A stretch of 64,000 nucleotides of DNA from Bacteroidales bacterium (lineage in GTDB: Bacteria; Bacteroidota; Bacteroidia; Bacteroidales; P3), in assembly GCA_017962615.1 (NCBI GenBank), contig JAGCUZ010000067.1:1017-65016 (forward strand), given 5' to 3'. The stretch's first letter is position 1. Each line of letters begins with the position of its first letter. Under the pieces are notes generated by a model that was not told where the DNA came from, searched no databases, and saw only the letters and a list, made by a program, of their open reading frames with translations. Below, one piece after another: positions 1-64,000 of this stretch. Both the position numbers and the translations under genes were made by a program.

Positions 1-191
1 AGTCAGACGCTGACGGCAACGAGTCGTTCCTTGTCGGCGAGGCGGTGAAGGTGGTTGACGGTCCGTTCAACTCATTCAGTGGCATTGTGGAAGAGGTCAA
101 CGACGAGAAGAAGAAGCTGAAAGTCACAGTGAAGATTTTCGGCCGCAAGACGCCGCTCGAGCTCAACTACAACCAGGTCGAGAAGGAATAG
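1..191 (+). CDS. nusG: Transcription termination/antitermination factor NusG, C-terminal (KOW) end; 5' part lies outside the window
   Basis: Frame 3 reads ...[54 protein letters not shown] and ends at TAG 189-191. It has a KOW-like motif and sits directly upstream of rplK, as in the conserved nusG-rplKAJL cluster. Confidence 0.8.
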
Positions 192-231
192 TTAACAGTA
201 ACACTTAACTAACATTAATCACTAACTAACA

Positions 232-675
232 ATGGCAAAAGAAGTTGCAGGATTAATCAAACTGCAAATCAAAGGCGGTGCCGCGAACCCCGCTCCTCCT
301 GTAGGACCCGCACTGGGTGCGAAGGGTGTGAACATCATGGAGTTCTGCAAGCAGTTCAATGCCCGTACGCAGGATAAGGCCGGCAAGATCGTTCCGGTCA
401 TTATCACTGTGTATGCCGACAAGTCCTTTGACTTTGTGGTGAAGACTCCTCCTGTTGCCGTGCAGCTGAAAGAACTGTCCAAAGCACAGAAAGGCTCAGC
501 CGAGCCCAACCGTGTGAAGGTGGCTTCGGTGACATGGGAGCAGGTGCGCCAGATTGCCGAGTCGAAAATGCCCGACTTGAACTGTTTCACTATCGAGTCG
601 GCCATGAGCATGGTTGCAGGCACGGCAAGGAGCATGGGTATCACAGTTACGGGTGAGAACCCTCTGGCGAAATAA
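232..675 (+). CDS. rplK: 50S ribosomal protein L11
   Basis: 147-aa ORF starting [44 protein letters not shown], the canonical L11 N-terminus. Synteny with nusG and rplA supports it. Confidence 0.97.
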
Positions 676-741
676 AACAGATTTATTCACAAGTGGTAGC
701 ATCGCGACAGAGCGGTGCGTTGACCACAAAAACAATCAAAC

Positions 742-1437
742 ATGGCAAAATTAACTAAAAAGCAGAAAGAAGCTTTAGCCAAGTTCGACAAGACCAAGAC
801 CTACACTCTTGAAGAGGCGGTCAGTGTAGTCAAGCAGATTACGTATACCAAGTTCGACGCGTCGGTGGACATCGACGTGCGCTTAGGTGTTGACCCGCGC
901 AAGGCCAACCAGATGGTGCGTGGTTCGGTCACCCTGCCTCACGGCACGGGTAAGACTGTCCGCGTGTTGGTTCTTTGTACTCCCGAGAAGGAGGAAGAGG
1001 CTAAGGCAGCAGGTGCCGACTATGTGGGACTGGACGAGTATATCACCAAGATCAAAGGCGGTTGGACCGATGTTGATGTCATCATCACCATGCCCAACGT
1101 CATGCCCAAGATTGGTGCTCTCGGCCGTATACTGGGTCCCCGCGGTCTCATGCCCAACCCCAAGACCGGTACGGTCACCATGGAGGTTGGCAAAGCCGTT
1201 CAGGAGTCGAAGGCTGGTAAGATCGACTTCAAGGTCGACAAGTTCGGTATCATCCACACCGCAGTTGCCAAGGTGTCGTTCGACAACAACAAGATTGTCG
1301 AGAACGCTCGCGAGGTGCTGCAGATGATTATGAAACTGAAACCGTCAGCCGCCAAAGGCACCTATGTCAAGAGCATCGCCATATCAAGCACGATGAGTCC
1401 CGGAGTGCGTGTCGATGTGAAGGCAGCCACAGTGTAA
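742..1437 (+). CDS. rplA: 50S ribosomal protein L1
   Basis: 231-aa ORF containing the L1-typical segments [26 protein letters not shown] and [15 protein letters not shown]. Confidence 0.97.
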
Positions 1438-1510
1438 ACCATTTAGTTAACAGGTTAGTGAATGGTAATCCTTGTGAAAGGGTGATATTCATAAACAAAG
1501 AAAAACCATT

Positions 1511-2041
1511 ATGAGAAAAGAACAGAAAGACCAACTGATCGACTCTTTGTGCGAGGAAATCAAGGCCTATCCCCATCTGTACATTGCTGACATTGGAGGA
1601 TTGGACTCTGTGCAGACCAGCAAGCTGCGTAGAGCGGCTTTCCGCAAAGAGGTGAAGTTGGAAGTCGTAAAGAACACACTTCTGATCAAAGCCTTGGAGA
1701 AGACCGGCATGGATTATTCCGACCTCTTCCCCATCATCAAGGGCGAAACTTCCATAATGCTGTCGAACACCAACAATGCCCCTGCCAAGCTCATAAAAGA
1801 GTTCAGAGCATCGGACAAGAACCTGCAGAAGCCTGTGTTGAAGGGTGCCTATGTGGAGGAATGCTTCTATATCGGAGCAGAGCACCTCGACGCACTTGTC
1901 AACATCAAGTCGAAGAACGAGCTCATTGCCGATGTCGTGGCACTGCTGCAGTCTCCTGCCAAGAATGTCATATCGGCTCTGCAGTCGGCAGGCGGCACGA
2001 TATGTGGTGTTCTTAAGACATTAGAGGAGAAGAAGGCCTAA
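1511..2041 (+). CDS. rplJ: 50S ribosomal protein L10
   Basis: 176-aa ORF between rplA and rplL with an L10-like sequence (LRRAAFRKEVKLEVVKNTL). Confidence 0.94.
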   Translation: MRKEQKDQLIDSLCEEIKAYPHLYIADIGGLDSVQTSKLRRAAFRKEVKLEVVKNTLLIKALEKTGMDYSDLFPIIKGETSIMLSNTNNAPAKLIKEFRASDKNLQKPVLKGAYVEECFYIGAEHLDALVNIKSKNELIADVVALLQSPAKNVISALQSAGGTICGVLKTLEEKKA

Positions 2042-2149
2042 TAAGCCTGAGGAAGTAAAGGTCGGCCCGACCTGACCGTTCAACGGGCGAAAGGGCAAAA
2101 AATAAACGTTAATCAAACAAAAAACAAAACAATTTAAAACAATAAAGTC

Positions 2150-2542
2150 ATGGCAGACATCAAAGCTATTGCTGAAGAATTAGTAAACCTTACTGTTAAG
2201 GAAGTAAAAGAACTTGCAGATCTTCTTAAGGAAGAGTACGGTATTGAACCCGCCGCTGCTGCTGTTGCAGTCGCAGGTGTTGCTGCCGGTGCTGGCGCTG
2301 GTGCAGGCGCTGCCGAAGAGGAGAAGACCTCCTTCGACGTCATCCTGAAGGGCGTGCCCGATGCAACCAAGAAACTCGGCGTGGTGAAGGCTGTGAAAGA
2401 GCAGGCTTCGTTGGGTCTGAAAGAGTCCAAGGAACTTGTTGACAACGCACCCAAGCCCGTGAAAGAGGGAATCTCGAAAGACGAGGCTGAGGCCTTGAAG
2501 AAGGTTCTCGAAGAGGCTGGTGCCGAAGTTGAGATCAAGTAA
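2150..2542 (+). CDS. rplL: 50S ribosomal protein L7/L12
   Basis: 130-aa ORF with an Ala/Gly-rich hinge ([25 protein letters not shown]) and a C-terminal domain ([11 protein letters not shown]...[42 protein letters not shown]). Confidence 0.97.
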
Positions 2543-2566
2543 CACTGCTTCTCGACAGTCACCCCT

Positions 2567-2608
2567 AAGGAATAGGGCCTCCGGGTTACACCGGAGTGCC
2601 TATTCCTT
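2567..2608 (+). promoter_or_regulatory. Nested hairpin in the rplL-rpoB spacer; candidate attenuator or partial terminator
   Basis: AAGGAATAGG...CCTATTCCTT outer stem encloses CTCCGG-GTTACA-CCGGAG and starts 25 nt after the rplL stop. No U-tract follows. By analogy, the E. coli rplL-rpoB spacer contains an attenuator. Confidence 0.4.
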
Positions 2609-2721
2609 ATTCCTATGTTAATGCGTGCGAGCGCATAGGCGCAAGAATATTATAATATACAAAACACGCAGAACAGCCCGCTCACTCTCAGTAACAAAAC
2701 ATCTAAAAACCCCCAAGACCC

Positions 2722-6525
<3,804 letters not shown>

Positions 6526-6527
6526 AT

Positions 6528-6597
6528 AATTAAAAATTAATAATTAAAGTAATTGAAAAGTGCCTACCATGGGCTCCGAAAGTATTAATTTTTAATT
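6528..6597. repeat. AT-rich perfect 15-bp inverted repeat in the rpoB-rpoC spacer
   Basis: AATTAAAAATTAATA (6528-6542) is the exact reverse complement of TATTAATTTTTAATT (6583-6597), with a 40-nt spacer. Confidence 0.6.
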
Positions 6598-6621
6598 TTT
6601 AATTTTGAATTACAATAAAGT

Positions 6622-11112
<4,491 letters not shown>

Positions 11113-11127
11113 TGAAAGGATCTTACA

Positions 11128-11442
11128 ATGGAGAAACAGAATAAACTGGATATCGACATCACCGCCGATGTGGCCGAAGGCACATACAGCAATCTTGCCA
11201 TAGTGTCGCATTCGCCCACGGAGTTCACCATCGATTTTGCGCAGATGCTGCCCGCCCTGCCCAAGGGCGTGGTGCGCGAGCGCATCATCATGGCTCCCGT
11301 GCATTTCAAGCGGCTGTGTCAGGCCATCGAGGACAATCTGGCGCGCTATGAGAGCCGGTTCGGCGAAATAACCGAGCCCGACCTCTCGGGCGAACAGGGC
11401 GACACCCTGACCTATCCCATCCAGCCTATGGGCAACGCCTGA
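11128..11442 (+). CDS. Small conserved protein, DUF3467-like
   Basis: 104-aa ORF 16 nt downstream of rpoC. The sequence (YSNLAIVSHSPTEFTIDFAQMLP...RIIMAPVHFKRL) matches my recollection of the DUF3467 family often found after rpoC in Bacteroidota. Not verified by search. Confidence 0.65.
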   Translation: MEKQNKLDIDITADVAEGTYSNLAIVSHSPTEFTIDFAQMLPALPKGVVRERIIMAPVHFKRLCQAIEDNLARYESRFGEITEPDLSGEQGDTLTYPIQPMGNA

Positions 11443-11483
11443 CGGCAACCCTATGAATCTGTCTTACTTTAATACTTGAAGAT

Positions 11484-12224
11484 ATGCGTAAAGTATTCTT
11501 GGCCTTATTGTTGACTGCTGCGGCTACATGCCTGCAGGCGCAGTCGCTGCGTTTCATCTACAACGGCGATACGATTGCCAACGGCGACACGGTCGAGTAT
11601 GTTGCCACGGGTAGCGACGACGAGTATGTCGTCGACCTCCTGCTGTACAACGCCGCCGACAGCGCCGCCGAGGCGCGTGTGCGTGTGGCTACCGAGGGCG
11701 GCGACGGCCTCTTCGGCGTGGTCAGCGTCTGCGTGGGCATGTGCTACGAGGGCACGGTGTCCGACTATTTCGAGATGCAGCCCCATGCGGTCTCCGACGG
11801 CATACAGGTGCACTTCAGCTATGAGGCCTCTGCAGCGTCGGGTTCGGGAGTGGGCAGCGACCTCTTCGCAGTGTATGCCGAGGGGCGCGACGCCACCGCC
11901 AAAGAGGGCAGCCCCCGCATCTTCGTCCGTCTGAAGAAGAGTGGCAACGGCTGTGTCGAGGCGCAGTGTAACGACGTGTATTTCAAGACTTATCCCAATC
12001 CGGCGACAGGCCGCTTAACGGTGAGCTATGCCCTGCCTTCAGAGGCCAAGAGCCCGAGGGTCGAGCTGCGCAATGTCAGCGGTCAGCTGGTGGCGTGGCG
12101 CGCCATAGCCGCCAACAGCAGCGAGTGCGTGCTGTCGCTGGATGCCGTCCCCGCAGGCGTGTACATGTGCAGCGTCGTGAGCGACGGCCGCCTTCTGCAA
12201 ACCCGCAAGGTCGTAGTGCGGTAA
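11484..12224 (+). CDS. Secreted protein with a T9SS C-terminal sorting domain
   Basis: Signal peptide MRKVFLALLLTAAATCLQAQS. The C-terminal ~80 aa (TYPNPATGRLTVSY...AGVYMCSVVSDGRLLQTRKVVVR) resemble the Por_Secre_tail type. Confidence 0.8.
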   Translation: MRKVFLALLLTAAATCLQAQSLRFIYNGDTIANGDTVEYVATGSDDEYVVDLLLYNAADSAAEARVRVATEGGDGLFGVVSVCVGMCYEGTVSDYFEMQPHAVSDGIQVHFSYEASAASGSGVGSDLFAVYAEGRDATAKEGSPRIFVRLKKSGNGCVEAQCNDVYFKTYPNPATGRLTVSYALPSEAKSPRVELRNVSGQLVAWRAIAANSSECVLSLDAVPAGVYMCSVVSDGRLLQTRKVVVR

Positions 12225-12368
12225 GACAGCCTCTAACTATTTCAACCACAAGTCTCACTAATCTAACGAATTAGCATTCGTGCTATTCATGCAATTCGTG
12301 GTCTTGTAAAACGAAATTTCAGAGGTTGCGGCGATAAAGTTGAACTCATAATTAACGTGTTTTAGGCG

Positions 12369-12412
12369 AGCTTCTGTCCGCTGCCCCGACGGGCAAACGA
12401 CAGAAGCTTTTT
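12369..12412 (+). terminator. Candidate rho-independent terminator
   Basis: AGCTTCTGTC (12369-12378) pairs with GACAGAAGCT (12399-12408). An inner TGCCC-CGAC-GGGCA hairpin sits in the loop, and TTTT follows. Confidence 0.45.
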
Positions 12413-12464
12413 GTATCATTTTTCCGTCATTTCTCCGTCCGGAATTTGGTGTTTCCAAGTCGGC

Positions 12465-12575
12465 CAGAAAGGGCGTTTTTTGCCCGATTTTAACAAATTT
12501 TTGGTAAATCGTAAGTATATAGTTGATAAGGAGTTGGTGGGACCAACTCTTTATAATCTCTATACCTTCTCTATA
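12465..12575 (+). repeat. Palindrome-bearing intergenic repeat, copy 1 (degenerate)
   Basis: GTAAATCGTAAGTATATAGTTGATAAGGAGTTGGTGGGACCAACTCTTTATAATCTCTATACCTTCTCTA matches the reverse complement of 47591-47658. Flanking similarity (CAGAAA..CCGATTTT..GTAAATCGTAAG) extends the match. Confidence 0.7.
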
Positions 12576-12597
12576 CCTACCCTTTGTTACTATTAGG

Positions 12598-12778
12598 CAG
12601 GGGTGGATTTTTATTCTGGAGGGGGTGAAAAGGGGGGCAATTTTGGGTTGGGAGGGATGGCGGATTTGGAGAAGAGGGGGTGGAATTTTGTTTTGGAGGG
12701 GATGGATTTATATTCTGGTGGGGGTGGAAATGGGGTGGATTTTTGATTGGGAGGGGGTGGGGAAGGGGTGGTGGCACC
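12598..12778 (+). repeat. G-rich degenerate tandem array, unit about 22 bp (GGGGTGGAWTTTTRTTYTGGAG-like)
   Basis: At least 7 consecutive degenerate units can be read directly, for example GGGGTGGATTTTTATTCTGGAG, GGGGTGGAATTTTGTTTTGGAG and GGGATGGATTTATATTCTGGTG. Listed ORFs on both strands here are repeat translations. Confidence 0.7.
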
Positions 12779-13012
12779 TACGGTTGGGTTGCCTGCACCT
12801 CATTATGCCCCCGAAGGGAGTGCATAACAGTGGAATTTCTATGAATAAAAGTCTCACGTCACCGAGTGATAGTGTTAATACCCGCGGAATGTGTATGATT
12901 ACAGGGAATTTTGTTGTAAAATCAGCCCATTGATAATCAGTGGTATGCATTAAAAATAAGCAAAACTAAAAGAATTATTTTCAAGAATCTCGCCCATATA
13001 GAATCTTTTTCG

Positions 13013-13020
13013 TATTTTTG
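13013..13020 (+). promoter_or_regulatory. Bacteroidota-type -7 promoter box (TAnnTTTG)
   Basis: TATTTTTG lies 19 nt upstream of the ATG at 13039. Confidence 0.45.
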
Positions 13021-13038
13021 CAAAAAATTTGAAAGATT

Positions 13039-14697
13039 ATGAGTAGTATAGAAGAACTGAGTATGTTGAAGGAACGTGAGGATCACGTGGAGTTCAAGGC
13101 TGCGGAACATAACTATCCATTCGCGGGCGGCAAGAAGACTGAGCCTAAGGATAGGAGGCACTGTGTGCTGGGCTATGTGGTGGCGCTGGCCAACGAACGT
13201 GGCGGACGCTTGGTATTGGGCATGATGGATGCTTATCCGCACGAGGTGGTGGGCAGTGATTTTGCAGAAAACGAGACGGGTAATTTGGAGGACGAGATTT
13301 ACGAACGTCTGCATATCCGTGTGCGTACAGAGGAATTGCACGACGGGAAAGGACGGAGGGTGCTAGTAATCAAAGTGCCTTCAAGGCCCATCGGCAAGGC
13401 ACTAAGGTTTGAGGGTGTGCCGCTGATGCGTGTTGGTGAGAGCCTGCGGGAGATGGATGATGCTGAGTACTTCTCGATTATATCGGAACAGGATCCTGAT
13501 TATTCCGCACGGTTGTGCGAGGGGTTGACGCTGGAAGATTTGGACGAGACGGCTATCAGCAAGATGCGTGAACTGATAGTGAAGAAACGAGGGAAGAAGG
13601 ATGTGGCTACTATGCCGCAGGAGCAGTTGCTGCGGGACCTTAACCTGATTACCAAAGAGGGGCGGCTGACGAATGCCGCGTTGCTGCTTCTGGGCAAAGA
13701 GGAGGCGATAGGAAAATATATGCCGCAGGCGAATGTGGTGATGGAATACCGGGCCAACAGGAACCAGGTGCGTTATAGCTCGCGCGAGGAGTACAGGCTG
13801 CCGCTGTTTGTGGCCATCGACAAGATATGGGAGTATGTAAACCAGCCGGCTTGCAATCCGCTGCTGCACATCAACGACCTGCCGGTGATTCTGGACTGTA
13901 AGGCCTTCAACGAGGAGACTGTGCGCGAGGCAGTAATCAATGCGACGATTCATAGGAGCCTGCAGATGGGGTCGGACATTTTTATCCGTCTGTATCCTGA
14001 TATGATGGAGATCACGAATCCTGGCGGGTTTCCGTATGGTGTGAATATCGGCAATATCCTGACGGTGAACAGCTCACCCAGAAATCGCCTGATGATGGAG
14101 GTGATTGAAAAGACAGGTCTGATTGAGCGGAGCGGACAGGGCGTGGACCTGATGTGCGCGAACAGTGTGAAGGAGGGGAAACCGCTGCCGGATTACAGCG
14201 CTTCGGACGACTATCAGGTAAGCCTGCGGCTGTACGGTGAGATTCCCGACGATGCATTCTATCTGTTTACGCACGAGATACTGATGAATCAGGAACTGGC
14301 AGACCAACTGAATGCGTTTGACTGGATTACGCTGCACTTTGTGTGGGCAGGGAAGGTGGATGCCGGTTATGAGGAGAGTTTGGCAAAGTTGGTTGGCCTG
14401 AATTTGGTGATGGAGGATACGTACTTCAGGTATGTACTGGCTCCGGCTTATGTGGTGAAGAAGCCAAGGGCGAAGATGGTTGCGAAGCGGGTGGATGCTG
14501 CTGTGCTGGCTAAGGTATACTACGTGATTAAGCGAAGCGGTGAGGCTGCGATGAGCGACTTTGTGGAGGCATTTGACGGTGTGCTGACGCAGAAACAGGT
14601 GCGCACGCTGATCGAGGGCTTGTGCAGAGACTATCTGCTCTCGCAACACGGCAATGCCCGTGCGACAAGATACGTCTGGGCGGAAGAGTACGATTGA
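13039..14697 (+). CDS. Putative DNA-binding/ATP-binding regulator (AlbA_2 Schlafen-like N-terminal domain plus RecG-C-terminal-like HATPase_c_4 domain)
   Basis: 552-aa ORF. The N-terminus EREDHVEFKAAEHNYPF...LANERGGRLVLGM is typical of AlbA_2. The central VREAVINATIHRSL...ITNPGGFPYGV...SSPRNRLMMEVIEKTGLIERSGQGVDLM is typical of the HATPase_c_4 region of 'RecG-like' regulators. The gene looks lower in GC than its neighbours. Confidence 0.75.
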   Translation: MSSIEELSMLKEREDHVEFKAAEHNYPFAGGKKTEPKDRRHCVLGYVVALANERGGRLVLGMMDAYPHEVVGSDFAENETGNLEDEIYERLHIRVRTEELHDGKGRRVLVIKVPSRPIGKALRFEGVPLMRVGESLREMDDAEYFSIISEQDPDYSARLCEGLTLEDLDETAISKMRELIVKKRGKKDVATMPQEQLLRDLNLITKEGRLTNAALLLLGKEEAIGKYMPQANVVMEYRANRNQVRYSSREEYRLPLFVAIDKIWEYVNQPACNPLLHINDLPVILDCKAFNEETVREAVINATIHRSLQMGSDIFIRLYPDMMEITNPGGFPYGVNIGNILTVNSSPRNRLMMEVIEKTGLIERSGQGVDLMCANSVKEGKPLPDYSASDDYQVSLRLYGEIPDDAFYLFTHEILMNQELADQLNAFDWITLHFVWAGKVDAGYEESLAKLVGLNLVMEDTYFRYVLAPAYVVKKPRAKMVAKRVDAAVLAKVYYVIKRSGEAAMSDFVEAFDGVLTQKQVRTLIEGLCRDYLLSQHGNARATRYVWAEEYD

Positions 14698-14795
14698 AAT
14701 GGGGTGAGGGTAGGATTAAGGTTTGGAGGGGGACGGAAGTGATGCAGGGGTGGTGGAAAGGTGGGGGAGGGGTCGCGCGGATATATATAGGGGCG
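14696..14795 (+). repeat. Second G-rich degenerate array; direct partial repeat of 12727-12774
   Basis: GAAATGGGGTG...TTGGAGGGGG...GGGGTGGTGG occurs in the same order as at 12727-12774. The repeat begins inside the stop codon of the preceding gene. Confidence 0.6.
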
Positions 14796-14799
14796 GATT

Positions 14800-14833
14800 T
14801 TTGTTGATAATTTGTGGAAATTTCGTATCTTTG
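14800..14833 (+). promoter_or_regulatory. Candidate Bacteroidota promoter (TTTG ... TATCTTTG) facing the giant gene
   Basis: TATCTTTG at 14826-14833 fits the TAnnTTTG -7 box, with TTTG motifs at 14800-14803 and 14811-14814. No other such box was seen before 15770. Confidence 0.45.
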
Positions 14834-15189
14834 CAAATTACACATAGAGTGCTTGAATTGACAGTGACAATGATAAACGTGTGTATTGCAGTGAGAAAAC
14901 GGCTGCCGAGCCTTGCGTATAGCTGGGTTTGGGGGCGCTGTGCGGGGGAAAAACGAGACGAAAAATGACCGTGAACCGTAGAAAAACGGCGCATTGCCGC
15001 TGTTAAAAAGAGCAAAAAACGAAAACAAAAACAACCGAAATCGAAAGCCAAAACAACCGAAAACACGAAACAGTCAGTGAAGGGGAAGACCGAGGCGAGG
15101 GACGACAGAAACCGAAACGAGTAAGAACAGAAACCGAAACGAAGAAAGGACGAAAACAAATGACAACAGCTTCAAATATGACGGACACT

Positions 15190-15292
15190 TCGAGGGCGCG
15201 TACCTCCGGCACGCTTTATCTATCGGGCACGCCTGACCCCAGACTGCGCTGCGCTTGTCAGGGGTTATTGAGGGCAAGCCTCTCCGAGGCTT
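15190..15292 (+). repeat. Three-hairpin GC-rich module, copy A
   Basis: Contains GCGTACC-TCC-GGCACGC, CCCCAGAC...GTCAGGGG and AAGCCTC-TCC-GAGGCTT. The module is repeated at 15443-15545 and, inverted, at 46174-46276. Confidence 0.85.
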
Positions 15293-15442
15293 TCGAAGAA
15301 CGCTCCGAGACCGCATCGAAGCACACCGAATAAAAACAAAAGCCGGAACGAAAAGGAACAAAATCCGAAACGAGTAAGAACAGAAACCGAAACGAAGAAA
15401 GGACGAAAACAAATGACAACAGCTTCAAATATGACGGACACT

Positions 15443-15545
15443 TCGAGGGCGCGTACCTCCGGCACGCTTTATCTATCGGACACGCCTGACCCCAGACTGC
15501 GCTGCGCTTGTCAGGGGTTATTGAGGGCAAGCCTCTCCGAGGCTT
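15443..15545 (+). repeat. Three-hairpin GC-rich module, copy B
   Basis: Copy of 15190-15292 inside the second 253-bp unit. Confidence 0.85.
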
Positions 15546-15769
15546 TCGAAGAACGCTCCTAGACCGCATCGAAGCACAACGAATAAAAACAAAAGCCGGA
15601 ACGAAAAGGAACAAAATCCAAAACGAAGAAGAAAAGAAACTGAAACGAAGAAGAACAAAATCCAAAACGAACAAGAAAACAAACAAAAACAAGCAATATA
15701 GAGAGCTGGAAACGGAGAGGGCGAGAACTGATAAAACACTAAACAAGACTAAACCCGAGGAGGAGTAAC

Positions 15770-18700
15770 ATGATGAGAACAAACAACAATATGACCGAGA
15801 ACAGAAGTATGTTGAACAACAATATGACCGAGAACAGAAGTATGTCAAACAACAATATGACCGAGAAAAGAAGTATGTCGAAAATGAAAGTGATGAAGTA
15901 TGGTGCGGCGGTGTGCATGCTGGCGGCTATGATGGCGCTGGGCACACCCGCGGGCATGGCGCAGGGTTATGCGCCCAACTCGACCGGCACGGGTACTGTG
16001 ACCAACAGCAACCCGGGTTATGCCATCTACAACGGCACGTATTACATCGGCGGTTCGTCGATAATGGGCTCGCGCACGTTCCAGCCGCGTAGCTGTGTGT
16101 GGACGTCGACCAACGACAAATGGAAGAATAGCGCCGACTACTACCTGAGCTTTGTGGCTGGTCTGTTCTCGTCGGGTCTTGGCTTGACGTCGAATCTTCC
16201 CGACGCTACGTCCTATTTCATGTCGGGAACCGAGAGCGGCACCACGGGAAGGTATCTGTATTCGGTCTTCGACGGCGATAAGCAGTACATGACCTACGGC
16301 AGCAAGTGGATACAGTCGAGCACCGACTCGGCCGCCTGCGTGTTTACGATAGCCAAGCATGAGTATACTCCCACGTGGCAGTCGCCTGTGATAGGATGTA
16401 ACAGCGAGCTGTACCCCGGCAATATTCAGCTCACTGTCTCGACTGCGGCGAGCCTGAACCCCGAGATGGCGTATGTGGATTATGAGTTCTGCAACAACGC
16501 TCATCACTACTACCTGGCCGACAACGTGACGGCCTTGGCCACTGCATGTCCTGCCGCCACGTTCAACTATGTGTGGACGATGACGGGCGTCGACAGCCTG
16601 TATGCCACGCTGAACAGCAGCACGGGCGTGCTGAGCTATGTGAACCCTGTGCCAACCGAGACAGAGGTGACGATAACGCTGACGGCCACGAGCCGTACCT
16701 ACGGGCAGGTGCTTACGGGCACCAAGCGTGTGACGCTGAAGCCGCTGGTGCTTACCAGCGCAAGTGAGGTGTCATCGGGAATCTTCCACGTGTATGCCCT
16801 GCGCAACATGGGGACAGGCGAGTACCTGCGCGACAAGCAGGATGCGACAATGCACTACGTGGCGGCGCAGAGCGGCAACCTTGCCGACTCGGTGACGCAC
16901 GGCGTCATGGGCTGGTACTTCATGGATGCCGGCGCCGGCTATGTGTACATACGTAACTACCAGACGGGTGCTTACCTGTACTGCAACTACACCGCCGGAG
17001 CGCGTGAGCACAGCATACTGGTGAGTGCCGAGATGCCTGCGGGCAACAGCGGCAAGTTCCTCCTCGATGCTATCCGCAACGAGAACGGCATTGGTATGGC
17101 CATAAAGCCTTATGGAACCACGGGCCTGTCGGTGTATCCCTATTCGACCAACAGCGGCGACGCCGGAACCTACTTGGCAACAGCATCGGCCACGGCGCTG
17201 TGGCAACCTCAGATTGTACAGATGCTGCGCAGCATAAGCACCACGCCGGTGCAGCTGGCCGCCCAGCAGAACGTGGCCCTCGGCGCCATCACGCCCGACG
17301 GCGGCAGCGTGCCTTACGGCGGCGGCGACCTCTTCACGGTTACGCCGTCGGCGCTGACGGTGAACCCCGTGATCGAGCGTCCCTCGTACCGCGAGTACCG
17401 CCGCAACGACAACGTGGCGCGCTACTATTGGAGCAGCACCGAGCAGAGCGAGAACCTGTCGTTCCACAGCAACGCCCCCGAGGTGATAAGCGCCGAGGGC
17501 GGGTGGAGCGGCACCATGGTGCAGACGCAGGTGACGCGCTACCACTGGACGCTTGCCGACTACAACGGCACCAACGCGCTCGAAAACCTGTCGTTTGCCG
17601 CCCACACGGCCCGCGCCGACACCACGGCGGCCCGCCGCAACAACGGCAACGGCGAAATCACAGTGTACAACTATCACCAGAACGCCAACCTCACGACGCG
17701 CCGCCAGGCCACGCTGAGCGTGGAGGCCATATACGAGAACGTGGACGCGCTGGGCAACACCTTCACGTTCCGCAGCGCCACGTCGAGCACCACGGCGGGA
17801 GCCGTGCAGTCACTGTCGCTGATTGAGTACACCACCAACGCCCGCGACAGTATATACGCCTACTGCCTTGTGAACTTCAACAGAGGCGCGCTGAGCGACA
17901 CCATCACCGGCACGCGCCGCAACGCCAACGCCACGACGGCCAACACGGTGACCGTGAGCGGCGGCCAGAATACCGCCGACAGGTACTGGTACCTGGTGCG
18001 CACGGCCGACAACGACGGGTCGGTGTATGTGGTCAACCTGCTCACGAAACGCTACCTGTACTGCACGGGTACGGCAGGCAACAACACCGTGACGACGCGC
18101 TACAGCGCCACGGCGCCCGCCGAGTCGAACTACAAGTTCACGATGAGCAACGTTACGGTCGACGGCATCGGCTACCTGCGCCTGTCGCCCAAGAATGCCG
18201 CGGGCTACTACGTGCGCAGCAACGACGCCAACAACAGCGGCAACATCAACATGACCAATGCAGGGTCGGGCGATGCGTACAACTACACGCTGTGGCGCAA
18301 CTACAAAGAGCTGGTGTGTGTGATAGCACCGCAAGTGAGCAACGTTGAGTTGCTTACCGCTACCCTCGACGCTGCGGTCGACACCATGCTCACAACCACT
18401 GGCGAATACCGCTATGGAGCCAGCTGTGCCATAGTCCCTCCCCACTACATGCTTAATGGTTACAACTACTACTACACAGTGGCCAACGGAGTGTGGACGA
18501 GAGGAACGGGCCAGACCATAATAGCCACCACCGACCAGCCGTATGTGCCAGGCATAGCCCAAATTGAATGGAGCCTGCGTGCCGGAGCGCGCGACGGTGC
18601 TGTGGTGGCCGGCGGCAACTATATTGACAACGGCAACACCACCAACAAAGCATATATCAACTACAATACGCTGGCCACAGGCCACGGTATCGACACGCTT

Positions 18701-21700
18701 GAGGCACATTTCACATATGCGGGCTATCCCGATGCATCGGTCCAACAGTGGCTGATACACTACGGCGGCACGGCGGCGCCTACGTCGATAACGGTGACCC
18801 CCGAGGTGGTGGGCACCGAGACGCGCCTGCCGTACAGTCTGACCTACGAACTCGAGCCGTCGTATGCCTATGACAGCGTTGTGTGCACCACATCTGACAA
18901 CACCGTGGCGCCTGTGAGCGGCTGGTCGCGCGGCGGCCGTATCAACCTCACGGCAGGCAACAGCCTGGGCATAGCCACCGTTACGCTGACTGCCTACGGC
19001 CGCGGCTTGTCGACGGGCGTGACGGCCACTGTGACTGTCAACACCTACACGGCCTGCGCCACGCCGTCGTACACCGACGGAGCCGCCTATTTCCACGGCG
19101 AGACGCTGAAGATAAGCAACGGCACCGAGAGCGGAGCCAACGTTGACACGATATACTACACCACCAACGGTACAGACCCGACGGTGGAGGGTTCGTCGAG
19201 CATCCTGTCGGGCGGCAGCATATCGGTGGCCGAATGTGAGGACGGCGCTATTGTCAAGGCGCTGGCCTGGCGCGACGGCCACGCCGAGTCGGACATAGCG
19301 CAGTACACCGTGAACCGCTACGACGCGCCCGAGGTTACCGACCACGTGTCGAAGAACCAGCTCGACGTCAAGAACGGCGAGCGTGCGGGCGACGGCACCT
19401 CGCATGTGCGCTACACTGTGAACGGCCTTGCGCCGCAGTACAGCACGCCCACCACGGTGACCGGTGCCTCGGCCGACACCGCAGTGAGCATCGCCGTGCT
19501 GGCGCGCGGTACCGCCGTGTCGCTGCGCACCTACGGCGACACCAAGTATCCGTCGGAGATGGTGAAGAGGAACATAATGCGCTACACCAAGCCGCATATC
19601 GACAACTACACGCCCTACAGCGACGCCCTGTCGACCAACCTTACGGGCCGTATCTACTCCAACGGCGGCTCGTGCATATACGTGAACTCCGACAAGTTCG
19701 AGGTTGACGGCGTCACGCTGAAGGACCCCAACCCGTGGGACCCCACAACCTACACTATCAAGGTCAGTACTGGAACTAACATAAGTCTGGCGGTGGGTCG
19801 CATCAAAGCCGTTGCCGCAGTGTGCAACACCGAGGGAGTGCGCGGCGAGGTGCTCTACACGTCGCGAGTGGCCGTCATCGACCAGAACTACACGCCCTAT
19901 ATCGCCTTTCAGTACACCGACGGTACCAACGAGCGCTTCCTGTCGCTGAACCACGAGACCCGCCAGATGGAGACCTCGACAGAGTTCGACCAGTACTGCC
20001 TGTGGAAACGAAATCTGAGCAGCTTCATATCGCAGACCTTCAACAGCACCACATATTATCTTGGTGTGAACAGCGACAACAGGTTGTTCATCACCACCGA
20101 CACCAACGCGGCAACCCGCTTTGTTGACTGGGACAACAAGCTGTACCGCTTGACGAGAGACGGGCGCTTCGTGTCGCCCACGCAGGTGGTGCAGCTCGGC
20201 GGCAACGGAGTGTGGAGCACCACGATGGTTATCGACGGCGTGAACTCGCAGATAGCCTATCTGGTTAAGACCGATCAGAGAGACGAGAGCGAACACCGCG
20301 TGCTGAGAGACTTCTACATAGACTCTATAGCATCGGACAGCACCGGCAAGGCCTACGACGCCTACAGCCTGCATAAATACCGCACATGGCTGGCTATGGA
20401 CCAGAGCGGCGAGCGCTACAGCCTGAGCGTGCAGCCACACGTAAGCTACAGAACCCATACGCTGCCCGCCTATACATATTATTATTTCGACGACCGCACA
20501 AGCACGAGCAACAACTTTGTGTACTACAGCTCGCACTCGTACAGAAGCGAGATGGACCTGCCGCACACGGAGCGTGACGAGAACAGCACGGCGAGCACCA
20601 ACGTGACCTACCACTGGGTGCTTACGGGCAACGAGGCGGGAGCCTTTGCGTCGGTGTCGAGCACCACCAACAAGCAGATTGTGCAGCGCACCGCCACGGC
20701 CGTCGACAGGCCTAAGAGAGCCCGCCTTACGGTGTGGGCGCGCTACGACGACGGCGAGACGGCCATGAATGCCTACACCGACACGGTGACGCTTATAGCC
20801 GAGTCGCGTACCACGCTGCTTACCTCCAACACCGGCGACGGCTTCCTGAACGACCGCGTGTATGTGCTTGTCAGCTACGCCGACACGGCCTACCGAGTGA
20901 GTTTCTCGGACGGCAGCGCCAACGGCGTCGACAATCCCGCTGTGCTTTCGGTGCGCGCGGGCCACAACAGCCTGTGGCGTATGCGTGCTGTGCAGGACGG
21001 TGCAAACTACTATTACACCTTCAACAGCATCAACAGCGGCAACCCGCTGGTGTGGAACCACGACACGAGCAGCGTGCAGGACAACCCCGCAGTGTATGTG
21101 GGCCGTCCCGCTGTTGCCGCCGACAGCCAGTTTGTGCTGACGCCTTATGCCGATGCCGAGAACGGCGTGTACTTCACCCTCGAGCCGCGTCGTGTGGCCA
21201 CCAACCATCCGTACCACTACCTCTCGCTGACGCCCTACGGCGCAGCCTTCAGCGAGAACAATTCGCTGCGTCTCATCAACTATCACCGAAGCAACAACCT
21301 CTACTACGTCAACCAGTGGGTCAACTCGTACTACGACAGCCCTGTGTCGGCCTTCGAGCTGTCGCGTCTGCAGCTGCGTACGCCCAAGATGCCCGAGCCT
21401 GGCATATACATGGACGAAAACGGCATAGTGTCGCTGGTCGACTCGGTGTCGATACTCAACAGTGTAGATGTTACTATATATTATAAGCTGTGCCGTCTTG
21501 GCGGCAGCTGGAGCGCCGACTGGCTCACATACTACGAGGCCGACAAGCCGCGTCTGGAGCTTGGCGACAAGATAAAGGCCTACAGTGTGGCGACCGGCAG
21601 CTACTCGTACTTCCTGCCGTCGGAGGTTACCGACGAGTTTACGGCCCTCAAGGTGTCGACACCTGTGATATACAGCAACGGCAACTTGATAGCCTTCGAG

Positions 21701-24700
21701 GCCACCACCACGACGACCGGCGAGCCCATAGAGGGCGCACGCTTCTACTACACCCTCGACGGAAGCACGGTGCCCACCAGCGACATCGGCCTGCGCTTCT
21801 CGGAGCCGTACGACACCCTCAGAGCCAACTACACGGTGAAGTGCGTGGCCTATGCCGACAACTACCTGAAGTCGGATGTGGCAACGCTGGGCTTCACGAC
21901 GAAGCTGGAACTGGTCATGGATGTGACCGGCACATCGACTTACAATGTTACGCTGGGCGTTATCAACGGAAGCGTTACCCAGGGTACCCATTACAATATA
22001 TATTATACAACCGACGGTACGACACCTACGACGTCGAGCACACTCTACAACGGCCAGTTCCAGCTGACAGGCTACGCCTTGGTGAAGGCCAGAGCCATAA
22101 CAAGGAACCCCAGCGTGTGCAGCACCTCCGACGTGGTGACGCGCTTTGTGGGCAAGCAGCTATATGTGCTCAACTACAACGCCAATGGAGGCACCTCGAG
22201 CGACACCAACTTCATGTACGTGACCGACGGCGGCGACTTGAACAACGACAATGTGCCGCATTACACCTCGTTCGTGGTGGGACCCGCAACGGGCAATGTG
22301 GGCGGCGACCTGTTCTACAGCTATGTGAACGATGGCTACTTGGGGTGCCATGTCAGCGGTGTGCCTATTGCCGCCGTGACCTCGGCCGTCGAGGCCAGCC
22401 TCTGGATATACGAGCCCGCCACGCACCGCCTGCACACCGCGGCAGGCGACTATGTGGCCTTCGACGCCGCGCAGAGCAAATGGACGGTGTGCGAGCTGAC
22501 CGACGGCAACCCGCCCGCCAACCACTACGTAAATGTGTGCTTCCCCGCCGACACGCAGACGCATCTCCAGGACACCATAGTGACGGTGACGCCCAACGAG
22601 CTGCACTTCTCGCTGATGCAGCCGGCACGGTGGACCGGTGCCGTGGAGGGATTGGGCATCAACCGTCCCGAATGGGATGTATATGACATGGACGGCAACT
22701 GGCTGTCAGTGAACAGCGGCGACACCATGAAAGTCTTCTCGTCGGTGATGGCCACCGTCGACTCGCTGATACGCCTGGAGCATGTCGACCTCTCGATACG
22801 TGACAATGTTGGCGGCAGCGAGCTGCAGTCGTGGCACCACCTGCCCGACCGCGACCGGTTCACCGCCCGAGAGTCGGAAGTGTCGACCGAGAAGCTGGTT
22901 ACCATCGACGCCCACCGTCTTGGCGGCCATGTGGTGTGGACCTTCAACAGCACCACCAAGCGTCCAGAGACCAACGCGGCCGACCGCAGCGGAGCCTTCA
23001 ACAGCTATATAAACTACGTTTTTGTCGGCGCTCCCGATTACGACACGCTGTGCCTGATACGTAACAACACCGCCACGAGCGGCCCCGACTTCTCTGGCCG
23101 CCTGTCGGTGGAGGCGACGGTACCCAGCGGCGGAGTGTCTTATAACTTCCCGCGTCAGACGGGCTACGTGTACGCCGAGACGCGCGACAACGGCAACTTG
23201 TCGATATCGTCGTCGCAGACCTACAAGCTTACGGCCATGAACGACAACACACGCTACCTTTCCATACTTGCAGGCAGCGAGGCCGACCACGAGTATGTAG
23301 GCGACGAGCCTATCATAGGTCTGCAGTCGCATTACAACCGCTATGCGCTGTGGCAGTTCCGTCAGGTGCGCAACAGTACCGACAACAGCCGCGTGTGGCA
23401 CATCTACAACTACTTCCAGCCCGAGGATTCGGTGGTGTGGATAAACAACTGGTGCTGGGAGAAGGACACCTACGGCTCCATCTACCTGTACAACCCCGTT
23501 AGCAACGCCGCCTACGCATGGAAAGTGTCGCACCCCGACCCCATAGGAGGCGGCAACAGCACCAAGTGCGACTTTGCTATAAACCTCAATAAGGGCGGCT
23601 ATGTAACCATATCGCCCTATAACAACAACGGCACCGAGACGTGGGCCAAGCGCAGTTCGCAGCGCCTGTCGCTCATAGAGAACAGCAACACCGCCACGAG
23701 CACGCGCTACAGCCACATAGGCTTGGCCTACACCTACTGGGGCAAGGGCCACTACAACCCGTCGAACGACACCACGACGTTCTACAAGTGCCGCTGGAAG
23801 CTGGCTCCCGCCACGCTGGTGGAGCCGTTGGTGAGCATGAACCCCTCGGGCGAGGTGACCTTCGAGCACGACTTCCTCACCGCCCCCGATGCAGAGCTGC
23901 GCAACGCCACCAAGATATTCTACACCCTCAACGGCGACACTCCCACCTCCACCGAGAGTGCCACCAATATGATATACGACCCCGCCAACAAGCCGGTGAT
24001 GACCTATGGTCAGACGCTGAAGGCGGTGGCCTACATAAACTACCAAAGCACTGAGCAGACCTCGCCGGTGGTGACGTTCACCCCCGAGCGTTGCGTTGCG
24101 CCCACTATTGCCGAGGGCGAAGGCGGCACCTTCGTCATCAACCATACCGCCGGCGACAGTGTGAAATATAGCCTCAACAGCGCGGTAATAGCGTGGGACT
24201 GCGGAGCCCCCGACTGCAAGCTGTACGAGGACGGCCGTCAGATATCGATGGAAGACGGCGACATATACCGCATGGTGGCCTTCAAGCACAACTACTTCGA
24301 GTCTGAGATTGCCTCCTACTACCATGTGAACAAGCTTGAGCTGAACCTGGCCTATACGCCTTCGACCACCGACGGCGTTACGACCACGGCCCCCGAGGTG
24401 GCACTGACGGTGCCTGGCGCACTGCCTGGCTTCTACGCCATATACTGGACGGTAGACAACAGCGTTGACATGGCCCACCTCAACCAGGCGAGCCTGCCCG
24501 CCACAGTGCATGTGTACACGGGTCCGGTCAACGACACCTTGACGGTGCTGCCGCGCAACACCAGCACCATCTTCCGTGCCGTGGCCATGAGCACCGGCAC
24601 CGTAACCTACTACGAGGCGAGCGATGTGGTGCAGCAGCCTGTGATGTGGGGCTTCGGCAGCGGCCAGACGCTGCAGTACGGCACGGGAACGCAGTCAGAC

Positions 24701-27700
24701 CCGTACCAGATACATACGGCCGGCGACCTGATGATTGTGGCCGGCAACACGGCATTGCGCAGCGGCTATTTCAAGGTGATGGAGGACATCGACGCCACGG
24801 GCTGCTCGGTGCCTTCGATAGGAGGAGCGGACTTCAGCGGCAACTGGGACGGCAACTACAAGGTGATAAAAGGCCTGGTGAATCCCATGTTTGAGTCGAC
24901 ATACGATGCATGGGTGTACAACACTATGCTCGACGCCGCCAACATCAGCGCTACCGGCGACTACTGCGGAGCCATAGTGGGTCAGGCCAAAGGCGATACA
25001 AGAGTGTTCAACAGCGGTGTGATAGCGAAGAGCGGCGTGTCGCGCGTGTCGGGCACACGCTATGTGGGTGGCCTGGTGGGCTACCTGGCCGACGATTCGC
25101 GCGTGGTGAACTGCTACAACTACGCCTCGGTGAGTGCGTCGGCAGCCAACGGCTATGCCGGCGGCCTGGTGGGCTACCAGGTTACGGCGAGCGATGTGTC
25201 GAGCATTGGAGCCATAGTGTTCAACTGCATGAACTACGGCGATGTGTTGTCGGTCCAAACGGTTGCGCCCGTGGTGGGCGGCAATGCCACGAGCAACGTG
25301 GCCCCCAACGGCATAAACACTTATCTGTACTACGCGCACGAAGTGGAGCTGACGGGTACCACGATAGCCTACAACGCCGCCATCGACGTGGAGAAACGCT
25401 ATATAGAGCGGTATCCCTTGTATCGCTACATACTCAATTCGAACCTCGAAAAGAGCGGCTACTTCATCAATTCGGTATTGAGCAGCCAAAACGTAGGCAA
25501 ATGGGTGCTCGACAGAAATGTGGCGCCCTACCCCGTGGTGCTCTGCCCCATGGGTAGACGTACCACAGGCGAGTTCAACAAATACATTGTCAGCAACAGC
25601 GCGACCTACCCGTCGACCGAGGGCAACGCATACGAAGGCAAGCGACTGGGTATGCTGAACGTGACGATAAACCGCGGTGCATACGGTACGGGGGCGGCCT
25701 CGACGACGGTGGCAATACCCATCACCGACATCGACACGCCTAACTTCGACTACAACTACTACAAGATACAGCTGCCCTACTACCAGGAATACTTCGACTA
25801 CAGCAACAGCGAGGCGAAGATAGTGACGGGCTGGAAGGTGACGAGCGTTACCAAGAACGGTTCGACGCTGACCTCGTTTGTGAGCGGCGACCTGCAGCAC
25901 TACAACTATGCTGACCGCAGCAACCCCACCAAGGACATATATGATGCCACGAACAACAAGTACCGCGTGTTTGCGCAGGGCGGCTACTACAATGTGCCCG
26001 AAGGGGTGACGGCAATAACCATAGAGGCCTACTGGGCCAAAGCTATATACCTGCAGGACCAGTATTATGATGTGACATTCAATGCCAGTGATTACGGTGG
26101 TAGGACCAATGTTACCTTCTATGGCACCAGACCTACACAATATCACGGTCAAACGGTGAAGACCTCAATTGACGCCGCATTGAATGCACTGACCAACGAA
26201 AATACGGTTTACGACCAGGCCATTGTTTTGGTGGGCAATTGCCATTATAGGCACGAGCGCGGGAATAACGGTTGGTATAATAGTACGAGCAAGCCGTTCA
26301 CTATAATGAGTGCTGACGACGATAAAGACCTCGAGCCCGACAACGTAATGGTACATCAGCACGAAGGTCGTAGAAACATCAATCCCGTGCGTTTTGACTT
26401 CATGGGAAATCCCGGCCTCAGTATGACCTCCATGCCGACGGGTTCAGCGACGCAGGCTATACACGGAATATGGCAGCCGAACGGCCATTTTGAGATTACC
26501 GAGACCTGTATAGCCCGCTACAGCCAGTTTGAATATTATTATAAAAATAACTCACAACCCATAATATTAAACGGCGGCATATTTGAAAACATGCTCTCCA
26601 CAAAGAGTGACCCTGCAACTGCGCTGTCGTATATACAGATGGGAGGACATGTGTGGATGAGGCTGTTCACGCCAGGCTGCCACTCGGATGTGTCTAAAAT
26701 GACAAAGCATTGCCCGATAATCGTTACGGGCGGCGAGTACGAGGAGTTCTACCTATCGGGAATGACAAACCCCAATGCTCCGGAAAATAACGAAGATCCT
26801 TATCTGTTTGCCAACGGTGGACGCTTTGGCACGTATGCCTCCGGCGGTATGGAGAAGATTCCAGCCAATGTGACTGTGGAGTGCGACCATATCATAGCCG
26901 ACGAGTTCTATGGCGGCGGTATAAATGCAGCCAAACCAATTACGGGCAACATATCGGTGACGGTGAACAACTCGAAGATAGGCCTCTATGTGGGCGGTCC
27001 CAAATTCGGCGATATGTCCAGTGGCAAGACTGTTACCACCAACGCCACCAACACGGTGTTTGGCACCTATTTCGGCGCCGGCTACGGCGGTACGGCAATT
27101 TATAGAGACCGAGTCTGTCAAGACCCCGTTAACTCCCCGAATTATAATTGGTCTGTTTGCTTTACAGGAGACAGCCCGACGGTATCTTGGGGCGGTAGGA
27201 GCGGAGTTCTCAATTACAAAGTCAATAGAGGCAAGAAATTCAACAACGGTGTGTTGGTTGGCTACGACTGGGATTTGCTTCCAGGTTCAGGAGGTATTAG
27301 CAGCTTAAAGAGTGTTGCACGTTTGTACTACCATTATGCGACGCTGTCGCGTGCCAATACAAGGGGAGTCAGCAACACATTGGTCGGCTGCACGGTGAAA
27401 AACGACTTCTACGGAGCAGGCTATGTTGGAACAACTACGGGCGATGTTAACACGACGTTGACCGACTGCACGATAGAGGGCTCGGCCTACGGCGCTGGTT
27501 ACTCGGCAAAGGTGCCAATGTGCGGTGTAGACGCCGTGCCTACGGTATACCCCTATTACACAGTCCAGACAAGTTACTACGATGTTCCGCCGGTGAACGA
27601 CAAGACGTACTACACATGGAACACTGTGAGTGGTAGTATTCCTAACGGGACAGACTGCCTTGACAATACAGACTATTTAATAAAAACCACTGCATCGACA

Positions 27701-30700
27701 TCAGGCCTCGGTACGGTGACGGGCAACGTGAGCCTTACCATTGACGGCAACAGCTACATAAACGGCGACGTGTACGGCGGCGGCGACGAGGCCAGCGTGA
27801 GCGGCAATACCACGGTGGTGATAAAAGACCTGACGTATGTGGACGGCGATGTGTTCGGCGCGGGTAACCTGGCCGTGGTTACGGGCAACACCTCGCTGAC
27901 TGTGGGCAGTGCCGATGGTAGCGACAAACCCTACTTGTACGGAGATGTGTACGCCGGTGGCAACCAGGCTGATGTAGGCGCAGCAGCATCCAACAACAGT
28001 ACTACTTCGGTTACCATCAACACGGGAGCCATGGGAAGTGTGTACGGCGGCGGCAACGAGGGATCGGTGTTCGGTTCGACTGTTGTTAACGTCAACGGTG
28101 GCTGGATAGGCTATGAGTACTCGGCCGAGGGCGACGTGAACCGCGAGAATCCCGTGAAGGTGCCTGTCGACTTCGGCGACACGAGGCTCACCGACGTGGT
28201 GTGCGGCGCAGGCTACGGTATAGGAACCACTGTTACCAAGACCACCACCGTAAACATAGGCAACGCCAGCTCGATGGCGGGCGATGTGCATATATTCGGC
28301 TCGGTGTACGGCGGCGGCGAGGAAGGCCAGGTGGGCGGCGGCTATATACGCCGTAACGTGAAGAGCGGCGAGAACGTGAGCAGCGGCTATTACACAATGG
28401 ACCCCGCCGACTCGTTAATCAAGAGCATGACGGGCGTTGCCACGGCACCCTGCGACACCTTCTATTACAAGAAGTACGACCCCAGCACCTATGGTGCAGG
28501 CTGGGACAACATAACCAGCCGCGTGACGGTGAAGAGCGACGGCACCAACAAGGTGTTTGTCGAGGGAGCCGTCTTCGGTGCAGGCCGTGGCTTCTACAGC
28601 GAATACGAGGAGCATAAAGGCAAGTACAGCACATACGCCAATCACTCGCCCGAGAAGGAGATACGAGGCACCATATACGGCAACACCATTGCCGAAGTGG
28701 GTACAGTGGGACAGGACACCTCGATGATTACCATCAAGACCATGAACTACTACACCACGTGGGAGGAGGCGAAGAGCTACGGCCTCGTGGGCAGCAGCGC
28801 CCTGTCGGGAGCTGTGTTCTGGGAGCAGAGCCTCTTTGTGAAGGATGCCGACTACGGCGCCATTGTGGAGCTTACGCCCGGTATACTGGGCAACAAGATA
28901 AACGCCGAGGGTAGAGACGGCAGCAAGGTGCTGAACTTCGACCCCGGCCGACTCGACGTGGTGAAGAATGTGCAGTATTACCTCAACACAGGCCGAGTGT
29001 CGGTAGCCGGCGGCGGCGAGGAAGGTGCAGTGGTGGGTAACTACAACGGCACCTACAGCAGCAGCGGCAAGGGCGGCAACAGCACGGTGATAGTGCACTC
29101 GGGCACCCTTGGCGATGTGCAGTACCACACGCGCAGCGGCGAGAACTTCGGCGAGGTGAACGGCTGCGTGTACGGCGCAGGTATCAGTGCCGACATCGAC
29201 GGCGTGAGCCGTATTATATTCGACGGACCCACCATACATTGCAGGGGCGACGTGTACGCCGGCGGCTGTATGGGAGCAGTGCACGCTTACAAGCGTGCTT
29301 CGGCAGGTACGGCCGTGACGGCCACCCAGGTTACCTTCGAGCAGGGCTGGGCGCGCAACGTGCATGCAGGCTCCAACCTGGCTCCCACACCTGCGGGCAA
29401 CAACGCAGTGCTTACCATAGGCAAGGCCGAATGGAGCGACGACGGCTACCGCGAGTCGGAGTGGAACAACACCCTGGTGTCGGAGTCGTGCTACGGCGGC
29501 AACGGTTTCAGCGGCAGCGACGCCGTGACCTATGTAGACATGTACAGCGGCAAGGTGGGCTACGTGCTCTCGGGCTATGACATCAACCTTGTGGGCGACG
29601 CGGTGAACAAGAACCACCGTCATGCCGACAACGGAGTGGTGGCAGCCCCGTTCGACGTGCCGAAGAATGTGGTTGTGTCCAACCATCAGGGAGAACTTCT
29701 GTACGAAGGCGCCTTGTACGGAGCCGGTTTCGGTCCCCAGGCCCACGTGCGTAGCAGCAACGTGACGCTGCACGGCGGCTCTGTGCGTAACGGTGTGTAC
29801 GGTGCCGGTGAGATGGGAGCCGTGATTGCCATGACCGGCGACGGAGAGCCTCTGGGCTCGTACCGCCACACCAAAGTGGAGAGCGACGGCACGGTGAAGA
29901 ACGTGTGGACACCCTACTATGCAGGAGCCACAGCCAACGTGGAGATGCGCGGCGGCATAGCAGCAATGGTGTGCGGCGGCGGCCGTGGATACAGTAACTT
30001 CCTGCAGGTGGAAGGCGACCTGCCCGGCGCGGTGTGCGGCAACACCAACGTGACCATATCGGGCGGCACCGTCGACACCATAAAATATGACTACGACCTC
30101 GGCGGCGGCTCGGTCTTCGGCGGTGGCTTGGAGGGCGTTGTTACAGGCAACACCACCGTGACGATAAGCGGCGGCCACGTGAAAGGCCGTGTGTACGGCG
30201 GTGGCCGCGGTTTCCGCGGAGCCATAGAAGGTAAATATTATGACTCGTCGGAGAACATCAAGGACCGCGCTGCGGTGAATGCCGGCGCAGTGCTCGGCAA
30301 CACATCGGTGAGCCTGGCGCGCGACTGCGAAGCCATAGTCGAGAAGGGCGTGTACGGTGGCGGCGAAGGCTGCAACTACATCACCCCGACGGCCAGCGGC
30401 CAGCGCAAGGACACCGTGGGCGTGGTGTACGGCAACGCCACGGTCGACATTGCCGGCGGCGTGATTGGCCTGGGTCTGAACTATGCCGGAGTGAGCGAGA
30501 ACGGCTCGTATGCCGGTGGACGTATAGCCCCGGTGTACGGCTATGCCGACATGCTTGTGCATGGCACTGCCGAGGTGGCCTCGGTGTTTGGCGGCAACGA
30601 CATCAGCGGTTTCGTCGGCGGACGCGGACGCTCCAACACGGTGTCGCTGTACCGCTCGGAGGTTGACGGCTCCTCGCCGCTCCTCTCGCGCGACAGCACC

Positions 30701-33700
30701 GCCACCTACGTCAAGATATACGAGACACCGCGTGTGGGTCACGTGTACGGCGGCGGCAACGGCGACTACACCTACTACGACGACCAGGCGTATGCAGCAC
30801 TGGCACTTACCAAACCACACCAGAAATCGACCTACATCGATATAAAGATTGACAGGACACTGCGCGAGAACCATGCCAACGCAGGCCGCCCGATCAGCGG
30901 CTACGTGATGCAGGCCTTCGGCGGCGGCAACGCGGCCACCGTCGACACGGCGAGAGTGCATGTGTACGGACTGGGTCTTGTCGACACCCTGTTTGGCGGC
31001 GGCAACAGCGCCACGGTGACCAGGATGGCCCGCATACTGCTTAACGCCAACCCAGTGCGTACAGGCTCGGGCAGCACCCAGAACACCGACAACATCAACA
31101 ACGTGAACACCCTCTTCGGCGGCAACAACGCTGCAGCCATGAGCATCATGCCCGCCATCGACCTGAACAGCGGTATCGTTGACAAGCTGTATGCCGGCGG
31201 CAACGCGGGAGCCATGCTTGCCCGCCAGACCGTCACCGACCTGTTCGGCCGCAGCCTTGGCAACGTGAGTACCTACCTGCTGGTGAACAGCGACTCGCTG
31301 ACGGTGCGCACCGCCCTTTACGCAGGCTGCAACTGCGCCCGCGTGGCCGGAGGTACCTTCGTCGACGTGCGCAAGACCACCACACAGGCGGCGGCAGGCC
31401 GCACGGTGTACGGCATCGGCAGCCTCTTCGGCAGCAACGACATCAGCGACACCGTGAAAGAGGCACGTATCGACATGACCGGCGGTTATGTGCATAACCT
31501 CTTCGGCGGCGGCAACGGCCAGTACAACTACACCCGTCAGGGTAACTTCTACGTGGTGACCCCCTACGGCGTGCCCTACAACGGCGTGAACGCCTTTGTG
31601 GACCGCAGCCCCGGCCGTCCCTATGTGGCGACCACGCACGTGAACGTGATGGGCGGCACTATCGACAACAACATCTACGGCGGCGGCTATGCCGGAGACT
31701 GCGGCAACACCTACCTGTTTGTCAACGACACGGTGACATACAACGGCCATCAGGTGAGCGCCACGGGTACGGCGCGTGTTAGCGGCAAGATATTCGGCGG
31801 CGGCTATGGCGACGAGACGATGATTGGCAACAAGGCCTACAGCAATGCCCACGTGGGCAACGTGACGGGCACCGCCACCACCGACCTGTACCACCTGCAC
31901 GAGCTTGGCGAGGCTTACGCCTACGGCGGCGGCAACGCCGGTGACGTGAACAACACATGCTTCACCGTGCACCCGTCGTGGAACCACTCCTTCGTGAACA
32001 TCTACGGCGGCTGCAGAGCTTCGCACGTGAAGGGCACCGCCAATACCTATATCAACGCCACCGACACCACCATGGATGTAGCACAGGCGCTGTACGGAGG
32101 CAACGACTTCGGCGGCACTGTGGCTAACAGCAACCTCGTGGTGCGCGGCGGACGCTACACCAACATCTACGGCGCAGGCAACGGCGACTACAACTATTAC
32201 GCCGACCCGGCGATAACAGCCCTGCCCGGCGGCACACAAATAGACACCGTGCCGGTGAGCCAGCGTGTACGCACCACCATCTACAATGCACATGTGATAC
32301 GTAACGCCTACGGCGGAAGTAACATGGGCTATGTGATGACAGACTCGGCGTACCACAGCAACGTGGCCGACTATGCCCGCATTGAGCTCAACGTACACGG
32401 CGGTATGTTCGAGCGCAGCATCTTCACCGGTTCGCACGGTAAGGCAGGCGGCAACCAGTTGGCCTACGCCTTGAAGCAGTTCAACATGGACGGCGGCAAG
32501 GTGCTGATATCAGTCTACGGCGGTTCGGAGAACGTCAACGATGGATACCCGGCCGAGTGCCATTCGCCCTCGAACACCACACGCCGTCCCAGCTCGGTGC
32601 TCAACTTCACCGGCGGCGAGATAACCAACAACGTTTACGGCGGCGGATATCTGGGACGTATATACGGCTCGGTGTATATCAACGTGGGCGCCCAGGCAGT
32701 GAACGACTGCCCGGTGTGGACCACCCGCTACGAGACCTCGCCGATGATGGGCAGCAGGGAGTACACCGGCAGCGGTACCGGCTATGACGTATACAAACCC
32801 ACCTTCGTGACCACCGACGAGGCCGACACAGCCTCTAACCTCAAAGCCAACGACCTGTACCTGCGTCAGTCGATATACAACGGTTCCGACTGGGGTACCG
32901 GATCGGGCGAGTATGTGTTCAACCACGTGGGCTTCTATGGCGGCGTGAGCAACATACTCATTGACGGTACGGGCTACAACACCTCGTTCTCGGACGAAGG
33001 CTCGTCGCTGCCTGCTATGGACATCTATTACTCGATTATCGGTTCGGGTACCTCATGCGAGGGCGGCGACATAAGCCGTAAGATTATCATGCGCAACTAC
33101 GGCGAGTACACCTGTAATGGCAACGAACCTGCCTTCTCTAAGGAGATATTCAGCGTGCAGCGTGCCGACTCGGTGATCTTCGACAACGTCAACGTGGCAA
33201 TACATGGAGAGCAAGATGCCTACACGGCATTCCTCTCGCCCAAGTACAGCATGTGCCGTGTGGACACCGTGATATTCCACGACGAGAACATTGTAGCACT
33301 GAAGGCCCCGGCGGTGTTTGTAGGCAACATGCGCTTCGAACATGCTGACGGCTCTCTGGTGAACCGAAGCGAGGATATGTCGACGATGTACGGCTACTCT
33401 ATAAATCCCGACGCTCCTCAATACGCGGGAAGCGCCTTCACGGCGGCCCGTGCCGCTGCCGAGGCCCGCTTCCCGAGCGGCATGGCCAACAGGCAGGACA
33501 GCATTAACCGCTACATGGATACGGTGTCGCTGCTTGAAAACGTATGCGATTCCATACCCATCTGTGTGAAGATGCGCAGCGACATGCCCTTCACGAAACT
33601 CTACGTGGTTGACGGTGTGTATGTCGACATACTCGGCTTCACCGACAACGGCGGCACCGGCGAGAACGCCAACGACGCCTACGGCAGCATCGACGGCTAC

Positions 33701-36700
33701 TGCTTCCTCTATTCTGCCCCCGGTACCGAGGCCTATATCTCGGCGCGCCACAAGACTCCGCAGGATAACGCCACCGACGGCGGCTTCTTCTCGTCGTGCG
33801 ACCGCGAGAATAAAGTGGAGTGCAGCTTCAACACCTCGTGCATCGAGCTTGGGTTCGACAACTACCCAACCGCTGGCTACCGTACATGGGTGCTGGGCTC
33901 GGGCGAGAAGTCGCGCAAGCGCCAGGTGACCATCGTGGCGCACTCGGATGTGCGCAACCTGCCCGGCAGCAACATGAGGATTGATATTCCGTATAAGAAG
34001 ACCGACCTGACCGACTCGACCGAATCGCTGCACTTGGCCTTGGCTCATGCCAATCTTATGCTCCCCCCAATCCCCGTGGGTCACTACTTCACCATCGACG
34101 CCATGTATGTGGACCAGGCCAACGACGGCCAGATGCGTCTGCTTAAGGCTGCAGTAGGTGAGGATGGCAACCGTGCGGTATGGAAATATATGAACGACGC
34201 CGTTCCCACGCCCGGCAGTGGTATTCCGGTCGACGGCCGCGACATATCAGCAGATCCCGACTATACCTTCGGCCTTATCTTCATGACCAAGAACCGCTTC
34301 GGTTCACCCTCGGTGGACTGCTACCCCGAAGGCGACGGCATGCGGTGCTATGACCACTCGCTGGTATCGGGTAACTTGAACTATGAAGAGATTGCAGGCT
34401 TCAAGTCGCCTGCCATTGTAGCCGGCGGTCAGATAGGTCTGCCTCAGTTGGAATTCCTCCTTACCTACGACACCAACTTCACCACCACTATCTCGCGCGA
34501 CGTGGTGTTCCTCATGGTTGAACGCGATCAGGAGGGTGTGCGTGTTGCTCCCCTCGAGGTTTCGGTTACCATTAACACCGTTATCAAGGACTTCAAGGAC
34601 AAAGATGTCTCCGTGCTCGGAATGTTTAACGACGGTATAACCGACATCTATATGCGCAAGGTAATTATGCCCGCATCTCTCAATCGCCGCGAGCTCTACC
34701 TTGACACCATAGAATGGGAACCGTACAAGGCTGACCAGCACACGCCTGATGTTTTCCACCTGACCAACGTGAGCCGCATGGCCGGCACACTCGACAGCAC
34801 ACGCTTTGCCGTGACGGTGGAACCCGCAGAGGATGTGATGATAGACACTCTGGCGAGTATGGGATGGAACACTGTGTTTATACCCTATATCGACGTGTTC
34901 GACTACTGCCGCCCGCCGGCGGCCGATACGCTGTACAAATACCAGGCCGACCTGGTGGCAGGTAATTCGCGTGGCGCTTATATGGGCATTCTCGACGGCC
35001 GTGCAACGGCGGCACTCGACGTCACCCTGCACTTCAACGGCAACCTGTTGTACCCGGTCAAGGACACTATAGGTGTCATAAGACTGAAGTTCTCTTATGC
35101 GGAAGGTAGCAGGGACGGTACGTTCAATGTCAACATCTACGTGAAGACCCGCGACAAAGGCGACACCATATACCTTGCTTCGGCCGACCGGGTGGTCCGC
35201 GACGGCATAACGCTGTATCCCTACAACAGGCAGAACGGTATATACGACGGCGGTATGCACTTGAACTACAACGAAGCAAACGGCAAGACGCCTACAAGAT
35301 ATCTGCAGAACTTCGACGACGCTCTGAGCCCGCTGGTATACATAGAAGGCGACGTGTTTGCAATCATCGACACCCTGAAGTTCCAGAGCGACCGCAACAT
35401 CGTGCTGAGAGGTCAGGACTACAGCATCATGCAGGTAATACGCTATTCAGGCAGCCATTATACCTTCCCTGGCGAGGCGTGTGCTTACAGGGGTCCGATG
35501 GTGATGATAGAGGGCGACGGCAAACTAACCACCTACAATATGCGCTTCGATGGCTCTGGTGTTTCGAGAATCAAGCCAGTATACACTACAAGACAGGCCT
35601 ATCCGGATTCGTTGTGCAACATATTTACCAATGCGCAAGGTGCAACACGCTACTCGTACAAGCCTGACAAGAGGGTGAAAGACACGACGTTCTCGAACGG
35701 TCCGGTGTTCCTCGTGCGCAACGGCGGTACGCTGACGCTCAACAACAAGACGTCGGTGTTGCACAACTTCAACATGGCCACCGGCTTAGGCCGCGACACC
35801 CTGCAGGGTGCGGCAATACGCGTCGTTGGCGGTCACCGCAAGCCTACGGTAACCCTCAGCAACCAGGTTTTGATTGCCGAGAACGTGGTGAGCGACGCGG
35901 CGGCTCTCACCAACCACAAGCCCTCGGGTGCGGTGCACCTGCAACGCGCCAGTCTGCAGCTCGGCTCGTCGTCGGCAACATCGTGCGTCACCATCACCGA
36001 CAACTTCTACTCGAACGGCGATAGCAAGTTCTGGAAGGTGAGTCCGACGGATGACAACAAGTACCTGTTCGACACGACCAATATATGGCGGTCGCGCAGC
36101 AACGTATACCTGACGCGTACGCCGGGAAGCCCCGACGCTGTAATCAACGACGACATAAGCGATGCGGTGAGCTTCCGCTACGACATCAAGAGCCGTACGC
36201 GCATAGGCGTCAACAAATGGTTCCCGGGTCCCACTACCCGCGACACCATACAGGTGGCCCGCGTCAGCGTGTCGAAGCAGCTCTATGCCAAGCACGCCTA
36301 CGAGAACGGGAACTTCATCAACGACTCGGCGGCCTACACGGGCGATGTGTTCTACCACTCCACCATCGGTCCATATGTGCTATACCTGCACCGTTGCGCT
36401 TCGTTCAAAAAGCAGAAGCTCGGCGACCTGCTTGCCGACCTGCCCAACGGCACACGCCTGCTGCAGGATTCGGTGATGGAGTACCGCACCGGTATCAACA
36501 GCTCGTGCCCCAACGGCACCGACAGGATGATATACCACGTAACGGGCGGCTTCTACCCCTACACCTACACATGGTCGATAGAGGATGGCAGCGGTAACGA
36601 CGTAACGACGCTACGCACCAAGAAGACCCCGTACACCAACGACCAGGTGAAGAAAGCACTGTCGGAGAACAATCCGGAGCCGATGCTGCTGTCGAACAGC

Positions 36701-39157
36701 GACACGGCGGTGCTGTCGGATATGAAACTGTCGCTCGGCGGCCGTACGGGCTCGTTCTACTATCATGTGTCGGCAAAGGATTTGGCAGGCTGCCGGCTCG
36801 ACAAGTGGTTTAATGTCAACGTGCTCAAATCGACGACCGACATGGTTACTGTCGACGGACACGACTATGCCGCACCGGGACTGTATTACCGCTCCAACAA
36901 CAGCGACTACATCTGCACCGACACGAACAACCACGGCTCCACGACAAGCGGTGGCATCAAGCTGCTGCGCACCTTCAAGGCCCTCTCCTTCGAGGTCGTG
37001 GCGGCACCGGCGGGCTACGGCTCGGTATCGGCCAATATAGCCGGCGAGAGTGTCAACGTGGCACCGGGCAACGACTTCCCGCACTGCGAGGGTGAGCAGA
37101 TCAACCTCGTGGCCACTCCGACCGATTCGCGCTACAGCTTCCTTATGTGGGACTACGACCCGCAGGACAACGTGTCGTCGGTGTTCACCATGCCGCGCTC
37201 CAACACCCAGCTCACAGCCTACTTCGGCTGCCGCGGCTACTGGAAGGATCAGGTCCACACCAACCCCGGCAGTTCGCACTACCGTACCGACTACAACGGC
37301 AACGTACATATCTATTCGGCCAACGGTCTTGCCTGGCTCATAAGTACCGTGAACGGCTTGAACGGACAGCCTGCACACTCGTTCTTCTTCGACACTGTGT
37401 ATATCCACGACGCTTCGCACGGCGGCGTAGACAACTACGACATGAAGACATACCGCTGGACGCCCGTGGGTACCCAGCGCCACCCCTTCAAGGGTACTAT
37501 GGTGGCCGACGACAACGTGGTAATCTCCGGTGTCACCATCAACGAGCCGCAGCACGATTATGTAGGCTTCTTCGCCTGCGCCGACAGTGCTCGCATCCAC
37601 AACGTGAACCTGAGGACTGTGATGGCCATAGGCTCGCAGTATGTGGGTGGTCTGGCAGCCAACGTGACGCACTCCAGCATCAAGGGCTGCAAGCTTACGG
37701 GCGAGAACAGTGAGTCGCCAATCATCTCGACAGGCTACATGTCGGGAGGTCTGGTGGCCAACGCCGACAACGTGAAGTTCGACAACCTCGACGTGTCGTG
37801 CAAGTTCATCGGCACCGCTATCTACAGCGGCGGCGTGGTGGGCTATGGCAACAACTCGCGAGTGGACAACGCTGCGGTGTGGGATGTCAACCGAATGGCG
37901 GCACTCTACCACGGCGGCGCAGCTGGCCGCATGGTGGGTGTGCAGACAACGACCGACACCATCTATACCGACACCACGGCTTTCGACTCTACAACGGTCG
38001 ACACCACCGGCAATGGCACCGGCGGCAACACTCACAATGCAGCCAAGAGCTTGTCGGGTTCGAAACGCATAATACAACACTACAGCTCGGGCCTGAACAA
38101 CGTGTACGTGCACGTACAGAGCGAAGGCAAGGGCCAGCGTGTCGGCGGTCTCATAGGCTATGCCACTGGCGCCGAGATGCAGAACAACTATGTGTATGGC
38201 GAGGCGCAAGGCTCAGTGTCGTCAGGAGCCTTGGGTGCCATGATAGCACGCAATGTGACGGTCGACAACTGCTTCTATCAGGAAAGCACGGCACGGCAGG
38301 CTATGGGCATGTCGCTCTCGACGGGTACTACAACCAACGTGTCCGACTTCTCGGGCTCTGGTAACCAAGTGCGTGTGAGAGACGCCGTGGGCGGCGTCGA
38401 CAACCTTACCCGCGTGCTCAACAACTGGGTGCGCCGTCAGCCGTCGGGCAGCTACAACACGTGGCGGTCAGACCTGCAGGGTGTCAACAACGGCTACCCG
38501 CTCTTCGGCATACCCGACATAGTGCCGGTGTACGACACCATCTACGACGTGGCTTGCGACGTGTATCACTGGAACGGCAACGACTACATGCTCAGCGGCG
38601 TGTATGAACGCCACAGCACCGACTCGGCCAACTTCGTCGACAGCATCGTGCTGCTCAACCTGTCGGTGTACAACAGCACCACCGAGCAGGTAGCCGACAG
38701 CGTGGCGCTGGGCGAGGACTACAGTGGCTACGGCTTCTTCCTCACCGCCGATGAGCTGCGTGCGCTGCGGTCGGTAATCGACACCAACAGCGACGGCACC
38801 GCAGTGCTGCATATAGCCGACAGCCTGCTCACCACGCACGGCTGCGACAGCATCGTGCTGCTCGACCTCACACTCTTTGTCAAGGGTGGCGGCGGCAGTG
38901 ACGCCATGGAGCCTGTGAAGGCGTTCCCCGTCAGTGTCTATCCCAACCCCACCAACGGACGTGTCACCATAGAGGCCGACGCCCTGCTGCGTGTTGAGAT
39001 ATACGACAACGTAAGTCGTCGTGTTGCCACGGTAACGGCGGGCGAAGGGAACGGCCACAGCGTGCAGTACAACCTCGAAGCACTGCCTTCGGGCGCCTAC
39101 TTCCTGCGCATCGTAACCACCAACGGCACAGCTATCAAGAAACTAATCAAGAGATAA
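15770..39157 (+). CDS. Giant (7,795 aa) multidomain cell-surface/secreted protein with a T9SS C-terminal sorting domain; adhesin-like
   Basis: Single uninterrupted 23,388-nt ORF.
- Signal peptide: MKVMKYGAAVCMLAAMMALGTPAGMA starts at codon 39 (alternative start ATG 15884).
- At least five [FY]Y[TK]xxG..P modules lie at about 19.1-24.0 kb (IYYTTNGTDPT, RFYYTLDGSTVP, NIYYTTDGTTPT, KIFYTLNGDTPT).
- Two GLUG-like regions carry GGLVG/GGVVG/GGLIG motifs.
- About 1,900 aa are [YF]GGGN-x-[AG]-x-V beta-helix-type repeats.
- One segment is InlB-B-repeat-like (AAPAGYGSVSANIAG...YSFLMWDYD).
- The C-terminus is VYPNPTNGRVTIEA...GAYFLRIVTTNGTAIKKLIKR. Confidence 0.9.
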   Translation: MMRTNNNMTENRSMLNNNMTENRSMSNNNMTEKRSMSKMKVMKYGAAVCMLAAMMALGTPAGMAQGYAPNSTGTGTVTNSNPGYAIYNGTYYIGGSSIMGSRTFQPRSCVWTSTNDKWKNSADYYLSFVAGLFSSGLGLTSNLPDATSYFMSGTESGTTGRYLYSVFDGDKQYMTYGSKWIQSSTDSAACVFTIAKHEYTPTWQSPVIGCNSELYPGNIQLTVSTAASLNPEMAYVDYEFCNNAHHYYLADNVTALATACPAATFNYVWTMTGVDSLYATLNSSTGVLSYVNPVPTETEVTITLTATSRTYGQVLTGTKRVTLKPLVLTSASEVSSGIFHVYALRNMGTGEYLRDKQDATMHYVAAQSGNLADSVTHGVMGWYFMDAGAGYVYIRNYQTGAYLYCNYTAGAREHSILVSAEMPAGNSGKFLLDAIRNENGIGMAIKPYGTTGLSVYPYSTNSGDAGTYLATASATALWQPQIVQMLRSISTTPVQLAAQQNVALGAITPDGGSVPYGGGDLFTVTPSALTVNPVIERPSYREYRRNDNVARYYWSSTEQSENLSFHSNAPEVISAEGGWSGTMVQTQVTRYHWTLADYNGTNALENLSFAAHTARADTTAARRNNGNGEITVYNYHQNANLTTRRQATLSVEAIYENVDALGNTFTFRSATSSTTAGAVQSLSLIEYTTNARDSIYAYCLVNFNRGALSDTITGTRRNANATTANTVTVSGGQNTADRYWYLVRTADNDGSVYVVNLLTKRYLYCTGTAGNNTVTTRYSATAPAESNYKFTMSNVTVDGIGYLRLSPKNAAGYYVRSNDANNSGNINMTNAGSGDAYNYTLWRNYKELVCVIAPQVSNVELLTATLDAAVDTMLTTTGEYRYGASCAIVPPHYMLNGYNYYYTVANGVWTRGTGQTIIATTDQPYVPGIAQIEWSLRAGARDGAVVAGGNYIDNGNTTNKAYINYNTLATGHGIDTLEAHFTYAGYPDASVQQWLIHYGGTAAPTSITVTPEVVGTETRLPYSLTYELEPSYAYDSVVCTTSDNTVAPVSGWSRGGRINLTAGNSLGIATVTLTAYGRGLSTGVTATVTVNTYTACATPSYTDGAAYFHGETLKISNGTESGANVDTIYYTTNGTDPTVEGSSSILSGGSISVAECEDGAIVKALAWRDGHAESDIAQYTVNRYDAPEVTDHVSKNQLDVKNGERAGDGTSHVRYTVNGLAPQYSTPTTVTGASADTAVSIAVLARGTAVSLRTYGDTKYPSEMVKRNIMRYTKPHIDNYTPYSDALSTNLTGRIYSNGGSCIYVNSDKFEVDGVTLKDPNPWDPTTYTIKVSTGTNISLAVGRIKAVAAVCNTEGVRGEVLYTSRVAVIDQNYTPYIAFQYTDGTNERFLSLNHETRQMETSTEFDQYCLWKRNLSSFISQTFNSTTYYLGVNSDNRLFITTDTNAATRFVDWDNKLYRLTRDGRFVSPTQVVQLGGNGVWSTTMVIDGVNSQIAYLVKTDQRDESEHRVLRDFYIDSIASDSTGKAYDAYSLHKYRTWLAMDQSGERYSLSVQPHVSYRTHTLPAYTYYYFDDRTSTSNNFVYYSSHSYRSEMDLPHTERDENSTASTNVTYHWVLTGNEAGAFASVSSTTNKQIVQRTATAVDRPKRARLTVWARYDDGETAMNAYTDTVTLIAESRTTLLTSNTGDGFLNDRVYVLVSYADTAYRVSFSDGSANGVDNPAVLSVRAGHNSLWRMRAVQDGANYYYTFNSINSGNPLVWNHDTSSVQDNPAVYVGRPAVAADSQFVLTPYADAENGVYFTLEPRRVATNHPYHYLSLTPYGAAFSENNSLRLINYHRSNNLYYVNQWVNSYYDSPVSAFELSRLQLRTPKMPEPGIYMDENGIVSLVDSVSILNSVDVTIYYKLCRLGGSWSADWLTYYEADKPRLELGDKIKAYSVATGSYSYFLPSEVTDEFTALKVSTPVIYSNGNLIAFEATTTTTGEPIEGARFYYTLDGSTVPTSDIGLRFSEPYDTLRANYTVKCVAYADNYLKSDVATLGFTTKLELVMDVTGTSTYNVTLGVINGSVTQGTHYNIYYTTDGTTPTTSSTLYNGQFQLTGYALVKARAITRNPSVCSTSDVVTRFVGKQLYVLNYNANGGTSSDTNFMYVTDGGDLNNDNVPHYTSFVVGPATGNVGGDLFYSYVNDGYLGCHVSGVPIAAVTSAVEASLWIYEPATHRLHTAAGDYVAFDAAQSKWTVCELTDGNPPANHYVNVCFPADTQTHLQDTIVTVTPNELHFSLMQPARWTGAVEGLGINRPEWDVYDMDGNWLSVNSGDTMKVFSSVMATVDSLIRLEHVDLSIRDNVGGSELQSWHHLPDRDRFTARESEVSTEKLVTIDAHRLGGHVVWTFNSTTKRPETNAADRSGAFNSYINYVFVGAPDYDTLCLIRNNTATSGPDFSGRLSVEATVPSGGVSYNFPRQTGYVYAETRDNGNLSISSSQTYKLTAMNDNTRYLSILAGSEADHEYVGDEPIIGLQSHYNRYALWQFRQVRNSTDNSRVWHIYNYFQPEDSVVWINNWCWEKDTYGSIYLYNPVSNAAYAWKVSHPDPIGGGNSTKCDFAINLNKGGYVTISPYNNNGTETWAKRSSQRLSLIENSNTATSTRYSHIGLAYTYWGKGHYNPSNDTTTFYKCRWKLAPATLVEPLVSMNPSGEVTFEHDFLTAPDAELRNATKIFYTLNGDTPTSTESATNMIYDPANKPVMTYGQTLKAVAYINYQSTEQTSPVVTFTPERCVAPTIAEGEGGTFVINHTAGDSVKYSLNSAVIAWDCGAPDCKLYEDGRQISMEDGDIYRMVAFKHNYFESEIASYYHVNKLELNLAYTPSTTDGVTTTAPEVALTVPGALPGFYAIYWTVDNSVDMAHLNQASLPATVHVYTGPVNDTLTVLPRNTSTIFRAVAMSTGTVTYYEASDVVQQPVMWGFGSGQTLQYGTGTQSDPYQIHTAGDLMIVAGNTALRSGYFKVMEDIDATGCSVPSIGGADFSGNWDGNYKVIKGLVNPMFESTYDAWVYNTMLDAANISATGDYCGAIVGQAKGDTRVFNSGVIAKSGVSRVSGTRYVGGLVGYLADDSRVVNCYNYASVSASAANGYAGGLVGYQVTASDVSSIGAIVFNCMNYGDVLSVQTVAPVVGGNATSNVAPNGINTYLYYAHEVELTGTTIAYNAAIDVEKRYIERYPLYRYILNSNLEKSGYFINSVLSSQNVGKWVLDRNVAPYPVVLCPMGRRTTGEFNKYIVSNSATYPSTEGNAYEGKRLGMLNVTINRGAYGTGAASTTVAIPITDIDTPNFDYNYYKIQLPYYQEYFDYSNSEAKIVTGWKVTSVTKNGSTLTSFVSGDLQHYNYADRSNPTKDIYDATNNKYRVFAQGGYYNVPEGVTAITIEAYWAKAIYLQDQYYDVTFNASDYGGRTNVTFYGTRPTQYHGQTVKTSIDAALNALTNENTVYDQAIVLVGNCHYRHERGNNGWYNSTSKPFTIMSADDDKDLEPDNVMVHQHEGRRNINPVRFDFMGNPGLSMTSMPTGSATQAIHGIWQPNGHFEITETCIARYSQFEYYYKNNSQPIILNGGIFENMLSTKSDPATALSYIQMGGHVWMRLFTPGCHSDVSKMTKHCPIIVTGGEYEEFYLSGMTNPNAPENNEDPYLFANGGRFGTYASGGMEKIPANVTVECDHIIADEFYGGGINAAKPITGNISVTVNNSKIGLYVGGPKFGDMSSGKTVTTNATNTVFGTYFGAGYGGTAIYRDRVCQDPVNSPNYNWSVCFTGDSPTVSWGGRSGVLNYKVNRGKKFNNGVLVGYDWDLLPGSGGISSLKSVARLYYHYATLSRANTRGVSNTLVGCTVKNDFYGAGYVGTTTGDVNTTLTDCTIEGSAYGAGYSAKVPMCGVDAVPTVYPYYTVQTSYYDVPPVNDKTYYTWNTVSGSIPNGTDCLDNTDYLIKTTASTSGLGTVTGNVSLTIDGNSYINGDVYGGGDEASVSGNTTVVIKDLTYVDGDVFGAGNLAVVTGNTSLTVGSADGSDKPYLYGDVYAGGNQADVGAAASNNSTTSVTINTGAMGSVYGGGNEGSVFGSTVVNVNGGWIGYEYSAEGDVNRENPVKVPVDFGDTRLTDVVCGAGYGIGTTVTKTTTVNIGNASSMAGDVHIFGSVYGGGEEGQVGGGYIRRNVKSGENVSSGYYTMDPADSLIKSMTGVATAPCDTFYYKKYDPSTYGAGWDNITSRVTVKSDGTNKVFVEGAVFGAGRGFYSEYEEHKGKYSTYANHSPEKEIRGTIYGNTIAEVGTVGQDTSMITIKTMNYYTTWEEAKSYGLVGSSALSGAVFWEQSLFVKDADYGAIVELTPGILGNKINAEGRDGSKVLNFDPGRLDVVKNVQYYLNTGRVSVAGGGEEGAVVGNYNGTYSSSGKGGNSTVIVHSGTLGDVQYHTRSGENFGEVNGCVYGAGISADIDGVSRIIFDGPTIHCRGDVYAGGCMGAVHAYKRASAGTAVTATQVTFEQGWARNVHAGSNLAPTPAGNNAVLTIGKAEWSDDGYRESEWNNTLVSESCYGGNGFSGSDAVTYVDMYSGKVGYVLSGYDINLVGDAVNKNHRHADNGVVAAPFDVPKNVVVSNHQGELLYEGALYGAGFGPQAHVRSSNVTLHGGSVRNGVYGAGEMGAVIAMTGDGEPLGSYRHTKVESDGTVKNVWTPYYAGATANVEMRGGIAAMVCGGGRGYSNFLQVEGDLPGAVCGNTNVTISGGTVDTIKYDYDLGGGSVFGGGLEGVVTGNTTVTISGGHVKGRVYGGGRGFRGAIEGKYYDSSENIKDRAAVNAGAVLGNTSVSLARDCEAIVEKGVYGGGEGCNYITPTASGQRKDTVGVVYGNATVDIAGGVIGLGLNYAGVSENGSYAGGRIAPVYGYADMLVHGTAEVASVFGGNDISGFVGGRGRSNTVSLYRSEVDGSSPLLSRDSTATYVKIYETPRVGHVYGGGNGDYTYYDDQAYAALALTKPHQKSTYIDIKIDRTLRENHANAGRPISGYVMQAFGGGNAATVDTARVHVYGLGLVDTLFGGGNSATVTRMARILLNANPVRTGSGSTQNTDNINNVNTLFGGNNAAAMSIMPAIDLNSGIVDKLYAGGNAGAMLARQTVTDLFGRSLGNVSTYLLVNSDSLTVRTALYAGCNCARVAGGTFVDVRKTTTQAAAGRTVYGIGSLFGSNDISDTVKEARIDMTGGYVHNLFGGGNGQYNYTRQGNFYVVTPYGVPYNGVNAFVDRSPGRPYVATTHVNVMGGTIDNNIYGGGYAGDCGNTYLFVNDTVTYNGHQVSATGTARVSGKIFGGGYGDETMIGNKAYSNAHVGNVTGTATTDLYHLHELGEAYAYGGGNAGDVNNTCFTVHPSWNHSFVNIYGGCRASHVKGTANTYINATDTTMDVAQALYGGNDFGGTVANSNLVVRGGRYTNIYGAGNGDYNYYADPAITALPGGTQIDTVPVSQRVRTTIYNAHVIRNAYGGSNMGYVMTDSAYHSNVADYARIELNVHGGMFERSIFTGSHGKAGGNQLAYALKQFNMDGGKVLISVYGGSENVNDGYPAECHSPSNTTRRPSSVLNFTGGEITNNVYGGGYLGRIYGSVYINVGAQAVNDCPVWTTRYETSPMMGSREYTGSGTGYDVYKPTFVTTDEADTASNLKANDLYLRQSIYNGSDWGTGSGEYVFNHVGFYGGVSNILIDGTGYNTSFSDEGSSLPAMDIYYSIIGSGTSCEGGDISRKIIMRNYGEYTCNGNEPAFSKEIFSVQRADSVIFDNVNVAIHGEQDAYTAFLSPKYSMCRVDTVIFHDENIVALKAPAVFVGNMRFEHADGSLVNRSEDMSTMYGYSINPDAPQYAGSAFTAARAAAEARFPSGMANRQDSINRYMDTVSLLENVCDSIPICVKMRSDMPFTKLYVVDGVYVDILGFTDNGGTGENANDAYGSIDGYCFLYSAPGTEAYISARHKTPQDNATDGGFFSSCDRENKVECSFNTSCIELGFDNYPTAGYRTWVLGSGEKSRKRQVTIVAHSDVRNLPGSNMRIDIPYKKTDLTDSTESLHLALAHANLMLPPIPVGHYFTIDAMYVDQANDGQMRLLKAAVGEDGNRAVWKYMNDAVPTPGSGIPVDGRDISADPDYTFGLIFMTKNRFGSPSVDCYPEGDGMRCYDHSLVSGNLNYEEIAGFKSPAIVAGGQIGLPQLEFLLTYDTNFTTTISRDVVFLMVERDQEGVRVAPLEVSVTINTVIKDFKDKDVSVLGMFNDGITDIYMRKVIMPASLNRRELYLDTIEWEPYKADQHTPDVFHLTNVSRMAGTLDSTRFAVTVEPAEDVMIDTLASMGWNTVFIPYIDVFDYCRPPAADTLYKYQADLVAGNSRGAYMGILDGRATAALDVTLHFNGNLLYPVKDTIGVIRLKFSYAEGSRDGTFNVNIYVKTRDKGDTIYLASADRVVRDGITLYPYNRQNGIYDGGMHLNYNEANGKTPTRYLQNFDDALSPLVYIEGDVFAIIDTLKFQSDRNIVLRGQDYSIMQVIRYSGSHYTFPGEACAYRGPMVMIEGDGKLTTYNMRFDGSGVSRIKPVYTTRQAYPDSLCNIFTNAQGATRYSYKPDKRVKDTTFSNGPVFLVRNGGTLTLNNKTSVLHNFNMATGLGRDTLQGAAIRVVGGHRKPTVTLSNQVLIAENVVSDAAALTNHKPSGAVHLQRASLQLGSSSATSCVTITDNFYSNGDSKFWKVSPTDDNKYLFDTTNIWRSRSNVYLTRTPGSPDAVINDDISDAVSFRYDIKSRTRIGVNKWFPGPTTRDTIQVARVSVSKQLYAKHAYENGNFINDSAAYTGDVFYHSTIGPYVLYLHRCASFKKQKLGDLLADLPNGTRLLQDSVMEYRTGINSSCPNGTDRMIYHVTGGFYPYTYTWSIEDGSGNDVTTLRTKKTPYTNDQVKKALSENNPEPMLLSNSDTAVLSDMKLSLGGRTGSFYYHVSAKDLAGCRLDKWFNVNVLKSTTDMVTVDGHDYAAPGLYYRSNNSDYICTDTNNHGSTTSGGIKLLRTFKALSFEVVAAPAGYGSVSANIAGESVNVAPGNDFPHCEGEQINLVATPTDSRYSFLMWDYDPQDNVSSVFTMPRSNTQLTAYFGCRGYWKDQVHTNPGSSHYRTDYNGNVHIYSANGLAWLISTVNGLNGQPAHSFFFDTVYIHDASHGGVDNYDMKTYRWTPVGTQRHPFKGTMVADDNVVISGVTINEPQHDYVGFFACADSARIHNVNLRTVMAIGSQYVGGLAANVTHSSIKGCKLTGENSESPIISTGYMSGGLVANADNVKFDNLDVSCKFIGTAIYSGGVVGYGNNSRVDNAAVWDVNRMAALYHGGAAGRMVGVQTTTDTIYTDTTAFDSTTVDTTGNGTGGNTHNAAKSLSGSKRIIQHYSSGLNNVYVHVQSEGKGQRVGGLIGYATGAEMQNNYVYGEAQGSVSSGALGAMIARNVTVDNCFYQESTARQAMGMSLSTGTTTNVSDFSGSGNQVRVRDAVGGVDNLTRVLNNWVRRQPSGSYNTWRSDLQGVNNGYPLFGIPDIVPVYDTIYDVACDVYHWNGNDYMLSGVYERHSTDSANFVDSIVLLNLSVYNSTTEQVADSVALGEDYSGYGFFLTADELRALRSVIDTNSDGTAVLHIADSLLTTHGCDSIVLLDLTLFVKGGGGSDAMEPVKAFPVSVYPNPTNGRVTIEADALLRVEIYDNVSRRVATVTAGEGNGHSVQYNLEALPSGAYFLRIVTTNGTAIKKLIKR
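15782..15880 (+). repeat. 33-bp x3 tandem repeat overlapping the annotated 5' end of the giant ORF
   Basis: AACAACAATATGACCGAGAACAGAAGTATGTTG occurs three times with 1-3 changes, encoding NNNMTENRSML/NNNMTENRSMS/NNNMTEKRSMS. Each unit carries two in-frame ATGs. Confidence 0.95.
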
Positions 39158-39272
39158 TACTTTAGTTTTAAGTTATTAGTTCTAAGTTTTAAGTGGCTGG
39201 CGCAATATCTATCGCATCTATCACATCTATCGTATCTATCCTATCAACATTAAACATATCAACATATTCAGT
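39155..39272 (+). repeat. Stop-codon-anchored intergenic repeat, copy 1 (AT-rich TAAGTTATTAG part, 9-bp ATCTATCNN iterons, ATCAACAT repeats)
   Basis: Aligns with 49197-49334: TAAGTTATTAGTTYTAAGTT.TAAGTRGCTGRCGCAAYATCTATCGCATCTATCACATCTATCGTATCTATCCTATCAACAT. Confidence 0.9.
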
Positions 39273-39467
39273 ATGAAGAGAAAATACACGACCCCGTCTA
39301 TCGAAATCCGCAGCTACGCTGTGGAGGCGGGCTTTGCGGTAACACTGCTTCTCGAATCGGACAACCGTCTGGAATGGGCTGGCGACCACGAGACCATGCG
39401 CAGCCAGGAGGAGCTCTCCGAATTGACCGACAACACCGGCGAGTACTCGGCGGGCTATTGGGAATAG
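39273..39467 (+). CDS. Hypothetical small protein (64 aa)
   Basis: ATG-initiated ORF (MKRKYTTPSIEIRSYAVEAGFAVTLLLESDNRLEWAGDHE...SAGYWE) in the gap between the giant gene and the lipoprotein gene, on the same strand. The same 24-mer precedes it and the lipoprotein start. No recognisable family. Confidence 0.4.
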   Translation: MKRKYTTPSIEIRSYAVEAGFAVTLLLESDNRLEWAGDHETMRSQEELSELTDNTGEYSAGYWE

Positions 39468-39472
39468 TGGAA

Positions 39473-39496
39473 CTAGGCAAACATAGGATTGCCTAG
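39473..39496 (+). promoter_or_regulatory. Hairpin between the small ORF and the lipoprotein gene
   Basis: CTAGGCAA-ACATAGGA-TTGCCTAG forms an 8-bp stem. GGATTGCCTA is repeated directly at 39506-39515. No U-tract follows. Confidence 0.3.
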
Positions 39497-39561
39497 GATA
39501 CCCTGGGATTGCCTATGTGGGGCAACGTATAAACGTATCAACATTAAACATATCAACATCA

Positions 39562-41913
39562 ATGCATAAATATTGGTTTAAGTATATACCCTTCCTGCTT
39601 CTGCTTTTGGCCGTAGGATGCCGTAAAAAGGATTCGGTGATTACTTTCACGGCGACGATGGAAGAGCCGCGGGGCGACGATAAAACATACCTTGTCGACG
39701 AGAGGATTGTGTATTGGAAGTCGGGCGACCGCATATCGACATTCTCCGACCTGGACAACAACTCGACGGGTACACCCAATGCGGTGGGCACTCTTGAGCA
39801 GAATCACTACACGGATCATGCCAACGGCTTGTTCCGTGCCGCTTTGGCACACGCGGAGCCTGCCGAAGTGCTGGCGCTGTACCCATACAATGAGGATAAT
39901 CAGTCTCAGTATTCGTCGGAGTTCAGCAACATCATAATCAACATCCCCAAGACTCAGGAATACGAGTCGGACGAGACCTTTGCCAACGACTGCTTCCCCA
40001 TGGTGGCATGGGCCGAGGTGGGCAGCCCGTTCTACCTCAACTTCCATGCTCTTGCTGGACTGGTGCGCCTGCAGCTGTTCTCGACTACGACAACGAAGAA
40101 TATATCGAGCATCGTGTTCGAAGAGCAATCGGGTGCTGGTAGCAGCCGCAAACCTATTTGCCAGCAGTTTTACGTGAAAGGCTATAGTGCCGCCGAACCG
40201 TATCTGACTTATCTCGCGGGTCCTGACGATGATAATAGTAAGGTTACAATCAACTGCTCGGGCGGTGGTAAACGTATATCGTCGGGCGCGGATGGCATTG
40301 CCACGTTCTACCTCTCGTTGCCTTACGTGCCTTCGGGTGGCAACGACTACACCACCTACAGGTTGACCATGACGGTGCTCACAACCGACAGCAAGCAGTG
40401 CAAGAAGACTTTCAACGTTACCATAAAGCGCAACACCATAACGAAGGTCCCGGCCCTGAACATTACCGAATGGGCAGCGGTGGGCGGCGGCAACGGCACC
40501 GCCTCGGCCGAGCTGGTGGGCAACGGCACCACGACGAAGCCTTTCCAGATATACACCGATGCCGACATGCGTGTGGTGCGCAACGCCTACAACGGCGGCG
40601 GTACCATCAACGGTATGCCGCTGAGGGATGGCATGGTGTTCCAGGTGATGCGGTCGGACATCCGTCTCACCACCTCGAACTGGACTGAGGGTATTCAGGA
40701 CTTCACCGGCGTGCTTACCTACAGGGCCAACGACCCCGACGTGCCGGGCATCACCAACGACAGCTACAGCCCTATCTTTGAGTCGATAGCTCCCGAAGGT
40801 CAGGTTGAAGGTCTCACGGTGAAGGCCACGATATCGCGCTCGGTAACCGAGCCGCTCTACTTCTCGCCGTTCTGCTACGACAACAAGGGCACCATCAACA
40901 AATGCAAGTTGGCCAGCACGGCTACGGTGTCGTTCACCTCGACGGTGTCGGAGGTCGAGAGTGCCGGCGTTGGCGGCCTTTGCGTGAATAACTACGGCAC
41001 GATAGAGGCCTCGTCGTCAGGGGCGCGTCTGTCGGCCGTGAACCATATCTGTGCAGGTATCTGCCTCTTCAACCATGCCACGGTGACGTCGAGTTACATC
41101 ACCTCGCCGGGTACGCTGACGGGCACGAGGGTGGCTGGCATAGTGTACGAAAACGAGGGCGATGTGTCCGACTCGTACTTTGCCACCAATGTCGACCACT
41201 CCACGGCCGATGTGGGCTGCATAGTCTACCGCAACCGCGATGGCCGTGTCAGCAACTGCATGGTGATGAGCTCTGGTATTGTGAACACGTCGGGCACCTA
41301 CGGCGGCATTGTGCATACCTGCACTGGGGGCGAGATTAACTATTGCCGCAACATATCCGACCTGGTGAATGTAGGCGGTTCGGCTGGCAACCCGTCGTAC
41401 GGCGGCATCGTGTGCAGCATGGAGAACGGAAGGGTGATTAACAGCTTCTGCGACATCCCCGGTACCAGCGTTAACGTGACCAACGGCTACGCCGGAGGTG
41501 TGATTGGGTCTATCACCGGCGGTGAAGTCCGCAACTGTTTTGCCCGCTACCTTTTGGGTGGTGGTGCCGATGTGGGCTCGTTCGTGGGTAATGCCGATGC
41601 TGGCGATATAGCCAACTGCTACGGCTGGAGCGACGATGGAACCACCGATTTCCAAGGAATTATGGGAGGCACTTCCTACGACAATGTGTTCAATTACAAC
41701 GTTGGCACCGATGTCACCGCCTCGTTTGTGGATGCCGGCTCCATATGCCCGTTGTCGCATACTGTCAACGACTGCGACGACCTCTTGACCGTTCTTAACA
41801 AATGGGTCAATAACAACGGCGGCGACTATATGAGCTGGATAGAGGCCGGCGGCGGCAGTCCCCAACCTCTCATCGACGGCGCTATCTACGCCAAGAAAGG
41901 CATACGGTACTAA
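39562..41913 (+). CDS. Cell-surface lipoprotein with a GLUG-like repeat region
   Basis: Start chosen at MHKYWFKYIPFLLLLLAVGC, which has a lipobox (LAVGC). The listed ORF starts 15 codons earlier. The central and C-terminal part runs GNGTTTKPFQIYTDADMRVV..., then GVGGLCVNN, RVAGIVYEN, YGGIVHTC, YGGIVCSM and GYAGGVIGS repeats. There is no T9SS CTD. Confidence 0.85.
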   Translation: MHKYWFKYIPFLLLLLAVGCRKKDSVITFTATMEEPRGDDKTYLVDERIVYWKSGDRISTFSDLDNNSTGTPNAVGTLEQNHYTDHANGLFRAALAHAEPAEVLALYPYNEDNQSQYSSEFSNIIINIPKTQEYESDETFANDCFPMVAWAEVGSPFYLNFHALAGLVRLQLFSTTTTKNISSIVFEEQSGAGSSRKPICQQFYVKGYSAAEPYLTYLAGPDDDNSKVTINCSGGGKRISSGADGIATFYLSLPYVPSGGNDYTTYRLTMTVLTTDSKQCKKTFNVTIKRNTITKVPALNITEWAAVGGGNGTASAELVGNGTTTKPFQIYTDADMRVVRNAYNGGGTINGMPLRDGMVFQVMRSDIRLTTSNWTEGIQDFTGVLTYRANDPDVPGITNDSYSPIFESIAPEGQVEGLTVKATISRSVTEPLYFSPFCYDNKGTINKCKLASTATVSFTSTVSEVESAGVGGLCVNNYGTIEASSSGARLSAVNHICAGICLFNHATVTSSYITSPGTLTGTRVAGIVYENEGDVSDSYFATNVDHSTADVGCIVYRNRDGRVSNCMVMSSGIVNTSGTYGGIVHTCTGGEINYCRNISDLVNVGGSAGNPSYGGIVCSMENGRVINSFCDIPGTSVNVTNGYAGGVIGSITGGEVRNCFARYLLGGGADVGSFVGNADAGDIANCYGWSDDGTTDFQGIMGGTSYDNVFNYNVGTDVTASFVDAGSICPLSHTVNDCDDLLTVLNKWVNNNGGDYMSWIEAGGGSPQPLIDGAIYAKKGIRY

Positions 41914-41980
41914 ACAGCGGCTTATCCCGCTGTCGCGACCGGATGGGAGCAACGCCCCTCTATTGAGGAAGCACGCGTGA

Positions 41981-42562
41981 CTATTCCCGTATAACTACCG
42001 GCTCCTTGTCAGGTAGAAGTTTTACGATGCGTGAACTGCGCCCGCAGCCTGCAAAGGATTTCAATGCGGGCACGTCGTAGTCGACCATGGTCCGGAGTGC
42101 AGTGTCTATATCTTCGTGACTTTGTGGTGACGGCGAACCTGAGAAATTGGCCGAGGTGCTTACTATAGGTCCACCAACGGCTTGCAGCAACTGTTCGCAG
42201 AACGCGTGGCGAGGATAGCGCACGCCTATGCTCCCGTCCTCGGCAACGAGGTTCTTGGCAACGGGCCACGGCAGCCAGTCGGCTGGCACTATATAAGTGG
42301 TGGGCCTGTCATCGCGGGGCAGCAATACCGATGTTCTTTCATGGTTTCGCGCTTGCCATTCAGCGGCAGCGTCCCATAGAGCAAGCACCAGCATGCTCTT
42401 GCTGTGGTCGCGCCCTTTCACCGCGTATATCCGTTCCACGGCAGCGCTATTGCCTGCATCGCAGCCGATGCCCCATATAGTGTCTGTCGGGTACAGCACA
42501 ATGCCCCCTTTGCGCATCGTGGCGGCAGCGTGCTCTATGTATTCTTTCCCCTGCATGGTCAT
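41981..42562 (-). CDS. tsaC: L-threonylcarbamoyladenylate synthase (YrdC/TsaC family)
   Basis: 193-aa ORF with GGIVLYPTDTIWGIGCDA...AVERIYAVKGRDHSKSMLVL...STSANFSGSPSP, typical of the YrdC domain. Confidence 0.85.
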   Translation of the reverse strand: MTMQGKEYIEHAAATMRKGGIVLYPTDTIWGIGCDAGNSAAVERIYAVKGRDHSKSMLVLALWDAAAEWQARNHERTSVLLPRDDRPTTYIVPADWLPWPVAKNLVAEDGSIGVRYPRHAFCEQLLQAVGGPIVSTSANFSGSPSPQSHEDIDTALRTMVDYDVPALKSFAGCGRSSRIVKLLPDKEPVVIRE

Positions 42563-42741
42563 GATTATATAACTATAAACGGGCTTCTTTATTGTGGTAT
42601 GGGCTATGTGCTGAGTGTAAAAACGTCTTTTGTTGCAACTTTTTTTGTACGTATCAAAAAATAGTCGTACCTTTGCAACCGCAATTGTGGGTATGAAGTA
42701 GTGCTGATTTTGCTGTCAATCTGCTCATACACACAGATATT

Positions 42742-42829
42742 GGAAAGGTGCTCGAGTGGTTGAAGAGGCCCGCCTGGAAAGCGAGTAAGCGTTAAAAGCG
42801 CTTCAAGGGTTCGAATCCCTTCCTTTCCG
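42742..42829 (+). tRNA. tRNA-Ser (anticodon GGA)
   Basis: The acceptor stem GGAAAGG/CCTTTCC is followed by discriminator G. The D-arm is GCTCGAGTGGTTGAAGAGG and the anticodon loop is CTGGAAA. There is a long variable arm, as in class II tRNAs. The T-arm is GGGTTCGAATCCC. CCA is not encoded. Confidence 0.93.
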
Positions 42830-42839
42830 CTGAATGCAA

Positions 42840-42882
42840 AAAGGGGAGAAGTCTGCATGTGCGACTCCTCCCTTTTCTTTTG
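42840..42882. terminator. Bidirectional rho-independent terminator (tRNA-Ser / convergent kinase gene)
   Basis: GGGAGAAGTC pairs with GACTCCTCCC (one mismatch). TTTTCTTTT lies on the + side and an A-run (T-run on the - strand) on the other side. Confidence 0.6.
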
Positions 42883-42900
42883 TCCTTTGTTGCCTTATGA

Positions 42901-43731
42901 TTAGTGCTTTTCGTAGAAGGTCGGTGCCTTTATGATACAGTCTACGGCTATGCCTCTGCGTTTGGCTATGGCTGTCAGCAGCTCGCCGAAGGCGTCGGCC
43001 ACGCTCCCCACCAGCCGCAGCCTGTCGCTCATGGGCAGTTGCATAGTCCGCGCCTGTCGCTCTAATGGTATGACCTGATGGTCGAAGTAGGCCTCGAAGC
43101 ATCGTTCCAGCAGCTCCTTCATGTAAGGCTCGTCTTTGTGCAAGGCCGCGAAAGGTGCCAGCGAAGCCAGCCATCGGTTGGCTCCTCCTGTGCGATACAG
43201 GTGCTCTATAACCGTCGGATAGTCCAGCTTATAGCTCTCTACGAACTCCTCTCTCAGCTCCTTGGGCATCCTCTGTTCCATGGCCTCTTTGAGCAGCATG
43301 CGTCCTATGTGGTTACCGCTGCCTTCGTCGCCAAGTATGTAGCCCAGCGACAGCCCTTTCAGTTTGATGCCACGGCCGTCGTAGTAGCAGACGTTCGAGC
43401 CAGTGCCCAATATGCCCGTCATGCCGACCTCGTTGCCGTAGCAGGCGCGGCAGGCTCCCAGCAGGTCCGACCCCACCGTAACTTTTGCCTTGGTAAAGGC
43501 CTGTCGCAGCAGTCGTTCCACGCGTCGGCAGCTCTCCTCGGTGCCGCATCCGGCACCGTAGAAGCGTACCTCGTCGGGCTCGCAGGGGGCTATGGCCTTG
43601 GCCACTTCGGCGAAAGCCGCCGTCATGGCATCGTCGTCGGTGGTCAGCGGGTTAAGTCCTTGGGTGTCAACCCTGCGGTTGTCTATGTACCATGCAGTCT
43701 TGGTCGACCCGCTGTCGGCTGTGAGTGTCAT
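42901..43731 (-). CDS. BadF/BadG/BcrA/BcrD-type ATPase; N-acetylglucosamine kinase-like
   Basis: 276-aa ORF with the N-terminal phosphate-1 motif LTADSGSTKTAW and GILGTGSN, typical of this ASKHA sugar-kinase family. Confidence 0.7.
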   Translation of the reverse strand: MTLTADSGSTKTAWYIDNRRVDTQGLNPLTTDDDAMTAAFAEVAKAIAPCEPDEVRFYGAGCGTEESCRRVERLLRQAFTKAKVTVGSDLLGACRACYGNEVGMTGILGTGSNVCYYDGRGIKLKGLSLGYILGDEGSGNHIGRMLLKEAMEQRMPKELREEFVESYKLDYPTVIEHLYRTGGANRWLASLAPFAALHKDEPYMKELLERCFEAYFDHQVIPLERQARTMQLPMSDRLRLVGSVADAFGELLTAIAKRRGIAVDCIIKAPTFYEKH

Positions 43732-43740
43732 GAGATGTCG

Positions 43741-44643
43741 TTAGATGATGCCTATTATCTTGTTGATGTCGTCGATGTTGTGCCTGTCGCAGTACTCTTC
43801 GAGTCCATCCACTATCTTCATGGTCACGGCGGGGTCTATGAAGTTGGCCGTGCCAACCTCCACGGCGCGAGCGCCGGCCATGAGGAACTCCAGAGCGTCG
43901 TTGGCGTTGCTGATGCCGCCAAGGCCCACGACGGGTATCTTCACCGCCTTTGCCACCTGCCACACGCAGCGTACCGCCACAGGCTTCACGCATGGGCCGC
44001 TGAGGCCGCCCGTCACCGTGCTAAGCATCGGTTTGCGGTGTTCCACGTCCACCGCCATGCCCAGCAGGGTGTTGATGAGCGACACGCTGTCGGCTCCGGC
44101 ATCCTCTACAGCCTTGGCTATGTCAACTATGCTGGTCACGTTAGGCGTCAGCTTCACAATCAGAGTCTTGCCGTACACGTCCCTGACGGCGCGCACCACC
44201 TGTGCCGCCATGGCGGGGTCGGTGCCGAATCCCATGCCGCCCTTCTTCACGTTGGGACAGCTGATGTTCAGCTCGATGGCGGGAATACGCTCCAAGGCGT
44301 CGATTTGTCGCGCCACGTCGCAGTACTCCTCTATGCTCGACCCGCTCACGTTCACCACCACGTTGGTATCGTATTGCGCCACGCGTGGATACACCTCTTT
44401 GCAGAACGCCTCCACGCCCATGTTCTGTAGGCCCACGGCGTTGAGCATCCCCGACGGGGTTTCGGCCATGCGGGGGTAGGGGTTGCCTTCGCGGTGCTGG
44501 CCCGTGGTGCCTTTCACCACTATGCCGCCCAGGCGGCCCAGGTCGATGAAGTCGCTGAACTCCTCGCCGTAGCCGAAGGTGCCCGAGGCCGTCATCACCG
44601 GGTTCTTAAGATGCATCTTGCCTATATCTGTCGATAGTTTCAT
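43741..44643 (-). CDS. pyrD: Dihydroorotate dehydrogenase (class 1B) catalytic subunit
   Basis: 300-aa ORF with [34 protein letters not shown] and GGLSGP motifs. It is adjacent to pyrK. Confidence 0.92.
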
Positions 44644-44661
44644 ATCTCTTTGTTTCTTTTG

Positions 44662-45447
44662 TTATTCGTTATCCCATCCCAGCGTCTGCGGGGTGAACAC
44701 CGGCCCCTCTTTGCACACGCATTTATGTCCCTCGCGCGTCTCGGTGACGCAGCAAAGGCATGCGCCCACGCCGCAGGCCATGCGGTTCTCAAGCGACACC
44801 TCGCACGGCACTCCGCGGCGCACAGCCTCGCGTGCAACGGCACGCATCATCGGCGTCGGGCCGCAGCACAGTATGGCGTCGTAATCCTTGCCAAACACGC
44901 TGTGCTGTGTAACCAGCCCCTTCTCGCCGAGGCTGCCGTCTTCGGTGGAGTAGTGCACATGTGCGCCTTCCACCGCCTCGAAGCGCTCGCGCGAGGCTAT
45001 GAGGCCCGCCGTGCGTCCGCCGAGCAGCAGGGTGGGGGAGGCCCCTTGCGCCGTAAGGCAGCGTGACAGGTACAGCAGCGGCGCCACTCCGGCACCTCCG
45101 CCCACCAGCAGCGGCCTCTGCGGCACGAAGCCTATGCCGTGCAGGAATCCTTTGCCCAGGGGGTATACAAGGCTCACACGCTCGCCTTCGCCAATCTGCG
45201 ACAGCCTGCGCGTGCCGTTGCCCACCACCTGCACCAGCAGCGTCAGGCGGTTGTGCTCACGGTCCACGTCGTGCACCGATATGGGGCGGCGCAGCATCAC
45301 CTCGCGGCTTCCCTTGACCTCCACCTCCACAAACTGTCCGGCCTCTATCTCGGGCAGCTCTCCGGGGTGCTCCAGCTCCATGGCAAAGTAGGCATCGCCG
45401 TACACACGCCGTCCTACAACGGTGAAATCTGTTATATACTTCTTCAT
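44662..45447 (-). CDS. pyrK: Dihydroorotate dehydrogenase electron-transfer subunit (FAD/2Fe-2S)
   Basis: 261-aa ORF with the RRPISV flavin motif and the C-terminal cluster motif MACGVGACLCCV. It lies immediately upstream of pyrD. Confidence 0.88.
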   Translation of the reverse strand: MKKYITDFTVVGRRVYGDAYFAMELEHPGELPEIEAGQFVEVEVKGSREVMLRRPISVHDVDREHNRLTLLVQVVGNGTRRLSQIGEGERVSLVYPLGKGFLHGIGFVPQRPLLVGGGAGVAPLLYLSRCLTAQGASPTLLLGGRTAGLIASRERFEAVEGAHVHYSTEDGSLGEKGLVTQHSVFGKDYDAILCCGPTPMMRAVAREAVRRGVPCEVSLENRMACGVGACLCCVTETREGHKCVCKEGPVFTPQTLGWDNE

Positions 45448-45529
45448 ATACAGTTGTTTGTATAAAACAATCCTCGTTATTTTGTTTTACAAATATACGA
45501 TTTTTTTCTTTATTGCGTTAATAAACTTT

Positions 45530-46144
45530 ATGAACCAAATCCCATCCGCCATCCTTGAGAATGCCGTCGAGGCCTTCGCCACGCTGCCGGGCGTGGGCAA
45601 CCGCACAGCCCTGCGCTATGCCCTGCACCTGATGCAGCAGCCCGACGCCTCGGTGACCACCTTCCTCAACGCCCTCTCGCGCCTCAAGACCGACCTGCAC
45701 CGCTGCTCGCGCTGCCACTGCGTCAGCGACACCGAGCTGTGCCCCGTCTGCTCCAATCCCAAGCGCGACCAAGGCATCATCTGTGTGGTGGAGAACATAC
45801 AGGACGTAATGGCCATCGAGAACACACGCCAGTACCAAGGCCTCTACCACGTCCTCGGCGGCGTCATCTCGCCCATCGACGGCGTTGGCATCGGCGACCT
45901 CAACATAGCGTCGCTCCTTCAGCGCGTGCAGCAGGAGCCCGTTCGCGAGGTCATCCTCGCGCTCCCAACCACCATGGAGGGCGACACCACCAACTACTAC
46001 CTCAACAAGCAGCTCAAGCAGTTCCCGCTGCAAGTCACCACCATAGCGCGCGGCATCGCCATCGGCGACAACCTCGAGTTCGCCGACGAGGTCACCCTCG
46101 GCCGCTCTCTCCTCAACCGCGTCCCGTTCGACAATATAGCTTAA
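45530..46144 (+). CDS. recR: Recombination protein RecR
   Basis: Start chosen at MNQIPSAILENAVEAFATLPGVGNRTALRYALHL. The protein has a C4 zinc finger (CSRCHCVSDTELCPVC) and a Toprim region. The 36 upstream codons of the listed ORF translate an AT-rich promoter region. Confidence 0.93.
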   Translation: MNQIPSAILENAVEAFATLPGVGNRTALRYALHLMQQPDASVTTFLNALSRLKTDLHRCSRCHCVSDTELCPVCSNPKRDQGIICVVENIQDVMAIENTRQYQGLYHVLGGVISPIDGVGIGDLNIASLLQRVQQEPVREVILALPTTMEGDTTNYYLNKQLKQFPLQVTTIARGIAIGDNLEFADEVTLGRSLLNRVPFDNIA

Positions 46145-46173
46145 CTACAGTACGATAGAGCAAACAACTAAAA

Positions 46174-46276
46174 AAGCCTCGGAGAGGCTTACTCTCAATA
46201 ACCCCTGACAAGCGTAGCGCAGTCTGGGGCTTACAAACAAAAGCCAAATATGCGTCCCGGAGGGACGCGCCCTCGA
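46174..46276 (-). repeat. Three-hairpin GC-rich module, copy C (inverted relative to 15190-15292)
   Basis: The reverse complement reads TCGAGGGCGCGTCCCTCCGGGACGC...CCCCAGACTGCGCTACGCTTGTCAGGGGTTATTGAGAGTAAGCCTCTCCGAGGCTT. Hairpins 2 and 3 are near-identical to copies A and B. Confidence 0.85.
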
Positions 46277-46309
46277 TAAAATAGAAACTATAGTCTAAAA
46301 GAACTTCTT

Positions 46310-47416
46310 ATGAGAAAAATCATCCTCCTGGCCCTGATGCTGCCCCTTGTCGCATCCTGTCAAAACAAGAAACAACGCTCCGCCGACGAGTCCCTGCGGC
46401 GCGACATAGCCCAGATGCTCCTCGTTGGCTTCCGCGGCACAGGCCTCGACGAGGCTCCCCACATACGGCGCGACGTGGCCACCTACGGCATAGGCGGCGT
46501 CATCCTTTTCGAGTACGACGTGCCATCGCAGTCGCGTCCACGCAACATCGCCTCGCCCACGCAGCTGCGCAAGCTCCGCGGCGACCTGCAGGCCCTCTCG
46601 ACCGAGACCCTCCTCATCTCCATCGACCAGGAAGGCGGCAGCGTCAACCGGCTGAAGAAGCAGTACGGCTTCCCCGAGTTCCCCAGCGCCCAGAGCACCG
46701 CCGAGCAGGGCTTCGAGCAGGTGCGCTATGCCGCGCGCCTCACCGCCGACCAGCTCCACAAGGCTGGCATCAACCTCAACTTCGCCCCCTGCGTCGACCT
46801 CAACACCAACCCCGACTGCCCCGTCATCGGACGTCTGCAGCGCAGCTTCTCGGCCGACCCCGCCGTGGTGGCAGGCTGTGCCGCTATATGGGTCGACGAG
46901 CAGCGCAAGCAGCATGTCCTCTCGTGCCTCAAGCACTTCCCGGGCCACGGCAGTGCCTCGGGCGACACCCACGCTGGCGCCGTCGACGTGTCCTCCTCGT
47001 GGGACACCTCCGAGCTTGCACCCTACCGTACCCTTATCGCAGCCAACAAGGTGCAGATGGTCATGACCTCGCACGTCTTCAACAGCCGCCTCGACACCCT
47101 GCCCGCCACGCTCTCCTACAACGTCCTCACCGGCCTGCTGCGTTCTACGCTGCATTTCGACGGCGTCATCGTCACCGACGACCTCGCCATGGGCGCCATG
47201 ACCAAGCAGTTCTCGTTCGACACCATAGTCATCAAGACCGTCCTTGCGGGAGCCGACATGCTCTGCCTCTCCAACAATGGCGCGGAGTACGACCCCGACA
47301 TAGTGCCCAAGACCATCGACATCATCTACAAAGCCGTCAAGCAAGGCCTTATCCCCGAAAGCCGTATCCGCGAGTCCGCCGCCCGCATCCGCGCCCTCAA
47401 GGCCTCCCTCCGCTGA
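46310..47416 (+). CDS. Glycoside hydrolase family 3 beta-N-acetylhexosaminidase-like lipoprotein
   Basis: Lipoprotein signal MRKIILLALMLPLVASC. GH3 N-terminal domain motifs are present (SIDQEGGSVNRL, KHFPGHGSASGDTH, VIVTDDLAMGA). Confidence 0.85.
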   Translation: MRKIILLALMLPLVASCQNKKQRSADESLRRDIAQMLLVGFRGTGLDEAPHIRRDVATYGIGGVILFEYDVPSQSRPRNIASPTQLRKLRGDLQALSTETLLISIDQEGGSVNRLKKQYGFPEFPSAQSTAEQGFEQVRYAARLTADQLHKAGINLNFAPCVDLNTNPDCPVIGRLQRSFSADPAVVAGCAAIWVDEQRKQHVLSCLKHFPGHGSASGDTHAGAVDVSSSWDTSELAPYRTLIAANKVQMVMTSHVFNSRLDTLPATLSYNVLTGLLRSTLHFDGVIVTDDLAMGAMTKQFSFDTIVIKTVLAGADMLCLSNNGAEYDPDIVPKTIDIIYKAVKQGLIPESRIRESAARIRALKASLR

Positions 47417-47520
47417 AGATTTGCCGGCAGTTGTTGCTGCGGTAGATTTCCGAAGGTTTTTCAGATGTGTTTTTATTGCCAAACGGATGTGTTTTTATAG
47501 CACATCCGGCAAGGTCGTTT

Positions 47521-47707
47521 TACCACTTTTTCCACCCTGTTTTTACGCTTTTTTACACCCCGTTTCAGCTCAAATATAGGGTACATTTAGAGAAGGTATA
47601 TAGATGATAAGGAGTTGGTCCCACCAACTCCTTATCATCTATATACTTACGATTTACGTTCTATATACCAAAATCGGGGTGTTTGCGGTTTTTGAAAAGG
47701 GTTTCTG
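47521..47707 (-). repeat. Palindrome-bearing intergenic repeat, copy 2 (contains a perfect 49-bp palindrome at 47597-47645)
   Basis: TATATAGATGATAAGGAGTTGGT-CCC-ACCAACTCCTTATCATCTATATA has 23-bp perfect arms. The flanks match the reverse complement of 12465-12640, including a short GGGGTG/GGGTGGAAAAAG G-rich part. Confidence 0.8.
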
Positions 47708-47998
47708 AATGGTGTGTAATGTGCAGAGGTACAATATTATATGTTTGTGGTTGGGGCGAAAAGTGTGCATGAGGCGAAAATGTGACAATCAGGCTTGAAA
47801 ACGGTGTGTTGTGGGGTACCTCTTGGCGGGTGTTTGGAGGCTATTTTTGTCCTGTCAAGATGTCGTTGGTTTGTGCCTTGCTGGGTGCATCGCGCAGCCG
47901 ACGGTGCGCATGGATAGGTGGGCGGTTTTTTATGGGCTGACGAACAGCGGTTTAGATATATTATTTAAAAAAAAGGCGCACGTTTTATAAAAAAGGCG

Positions 47999-48006
47999 TA
48001 TATTTG
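47999..48006 (+). promoter_or_regulatory. Bacteroidota-type -7 promoter box
   Basis: TATATTTG lies 21 nt upstream of the holB ATG. Confidence 0.4.
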
Positions 48007-48026
48007 CAAGTTAATACGCGTGACAA

Positions 48027-49199
48027 ATGCAGTTTAAAGATATTATAGGCCAACGAGTTCTAATTAATCACCTGACCGAAATTATCGATTCGGGACGCAT
48101 TGGGCATGCCCAACTGTTCCACGGTGCCAACGGCTACGGCACCCTGCCGCTGGCCATCGCCTACGCCCAGTACCTGAACTGCAGCAACAGGCAGCATTAC
48201 GAGTCGGGCGACCTAAGGGCCGACTCGTGCGGCGAGTGTCCCAGCTGCAAGAAGTACCAGGCTTTGGCGCATCCCGACCTGCACCTTTTCTTCCCCACGG
48301 CCACCAACGACCGCGTGAAGAAGGAGCCCACGTCGGCGCAGTTCGTGGCCGACTTTGTCGAGTACCTTGCCTCGTGCCGCCAGTACGCCACCCTCGAAGG
48401 TTGGATGGCGTCGATAGGCGCCGAGGACAAGAAGGGTTATATCAGTGTGCCGGACGCCAACGAGTTCATACGCCAGACGAGTCTCAAGGCCTACGAGGCG
48501 AGTCACAAGGTGTTCATAATCTGGATGGCCGAGATGATGAGGGCCGATGCCGGCGGTGCGGCGCAGAAGATGCTGAAGGTGTTGGAGGAGCCGTCGGACA
48601 ACACGGTGATTATCCTCGTGGCCGAGAACATATCGTACATGCCGCTGACCATCCTGTCGCGCACACAGAGTGTGCATGTGGGGCCCATAGAGGGTGACGC
48701 GCTGCTGCGGGCCATGGAGCCGCAGATTGCCGCCTCGGGCGACGAGGGGAAGGCGCGTGCGCTGGTGGCCGACGCACAAGGCGACTACCTGCGTGCCACG
48801 GCCAACCTGGAACGCAGCGAGCGCACGCAGCAGTTTGCAGGCCTGTTTGTCGACTGGATGCGGCAGCTGTTCAAGCTCAACATAAAGACCCTCTCGGCAT
48901 GGGTCGACCAGGTGTCGGCGATGGGTCGCGAGCAGCAGCGGCGGTTCCTGATGTACGCCCAGGAGTCGATAAGGGCCTGCTACCTGAGCAACGCGGCGGG
49001 CTACAGCATAGTGTCGGAGCTCGACTTCGGCGACGAGAAGTTTAACAAGGCATTTCCCACAATGATAACACAGCGCAACGTGGAGGCGATAGACAAGGTG
49101 TTCAGCGACACCATCTACGCCATCGACCGCAATGCGTACCACAAGATAGCTTTTATGAGTCTTTCGTTCTCAATCAGCTCGCTGCTGAGGAAACGATAA
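48027..49199 (+). CDS. holB: DNA polymerase III subunit delta'
   Basis: 390-aa ORF with RIGHAQLFHGANGYGTLPLAIAYAQYLNC, a zinc module (CGECPSCKK) and KVLEEP/ILSRTQ motifs. Confidence 0.85.
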   Translation: MQFKDIIGQRVLINHLTEIIDSGRIGHAQLFHGANGYGTLPLAIAYAQYLNCSNRQHYESGDLRADSCGECPSCKKYQALAHPDLHLFFPTATNDRVKKEPTSAQFVADFVEYLASCRQYATLEGWMASIGAEDKKGYISVPDANEFIRQTSLKAYEASHKVFIIWMAEMMRADAGGAAQKMLKVLEEPSDNTVIILVAENISYMPLTILSRTQSVHVGPIEGDALLRAMEPQIAASGDEGKARALVADAQGDYLRATANLERSERTQQFAGLFVDWMRQLFKLNIKTLSAWVDQVSAMGREQQRRFLMYAQESIRACYLSNAAGYSIVSELDFGDEKFNKAFPTMITQRNVEAIDKVFSDTIYAIDRNAYHKIAFMSLSFSISSLLRKR

Positions 49200-49334
49200 T
49201 TAGTTATAAGTTATTAGTTTTAAGTTATAAGTAGCTGACGCAACATCTATCGCATCTATCACATCTATCGTATCTATCCTATCAACATATCAACATCAAA
49301 CATATCAACATCAACATATCAACATTCATCATTC
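49197..49334 (+). repeat. Stop-codon-anchored intergenic repeat, copy 2
   Basis: Starts at the holB TAA and ends at the PSP1 ATG. It aligns with 39155-39272 and has an expanded ATCAACAT tract. Confidence 0.9.
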
Positions 49335-51047
49335 ATGGAAGAAAACAAGAATAAAACTGCCGATGCGGCCGAGCCTGTGAAGCCTGCCGCCGTGCCGGTT
49401 CCCGATATTGAAGACGACGACATAGCAACCCCCGAGGACATAGCCGCCGAGAAGGAGCGCCGTGCCCGCCTGCGTGCCGAGCGCAAGACCAAGCCTGAGG
49501 AGGAGAAACCCAGCGAATACGGCGAGTACAACCCCGAGGAGAACGCCGTGGACCCCTACCTGGAGCCCGACCCGACGATACCGTTTGTGCCCTACAAGGA
49601 ACCTATGTTCCTGAGCCGCGGCTGCAAGAAATGCCCCAAGCCCTACGAGCCTGTGTCTAGTAGCGAGACGGGAACCTGCGGCAAGATGACGGTGTGCAAC
49701 TGGATGAGCAACATACACAAGCCCAACGCGGCGCCGTTCAACATCGTTGAGGTGCGCTTCAAGAACAACCGCAAAGACTTCTTCATGCTGCCTCCAGGAC
49801 TGGAGGTAGAGGAGGGCGACGTGGTGGCCGTCGAGGGCATGCCCGGCCACGACGTGGGCATTGTGAGCCTCACCGGCGAGCTGTGCCGCATGCAGATGAA
49901 GAACAAGAAGGTGAAGCCCGACAGCGTGAAGCGGCTCTTCCGTCGCGCCAAGTCGTCGGACATAGAGCGCTGGATGGAGGCCGTGCGCGACGAGCACGAG
50001 GCACTGCTGCGCACGCGTCGTATTTCGGAAGACCTTGGTCTGGTGATGAAGGTTAACGACGTTGAATACCAAGGTGACCACAGCAAAGCCATATTCTACT
50101 ACACGGCCGACGACCGTGTGGACTTCCGCACCCTTATCAAAGTCCTCGCCGAGGAGTTCAAGGTGCGTGTGGAGATGAAGCAGATAGGCGTGCGCCAGGA
50201 GGCCGGCAAGGTGGGTGGCATAGGCACCTGCGGGCGCGAGCTGTGCTGCAGCACATGGCTCACCAACTTCCAGTCGGTGACCACGGGCGTGGCCAAGACG
50301 CAGCAGATACTGCCCAACCCGCAGAAACTGGCAGGCCAGTGCGGCAAGCTGAAATGCTGCCTCAACTTCGAGTACGAGGTGTACGCCGACGCGCTGAAGC
50401 AGTTCCCGCCAGCGCACACGCCCATACGCTTCCAGAAAGGGCTCGCCATGTACAAGAAGACCGACGTGTTGCGCGGCATCATGTGGTACGCCTACGAAGG
50501 CGAGAACGAGCTCTACGCCATCACCGCCGAGAACGTGAAGAAGATTATCGAGATGAACAAGAACCAGCAGTATCCCGAGAAGCTCGAGGACTATCAGGTG
50601 GAACTCATGTCGACCTCGGCACTGGCACAAGAGACCACCAACGCGGAGTTCGAGCAAGAGCTCAAGAGGCTGGTGGACAGCGGCAATGGTGTGGTTAACG
50701 AGAATGAGAAACCACAGCGCACCGAGCAACGCACTGAGCAGCGCGAGGACCGTCGCGACAAGGGCGACCGTCGCAACGGCGACAACCGTCAGCGCCGCGA
50801 CAACAATAATGGCAACGGTGGTGACCGTCAGCGTCGTGACAACGGTGGTGACCAACAGCGTCGCGACAACAACCGCGATAATGGCGGCAACCGTCAGCGC
50901 CGCGACAATGGCGGCGACCAGCAGCGTCGCGACAACAACCGCGACAATGGTGGCGGCGACCGTCAGAGAAGAGACAACAACGGCGACAACCCGAGGCGCG
51001 ACGACGCACGCCGTCGCAGTGCCGGACGCAACAACCGCGAGCATTAA
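49335..51047 (+). CDS. PSP1 domain protein (YaaT/RicT-like) with an acidic N-terminal extension and an R/D/N/G-rich repetitive tail
   Basis: The core IVEVRFKNNRKDFFMLPPGLEVEEGDVVAVEGMPGHDVGIVSLTGE... is PSP1-like. The last ~100 aa are DRQRRDNGGDQQRRDNNRDNGG-type repeats. Confidence 0.85.
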   Translation: MEENKNKTADAAEPVKPAAVPVPDIEDDDIATPEDIAAEKERRARLRAERKTKPEEEKPSEYGEYNPEENAVDPYLEPDPTIPFVPYKEPMFLSRGCKKCPKPYEPVSSSETGTCGKMTVCNWMSNIHKPNAAPFNIVEVRFKNNRKDFFMLPPGLEVEEGDVVAVEGMPGHDVGIVSLTGELCRMQMKNKKVKPDSVKRLFRRAKSSDIERWMEAVRDEHEALLRTRRISEDLGLVMKVNDVEYQGDHSKAIFYYTADDRVDFRTLIKVLAEEFKVRVEMKQIGVRQEAGKVGGIGTCGRELCCSTWLTNFQSVTTGVAKTQQILPNPQKLAGQCGKLKCCLNFEYEVYADALKQFPPAHTPIRFQKGLAMYKKTDVLRGIMWYAYEGENELYAITAENVKKIIEMNKNQQYPEKLEDYQVELMSTSALAQETTNAEFEQELKRLVDSGNGVVNENEKPQRTEQRTEQREDRRDKGDRRNGDNRQRRDNNNGNGGDRQRRDNGGDQQRRDNNRDNGGNRQRRDNGGDQQRRDNNRDNGGGDRQRRDNNGDNPRRDDARRRSAGRNNREH

Positions 51048-51060
51048 ACCCAACAGCGAC

Positions 51061-51534
51061 ATGAGAGGAAAGCACAGAGTACTTATCGTTGCCGCTGCGG
51101 TGGCCATGCTCGTAAGCGGATGCCGCAACAACGTGTTCTACAGCCACAGCGAGAGCGTGGACGACCGCGGGTGGAGCCTCGACGACAGCCGCAACTTCCA
51201 CATCGACATAACCGACACCACGCAGCTGTACGACTTCTACGTTGACCTGCGCGTCACCAACCAGTATCCCTATTCCAACTTCTTCTTCTTTATCACCACG
51301 CAGCACCCCGACGGGGCGCTGTCGTCGGACACGCTGGAATGCCCGCTGGCCGCTCCCGACGGCAGCTGGCTGGGCCGCTCGTCGGGCCGCTTCGTAAGCA
51401 ACCGCTACTACTTCCGCAAGAACGTGCGGTTCCCGCAGCAGGGCGTGTACCAGTTCAGCGTGATACACGGCATGCGCGACAGCGCGATAACGGGAGTGCA
51501 CGACATAGGGTTCCACATAGAGTATGCTGAATAG
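51061..51534 (+). CDS. gldH: Gliding-motility/T9SS-associated lipoprotein GldH
   Basis: Start chosen at MRGKHRVLIVAAAVAMLVSGC, which has a lipobox. The 157-aa size and the sequence (WSLDDSRNFHIDITDTTQLYDFYVDLRVTNQYPYSNFFFFI...) fit my recollection of the GldH family. Confidence 0.75.
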   Translation: MRGKHRVLIVAAAVAMLVSGCRNNVFYSHSESVDDRGWSLDDSRNFHIDITDTTQLYDFYVDLRVTNQYPYSNFFFFITTQHPDGALSSDTLECPLAAPDGSWLGRSSGRFVSNRYYFRKNVRFPQQGVYQFSVIHGMRDSAITGVHDIGFHIEYAE

Positions 51535-51574
51535 CCTGTAACAGAATGAAACATAACGATTAAAAATACAACCA

Positions 51575-54502
51575 ATGAAACAGAGATTCAAACTAATTGC
51601 ATGTTTTGTCGCCATGGCGTTCCTCACGGTAGGGGGACTGTCGGCGCAGAAGAAGTATCAGTACAAGACCTACCCCAACGACCCGCTGGGCGTGCGTGAG
51701 TACACGCTGGACAACGGCCTGAAGGTGTTTATGAGCGTGTACAAGGATGCACCCAAGGTGCAGACCTACATCGCCGTGCGTGCAGGCTCGCGCAATGACC
51801 CGCACGAGACCACAGGCCTGGCTCACTACCTGGAGCACATGATGTTCAAGGGCACACAGCGCCTCGGCACCACCGACTGGGAGAAGGAGAAAGTGCTTAT
51901 CCAGAAGATTGAAGACCTCTTCGAGGCATACCGCATGTTTGACGACGCCACCACCCGCGCCGCCATCTACCACATGATTGACAGCCTGAGCTACGAGGCC
52001 TCCAAGCTGGCCATCGCCAACGAGTACGACAAGGCCATGACGGCCATCGGCTCGACGGGTACCAACGCCTTCACCAGCAACGACTACACGATGTATGTGG
52101 AGAACATCCCCAATAACCAGATAGAGACCTGGTGCGAGATACAGGCCGACCGCTTCCGCAACCTCGTGTTGCGCCTGTTCCACACCGAGCTGGAGACCAT
52201 CTACGAGGAGAAGAACATGAGCCTCACCAAGGACGGTCGCAAGGCCAACGAGGCTATGTTTGCTGCCCTCTTCCCCCACCATCCCTACGGCAACCAGACC
52301 ACCCTGGGCAGCCAGGAGCACCTGAAGAACCCGTCGATGCGCAACATACGCAACTTCGTGGCTACCTACTATGTGCCCAACAACATCTGCATCAGCATGG
52401 CCGGCGACTTCGACCCCGACGAGGCTATAAAGATTATCGACAAATACTGGGGCGACATGCAGCCGGGCAACGTGCCGGAGCTGAAGTTTGAGCGCGAGAA
52501 ACCCATCACCAGCGTCATCACCAAGACCGTCACCGGCCTCGACGCCGAGAACACCATCCGCGCCTACCGCCTCGACAACGGCAACGGCAGTCGCGACGCC
52601 ATGCTGGCCGACCTGCTGGAGAGCGTACTCAACAACGGCAAGTGCGGTCTGCTCGACCTCAACGTGAACCAGAAACAGCGCTGCATGGGCGCTTATGCCG
52701 GCTGCTATATACTGAACGACTACGGCGCATTCATGTTCGGCGGTCAGCCAGTCAAGGGTCAGACGCTCGAGCAGGTGCAGGCGCTCTTCGACGAGCAGAT
52801 AGCCCTTGTGAAGCAGGGCAAGTTCGACGACTGGATTCTCGAAGCAACCATCAACAACAAGAAGCTGGCCATCATGAAACGCGCCGAGAGCAACAACAGC
52901 CGTGCCAGCCAGATGGCTTACGCCTTCGTGGAGCACCGCTCGTGGGGCGATGTGTGCAACGAACTCGACGAGCTTTCGAAGATTACCAAGAAGGACATCG
53001 TCGACTTCGCCAACCGCCTCTTCAAGGATAACAACTACGTCATCGTCAACAAGCTGCAGGGCGAGCCCGAGCCTATACTGAAGGTGAGCAAGCCCCCCAT
53101 CACTCCCATCGAGGTGGGCCGCGACAACGAGAGCCAGTACCTGCGCGAGATAAAGGCCCGCACCGTCAAGCCCATTGAGCCGGTATTCGTCGACTTCAGC
53201 AAAGACCTCCAGAAGGGCAAGGCTGCCAACGGCGCCGAGGTGCTCTATGTGCAGAACACCGAGAACAAGACCTTCAACCTCGTGTACCGCTTCGACTTCG
53301 GCTACAACGCCGGACAGCTGGGCAAGACCCTCGACCTCGCCGCCGACGTGCTTCCGTACCTCGGCACCTCCAAGCACACCGCCGAGCAGCTTAAAGAGGA
53401 GTTCTACAAGCTGGCCTGCAACTACAGCGTCAGCATCGCCAAAGAGAATATCAACGTAAGCGTCAGCGGTCTGAGCGAGAACATGACCAAGGCCATGGCT
53501 CTGGTGGACGAGATCGTCACCGACTGTCAGCCCAACGACCAGGCCCTGCAGATGCTTGTGTCCCGCATTATCAAGAGTCGCGAGAACGCCAAGCTCAACC
53601 AGCAGCGTTGCTTCTCGGCCCTGGCCAACTACGGCATCTACGGCGACGACAGTCCCACCAAGGACATCCTCTCGGAGGCTCAGCTCAAGGCCACGACCTG
53701 CAAGCAGCTCACCGACGCCATGCACCAGCTCTTCCACTACAAACACCGCGTCCTCTACTACGGTCCCGAGGCCCTCAAGGACGTGACAGGTATAGTGGGT
53801 CCGGCCAGCCACAAGATGACCCTGAAGGCCCCGGCCAACAAGAAAATCACGCCTAAGGCCGCCAACGAGAACATCGTCTACTTCGTCGACTACAACGCCA
53901 ACCAGACCTATATGCGCGAGCATTTCCGCGGCGAGAAGTTCAACACCAAGAACGAGGCTGTTATGGACATCTTCAACGAGTACTTTGGTGGCTCGATGAA
54001 CGCCATCGTCTTCCAGGAGATGCGCGAGAAACGCTCGCTGGCCTACAGCGCCCAGAGCCGCTACGTCACCCCGAGCGACAAGGACGGCTACTTTATCAAC
54101 GCCGCCATCATCGCCACGCAGAACGACAAGCTTATCGACGCCATGACCGCCTTCAACGAGCTCTTCGACCAGATGCCCGTGGCCGAGGCCAACTTCAAGA
54201 TGGCCAAGGAGGCCGAGATCAGCGGCATCCGCACCACGCGTACCACCAAGTTCGGCATCATCAACAGCTACCTTTACTACGAGCGCATGGGCTTCGACAC
54301 CAAGAAGAGCCACGGCAGGATGCTCTTCGAGGCCTATCCCAATGTTACGATGCAGGATGTCATCAACTTCAACCACAAGTACATAAAAGGCCAGAAGAAG
54401 GTCTATATGTGCCTTGGTAAGGAGGCCGACATGGACTTCAACGCCCTCGCCAAGTTCGGCAAGGTGAAGAAACTCACCCTCAACGACATCTTCGGATACT
54501 AA
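51575..54502 (+). CDS. Peptidase M16 (insulinase/pitrilysin) family protein, secreted
   Basis: 975-aa ORF with a signal peptide and the inverted zinc motif HYLEHMMFKGT (HxxEH). Confidence 0.9.
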   Translation: MKQRFKLIACFVAMAFLTVGGLSAQKKYQYKTYPNDPLGVREYTLDNGLKVFMSVYKDAPKVQTYIAVRAGSRNDPHETTGLAHYLEHMMFKGTQRLGTTDWEKEKVLIQKIEDLFEAYRMFDDATTRAAIYHMIDSLSYEASKLAIANEYDKAMTAIGSTGTNAFTSNDYTMYVENIPNNQIETWCEIQADRFRNLVLRLFHTELETIYEEKNMSLTKDGRKANEAMFAALFPHHPYGNQTTLGSQEHLKNPSMRNIRNFVATYYVPNNICISMAGDFDPDEAIKIIDKYWGDMQPGNVPELKFEREKPITSVITKTVTGLDAENTIRAYRLDNGNGSRDAMLADLLESVLNNGKCGLLDLNVNQKQRCMGAYAGCYILNDYGAFMFGGQPVKGQTLEQVQALFDEQIALVKQGKFDDWILEATINNKKLAIMKRAESNNSRASQMAYAFVEHRSWGDVCNELDELSKITKKDIVDFANRLFKDNNYVIVNKLQGEPEPILKVSKPPITPIEVGRDNESQYLREIKARTVKPIEPVFVDFSKDLQKGKAANGAEVLYVQNTENKTFNLVYRFDFGYNAGQLGKTLDLAADVLPYLGTSKHTAEQLKEEFYKLACNYSVSIAKENINVSVSGLSENMTKAMALVDEIVTDCQPNDQALQMLVSRIIKSRENAKLNQQRCFSALANYGIYGDDSPTKDILSEAQLKATTCKQLTDAMHQLFHYKHRVLYYGPEALKDVTGIVGPASHKMTLKAPANKKITPKAANENIVYFVDYNANQTYMREHFRGEKFNTKNEAVMDIFNEYFGGSMNAIVFQEMREKRSLAYSAQSRYVTPSDKDGYFINAAIIATQNDKLIDAMTAFNELFDQMPVAEANFKMAKEAEISGIRTTRTTKFGIINSYLYYERMGFDTKKSHGRMLFEAYPNVTMQDVINFNHKYIKGQKKVYMCLGKEADMDFNALAKFGKVKKLTLNDIFGY

Positions 54503-54537
54503 TCGTATCAGAGGGTATCAAGTAAGTTATTAGAAAC

Positions 54538-54583
54538 GTGCCCCGAAAGTTATTTAACCAACTTTCGGGGCACTTTATATTTG
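54538..54583 (+). terminator. Rho-independent terminator
   Basis: Perfect 13-bp stem: GTGCCCCGAAAGT (54538-54550) pairs with ACTTTCGGGGCAC (54561-54573). TTTATATTTG follows. Confidence 0.7.
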
Positions 54584-54729
54584 TCTCCGTTTCAAGCTTG
54601 ACGGGAATGATTGTCATCAAAGTCACGGTGTACCACTCGCAGTGGAGTCTACATACAGACACGTGCGGTTATGAGACACAATATTTTCCGTTGGTTGGCG
54701 TTACTGTTCTTGACAAAAGAACTAACGAG

Positions 54730-55098
54730 ATGGAGCAGATAGACACTACGGAACTCTTCCGTACCTCGCAGAGTTGGGATGGCGCGGAGCTGCCCGACTA
54801 CCCGCAGGGACGCCCCGAGCTGGTGGCCGTGAAATATGTGATTCCGCAGGGGCGGAAACTGGGGTGGCATCACCACGACGCCATGAACTGCGGCGTGCTG
54901 GTGCAAGGCGAGCTGACCATCGTCAGCCAGGACGGCACGACGAAGGTCGTCCATGCGGGCGAGGCCATCGTCGAGATGGTCGGCACCGTGCACCACGGCG
55001 AGAACCGCGGCACCGACCCCGTCGTCCTCTACATGTTCTACCTCTCGCAGAAAGACCGGCCCCTCTCCGTGCAACACCCTGAAATACCGATAAGGTAA
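54730..55098 (+). CDS. Cupin domain protein
   Basis: Start chosen at MEQIDTTELF. The protein has the cupin motifs GWHHHDAMNCGVLVQGEL and VHHGENRG. Confidence 0.7.
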   Translation: MEQIDTTELFRTSQSWDGAELPDYPQGRPELVAVKYVIPQGRKLGWHHHDAMNCGVLVQGELTIVSQDGTTKVVHAGEAIVEMVGTVHHGENRGTDPVVLYMFYLSQKDRPLSVQHPEIPIR

Positions 55099-55108
55099 AT
55101 TCCCTAAA

Positions 55109-56290
55109 ATGAATACACACAAAGTTTCCATAAAAACCATTATACTCGCCATCTGTGCATTGGTTATGTCGTCATGTTCCATAGTCAGAGGCTTGCGGAC
55201 TGACGGCAAGTATGGCCCAAATATCTTCAGCTTCGAGAAGCGCAATGTTGATACCATTGCCAATGGCGAGACTGCGTTCATCTATCCTCTTGGTAAGAGC
55301 GCCGATTGGATTGACACCATGCATTTTTACAACAAACCGCATCAGTGTAATTACACCACCTTTGGGGAGGCATTCAATGCGGAAAGCAGCACGCAGGGAA
55401 TTCTTATTATACATAATGACAGCGTCATTTACGAGCGATATTGGGGTGATTTCTCGCCAGATTGCATTGCTACCGTATTCTCGGTATCCAAGTCCATCAC
55501 GTCGCTCCTGTGCGGTATCGCGGTCGACGACGGTTATATCCGCAGCATAGACGACCCTATCACTGATTATTTGCCGGAGTTGAAGAAGAAAGACCCGATG
55601 TGGCAGAAGCTGACCATCCGACATCTTTTGGACATGAAAAGTGGGCTGGATTTCGACGATACATACGAGTTCAGATGGAAGGAATTGAAGTACCTTAACG
55701 CAATGGCCAAGTTGAATTACGGTCATGATATCATGAAGCAAATACGAGGGCTTAAGTTCCGCTGCGAGCCAGGAACAAAGCGGCGCTATGAGAGTATGAC
55801 GGCGGCTATTCTTGGAGTTGTTATCGAGCGTGCTTCGGGCAAACGCTACGCCGATTATCTCAGCGAGAAGGTATGGACTCCGCTAGGTATGGAGCATACA
55901 GCGTTGGTCAATATTGACAGTCGTAAGCATGATGTTGCCCACTCCTTTGGAGGCATCTCGACCACGGTCAGGGACCTTGCCAAGATAGGCAGCCTTTATC
56001 TCAACAACGGGATGTGGAATGGCAAGCGCATTGTGAGCGAGGATTGGATACGGCAGACTATCACATTTGATGAGTCTACTGTCGGCTACCATTTCAATTG
56101 GTACAATATCAATTATGAAGGCTTTGATAGGATACAATACTCAGGATATTATGCACTTGGCATATGCGAGCAGGTGCTATACGTCAACCCATATAAGAAT
56201 CTTGTTATGGTAAGAATCGGGTTGAACAACAACGGTTGCACAATTATTCCTGTGCTGTTTGAGCAACTGAGCGGTTCATGGCAAGAATAA
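55109..56290 (+). CDS. Serine hydrolase (beta-lactamase/class C-like, PBP4*-type) lipoprotein
   Basis: 393-aa ORF with lipoprotein signal ...LVMSSC and the SxxK motif FSVSKSITS. It is visibly AT-richer than its neighbours. Confidence 0.8.
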   Translation: MNTHKVSIKTIILAICALVMSSCSIVRGLRTDGKYGPNIFSFEKRNVDTIANGETAFIYPLGKSADWIDTMHFYNKPHQCNYTTFGEAFNAESSTQGILIIHNDSVIYERYWGDFSPDCIATVFSVSKSITSLLCGIAVDDGYIRSIDDPITDYLPELKKKDPMWQKLTIRHLLDMKSGLDFDDTYEFRWKELKYLNAMAKLNYGHDIMKQIRGLKFRCEPGTKRRYESMTAAILGVVIERASGKRYADYLSEKVWTPLGMEHTALVNIDSRKHDVAHSFGGISTTVRDLAKIGSLYLNNGMWNGKRIVSEDWIRQTITFDESTVGYHFNWYNINYEGFDRIQYSGYYALGICEQVLYVNPYKNLVMVRIGLNNNGCTIIPVLFEQLSGSWQE

Positions 56291-56298
56291 CAAACAAT

Positions 56299-56829
56299 AT
56301 GCAGAAGCAACTTATCATATACGGTAGCCGCTACGGCTCGGCTCGGCGCTATGCCGAGCGGCTGGCGGAGATGACGGGAGTTGAGGTCGTCGAATATACC
56401 GAGGCAAGCAATATCGGCGCTTACGACAGGATTGTATACATCGGTGCCCTTTATGCCGGTGGCATCACGGGTCTTGGAAAGACCGTCGGCAAGCTGACCA
56501 AGCAGCAAGAACTTATAGTGGCCACCGTAGGCCTGGCCGACCCCACTGATGCGGCGAATGTGGCCAACATCAGAGCGTCCATTAAGACCCAGATTCCGGA
56601 GCATTTCTATGACGAGAGCAGGCTCTTCCATCTTCGCGGTGCTATCGACTACAAAAAGCTTAGCCTCAAGTACCGCATGATGATGTCGCTGCTGGCCAAG
56701 AAAGTAGCCAAGATGCCCGAAGAGGAGCAGAACGCCGAAACGAGAGCAATGCTTGAGACCTACGGCAAGCAGGTGGACTTTGTGGATTTCAACTCATTGC
56801 AACCAATCGTGGATAGAATCAAACAATAA
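56299..56829 (+). CDS. Flavodoxin-domain protein (Flavodoxin_5-like)
   Basis: Start chosen at MQKQLIIYGSRYGSARRYAERLAE, which avoids overlap with the upstream stop. Confidence 0.6.
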   Translation: MQKQLIIYGSRYGSARRYAERLAEMTGVEVVEYTEASNIGAYDRIVYIGALYAGGITGLGKTVGKLTKQQELIVATVGLADPTDAANVANIRASIKTQIPEHFYDESRLFHLRGAIDYKKLSLKYRMMMSLLAKKVAKMPEEEQNAETRAMLETYGKQVDFVDFNSLQPIVDRIKQ

Positions 56830-56835
56830 TCAATC

Positions 56836-57372
56836 ATGAAACGTATCACAACAATTATCTGCGCCGTCGCGATGCTTATTGGCATGACGGCCTGCGCACA
56901 GAAGAAAACAGAAACAGTTAACACTCAAAACACTGAACCCATGAAAAAGACCCTGGTAGTTTATTTCTCGGCCACGGGCACCACCAAGGCCGCCGCACAG
57001 CAGTTGGCAAAAGAGTGCAACGCCGACCTCTATGAGATTGTCCCCGAGCAGCCCTACACCGCCGCCGACCTTGACTGGCGCGACAAGAGCTCGCGCTCCA
57101 CGCTCGAGATGAAGGACAAGTCGTCGCGCCCCGCCATCAATGGCAGCTGCGAGCGTATCGCCGACTACGACACCGTATGGATCGGCTTCCCCGTGTGGTG
57201 GTACACCGCACCCACCATCGTCAACACCTTCATCGAGGCCCACGACCTCAGCGGCAAGGTGCTCAACGTCTTCGCCACCAGCGGCGGCAGCACCGTCGAC
57301 GGCTCCTACAACGACCTCCGCAAGGCTTACCCGCAGTACACCTGGGGCGAGAGCCGCCTGATGAACAACTAA
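56836..57372 (+). CDS. Flavodoxin-like protein with a lipoprotein signal peptide
   Basis: MKRITTIICAVAMLIGMTAC is followed by TLVVYFSATGTTKAAAQ...IGFPVWWYTAPT, typical of the short flavodoxin_4 type. Confidence 0.75.
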   Translation: MKRITTIICAVAMLIGMTACAQKKTETVNTQNTEPMKKTLVVYFSATGTTKAAAQQLAKECNADLYEIVPEQPYTAADLDWRDKSSRSTLEMKDKSSRPAINGSCERIADYDTVWIGFPVWWYTAPTIVNTFIEAHDLSGKVLNVFATSGGSTVDGSYNDLRKAYPQYTWGESRLMNN

Positions 57373-57417
57373 GGCGGTACATATAGCCTCCGAGAGGGAG
57401 CAATATCGTAGGGCGAT

Positions 57418-58260
57418 ATGCAGGAGAAGATATACCCGACCCCCAACGGGCCGATACACTATTGGATAGGCGGAACGGCTACCGGCGGCGACCCGCTGTC
57501 GGCGCCTGAGCTTATCTTCCTGCCTGGCTTGACGGCCGACCATAGGCTGTTCGACAGGCAGGTGGAGTATTTCGAGCCTAAGTGCCGTCTGTTTGTCTGG
57601 GACGCCCCGGGGCATGCGGCCTCCTATCCGTTCGCATTCTCGTTCACGCTGAAAGACAAGGCGCGGTGGCTCGACGAGATACTTCGGCTCGAAGGCTACG
57701 GCCGCCCCGTCATAGTAGGGCAGTCGATGGGTGGCTACCTGGGGCAGATGTATGCGCAGCTGTTTCCCGACAAGCTGTGCGGTTTTGTCTCCATCGACTC
57801 GGCGCCGCTCCGGCGCGAGTATTACACGGCCTTTGAGCTCTGGCTCCTCAAGCGCATGGAACCCGTTTACCGTCATTATCCTTGGAAGACGCTGCTGCGG
57901 CAAGGCTCCACCGGTGTGGCCACGTCGGAGTACGGCAGGGCGTTGATGCGCAGCATGATGATGACCTACGACGACGACCAGCGCAGGTACGCCGCACTTG
58001 CCGGGCATGGCTATCGCATGCTCGCCGACGCCGTAGAAGCCCGGCTGCCCTACGAGATGAGCCGTCACATGTCGCTGCTGATATGCGGAACGAACGACCG
58101 TGCCGGTTCCTGCATACGCTACAACAAAGCCTGGCACCGCAAGAGCGGTATACCCATACACTGGATTAAAGGTGCCGGCCACAACTCCAACACCGACGCC
58201 CCCGACGAGGTCAACCAAATCATCGACCGCTTTGTGGCATCATGCATTCAACACCGTTAA
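57418..58260 (+). CDS. Alpha/beta hydrolase
   Basis: 280-aa ORF with the GQSMGG nucleophile elbow and FLPGLTADHRLF. Confidence 0.8.
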   Translation: MQEKIYPTPNGPIHYWIGGTATGGDPLSAPELIFLPGLTADHRLFDRQVEYFEPKCRLFVWDAPGHAASYPFAFSFTLKDKARWLDEILRLEGYGRPVIVGQSMGGYLGQMYAQLFPDKLCGFVSIDSAPLRREYYTAFELWLLKRMEPVYRHYPWKTLLRQGSTGVATSEYGRALMRSMMMTYDDDQRRYAALAGHGYRMLADAVEARLPYEMSRHMSLLICGTNDRAGSCIRYNKAWHRKSGIPIHWIKGAGHNSNTDAPDEVNQIIDRFVASCIQHR

Positions 58261-58270
58261 GTAAAGCCTT

Positions 58271-58510
58271 ATGACTATCGATACCTCCAATATGTGCTCG
58301 CACCTGCAGCGTAAGCTGTTCGAGGCCGACGGCGAGTACCACCGCCTTTGGACGGCAATGCAGTCCGACGCCGAGCTTACCGCCGTGGTGCGCTCGCGCC
58401 AGCTCCACATCTACCGTAACGGCAAGAAAGTGCTGGCCCTGGCCGGCAAGTCCGCCCCAAAGGTCATCCGTGAAGACCGCCTCTGCGATATGTTGCAGGA
58501 AAACAAATAA
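58271..58510 (+). CDS. Hypothetical protein (79 aa)
   Basis: ATG ORF 10 nt after the previous stop with coding-like composition. No recognisable motif. Confidence 0.35.
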   Translation: MTIDTSNMCSHLQRKLFEADGEYHRLWTAMQSDAELTAVVRSRQLHIYRNGKKVLALAGKSAPKVIREDRLCDMLQENK

Positions 58511-58777
58511 CCGCGGTAATCTTTGCCGTGCGGGCAATAAATCATGGTTATTGGCGTTACCATAGTGTACGAAAAAGAATAATAATGATAATTGTTGTTA
58601 ATAATGACAAAGTGGAACATGCCGCGTGGATGCCGGAAGGCGATATGCCTGCCATGCAAAACGAGGCAGTGACGTTCCACGAGGTGCTGAGGGCACCGTG
58701 ACACCGTGGCTTTTACGGGTGTTAATGGGGCTGGCTGTCGCTGGCTTCTCGTCTTCATTATTAACAATCAACATTCA

Positions 58778-61183
58778 ATGCTGAAAAGATTTATATTGGC
58801 GATGCTCGCAATGAGTATGGCCGGTGCTATGACGGCACAAACTACATTTATACTGCAGGGCACACTCGCTGACAGCAAGGGACAGCCGTTGCCGTTTACC
58901 AATTGTGTTCTTTTGCAACACGACAGCACGTTTGCCTATGGCACAACGAGCGACCTCGACGGCGTGTTCTCGCTGGCGGGTGTCAAGCTGGGCGAATATA
59001 TCTTAAGGATAACCGCCGTGGGGCACGACACTTGGTGGCAGGACCTCGGCATCACAAAAGACACAAACCTTGGCGTCATCGAGATTGCCTCGAGCGCCAC
59101 GCTGCTCCACGAGGTGAAAATCACCGCCAGCCGTCCGCTCTACAGCGCCGATGGCGAGAAGGTATTCTACAACGTCAGCGACGACCCCAGCGTGCAGAGC
59201 GGCAACGCCACCGACGCCTTGCAGAACGCTCCGGGCGTGGAGGTCGACGCAGAGGGCAACATAAAGTACCGCGGCGGCGCCGAGGTGACCATCTGGATCA
59301 ACGACAAGCCGTCGCACCTCAAGGCCGAAGGGCTGAAACAGTACCTCAAATCGCTGCCTGCCGGCACGCTGCAGCGCATCGAGGTTATCGCCCATCCCTC
59401 GGCGAAGTATCACACGAACAACTGCGTCGTCAACATCGTCACTACCGCCAAGGTGAAGCGCAACGAGCTGCTGTGCCTGGACCTGAACGCCAACAGCCGT
59501 CCGCAGGCGGGGCCGTGGGTTGACTATGTGTGGGCCAACGAGAAGGTGCGCCTCAACCTCTTCCTTAGCGGCGACTACGACCGCTACAGCGGCGATGCCA
59601 GCAGCGACAGCCGCCTGCTGGCTCCCGACAGCTCGCTCTCGTCGGTTGTCTCGACCAAAGGCCACAGCCGCAACCGCACCATGGGCGGCAACTTCGGCGT
59701 AGACTTCGACTATTACCTCGACACCAACACCACGCTCAACTTCTGGCTTTGGACCACCGCCTCGCACGACAGCACTGCCACCGACGGCCGCACCGAGCGC
59801 ACGGAGTTCATCAGCAACCCCGGCCGCTATTTCTATAACGAGACTCGGCATAGCGCCGACGCTATGATGGATGCGGCATTCGGCGTGATGATGGAGAAGA
59901 AACTCGACACCCTTGGCGGGATGCTCTTTCTCGACTACACGGGCACCCTTACGCGCAGCCGCTCTTTCAGCAGCGACCTGCGACGGCACGACAGCCTCGC
60001 GCTGCTCGATTTCGACCGACGCCTCATCAGCCGCAACCCCTCGCAGTGGCACGGCATCACCGCCGACATAGCGCTGCCCTACAGCCGCCACGGCGAGGTG
60101 GACTTAGGCATCATGGCCAGCCTTGCGCCTGAGCGGAAGGAGGTCGACGCTACCGATGGCGGCGTCATCGACTCGTTACGCAGCTATGCTTATACCAACG
60201 GTACCTGCGAGCTTTCGGCCTACCTCGGCGCACAGCACCATTTCGGCAATCTGACGCTCGCCGCCTCCGTGAGTTTCGACAACGCGTGGTATAACCTTCA
60301 GTACCTCGATGCCGACAGCGGCGACGTGCGCAAGCACTATTTCACCGTCAGCCCAGATTTCCACGCCAGCTACAGCACCGAGTCGATGCACAACTTCACC
60401 TTCAGCTATACCCACTACGTTGCACCGCCCACAGCCACGCAGCTTACGTGCTTCACCGTCTACGGCTACGACGGCTACTCGACCGGCAACCCCGCCCTGC
60501 GCAAAGGCTACGCCGACAATCTCGAGCTTGGCTGGGAGCGCTACTTCGACCACCTCGGCAGCATCGGCCTCAGTGCATGGTACAAATCCGACCGCGACCG
60601 CATCGGCACCCTCACCGACGTGGCCTACTGCGACCGTTTCGGGCGCATCGTGGCCTTCAGTCAGAGCGCCAACATCGGCACAGCACGCAGCGGTGGATTG
60701 AGCCTCAACACAACCCTGCGCCCGCTCGACTTCATGAATATAAGGTTCTACGCCAACCTCTTCGACGACTACTATCGTGTGCAGTACCGACCCGGGATGT
60801 GGAAAGAGGACGAGATGCTGTGCTACTCTCTGCGGATTAACTGCTGGACGAAGCTTTGGGACAAGTTGCAGCTCTTCGCCAACGCCGTCTATCGCAGCCG
60901 CACCCAGACGCCACTGTTCGAGGTCGACCCATATTTCACCTTCGACTGCGGCCTCAGCACCGACCTCTTCGACCGTCGCCTGTCGCTCTTCCTCAACGTC
61001 AACGATGTGTTCAACACCGTCCGCACCGGCGGCAGCAGCGTCAATCCCTACAATCCCTCCGTCAGCGAATCCACCACCGAAAGCCGCTACGTCAGCTTCG
61101 GCCTCACCTGGCGCCTCGGCCGCACCGAGATGGAAACCCGGCAAACCCACGGCAAGAAGGAGCCGCGCAAAAAAGGCAAGTAA
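58778..61183 (+). CDS. Outer-membrane beta-barrel protein with an N-terminal CarboxypepD_reg-like domain (TonB-dependent-receptor-like)
   Basis: Start chosen at MLKRFILAMLAMSMAGAMTAQ (signal peptide). It has a CarbopepD_reg-like segment (GTLADSKGQPLPFTNCVLL...DLDGVFSL) and a plug-like motif (DALQNAPGVEVDAEGNIKYRGG). Beta-barrel strands follow, ending in ...RYVSFGLTWRLG. Confidence 0.8.
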   Translation: MLKRFILAMLAMSMAGAMTAQTTFILQGTLADSKGQPLPFTNCVLLQHDSTFAYGTTSDLDGVFSLAGVKLGEYILRITAVGHDTWWQDLGITKDTNLGVIEIASSATLLHEVKITASRPLYSADGEKVFYNVSDDPSVQSGNATDALQNAPGVEVDAEGNIKYRGGAEVTIWINDKPSHLKAEGLKQYLKSLPAGTLQRIEVIAHPSAKYHTNNCVVNIVTTAKVKRNELLCLDLNANSRPQAGPWVDYVWANEKVRLNLFLSGDYDRYSGDASSDSRLLAPDSSLSSVVSTKGHSRNRTMGGNFGVDFDYYLDTNTTLNFWLWTTASHDSTATDGRTERTEFISNPGRYFYNETRHSADAMMDAAFGVMMEKKLDTLGGMLFLDYTGTLTRSRSFSSDLRRHDSLALLDFDRRLISRNPSQWHGITADIALPYSRHGEVDLGIMASLAPERKEVDATDGGVIDSLRSYAYTNGTCELSAYLGAQHHFGNLTLAASVSFDNAWYNLQYLDADSGDVRKHYFTVSPDFHASYSTESMHNFTFSYTHYVAPPTATQLTCFTVYGYDGYSTGNPALRKGYADNLELGWERYFDHLGSIGLSAWYKSDRDRIGTLTDVAYCDRFGRIVAFSQSANIGTARSGGLSLNTTLRPLDFMNIRFYANLFDDYYRVQYRPGMWKEDEMLCYSLRINCWTKLWDKLQLFANAVYRSRTQTPLFEVDPYFTFDCGLSTDLFDRRLSLFLNVNDVFNTVRTGGSSVNPYNPSVSESTTESRYVSFGLTWRLGRTEMETRQTHGKKEPRKKGK

Positions 61184-61264
61184 AAACAGCAGAGGTTGCT
61201 CGATTGGACCTCGGCGATGGATAAGTTACGATGAAGATTTATTTGGCTATGTCATATATTATTC

Positions 61265-61272
61265 GTATCTTT
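61265..61272 (+). promoter_or_regulatory. Bacteroidota-type -7 promoter box
   Basis: TATCTTTG lies 27 nt upstream of the TetR-like ATG. Confidence 0.4.
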
Positions 61273-61298
61273 GCAGTTGGATTTGAACGTCGATCATT

Positions 61299-61817
61299 AT
61301 GACTAAAAACGATATTACATCTGAGTTTCTGAAGGACTGCATGGCCGCTGCGGTGATGCGATTACTGGAGCAGTGGCCGCTCGACAAGATACAGGTGAAG
61401 CAGATTTGCGACACCAGCGGCTACCACCGCGCATCGTGGTTCCGCGCCTTCCGCTCGAAGAGCGAGGCTGCCACCTACCACATGGTGCGCCTGTGGCAGC
61501 TCTACTGTGAGCGGCATGGCTTGGAGGGGTACAACGACTGGGTTATCGACAATGCCGAGGCGTGGTTCCAATACAACTACGAGATTCGTGATACCCTGCG
61601 GCTGCTTTACCGCCGCGGGCTGATGAAGGAATTGTCCGACTCGTTCACCGCCACGTTGCACGACCACCACATCGCCGACCCCGTCCGCGCCTACCATACG
61701 TCCATGTTTGCCTTCTCGCTCTACGGCATCCTGCGCGAGTGGATAGTCCGCGACTTCGACCAGCCGCCTGCAGCCATGGCCCAAATCCTCCGTGCTGCCA
61801 CCGCTCGCATGGTGTGA
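61299..61817 (+). CDS. TetR/AcrR-family transcriptional regulator (tentative)
   Basis: 172-aa ORF with an N-terminal HTH-like segment (IQVKQICDTSGYHRASWFRAFRSKSE) resembling the TetR_N pattern. Confidence 0.6.
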   Translation: MTKNDITSEFLKDCMAAAVMRLLEQWPLDKIQVKQICDTSGYHRASWFRAFRSKSEAATYHMVRLWQLYCERHGLEGYNDWVIDNAEAWFQYNYEIRDTLRLLYRRGLMKELSDSFTATLHDHHIADPVRAYHTSMFAFSLYGILREWIVRDFDQPPAAMAQILRAATARMV

Positions 61818-61920
61818 TACTTTGACCCCTATCGGTTGCATTTATCTTTACACCCTTTGCCATGTCAGGCAAAGGGTGTATTTTTGCATCCGCATTTCAA
61901 TAACAATAATACGCGACAAT

Positions 61921-62820
61921 ATGAAGATAATCAAGATACTAATACTGCTTATGGCCGGGGCTTTGTGCTTCGCGGCGTGCAACAAGGATGCCGTTAGCGA
62001 CGGCTATCAGGACAAATATATCTATACCTCGCCGTTGGAGACGAAGTATGCCGCCGACGGCAACTACGCTGTGACACACGAGACGCATGATGCCGTTGAG
62101 CCGCGTGTGGGGCAGTATCAGGTATGGTATCCTACTGCAGTCAAGTCGAGCGACCACCGCTGGCCTGCGGTGGTGGTGGCCAACGGTTCGGGCGTGAACG
62201 CCTCGCGCTACGAGCCGGTCTTCCGCCATCTGGCCTCGTGGGGCTTCATAGTGGTGGGTAATGAGGACCCCAGCACTTGGGACGGCCTGACAACCATTCT
62301 GTCGCTGCAGCATCTGCTCGACCTCGACGGCGATGCAACCAGTCCGCTCTACGGTAAGCTGGATACCACAGCCATTGGCTTGGCTGGGCATTCGCAGGGC
62401 GGCGTATCGGTGTTCAACGCCGCCACGATGTACGACCTCTCGCACCTCTTCCGCGCAATCGTACCACAAAGTTGCACCACACCGGCACTTTCCGACAGCC
62501 TGAACTGGCCCTACGTGGCTTCGCAGGTCAATGTGCCGACGCTCCTGATGGCCGGTACTGGCAAGTCTGACGCCGATCTTATCTGCACGTTGGAATCAAT
62601 GTGTCAGAACTACGACAGCATCAGCGGTCAGCCCGTGATGATGGGCCGCCTCATCGACATTGAGCACGGCGACGTGCTTCCGCGTGGCGAGGCCTACACC
62701 ATGGCCTGGATGCTCTACTGGCTATGCAATGACCAAGAGGCCGCACGCTGCTTTGTAGGCAACGATGCCGAGATGCTCCACAACAGCCAGTGGCAGGATG
62801 TCAAACACAAAAATATTTAA
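61921..62820 (+). CDS. Alpha/beta hydrolase lipoprotein (dienelactone hydrolase/chlorophyllase-like)
   Basis: Start chosen at MKIIKILILLMAGALCFAAC, which has a lipobox. The GHSQGG nucleophile elbow is present. Confidence 0.75.
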   Translation: MKIIKILILLMAGALCFAACNKDAVSDGYQDKYIYTSPLETKYAADGNYAVTHETHDAVEPRVGQYQVWYPTAVKSSDHRWPAVVVANGSGVNASRYEPVFRHLASWGFIVVGNEDPSTWDGLTTILSLQHLLDLDGDATSPLYGKLDTTAIGLAGHSQGGVSVFNAATMYDLSHLFRAIVPQSCTTPALSDSLNWPYVASQVNVPTLLMAGTGKSDADLICTLESMCQNYDSISGQPVMMGRLIDIEHGDVLPRGEAYTMAWMLYWLCNDQEAARCFVGNDAEMLHNSQWQDVKHKNI

Positions 62821-62823
62821 ACC

Positions 62824-63420
62824 ATGAAGAAGACTATCGTTATTGCAGCCTTGCTGCTCGGAATAGCCTGCTGCGCGCAGGCACAGGTGTTTGTCGGTAT
62901 CAACGGCAGCGGCAACATCGAAGCTACCTCCGACGGCGGCGGACTCGGCATCGGTGTGGGTGCTGACTGCGGATTCCTAATCTCCTCTATTGGAACATGG
63001 GGTCTTTCGGCCAGTCGCAGCCTCACCATCGGTACCGCAAGCCACACAAGCACCACCTTCGGCGTGTTGCATCTGCCCCGCGAGTGGCGCGACCGTACCG
63101 CCTTCATCTGGGGCGCAGGCTTGGACATCCGTTCCGCCGTCGACGCCACCCACAACCGTACGATAGAGGACAACGGTACACTGCGTCAGGAAATCGGCTA
63201 CCGCGACCACCAGGGTTATGGCCTGATGCTCCGTGCCGGAGTCTCTTTTAAGTGGCACCTCTACCTCACAGGCAGCGTGGCTATCGGCGGCTTCACCGCC
63301 GACAAGGATATCTATTCCATGCATCACACCCCCGCCGGCATCCACTACGACGGCTACTCCACCGCCCCCGAGGACCACACATACCTCACCCTCGGACTGA
63401 ACATTGGATTCAGATTCTAA
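62824..63420 (+). CDS. Small outer-membrane beta-barrel protein
   Basis: Signal peptide MKKTIVIAALLLGIACCAQAQ, alternating beta-strand pattern and terminal ...GLNIGFRF (C-terminal Phe). Confidence 0.55.
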   Translation: MKKTIVIAALLLGIACCAQAQVFVGINGSGNIEATSDGGGLGIGVGADCGFLISSIGTWGLSASRSLTIGTASHTSTTFGVLHLPREWRDRTAFIWGAGLDIRSAVDATHNRTIEDNGTLRQEIGYRDHQGYGLMLRAGVSFKWHLYLTGSVAIGGFTADKDIYSMHHTPAGIHYDGYSTAPEDHTYLTLGLNIGFRF

Positions 63421-63477
63421 CATGAAAACGAAGGGAAGTTCCAACAATAAAAAGGCAGATAAGACGTTAATATCGGC

Positions 63478-64000
63478 GTGAAGAAAATACTGATTGTTAT
63501 ACTTGTTGCAGTGCTTCCCCTGTTGGCGAGTGCGCAGAGTGCCAAACGCTTCTGGAGCGACGGCCCGCTCACTGCCGCCGATTTTCCACAAGCCGATACA
63601 GCAAGTAGGATGGCGTGGTATATGGGCTACACCAAAGTCACCGAGAAAAGCGACGGCATATACTACACCTACTATAAGGCCCTTACCTACATGCTGCCAT
63701 ATAGCTCCGCGCTGGCCGGCGAGGCCGACCTGCCGAGGATGCAGATGCTCTTCGACCGCCTGGAACTGCACCGCCGCGAATTGCAGCAGCAGCTCAACGA
63801 AGCCGAGAGCAATGACGAGTTCAACGACATCCTTGCCGCTGCCCGCAGCCGAATGACCTGCGACGAGAAACACATCAGCAGCATCGACATCGGACAAGCA
63901 CCCTCAGCGTCACCTATACCCATCTTTACTGACCGTACCTTCCGCTTTGGGGTGGCTGTCGGCACTCCTCTGACGGTGCCGACAGGCGACCTCGCCAAGA
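63478..64000 (+). CDS. Hypothetical secreted protein, 3'-truncated by the window edge
   Basis: From GTG 63478 the frame is open to the window end. It starts with the signal-peptide-like (V)KKILIVILVAVLPLLASAQS. It is absent from the ORF track, probably because it has no stop codon. Confidence 0.5.
   Translation, partial: MKKILIVILVAVLPLLASAQSAKRFWSDGPLTAADFPQADTASRMAWYMGYTKVTEKSDGIYYTYYKALTYMLPYSSALAGEADLPRMQMLFDRLELHRRELQQQLNEAESNDEFNDILAAARSRMTCDEKHISSIDIGQAPSASPIPIFTDRTFRFGVAVGTPLTVPTGDLAK

Follow-up and report, generated by a model that had tools for sequence, protein, structure and literature searches.

A putative surface adhesion cassette of giant T9SS cargo protein, small acidic protein and pilin-fold lipoprotein in Bacteroidales

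The analyzed stretch of DNA, called the window in the following, comprises 64,000 nucleotides of contig JAGCUZ010000067.1 from a Bacteroidales bacterium. It contains five elements in a row, all located on the + strand (as are all further features described here) and in the order given by an earlier reading made from the letters alone (the sequence-only reading): an AlbA_2/HATPase_c_4 gene (13039-14697; 552 aa, PF04326 with 36.8 bits and PF13749 with 64.2 bits), an intergenic leader of 1,072 nt (14698-15769), a giant ORF of 7,795 aa (15770-39157), a small ORF of 64 aa (39273-39467) and a lipoprotein gene (39562-41913) encoding 783 aa when counted from MHKYW. The row itself is thereby confirmed, while its interpretation as one functional unit of five parts turned out to be half right and is partly supported: the giant gene, the small ORF and the lipoprotein gene are kept together, whereas the AlbA_2/HATPase_c_4 gene and the leader are not part of this unit.

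The giant ORF most likely encodes a T9SS cargo adhesin, as judged from its predicted domains. Pfam and NCBIfam models matched four Fn3_assoc stretches and a C-terminal T9SS type A sorting domain (aa 7723-7795, 38936-39154), the latter being recognised by two model libraries (PF18962 with 41.9 bits, TIGR04183 with 40 bits). A sequence search yielded no relative of the giant in the PDB. In a structural model, the central part of the giant resembles adhesins (AF2, aa 5750-6900, pLDDT 73.8); the top Foldseek matches were the adhesins CfaE, CupB6, LpfD, BspA and ClfB, with no enzyme or toxin fold among them. At the 5' end, the first approximately 35 codons consist of three 33-nt tandem repeats (15780-15893) upstream of the signal peptide, so that translation probably begins at the ATG at 15875 or slightly further downstream; aa 45-64 resemble a signal peptide. 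Two independent ENA assemblies contain the same 7,795-aa ORF.

Comparison with its relatives shows that two giant genes, A without sorting domain and B with the T9SS sorting domain, have been cleanly fused in the window giant; they are separate in most relatives, including the closest ones (L024 and L025). The A part (aa 1-4046, 15770-27907) contains a weak beta-trefoil-like match, the four Fn3_assoc/CHB_HEX_C_1 stretches (Pfam) and a first GLUG-like module, and the GGG beta-helix begins in it. Its counterpart in L024 and L025 is an upstream giant gene of its own, which lacks a sorting domain and is colinear with giant aa 752-4046 at 34-35% identity; in more distant relatives, the upstream A genes are unrelated. 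Por_Secre_tail did not match the A genes of L024-L027, L031 and L084. The junction (aa 4047-4054, 27908-27931), inside ...TVGSADGSDKPYLYGD..., stands where the closest relatives have a stop codon, a spacer of 58 nt and a signal peptide between A and B; in these relatives, gene A terminates with ...VAGSINVQIGEK and a stop codon and gene B begins with MKNKKVLLTLSVFIFLAAFANAQVYIDGDVYGGGNQASVG. The B part (aa 4055-7795, 27932-39157), comprising the GGG beta-helix, tandem Ig-like adhesin-type domains, a second GLUG module and the sorting domain, is the portion conserved in all relatives. It shares 45% identity with gene B of L024 over 3,915 columns and 31-40% with 19 other giants; a total of 486 related proteins were found at E <= 0.001, and the 120 listed among these measure 2,851-5,208 aa. 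The fusion indicates that the two giants act as one fibre.

A small ORF lies between the giant and the lipoprotein gene in all tabulated loci (23/23). In the window, its 64-aa product is acidic (pI 4.5) and has neither a signal peptide nor a hydrophobic segment. Codon-position differences of 0.33/0.28/0.55 indicate that the ORF is coding and under coding constraint. A phmmer search against 1.84 billion representatives gave 14 matches, ten of them free-standing proteins of 54-68 aa and one the C-terminal part of a 164-aa product; the other three are large proteins and were judged spurious. Pfam, NCBIfam and PADLOC hold no family for the protein, these searches and phmmer gave no homologue of known function, and it has no similarity to the giant or the lipoprotein. 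Its motifs are strongly conserved in relatives whose giants share only 31-45% identity. The 64-aa protein is a conserved member of the cassette, and any role given to it is a guess.

The lipoprotein carries the lipobox LAVG-C20 and is predicted to consist of two parts: an N-terminal half with a type V pilin fold (aa 21-304, 39622-40473) and a C-terminal half forming a GLUG-type beta-helix (aa 305-783, 40474-41910), which opens with GNGTTTKPFQIYTDADM (40519-40569). With the AF2 model (pLDDT 84, pTM 0.83), Foldseek retrieved fimbrial proteins of Bacteroides and Porphyromonas (3t2l, 3ufi, 4k4k, 3sy6, 4rdb and 5nf4; E 2e-6 to 4e-3) and, as further matches, IgA1 protease (7uvl, 6xjb) and 3n6z, at moderate TM-scores of 0.43-0.50 on the target; the fimbrillin sequence models of Pfam and NCBIfam gave no match. 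According to this model, the protein combines a type V pilin fold with a GLUG beta-helix like that of IgA1 protease, and neither the model nor Foldseek revealed a donor-strand tail on the pilin fold. C20, K41 and G320-x-G322-T323 are invariant among 28 full-length homologues. In 24/28 of these, at least two D/E residues lie within six residues after the lipid-carrying Cys, a pattern consistent with the signal for lipoprotein export in Bacteroidetes, K-(D/E)2 or Q-A-(D/E)2 (PMC5080379); in the window lipoprotein, the signal is weak (CRKKDS, one acidic residue).

The sequence-only reading had connected giant and lipoprotein through an entry motif followed by GG[LIV][VI] units with NC[YF] spacers, and both features are indeed found in both proteins. 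The pattern G.GT...P[YF]QI.T..D[LM] matches once in each, at aa 2971 of the giant (GTGTQSDPYQIHTAGDL) and at aa 320 of the lipoprotein (GNGTTTKPFQIYTDADM). GG[LIV][VIA] occurs three times in the lipoprotein (shuffle mean 0.39) and eight times in the giant (shuffle mean 3.4), where the units are concentrated at aa 3100-3155 and 7293-7500, and NC[YFM] spacers are found between them. As a link between the two proteins, the entry motif did not hold up: G-x-G-T-x3-P-[YF] is present in every lipoprotein homologue, is confined among giants to the N-terminal A part in the window and the A gene of one relative, and occurs too in an unrelated 604-aa neighbour in L005. It marks such beta-helices in general and is no signature of partnership.

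The homologous GLUG-type module supposed to be shared by both proteins has fared better. The first GLUG-like module of the giant (aa 2971-3200, 24680-25369) starts at the entry motif; aa 2950-3250 reach 19.5 bits with Pfam GLUG (PF07581), below the cut-off of 20.5, together with a weak Peptidase_M26_N match, and the lipoprotein-family HMM matches aa 3059-3180. The second, conserved module (aa 7150-7600, 37217-38569) scores 29.1 bits against the same cut-off, in three stretches. Pfam GLUG was not detected in the lipoprotein, and the pairwise likeness is weak (BLASTP E = 7e-4, lipoprotein 269-408 vs giant 2923-3043). The profile likeness is solid: the C-terminal half of the lipoprotein family aligns with aa 7150-7600 of the giant family (hhalign probability 97.7%, E = 1.6e-12, 202 columns), which shows that the lipoprotein beta-helix and the conserved GLUG module close to the giant C-terminus are homologous.

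A check of neighbourhood conservation, as proposed in the sequence-only reading, was positive for the giant, the small ORF and the lipoprotein. Lipoprotein homologues (31-38% identity) led to 19 distinct loci, and in 19/19 of these the lipoprotein gene is directly preceded by a 59-70-aa ORF and a giant Por_Secre_tail ORF. Conversely, the small ORF and a 780-808-aa lipoprotein follow directly downstream in 7/7 loci reached through giant homologues, at 31-45% identity and in differing flanking contexts (DUF4290/murA, Sua5, MerR/LptD_2). The adjacency is strict over these 26 loci: in the relatives examined, the three gene families are always adjacent, on one strand and tightly spaced, and the final giant in the cassette carries the T9SS type A sorting domain. 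The start of the small ORF overlaps the giant stop codon by 4 nt in 12/23 loci, and only a short gap precedes the lipoprotein gene in the tabulated loci. In the window, neither a promoter box nor a terminator-like site was found between the three genes (no TAnnTTTG box in a pattern scan of 39100-39600). The 28 lipoprotein homologues include none away from a giant; the only weak match of the lipoprotein search without cassette context, L023, aligns with part of the N-domain only. Altogether, the cassette of three genes is kept in approximately 25 uncultured rumen and gut Bacteroidales genomes. In databases, its members bear no annotation beyond 'hypothetical protein' or 'T9SS type A sorting domain-containing protein', and no published description of such a cassette was found in the literature searched. 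Gene adjacency, 4-nt overlaps and the short gap support a conserved operon, which is part of the explanation that we consider the best and rate as fairly probable. The adjacency shows a common function, without proving physical contact.

In a unit of five parts, the AlbA_2/HATPase_c_4 protein would control the giant gene by way of the repeat-laden leader. The common strand and adjacency, found in the window and two further same-strain assemblies, and the unusual length of the leader favour this idea, but it is extremely improbable and already largely refuted by the neighbourhood data. Relatives of the AlbA_2/HATPase_c_4 gene (56-88% identical) have no giant, small ORF or lipoprotein homologue nearby (0/50 loci, of which 21 offer at least 5 kb downstream of the match), and the longest ORF in these loci has approximately 1,200 aa, except for one unrelated 2,657-aa ORF. 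A copy of at least 90% identity lies amid unrelated genes (Peptidase_M15_3, AAA_15/RloB), its locus sharing with the window only the DNA of 12886-14691, i.e. gene and promoter. Furthermore, the gene is preceded by its own TAnnTTTG box at 13013 (pattern scan) and is absent in L028, the only relative with the upstream region visible. Weak PADLOC matches to Argonaute-associated defence proteins also point away from a dedicated regulator. What emerges is a portable gene with its own promoter box.

TAnnTTTG is the Bacteroidetes -7 promoter consensus. Besides the box at 13013, the only match in 12200-15900 is TATCTTTG at 14826-14833, with TTTG 15 and 26 nt upstream, and this candidate -7 box is the probable promoter of the giant-gene operon. 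In L028, a TATCTTTG box lies inside the 219-nt region upstream of the giant gene. In the window, about 940-1,040 nt separate box and start codon, an A-rich leader (14834-15874) with 22-nt periodic GAAAC-type repeats (families D1 and D4) that includes two tandem, 98% identical copies of a 253-nt unit (15105-15610; family D2). Of two same-strain assemblies, whose contigs are otherwise 99.7-99.98% identical to the window, L029 contains two copies and L030 one; the leader is therefore strain-variable and its copy number polymorphic. No Rfam family was found in the leader, the 253-nt unit has no excess folding energy (z-score 0.07), and the repeat core, tested as a 36-nt segment of this unit, is absent in 29 other loci. 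These data suggest that the long leader is local to the strain and no conserved part of the cassette. Both the AlbA_2/HATPase_c_4 gene and the repeat-filled leader are local additions outside the cassette.

For the three remaining genes, we consider it fairly probable that they encode an adhesin fibre displayed by the T9SS and partnered by a surface lipoprotein, in the manner of Mfa5 and Mfa3/Mfa4. The cassette would form a cell-surface adhesion apparatus in which one giant fibre protein, or two, would be combined with an acidic cytoplasmic protein of ~64 aa and a surface lipoprotein of ~780 aa, with transcription starting from the promoter box at 14826. The giant would pass the inner membrane via Sec and the outer membrane via the T9SS; after export, its sorting domain would be removed and the protein attached to the surface, where its beta-helix shaft would display lectin-like and Ig-like adhesin domains. 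The lipoprotein would be lipidated at C20, flipped to the cell surface and serve the fibre there as adaptor or anchor on the side of the cell, a role played in Porphyromonas gingivalis by the pilin-fold lipoproteins Mfa3/Mfa4 towards the T9SS cargo Mfa5. In the cytoplasm, the small protein might act on the giant, either as holder/chaperone or as expression factor. Since no stalk or anchor pilin gene lies near the cassette in any locus, a canonical type V pilus is not what it encodes.

Type A T9SS cargo is normally anchored via anionic LPS without the need of a protein anchor, so that a dedicated partner is not required. This speaks for another reading, possible but rather doubtful, in which giant and lipoprotein are independent adhesins of a common GLUG beta-helix type that are merely expressed together and make no contact. 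GLUG-type helices and the entry motif are generic, the motif being missing from the B giants, and the lipoprotein brings a lipid anchor of its own as well as a C-terminal domain resembling adhesins. However, strict adjacency at such low identity and in three chromosomal contexts is more than co-regulation would usually maintain. Moreover, the small ORF sits tightly between both genes, translationally coupled to the giant, and among the 28 homologues no lipoprotein of the family was seen away from a giant. The position of the small ORF could also suggest a polymorphic toxin locus, in which the giant would carry an enzymatic or toxic domain and the small acidic protein would be its cytoplasmic immunity or inhibitor protein. 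Immunity genes usually sit directly behind the toxin gene (CdiA/CdiI, Rhs loci), and here an acidic protein without signal peptide is encoded directly after the giant, often overlapping. We regard this as highly improbable: Pfam, NCBIfam, PDB sequence search and a fold search of the conserved centre gave no toxin or enzyme domain, and the giant ends in a sorting domain after conserved GLUG and Ig-like modules, with no variable toxin tip. Moreover, immunity proteins normally vary with the toxin, whereas the small-protein motifs stay strongly conserved while the giants diverge.

The proposed adhesin fibre with lipoprotein partner resembles the Mfa1 type V fimbria of P. gingivalis, in which a T9SS cargo with sorting domain likewise stands beside pilin-fold lipoproteins. 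Mfa5 requires its CTD and the T9SS and joins the tip proteins Mfa3/Mfa4 (PMC8512630). In that system, cargo and lipoproteins work together at the surface, as proposed here for the present cassette. Tip and adaptor pilins have been described as classes without donor strands (PMC13655056), and the present lipoprotein also has a predicted pilin fold without donor-strand tail. The two sources disagree over Mfa3, as one attributes donor strands to Mfa3 but not to Mfa4 or Mfa5 (PMC13655056), while the other describes neither Mfa3 nor Mfa4 with C-terminal linker strands (PMC8512630). In contrast to the Mfa system, the cassette has no stalk (Mfa1) or anchor (Mfa2) pilin gene in any locus, its cargo comprises 3,000-7,800 aa with beta-helix and Ig-like domains instead of a ~1,200-aa vWA protein, its pilin fold is fused to a ~480-aa GLUG beta-helix, and a conserved 64-aa protein is encoded between cargo and lipoprotein genes. 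In Pfam and NCBIfam, no cassette protein has sequence similarity to the Mfa proteins.

With the type V pilins of Bacteroidia (FimA/Mfa superfamily; structures BF1858 3t2l, BACOVA_04980 3ufi, BF1861 3sy6, PG0181 4rdb and Mfa3 5nf4), the lipoprotein has three features in common: a lipoprotein signal whose Cys is invariant, an N-terminal strand leading into a loop that holds an invariant basic residue (K41 here), and a double beta-sandwich. It differs in matching no fimbrillin sequence model, in having a large beta-helix where stalk pilins carry donor strands and in never adjoining other pilin genes.

A giant repetitive T9SS surface adhesin encoded in an operon with accessory genes is also known from Flavobacterium johnsoniae: SprB, of ~6,500 aa, is encoded in the operon sprC, sprD, sprB, sprF, and the accessory genes are needed for its display. 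However, the sorting domain of SprB is of type B and its partner in the outer membrane of the PorP/SprF type, whereas the present giant carries a type A domain (TIGR04183) and is accompanied by a pilin-fold lipoprotein and a small soluble protein, with no PorP/SprF-like gene seen in the cassette loci. Finally, the C-terminal half of the lipoprotein by fold, and the two giant modules by a match or near match to the Pfam model, resemble the GLUG/IgA1-protease-type beta-helix (PF07581; Streptococcus pneumoniae 6xjb and 7uvl, BACOVA_03286 3n6z). The lipoprotein helix is too diverged for the Pfam model, and unlike IgA1 protease, the present proteins contain no M26 peptidase domain; we read the GLUG module here as a probable part of an adhesin or scaffold rather than of a protease.

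In the window, the giant ORF of 7,795 aa (15770-39157) is followed on the same plus strand by a small ORF of 64 aa (39273-39467) and a lipoprotein gene of 783 aa (39562-41913), and it is preceded, also on the plus strand, by an AlbA_2/HATPase_c_4 gene (13039-14697), hereafter the regulator, and a spacer of 1,072 nt, which contains the repeat-filled leader. The upstream flank consists of rplA, rplJ, rpoB, rpoC and, directly after rpoC, a gene whose 246-aa product has a signal peptide and a T9SS sorting domain (11484-12224); downstream lie a minus-strand Sua5/YciO gene, a tRNA and housekeeping genes. The source is an NCBI metagenome-assembled genome, 'Bacteroidales bacterium' (locus tags J6X62_07285 and J6X62_07290), which labels both small ORF and lipoprotein 'hypothetical protein'.

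The sequence-only reading had proposed that these five elements form one unit and had named neighbourhood conservation as a check. Full-length homologues of the lipoprotein (n = 28, 752-860 aa, 27-38% identity, plus one 99%-identical copy) were followed to their loci, three by exact look-up (L001, L003 and L005) and 17 from a scan with one genome per GTDB species. Removal of duplicates left 19 distinct loci, which belong to uncultured Bacteroidales of sheep, yak, buffalo, deer or cattle gut or rumen. Directly upstream of the lipoprotein gene, all of them (19/19) encode an ORF of more than 3,200 aa ending in a T9SS sorting domain and then a 59-70-aa ORF. These giants align colinearly with aa ~4800-7795 of the giant in the window (31-40% identity). 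Locus L023, the only exception, matches weakly in the N-domain alone and encodes a different protein. A search with aa ~4800-7795 of the giant yielded 486 proteins at E <= 0.001; the 120 listed have 2,851-5,208 aa, and PF18962 is present in 119 of them. In every locus looked up through the giant (7/7), distant ones included, the giant gene is immediately followed by an ORF of 59-67 aa and the gene for a lipoprotein of 780-808 aa. Since these loci show at least three different arrangements of flanking genes around the cassette, the adjacency of the trio is not simply shared synteny. The start of the small ORF overlaps the stop codon of the giant by 4 nt in 12 of 23 loci, and neither a Bacteroidetes promoter box nor a terminator-like hairpin was found between the trio genes in the window. 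Altogether, the genomic comparison shows strict co-inheritance and operon-like spacing of the three predicted gene families. The proposed unit thus stood for giant, small ORF and lipoprotein and fell for regulator and leader.

Two neighbouring genes deserve mention. The 246-aa sorting-domain protein was considered as a cassette member and rejected, as relatives show similarity to its sorting domain only and it is not conserved beside the cassette. Between the lipoprotein gene and DUF4290, two loci carry a 187-aa ORF with no Pfam match (L003, 12479-13042; L026, 24093-24656), which is missing from the window and most loci and is possibly a lineage-specific fourth member.

The regulator matches PF04326 (36.8 bits) and PF13749 (64.2 bits), both over the cut-off, and is named 'putative DNA binding domain-containing protein' by NCBI. 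Within 12200-15900, the motif TAnnTTTG, which we take to be the Bacteroidetes -7 promoter box, occurs only at 13013 (26 nt before the regulator ATG) and at 14826; regulator and giant are therefore predicted to be under separate promoters. Scans for sigma-70-type promoters and terminators gave counts near shuffle expectation and were uninformative. The evidence against the regulator comes from its own relatives, from its behaviour as a portable module and from L028, a locus with one giant of 5,208 aa. The regulator's cluster at 90% identity comprises 17 members, most of which are on short contigs; one of them (P0173) lies between a Peptidase_M15_3 gene and an AAA_15/RloB pair. A metagenome scan provided 50 loci with regulator relatives of 56-88% identity, 21 of which reach at least 5 kb downstream; no homologue of giant, small ORF or lipoprotein was found in any of the 50, and their longest ORFs have ~1,200 aa, apart from one unrelated ORF of 2,657 aa. 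The regulator copy P0173 (L032, 1731-3389) shares 85% DNA similarity with the window, restricted to 12886-14691, that is, the gene and ~150 nt of promoter. L028, the only relative with a visible upstream region, has no regulator upstream of its giant gene, and a TATCTTTG box is located inside the 219-nt region upstream of that gene. With its own promoter box, a portable copy, not one trio homologue beside its relatives and absence from L028, the regulator is refuted as part of the unit.

G-rich repeats of ~24 nt (GGGTGGATTTTTnnTnnGGAGGGG) are present on both sides of the regulator (12593-12775 and 14708-14803), and the segment common to the window and the L032 copy falls inside this bracket. 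Contigs from two independent assemblies of this strain stop at 12516 and 12585, in or just before the repeats, which suggests that the repeats recur elsewhere in the genome. Weak PADLOC matches of the regulator to pAgo and Argonaute-associated proteins (E about 1e-6), together with AAA_15/RloB and a phage-type peptidase beside its near-identical copy, hint at a role in defence or in a mobile element.

The leader contains a 253-nt tandem duplication (15105-15610), of which two copies are found in the window and in L029, and one in L030 (2521-2815), the latter two being other assemblies of the window's strain. The surrounding DNA is otherwise 99.7-99.98% identical across the three, so copy number varies within the population. 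The possibility of an RNA element was rejected: the leader matches no Rfam family, the folding z-score of the 253-nt unit is 0.07, and a 36-nt core has no counterpart in relatives. An invertible promoter was likewise discarded, as the sole inverted repeat that brackets the 14826 box (I2), two 17-nt arms of 82% complementarity 2.5 kb apart, was taken for chance; the other two inverted-repeat pairs in 12200-15900 do not flank this box. Strain-variable in repeat number and lacking an Rfam match, excess folding energy and a conserved core, the leader was dropped from the unit too.

Next, we looked into the giant itself. A T9SS type A sorting domain at aa 7723-7795 is recognized by PF18962 (41.9 bits, cut-off 27) and TIGR04183 (40 bits, cut-off 23). 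The first ~35 codons of the annotated ORF consist of three in-frame 33-nt tandem repeats (NNNMTENRSM; 15780-15893), behind which a K-rich stretch and then a hydrophobic AAVCMLAAMMALGTPAGMAQG (aa 38-66) resemble a signal peptide. Translation probably begins at the ATG at 15875 or at either of the next two, and the repeat number at this position could shift the start context of the giant. No T9SS machinery genes (PorK/L/M/N, Sov, PorU/V) were found within the 64-kb window; the second sorting-domain protein, that after rpoC, suggests that a T9SS may be in use in this genome.

Of the seven relatives reached through the giant, six (L024, L025, L026, L027, L031 and L084) have two giant genes, A and B, in tandem. 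The separate A proteins have 4,074-6,172 aa and matches to Fn3_assoc/CHB_HEX_C_1 (none on record for L024 and L025), and no T9SS sorting domain is on record for any of the six; the separate B proteins have 3,799-4,859 aa, with their own signal peptide and sorting domain. In L024 and L025, gene A aligns to aa 752-4046 of the window's giant and gene B to aa 4055-7795. In these two loci, the last residues of A form a beta-helix coil (...VFGGGNTAKVAGSINVQIGEK*), and behind a 58-nt spacer and a signal peptide B resumes the same coil type (QVYIDGDVYGGGNQASVG). Three of the separate A giants have such a terminal coil, which is carried on by the B protein. At 27908-27931 of the window (aa 4047-4054; compare L024 9850-10100), an in-frame ...TVGSADGSDKPYLYGDVYAGGNQADVG stands in place of stop codon, spacer and signal peptide, a replacement by ~10 codons amid a run of GGG beta-helix coils. 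The fused ORF was found in three assemblies and is therefore not an assembly error. Judged by these alignments, the 7,795-aa giant is an in-frame fusion of genes A and B, which are separate in the closest relatives, and the fusion argues that A and B may be parts of one fibre.

The variability of the giant's N-terminal part far exceeds that of the C-terminal 3,000 aa. A word-indexed protein search with the first 2,000 aa (window 15770-21769) found no match at E <= 0.001, although A genes of ~35% identity exist; because the word index is insensitive, this result does not argue for absence. An A-region alignment used to scan metagenomes yielded no relative either. For aa 5750-6900, the conserved centre of B, an AF2 model (pLDDT 73.8) predicts tandem beta-sandwich domains, whose best PDB fold matches are the fimbrial tip adhesins CfaE, CupB6, LpfD and FimH and the Gram-positive surface adhesins BspA, ClfB, SdrD and Cna.

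The lipoprotein precursor has a hydrophobic signal ending in LAVG-C20, and C20 is invariant among the 28 homologues. In Bacteroidetes, an acidic stretch after the lipidated Cys, such as K-(D/E)2 or Q-A-(D/E)2, serves as lipoprotein export signal (PMC5080379). At least two D/E within six residues after the Cys are present in 24/28 homologues, which fits this signal as far as sequence can tell; the strict K-(D/E)2 or Q-A-(D/E)2 pattern is present in 6/28, and the window's own CRKKDS, with one acidic residue, is a weak example. The AF2 model of the lipoprotein, built from 28 sequences (pLDDT 84, pTM 0.83), begins with two beta-sandwich (transthyretin-like) domains, as in type V pilins. Its nine best Foldseek matches in the PDB are Bacteroides fimbrial/type V pilus or 'cell adhesion' proteins (3t2l, 3ufi, 4k4k, 3sy6, 3up6, 4gpv; E 1.9e-6 to 2.1e-5, probability 1.00, TM on target 0.28-0.50). 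P. gingivalis PG0181 (4rdb) and Mfa3 (5nf4) rank below them, and each of these pilin matches covers 307-369 alignment columns. A right-handed beta-helix of the IgA1-protease type is matched as well (7uvl, E 8.6e-5; 6xjb, 4.1e-4), as is BACOVA_03286 (3n6z, E 5.9e-4), the helix matches being longer (494-666 columns). No curated fimbrillin model was found in Pfam/NCBIfam at E <= 0.01, nor at E <= 10 for the N-terminal half. An invariant K41 is part of a low-confidence loop (aa 37-50) that succeeds the first strand (aa 25-33); in true pilins a protease cleavage site is located in the loop behind the anchor strand (PMC13655056). In the model, the pilin fold has no C-terminal donor strands and is followed by a 480-aa beta-helix; the lipoprotein thereby resembles tip-type pilins, which lack donor strands (PMC13655056). 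No other pilin genes were found beside it in the loci examined.

By homology, this beta-helix links the lipoprotein to the giant. The entry motif noted in both proteins by the sequence-only reading has exactly one match in each (giant aa 2971, lipoprotein aa 320), and the GG[LIV][VIA] units with NC[YFM] spacers are, in both, commoner than in shuffles. Pairwise BLASTP between the two is weak (best E 7e-4), and an HMM of the C-terminal half of the lipoprotein family matches the giant at aa 3059-3180, 7285-7429 and 7433-7569. With hhalign, this half aligns to the giant-family module at aa 7150-7600 over 202 columns (probability 97.7%, E = 1.6e-12), a similar C-terminal cap (LNxWV...W...P) included. 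Pfam GLUG (PF07581) scores 29.1 bits in three stretches at aa 7150-7600 (cut-off 20.5) and 19.5 bits, just under the cut-off, at aa 2950-3250, and has no match in the lipoprotein. The profile comparisons show that giant and lipoprotein carry a predicted homologous helix module. The entry motif is also present, as GKGTRDLPYLISTPTDF, in an unrelated 604-aa protein further downstream of the cassette in a relative (L005, 20344-22158), and it is therefore generic for such beta-helix domains.

The small ORF is a real gene, as its homologues differ by 0.33, 0.28 and 0.55 per site at codon positions 1, 2 and 3 and keep two nearly invariant motifs, Y-x-x-P-x-x-E-x-x-x-Y-x-x-E-x-G-[YF] and [ED]-E-x-x-E-x-T-[DN]-x-x-G-[EQ]-x-x-x-G-x-W. 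Family members are acidic (pI 4.1-4.8) and without a hydrophobic segment, and belong to no family in Pfam, NCBIfam or PADLOC. Among 1.84 billion representative proteins, the relatives are free-standing products of 54-68 aa, except for one 164-aa product matching C-terminally. The idea of a detached piece of the partners was rejected, since neither the giant nor the lipoprotein nor any of 120 giant homologues is matched by its HMM (best E 0.46).

Taken together, the cassette most likely encodes a surface adhesion apparatus. The structural models show adhesin-like folds in the giant and a pilin fold with GLUG architecture in the lipoprotein. The giant would be exported by Sec and T9SS, the lipoprotein would be exposed at the cell surface in contact with it, and the small protein may act as a cytoplasmic helper. 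A plausible rival explanation is that giant and lipoprotein are two independent, co-expressed adhesins. A type A T9SS cargo has its own anchor, and the domain common to both proteins is a widespread one; both points favour independence. A giant and a small ORF side by side might also be read as a toxin-immunity pair. This is unlikely: neither Pfam, NCBIfam nor a PDB sequence search, which found no relative for any part of the giant, revealed a toxin or enzyme domain, no such fold is among the matches to the model of aa 5750-6900, and the small protein is conserved.

A more specific, and in our view rather improbable, version of the adhesion apparatus is a previously undescribed hybrid filament system, in which the lipoprotein, with its pilin fold and fibre-type GLUG helix, would capture the T9SS-exported giant and hold it at the cell surface. 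Capture might occur by pilin-type strand insertion into a groove freed by cleavage at K41, or by homologous helices stacked end to end. The small acidic protein would serve in the cytoplasm as a factor specific for its cargo, a giant too large to manage unaided, and the separate A giants without a sorting domain would surface only by joining the assembly.

The handling and surface retention of T9SS cargo of thousands of residues is a gap in T9SS biology, and few products of gut and rumen Bacteroidales are as poorly understood as their giant surface proteins. The cassette offers two strictly co-inherited helper candidates, the pilin-fold/GLUG lipoprotein and the tiny acidic protein. The fusion and fission of A and B provide a natural experiment for the one-fibre question, and interest would rise sharply if the lipoprotein were the anchor or assembly platform of the fibre. 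The giant family is abundant in rumen metagenomes, as judged by the hits of one search, and may matter for the attachment of uncultured fibre-associated Bacteroidales to plant material or other cells.

In agreement with the sequence-only reading, which knew of no described system of this composition, the literature searched contained no such cassette, and public annotation labels the members 'hypothetical'. T9SS cargo, the type V pilin fold and the GLUG helix are already known kinds, and the combination of a T9SS cargo with a pilin-fold lipoprotein has precedent; new are the fixed trio, the pilin-GLUG fusion, the small acidic protein, and the A/B giant pair with its fusion. The nearest documented parallel is P. 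gingivalis Mfa5 with Mfa3/Mfa4: surface localization of Mfa5 depends on its sorting domain and on PorU, after which it associates with Mfa3 and Mfa4, tip proteins of pilin fold (PMC8512630). The cassette suggests that cooperation between T9SS and type V pilin-fold lipoproteins, as represented by Mfa5 in one oral pathogen, is wider and more varied than thought.

Follow-up and report, generated by a model that had tools for sequence, protein, structure and literature searches.

The 23.4-kb gene at 15770..39157 (+) of the analysed DNA, a stretch of 64,000 nt in total (the window), encodes a giant protein of 7,795 aa that probably functions, judging from its domains and folds, as a C-terminally anchored surface fibre whose stalk is a beta-helix and whose distal end carries lectin-like modules. 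The gene is real and uninterrupted, and its host is an uncultured gut or rumen Bacteroidales bacterium. It starts with ATG and comprises 7,795 sense codons with a single terminal stop. The precursor has a mass of 843.6 kDa, and the mature form devoid of the signal peptide and the C-terminal domain has a mass of approximately 829 kDa. A preliminary description of this DNA had already proposed a giant adhesin or surface fibre. This proposal fits the results obtained here, as the only fold similarities were to beta-helical adhesins, to the N-terminal domain of IgA1 proteases and to beta-sandwiches of pilus tips and MSCRAMM proteins. The check it had suggested by HMMs and structure prediction in segments recovered nearly every domain that it had named.

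A putative promoter with the Bacteroidetes-type -7 box TATCTTTG was read from the sequence at 14826..14833 (+), approximately 940 nt upstream of the start codon. The -7 consensus of Bacteroidetes is TAnnTTTG, and a TATCTTTGC box is also located 230-400 nt upstream of the homologues in the loci L009, L011 and L012. A scan for sigma-70 promoters and terminators was uninformative for a Bacteroidota promoter. Rfam models showed no match in or around the giant gene, and the sole match in the window was a tRNA at 42742-42829. Repeat analysis revealed a 253-bp tandem repeat (15105..15652, +; 2.2 copies, 96-98% identity), which is set in a purine-rich leader (65% purine, 41% A) with 22-nt repeats. The upstream gene order, with genes of a small T9SS protein and of an AlbA_2 protein, is not conserved in the relatives; only the adjacency to rpoC recurs, as the family member of L012 is also located directly after rpoC.

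The first 38 codons (15770..15883, +) contain an in-frame 33-bp repeat (3.1 copies, NNNMTENRSM). This N-terminal extension may or may not be translated, and PGAP placed the start of the protein at M30. A Sec signal peptide had been reported at codon 39, and inspection of the sequence agreed with this. From M39 onwards, MKVMKYGAAVCMLAAMMALGTPAGMA followed by QG displays, as judged by eye, a basic n-region, a hydrophobic h-region and an Ala-Gln junction at 64/65, which corresponds to a Sec/SPI signal peptide of aa 39-64 (15884..15961, +) with predicted cleavage between GMA and QG. Such a junction fits the Q-rule for signal peptide cleavage in Bacteroidetes (PMC5837995), and the N-terminal signal sequences of the homologues also terminate at Ala-Gln.

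Two putative beta-trefoil modules of the ricin-type lectin-like kind were found in the N-terminal part, namely at aa 340-490 (16787..17239, +) and at aa 696-853 (17855..18328, +), which are two clear internal copies of each other. This duplication and the homologue P0077 support the earlier assignment of lectin-like modules to this region, but the giant's own scores do not, as those of module 1 remained below the Pfam thresholds (PF24208, 20.3 bits, cutoff 27; PF14200, 12.3 bits, cutoff 25.6). P0077 possesses a RicinB_lectin_2 match (PF14200; residues 372-444, 25.7 bits versus a cutoff of 25.6), and aa 382-492 of the giant align to its residues 423-545, which adjoin and partly overlap this match. 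A Big_2-like Ig domain follows at aa ~1005-1075 (18782..18994, +; PF02368, 21.6 bits, below the cutoff of 22.8).

Beside these modules, Pfam scans detected Fn3_assoc (87.7 bits) and CHB_HEX_C_1 (59.8 bits, cutoff 22), and an internal HMM resolved five copies of this module type: two at aa 1098-1179 and 1186-1267 (19061..19570, +), two at aa 1976-2040 and 2049-2125 (21695..22144, +) and one at aa 2693-2770 (23846..24079, +). At least five modules of the chitobiase C-terminal or Fn3-associated type had been predicted. At NCBI, the protein (MBP5536575.1) is named 'chitobiase/beta-hexosaminidase C-terminal domain-containing protein'. This name reflects only an accessory module; it is misleading and does not amount to an enzyme call. 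Neither GH20 nor any other glycoside hydrolase domain was detected in the giant in the Pfam and NCBIfam scans, and an identity as GH20 chitobiase was rejected on the absence of the catalytic domain.

The region aa 2968-4045 (24671..27904, +) is an embedded copy of a family of approximately 1,100-aa proteins, which is very common in Bacteroidales. It is 38-44% identical, end to end, to P0001, P0008, P0012 and others. Stand-alone members (P0008, P0012), in which Peptidase_M26_N/GLUG matches occur, share the same predicted fold; they are encoded by separate genes with their own signal peptide and lack a T9SS C-terminal domain, and in their unrelated genomic context they are preceded by a polysaccharide-synthesis gene and followed by a GTPase gene. 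The AlphaFold model of aa 2960-4110 (pLDDT 85.2, pTM 0.87) and Foldseek searches separated within the unit a GLUG beta-helix domain (aa ~2979-3260) from a beta-sandwich, behind which a predicted right-handed beta-helix begins with its first rungs. Concerning the first GLUG-like block, the preliminary assignment did not reach the thresholds in the giant itself (PF07581, 17.4 bits, cutoff 20.5; PF05342, 14.1 bits), but its homologues pass Peptidase_M26_N with 38-45 bits (cutoff 27.7), and the modelled block matched the IgA1-protease structures 7jgj, 6xja and 7uvk with a Foldseek probability of ~1.0 over 250-290 columns. The modelled aa ~3445-4110 are all-beta and solenoid-like. Their neighbours in the PDB were, at low TM-scores, beta-helix proteins, and for the beta-helix part exclusively adhesins or autotransporter passengers (EtpA, EspP, Hbp, Ag43, pertactin) or tailspikes.

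Irregular hYGGGN repeats with about 32 clear motifs extend from aa 3713 to aa 5627 (26906..32650, +), and this stretch is predicted to form a long beta-helix stalk. The approximately 1,900 aa of beta-helix-like [YF]GGGN repeats described before were thus found again, and their start was modelled as a beta-helix, but PF13229 (Beta_helix) did not match the giant in the Pfam scans. Directly past the last hYGGGN motif, aa 5720-5860 are rich in beta-strands in the AlphaFold model of aa 5720-6900. About 46% of the giant (aa ~3250-6900) showed no Pfam match, and sequence searches of the PDB with the halves of the protein and with the profile A1 yielded nothing.

The family-defining module at aa 5720-6900 (32927..36469, +), which is likewise devoid of Pfam matches, was delimited by family search, model and Foldseek. 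It comprises a helical insert (~5867-5935), tandem beta-sandwiches (~5943-6480) and a strand-rich, beta-helix-like stretch with GGAI motifs (~6510-6880). Its model (pLDDT 75.5, pTM 0.67) shows tandem beta-sandwiches like those of pilus-tip and MSCRAMM adhesins; the Foldseek matches included CfaE, LpfD, FimH, CupB6, BspA, SdrD and ClfB (E 2e-7 to 1e-3). Foldseek similarity to tandem beta-sandwiches, as to beta-helices, is generic, with low TM-scores and high rmsd. In an exhaustive search among 1.84 billion representatives, 102 representatives of this module were found, 83 of them at E <1e-30. Even when a profile of seven sequences was used, a word-indexed protein database gave a single relative (P0121) for aa 5700-6900. 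This module, the embedded copy, the partner genes downstream and the NCBI record were missing from the preliminary description.

It is unlikely that the giant is mainly a surface enzyme with an unrecognised polysaccharide lyase, glycosidase or protease site in the 1,100-aa unit or in aa 5720-6900 and with the lectin-like modules as CBMs, although several observations would suit such a function. Enzymes of PL1, PL6, PL9, GH28, GH87 and GH110 are built on right-handed beta-helices, and weak Foldseek matches to GH110, GH87, PL6 and rhamnogalacturonase occurred, but none of these enzyme-fold matches exceeded a probability of 0.06 and all had E >0.2. Across 61 sequences of the 1,100-aa unit approximately 100 positions are invariant, many of them charged, and they include the acidic cluster MSxDxxxDxEPD, which is typical of metal sites and could point to catalysis or metal binding instead of a passive stalk. 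Glycoside hydrolases are also the usual company of CHB_HEX_C and Fn3_assoc modules, and the T9SS secretes carbohydrate-active enzymes of gut and rumen Bacteroidota (PMC11205867). Against this, no catalytic domain was found in the giant with Pfam or NCBIfam, with Pfam even at E up to 5, and PDB profile searches remained empty. Neither HExxH nor HxxEH is present in all 7,795 aa, and no peptidase domain matched. The lack of HEXXH, noticed before on a partial read, consequently applies to the whole protein, and a function as metalloprotease was rejected on these grounds.

At its C-terminal end the giant carries a divergent InlB B-repeat (Flg_new_2, aa 7104-7152; 37079..37225, +), a second GLUG block (aa ~7150-7580; 37217..38509, +) and a T9SS type A C-terminal sorting domain (aa 7723-7795; 38936..39154, +). 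All three had been recognised in the preliminary description. The first scored 23.6 bits, which is exactly the cutoff, and the second matched PF07581 in two stretches with 25.7 bits (cutoff 20.5). The sorting domain lies at the extreme C-terminus and is full-length, above the curated cutoffs of both PF18962 (41.8-44.9 bits, cutoff 27, model positions 1-74 of 75) and TIGR04183 (type A; 39.7 bits, cutoff 23). No core T9SS genes (porU, porV, sprA and others) are located within the 64,000-nt window. It is nevertheless plausible that the organism uses a T9SS, because the window also holds a second gene of a type A cargo (11484-12224) and the gene of a GldH lipoprotein.

Two genes directly downstream of the giant gene probably encode accessory factors for the assembly or anchoring of the giant. 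The first is a 64-aa ORF (39273..39467, +), which was called as a gene on contig L001 and has homologues in L010 (E 7e-9) and L012 (E 3e-4) that occupy the corresponding position. The second encodes a 783-aa lipoprotein (39562..41913, +), which possesses a lipobox Cys (LAVGC) and, towards its C-terminus, GLUG-like repeats. This lipoprotein gave no match in Pfam or NCBIfam and is weakly similar to the end of the giant's GLUG block 2 (E 0.003). Homologues with 27-37% identity are encoded directly 3' of the giant homologue in L007, L008, L010, L011 and L012, and the lipoprotein is thus conserved in five of the six related loci; the lipobox Cys is invariant in the alignment A5.

From this domain order, the following mechanism is proposed. 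The precursor would be exported through the inner membrane to the periplasm by Sec via its signal peptide, and the type IX secretion system would recognise the complete type A C-terminal domain and translocate the protein across the outer membrane. Type A cargo is cleaved by PorU and subsequently linked to A-LPS (PMC9143113), an anchoring that was demonstrated in P. gingivalis, which belongs to another lineage than the host of the giant. By analogy, the PorU sortase would remove the C-terminal domain and join the new C-terminus to anionic LPS, and the giant would therefore be held at the cell by its C-terminus. The parts nearest to the cell would then be the second GLUG block, the InlB-B-like repeat and the tandem beta-sandwich module. 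A rigid stalk would be formed jointly by the approximately 2,000-aa glycine-rich beta-helix and the embedded 1,100-aa unit. The far tip would consist of the N-terminal ~2,900 aa, whose beta-trefoil lectin-like, Ig-like and chitobiase-C-type modules may have glycans of plant fibre, of mucus or of other cells as ligands. Secretion, A-LPS anchoring, orientation at the surface and glycan binding are all properties that we infer for the giant.

A release of the giant, for example in outer-membrane vesicles or as a fibre of a matrix or biofilm, or its attachment by the downstream lipoprotein instead of A-LPS is quite unlikely. Both release and anchoring are given as possible fates of T9SS cargo (PMC10202324), and the GLUG-like lipoprotein gene adjoins the giant gene in the five loci mentioned above. 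Type A C-terminal domains, however, represent the class attached via PorU and A-LPS (PMC9143113), and nothing in the sequence itself distinguishes between release and anchoring.

Very unlikely, too, is a gliding-type adhesin like SprB or RemA. At aa 6913-6935 the giant contains the motif CPxG..GGFxPYTYxW, which appears to resemble SprB-type repeats. SprB of Flavobacterium johnsoniae (669 kDa) is, like the giant (844 kDa), of the type of giant, repetitive, T9SS-secreted surface adhesins (PMC9143113), and the GldH gene in the window would suit gliding. RemA of F. johnsoniae is likewise a T9SS surface adhesin with a lectin domain and is mobile on the cell surface (PMC11205867), but it is much smaller than the giant and its lectin type is another one (rhamnose/galactose-specific). 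SprB possesses a type B C-terminal domain and requires the PorP-like SprF. The giant, in contrast, is of type A with a lipoprotein as neighbour; neither a type B C-terminal domain (TIGR04131; NCBIfam, E <=0.01) nor the SprB repeat (PF13573; Pfam, E <=5) was detected in it, and no PorP/SprF-like gene is located next to its gene, which is followed by the 64-aa ORF and the lipoprotein gene. Moreover, GldH by itself is no proof of motility, and the host belongs to an uncultured gut lineage that is not known to glide.

The surface fibre favoured here shares, or is predicted to share, single features with further known systems. Long right-handed beta-helices serve as stalk or binding surface in the T5SS proteins EtpA, Ag43, pertactin, Hbp, EspP and Fap2, and in whole-chain Foldseek comparisons the modelled core came closest to such T5SS beta-helical proteins (TM-scores 0.09-0.14); unlike the giant, these adhesins are secreted by type V systems, and sequence similarity is absent. 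M26 IgA1 metalloproteases of Streptococcus and Gemella have an N-terminal GLUG beta-helix domain that matches block 1 of the giant, but they possess an HExxH catalytic domain, which the giant lacks, and another anchoring in the cell envelope. Giant proteins of Omnitrophota also combine long beta-helix segments with modules of the carbohydrate-binding type (10.1101/2023.11.21.568195); they comprise at least 30,000 aa, belong to another phylum, lack a T9SS signal and were proposed to function in predation. A size like that of the giant had previously been assumed to be rare in bacteria; 7,795 aa is large, but falls within the class of 5-10 kaa and below the extreme (10.1101/2023.11.21.568195).

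The reading frame was confirmed by several observations. At the local base composition, approximately 0.035 stops are expected per random codon according to our own arithmetic, and a stop-free run of 7,795 codons by chance is therefore effectively impossible; the single open frame of the preliminary description was recovered with its terminal stop only. The product occurs in three records, namely two ENA metagenome contigs (7,795 aa) and NCBI MBP5536575.1 (7,766 aa), which derives from a 66-kb contig. The ENA contig L001 is base-identical to the window across 31981-39157, which is the 3' 7.2 kb of the giant gene. BLAST of the protein in chunks showed internal repeats of <=35% identity over >=65 aa, with a 24-aa motif of 58% identity, the closest internal match, as the sole exception, and DNA repeats within the gene (60-87% identity) are <=62 nt long. 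An assembly collapse is unlikely because these repeats have diverged. It is hence extremely improbable that the gene arose as an assembly artefact or chimera or is a pseudogene in decay: the source is a short-read MAG, and misassembly is common for giant repetitive genes, but the frame is free of stops, its repeats are too diverged to collapse, the identical product was called on two separate ENA contigs with a further copy at NCBI, and collinear, unbroken proteins of 6.6-7.9 kaa occur in five other species-level clusters.

These five giant homologues are P0127 (6,598 aa), P0130 (7,899 aa), P0131 (7,182 aa), P0133 (6,633 aa) and P0148 (7,679 aa), whose loci include L007 and L010, so that the 7,795-aa copy ranks second in length among the family members found. 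They are collinear with the giant over more than 5,000 aa (35-43% identity), from aa ~2,300-2,500 (aa 1,080 for P0133) to the C-terminus, and this homology spans the beta-helix, the aa 5720-6900 module, the GLUG block and the C-terminal domain. All five share the sorting domain and the embedded GLUG-core unit, and related loci carry the downstream lipoprotein. The N-terminal ~2,000 aa of the giants are poorly conserved (23-28% identity, patchy). To our knowledge, none of the five has been studied, and they add no functional information.

Judged by the distribution of the aa 5720-6900 module that defines it, the family is small, unstudied and apparently rare. So far, it was found only in metagenome-assembled genomes of Bacteroidales, at least two of which originate from deer guts. 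Its members have a median length of ~3,700 aa, and the sorting domain ends 67 of the 69 representatives longer than 2,800 aa. Shorter members (P0125, L009, L011, L012) share with the giant the GGGN beta-helix region, the aa 5720-6900 module, the InlB-B-like repeat, the GLUG block and the type A C-terminal domain, but in these the signal peptide is followed directly by the beta-helix, without the lectin/CHB_HEX_C array and without the embedded 1,100-aa unit. Three shorter members were scanned and gave no Pfam match apart from the sorting domain. An erroneous fusion of a neighbouring 1,100-aa gene to the fibre gene was rejected, because the 1,125-aa gene in L013 and L014 is followed by an unrelated GTPase gene and not by a fibre gene, and because the five other giants share the fusion.

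A more far-reaching proposal, which we regard as speculative and unlikely to hold in full, is that the giant, the 64-aa ORF and the lipoprotein constitute an undescribed T9SS-dependent surface-fibre cassette of Bacteroidales from gut and rumen. The giant would then be a 'one-molecule pilus' of ~830 kDa that arose when a 1,100-aa GLUG/beta-helix protein and a lectin array were fused onto an ancestral fibre of ~3,700 aa, and the surface lipoprotein might dock this fibre to the cell by GLUG-GLUG contacts, instead of or besides A-LPS. If this applies, the giant would be among the largest cargos inferred to pass the T9SS translocon.

If expressed, the giant with its ~830 kDa would exceed SprB (669 kDa) as T9SS cargo, and a cargo of this size poses the question of how the translocon and the attachment complex deal with it. 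The giant also exemplifies domain fusion, as an older fibre harbours in its middle a full copy of a protein that is abundant in stand-alone form. It is likely that the members of this family mediate the attachment of the cells to plant fibre, mucus or partner cells.

The giant gene (15770..39157 on the forward strand) starts with ATG and comprises 7,795 sense codons with one stop codon at its end, which confirms the uninterrupted reading frame claimed in the preliminary description. A textbook Sec signal, likewise predicted there at codon 39, starts from M39 (MKVMKYGAAVCMLAAMMALGTPAGMA|QG), and its Ala|Gln junction at residues 64/65 of the giant protein, judged by eye, fits the Bacteroidetes Q-rule (PMC5837995). 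Within the first 38 codons, just before the signal peptide, NNNMTENRSM is encoded three times by an in-frame 33-bp tandem repeat (15782-15882; 3.1 copies, 94% match), which may belong to the leader or represent an N-terminal extension of variable copy number. The sequence is public and carries an automatic annotation, in which the NCBI pipeline set the start at M30 (MBP5536575.1, 7,766 aa). A strong Shine-Dalgarno-like element (GAGGAGGAG, 15754-15762) lies 7 nt ahead of the ATG at 15770. Since the Bacteroidota mostly do without SD pairing, such an element is unusual before this gene, and it favours 15770 as the real start against M30. In the giant protein, 71 copies of D[ST][AILVMT], the sequon for O-glycosylation in Bacteroidetes, were counted versus 31 +/- 5 in residue shuffles, which may reflect heavy O-glycosylation or merely a dipeptide bias of beta-strands.

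The proposed T9SS C-terminal domain is complete, belongs to type A and exceeds both curated cutoffs. The chitobiase-C/Fn3-associated modules, of which at least five had been noted, gave strong matches to Fn3_assoc and CHB_HEX_C_1, and five copies were resolved by an internal HMM. The second GLUG block was recovered with 25.7 bits (cutoff 20.5), and the InlB-B-like segment with a Flg_new_2 score exactly at the cutoff. The first GLUG block fails alone (17.4 bits), but Peptidase_M26_N recognises its homologues above the cutoff, and IgA1-protease structures match its model (Foldseek probability ~1.0). Similarly, the N-terminal lectin-like modules were found as two diverged beta-trefoil-like copies (aa 340-490 and 696-853), although both score under the Pfam cutoff; a homologue aligned to a lectin-like module attains the RicinB_lectin_2 cutoff in a stretch that adjoins and partly overlaps the aligned one. 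The GGGN repeats comprise ~32 clear hYGGGN motifs (aa 3713-5627). PF13229, suggested as a check, gave no match in the giant protein, and no Pfam match was obtained for aa ~3250-6900.

Residues 2968-4045 align end to end with a very common Bacteroidales family of ~1,100-aa proteins (38-44% identity; 1,309 matches at E <1e-5 in the homologue search). The members of this family are encoded by stand-alone genes and possess their own signal peptide, without a C-terminal sorting domain. At L013, a locus with a stand-alone gene for a 1,125-aa family member, tandem CAATTTT repeats lie in a T-rich stretch 3' of this gene (11379-11538), followed by a TATCTTTG promoter box for the next gene. The AlphaFold model of aa 2960-4110, calculated with 60 family members as alignment, is confident (pLDDT 85.2, pTM 0.87) and contains, in this order, a GLUG beta-helix, a beta-sandwich and a long all-beta solenoid. 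For its first ~280 residues, Foldseek returned IgA1-protease structures as PDB neighbours; those of the rest are beta-helical adhesins or passengers (EtpA, EspP, Hbp, Ag43, pertactin) and tailspikes, and their TM-scores are low throughout.

An acidic cluster (MSADDDKDLEPD, 26309-26341, aa ~3514-3524) is located in the first rungs of the beta-helix, and its pattern S..D...D.EPD does not vary among 61 proteins of the ~1,100-aa family; the cluster is a candidate site for binding a metal or a ligand. Many invariant charged residues in the conserved core of the giant protein, including this MSxDxxxDxEPD cluster, would speak for a cryptic enzyme hidden there, an explanation which we nevertheless consider unlikely. 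As to specific enzymes, an M26 protease was ruled out, as no HExxH motif occurs anywhere in the giant protein, in line with the earlier partial reading; a GH20 chitobiase, despite the database name, was ruled out because no catalytic domain is present.

For aa 5720-6900, a sole relative was found in the word-indexed protein database; an exhaustive search of 1.84 billion representatives yielded 102 with this module, 83 of them at E <1e-30; the median length of the 102 is ~3,700 aa. These proteins constitute the fibre family, a rare one defined by the module, for which no description was found in the literature searched. The C-terminal sorting domain ends 67 of the 69 representatives longer than 2,800 aa, and three shorter members that were scanned showed no Pfam domain besides it. 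The model of the module (pLDDT 75.5, pTM 0.67) holds a helical insert, a beta-sandwich run and another strand-rich stretch, which has GGAI-type motifs. Foldseek neighbours of the beta-sandwich run were adhesins of the pilus-tip or MSCRAMM type (CfaE, LpfD, FimH, CupB6, BspA, SdrD and ClfB; E 2e-7 to 1e-3), matches that are generic for tandem beta-sandwiches, and no enzyme fold was among the matches of the model.

The giant gene resides in the core chromosome, with rplA, rplJ, rpoB and rpoC upstream and Sua5/YciO, DHODH and recR downstream; the giant homologue of the related locus L012 likewise follows directly after rpoC. In the window, two genes occupy the interval between rpoC and the giant gene. 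The first (11484-12224), just downstream of rpoC, encodes a separate 246-aa protein, whose sole recognisable domain is a T9SS C-terminal domain of type A (TIGR04183, 39.7 bits). The second (13039-14697), immediately upstream of the promoter of the giant gene, encodes a Schlafen AlbA_2 and HATPase_c_4 protein, a putative ATP-dependent DNA-binding regulator; its position is not conserved beside the giant homologues in relatives. The region of 12-16 kb exhibits a lower GC content (~0.50) and a strong positive GC skew.

A putative promoter box of the Bacteroidetes type (TATCTTTG, 14826-14833) precedes the giant gene. Downstream of the box come 22-nt repeats rich in purines (65% purine) and a tandem repeat of 253 bp (15105-15652; 2.2 copies, 96-98% identical), each unit of which contains an ORF of ~57 codons (MTTASNMTDTSRART...). 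The leader appears to span ~940 nt (14826-15769), whereas in L009, L011 and L012 the same box is followed by leaders of merely 230-400 nt. The 9-mer TATCTATCG occurs once per 253-bp unit (15217-15225 and 15470-15478) and also heads an array of ~4 tandem copies (83-88% match) right after the stop codon of the giant gene (39206-39245). With three exact matches in the window versus 0.15 expected, it is possibly a shared protein-binding site flanking the gene. A 24-nt element (TATCAACATTAAACATATCAACAT, 39243-39266 and 39537-39560) lies directly before the start codons of a 64-aa ORF and a lipoprotein gene, and this pair looks like a duplicated translation-initiation region. The 64-aa ORF (MKRKYTTPSIEIRSYAVEAGF..., 39273-39467) could not be assigned to a family; L010 (16320-16520) and L012 (16699-16842) contain homologues of it in the corresponding place.

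The 783-aa lipoprotein gene (39562-41913) has homologues 3' of the giant homologue in L007, L008, L010, L011 and L012. The lipobox Cys is invariant, and the C-terminal GLUG-like repeats show a weak similarity to the last part of the second GLUG block of the giant protein. Lys and Asp residues occur right after the Cys (CRKKDS in the window; CKKEK, CQKDS, CKKDV, CKDEP and CTKDK in relatives), a stretch that presumably resembles the surface-lipoprotein export signal of Bacteroidota.

In P. gingivalis, type A cargo is exported by Sec and translocated by the T9SS, after which PorU removes the C-terminal domain and the cargo is attached to A-LPS (PMC9143113). By analogy, the C-terminal end would hold the giant protein at the cell surface. 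It is improbable that release, or docking to a lipoprotein, replaces this A-LPS anchoring. A gldH gene (51061-51534; PF14109, 125.8 bits), encoding a GldH lipoprotein beside genes for PSP1 and peptidase M16, hints that the lineage retains gliding-associated gld genes; that the giant protein is itself a mobile gliding adhesin appears very improbable.

The giant gene is almost certainly not an artefact. The full 7,795-aa product was called on two ENA contigs (52,395 and 52,717 bp), and L001, the ENA contig compared with the window, is identical to it across 31981-52562 save one SNP at 46577, outside the giant gene. Repeats within the protein share at most 35% identity over at least 65 aa, the sole closer match being a 24-aa motif (58%), and DNA repeats within the gene share 60-87% identity over at most 62 nt, so that the gene offers an assembler no cause for a collapse or a chimera. 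Five other cluster representatives (6,598-7,899 aa), all with a Met start and the C-terminal sorting domain, are collinear with the giant protein over >5,000 residues (35-40% identity), and the same pattern was found in six MAG loci of other Bacteroidales species.

An ordinary member of the fibre family, as read from the consensus of the family alignment (A4), L009 and L012, begins with a signal peptide and a GGGN beta-helix of ~1,700 aa; the unique module follows, then an InlB-B-like repeat and a GLUG block, and the C-terminal sorting domain ends the chain. Within this family, the 1,100-aa unit is present in the window protein and otherwise only in the five members >6.5 kaa, and the window protein additionally possesses a region of ~2,900 aa with lectin-like and Ig-like modules and those of the CHB_HEX_C type, whose conservation is patchy. 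Judging from these architectures, the giant protein arose long ago by the fusion of three building blocks.

Its mass of 844 kDa exceeds that of SprB (669 kDa; PMC9143113), and it is far smaller than the record giants (10.1101/2023.11.21.568195). An SprB-type identity was ruled out, as the C-terminal domain is of type A, no SprB-repeat matches were obtained and an SprF-like neighbour is missing. In its mode of action, the giant protein would most resemble large T9SS adhesins such as SprB and RemA, and also the beta-helical ones among the type V adhesins. If it is tethered by its C-terminus, the beta-sandwich and GLUG modules would lie near the membrane, the beta-helix would form the stalk, and the lectin-like array would sit at the tip; fibres with a length of ~50-100 nm would be expected from this model. 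Such an arrangement would suit an adhesin, and we consider it probable, by analogy, that the giant protein is anchored and functions in this way.
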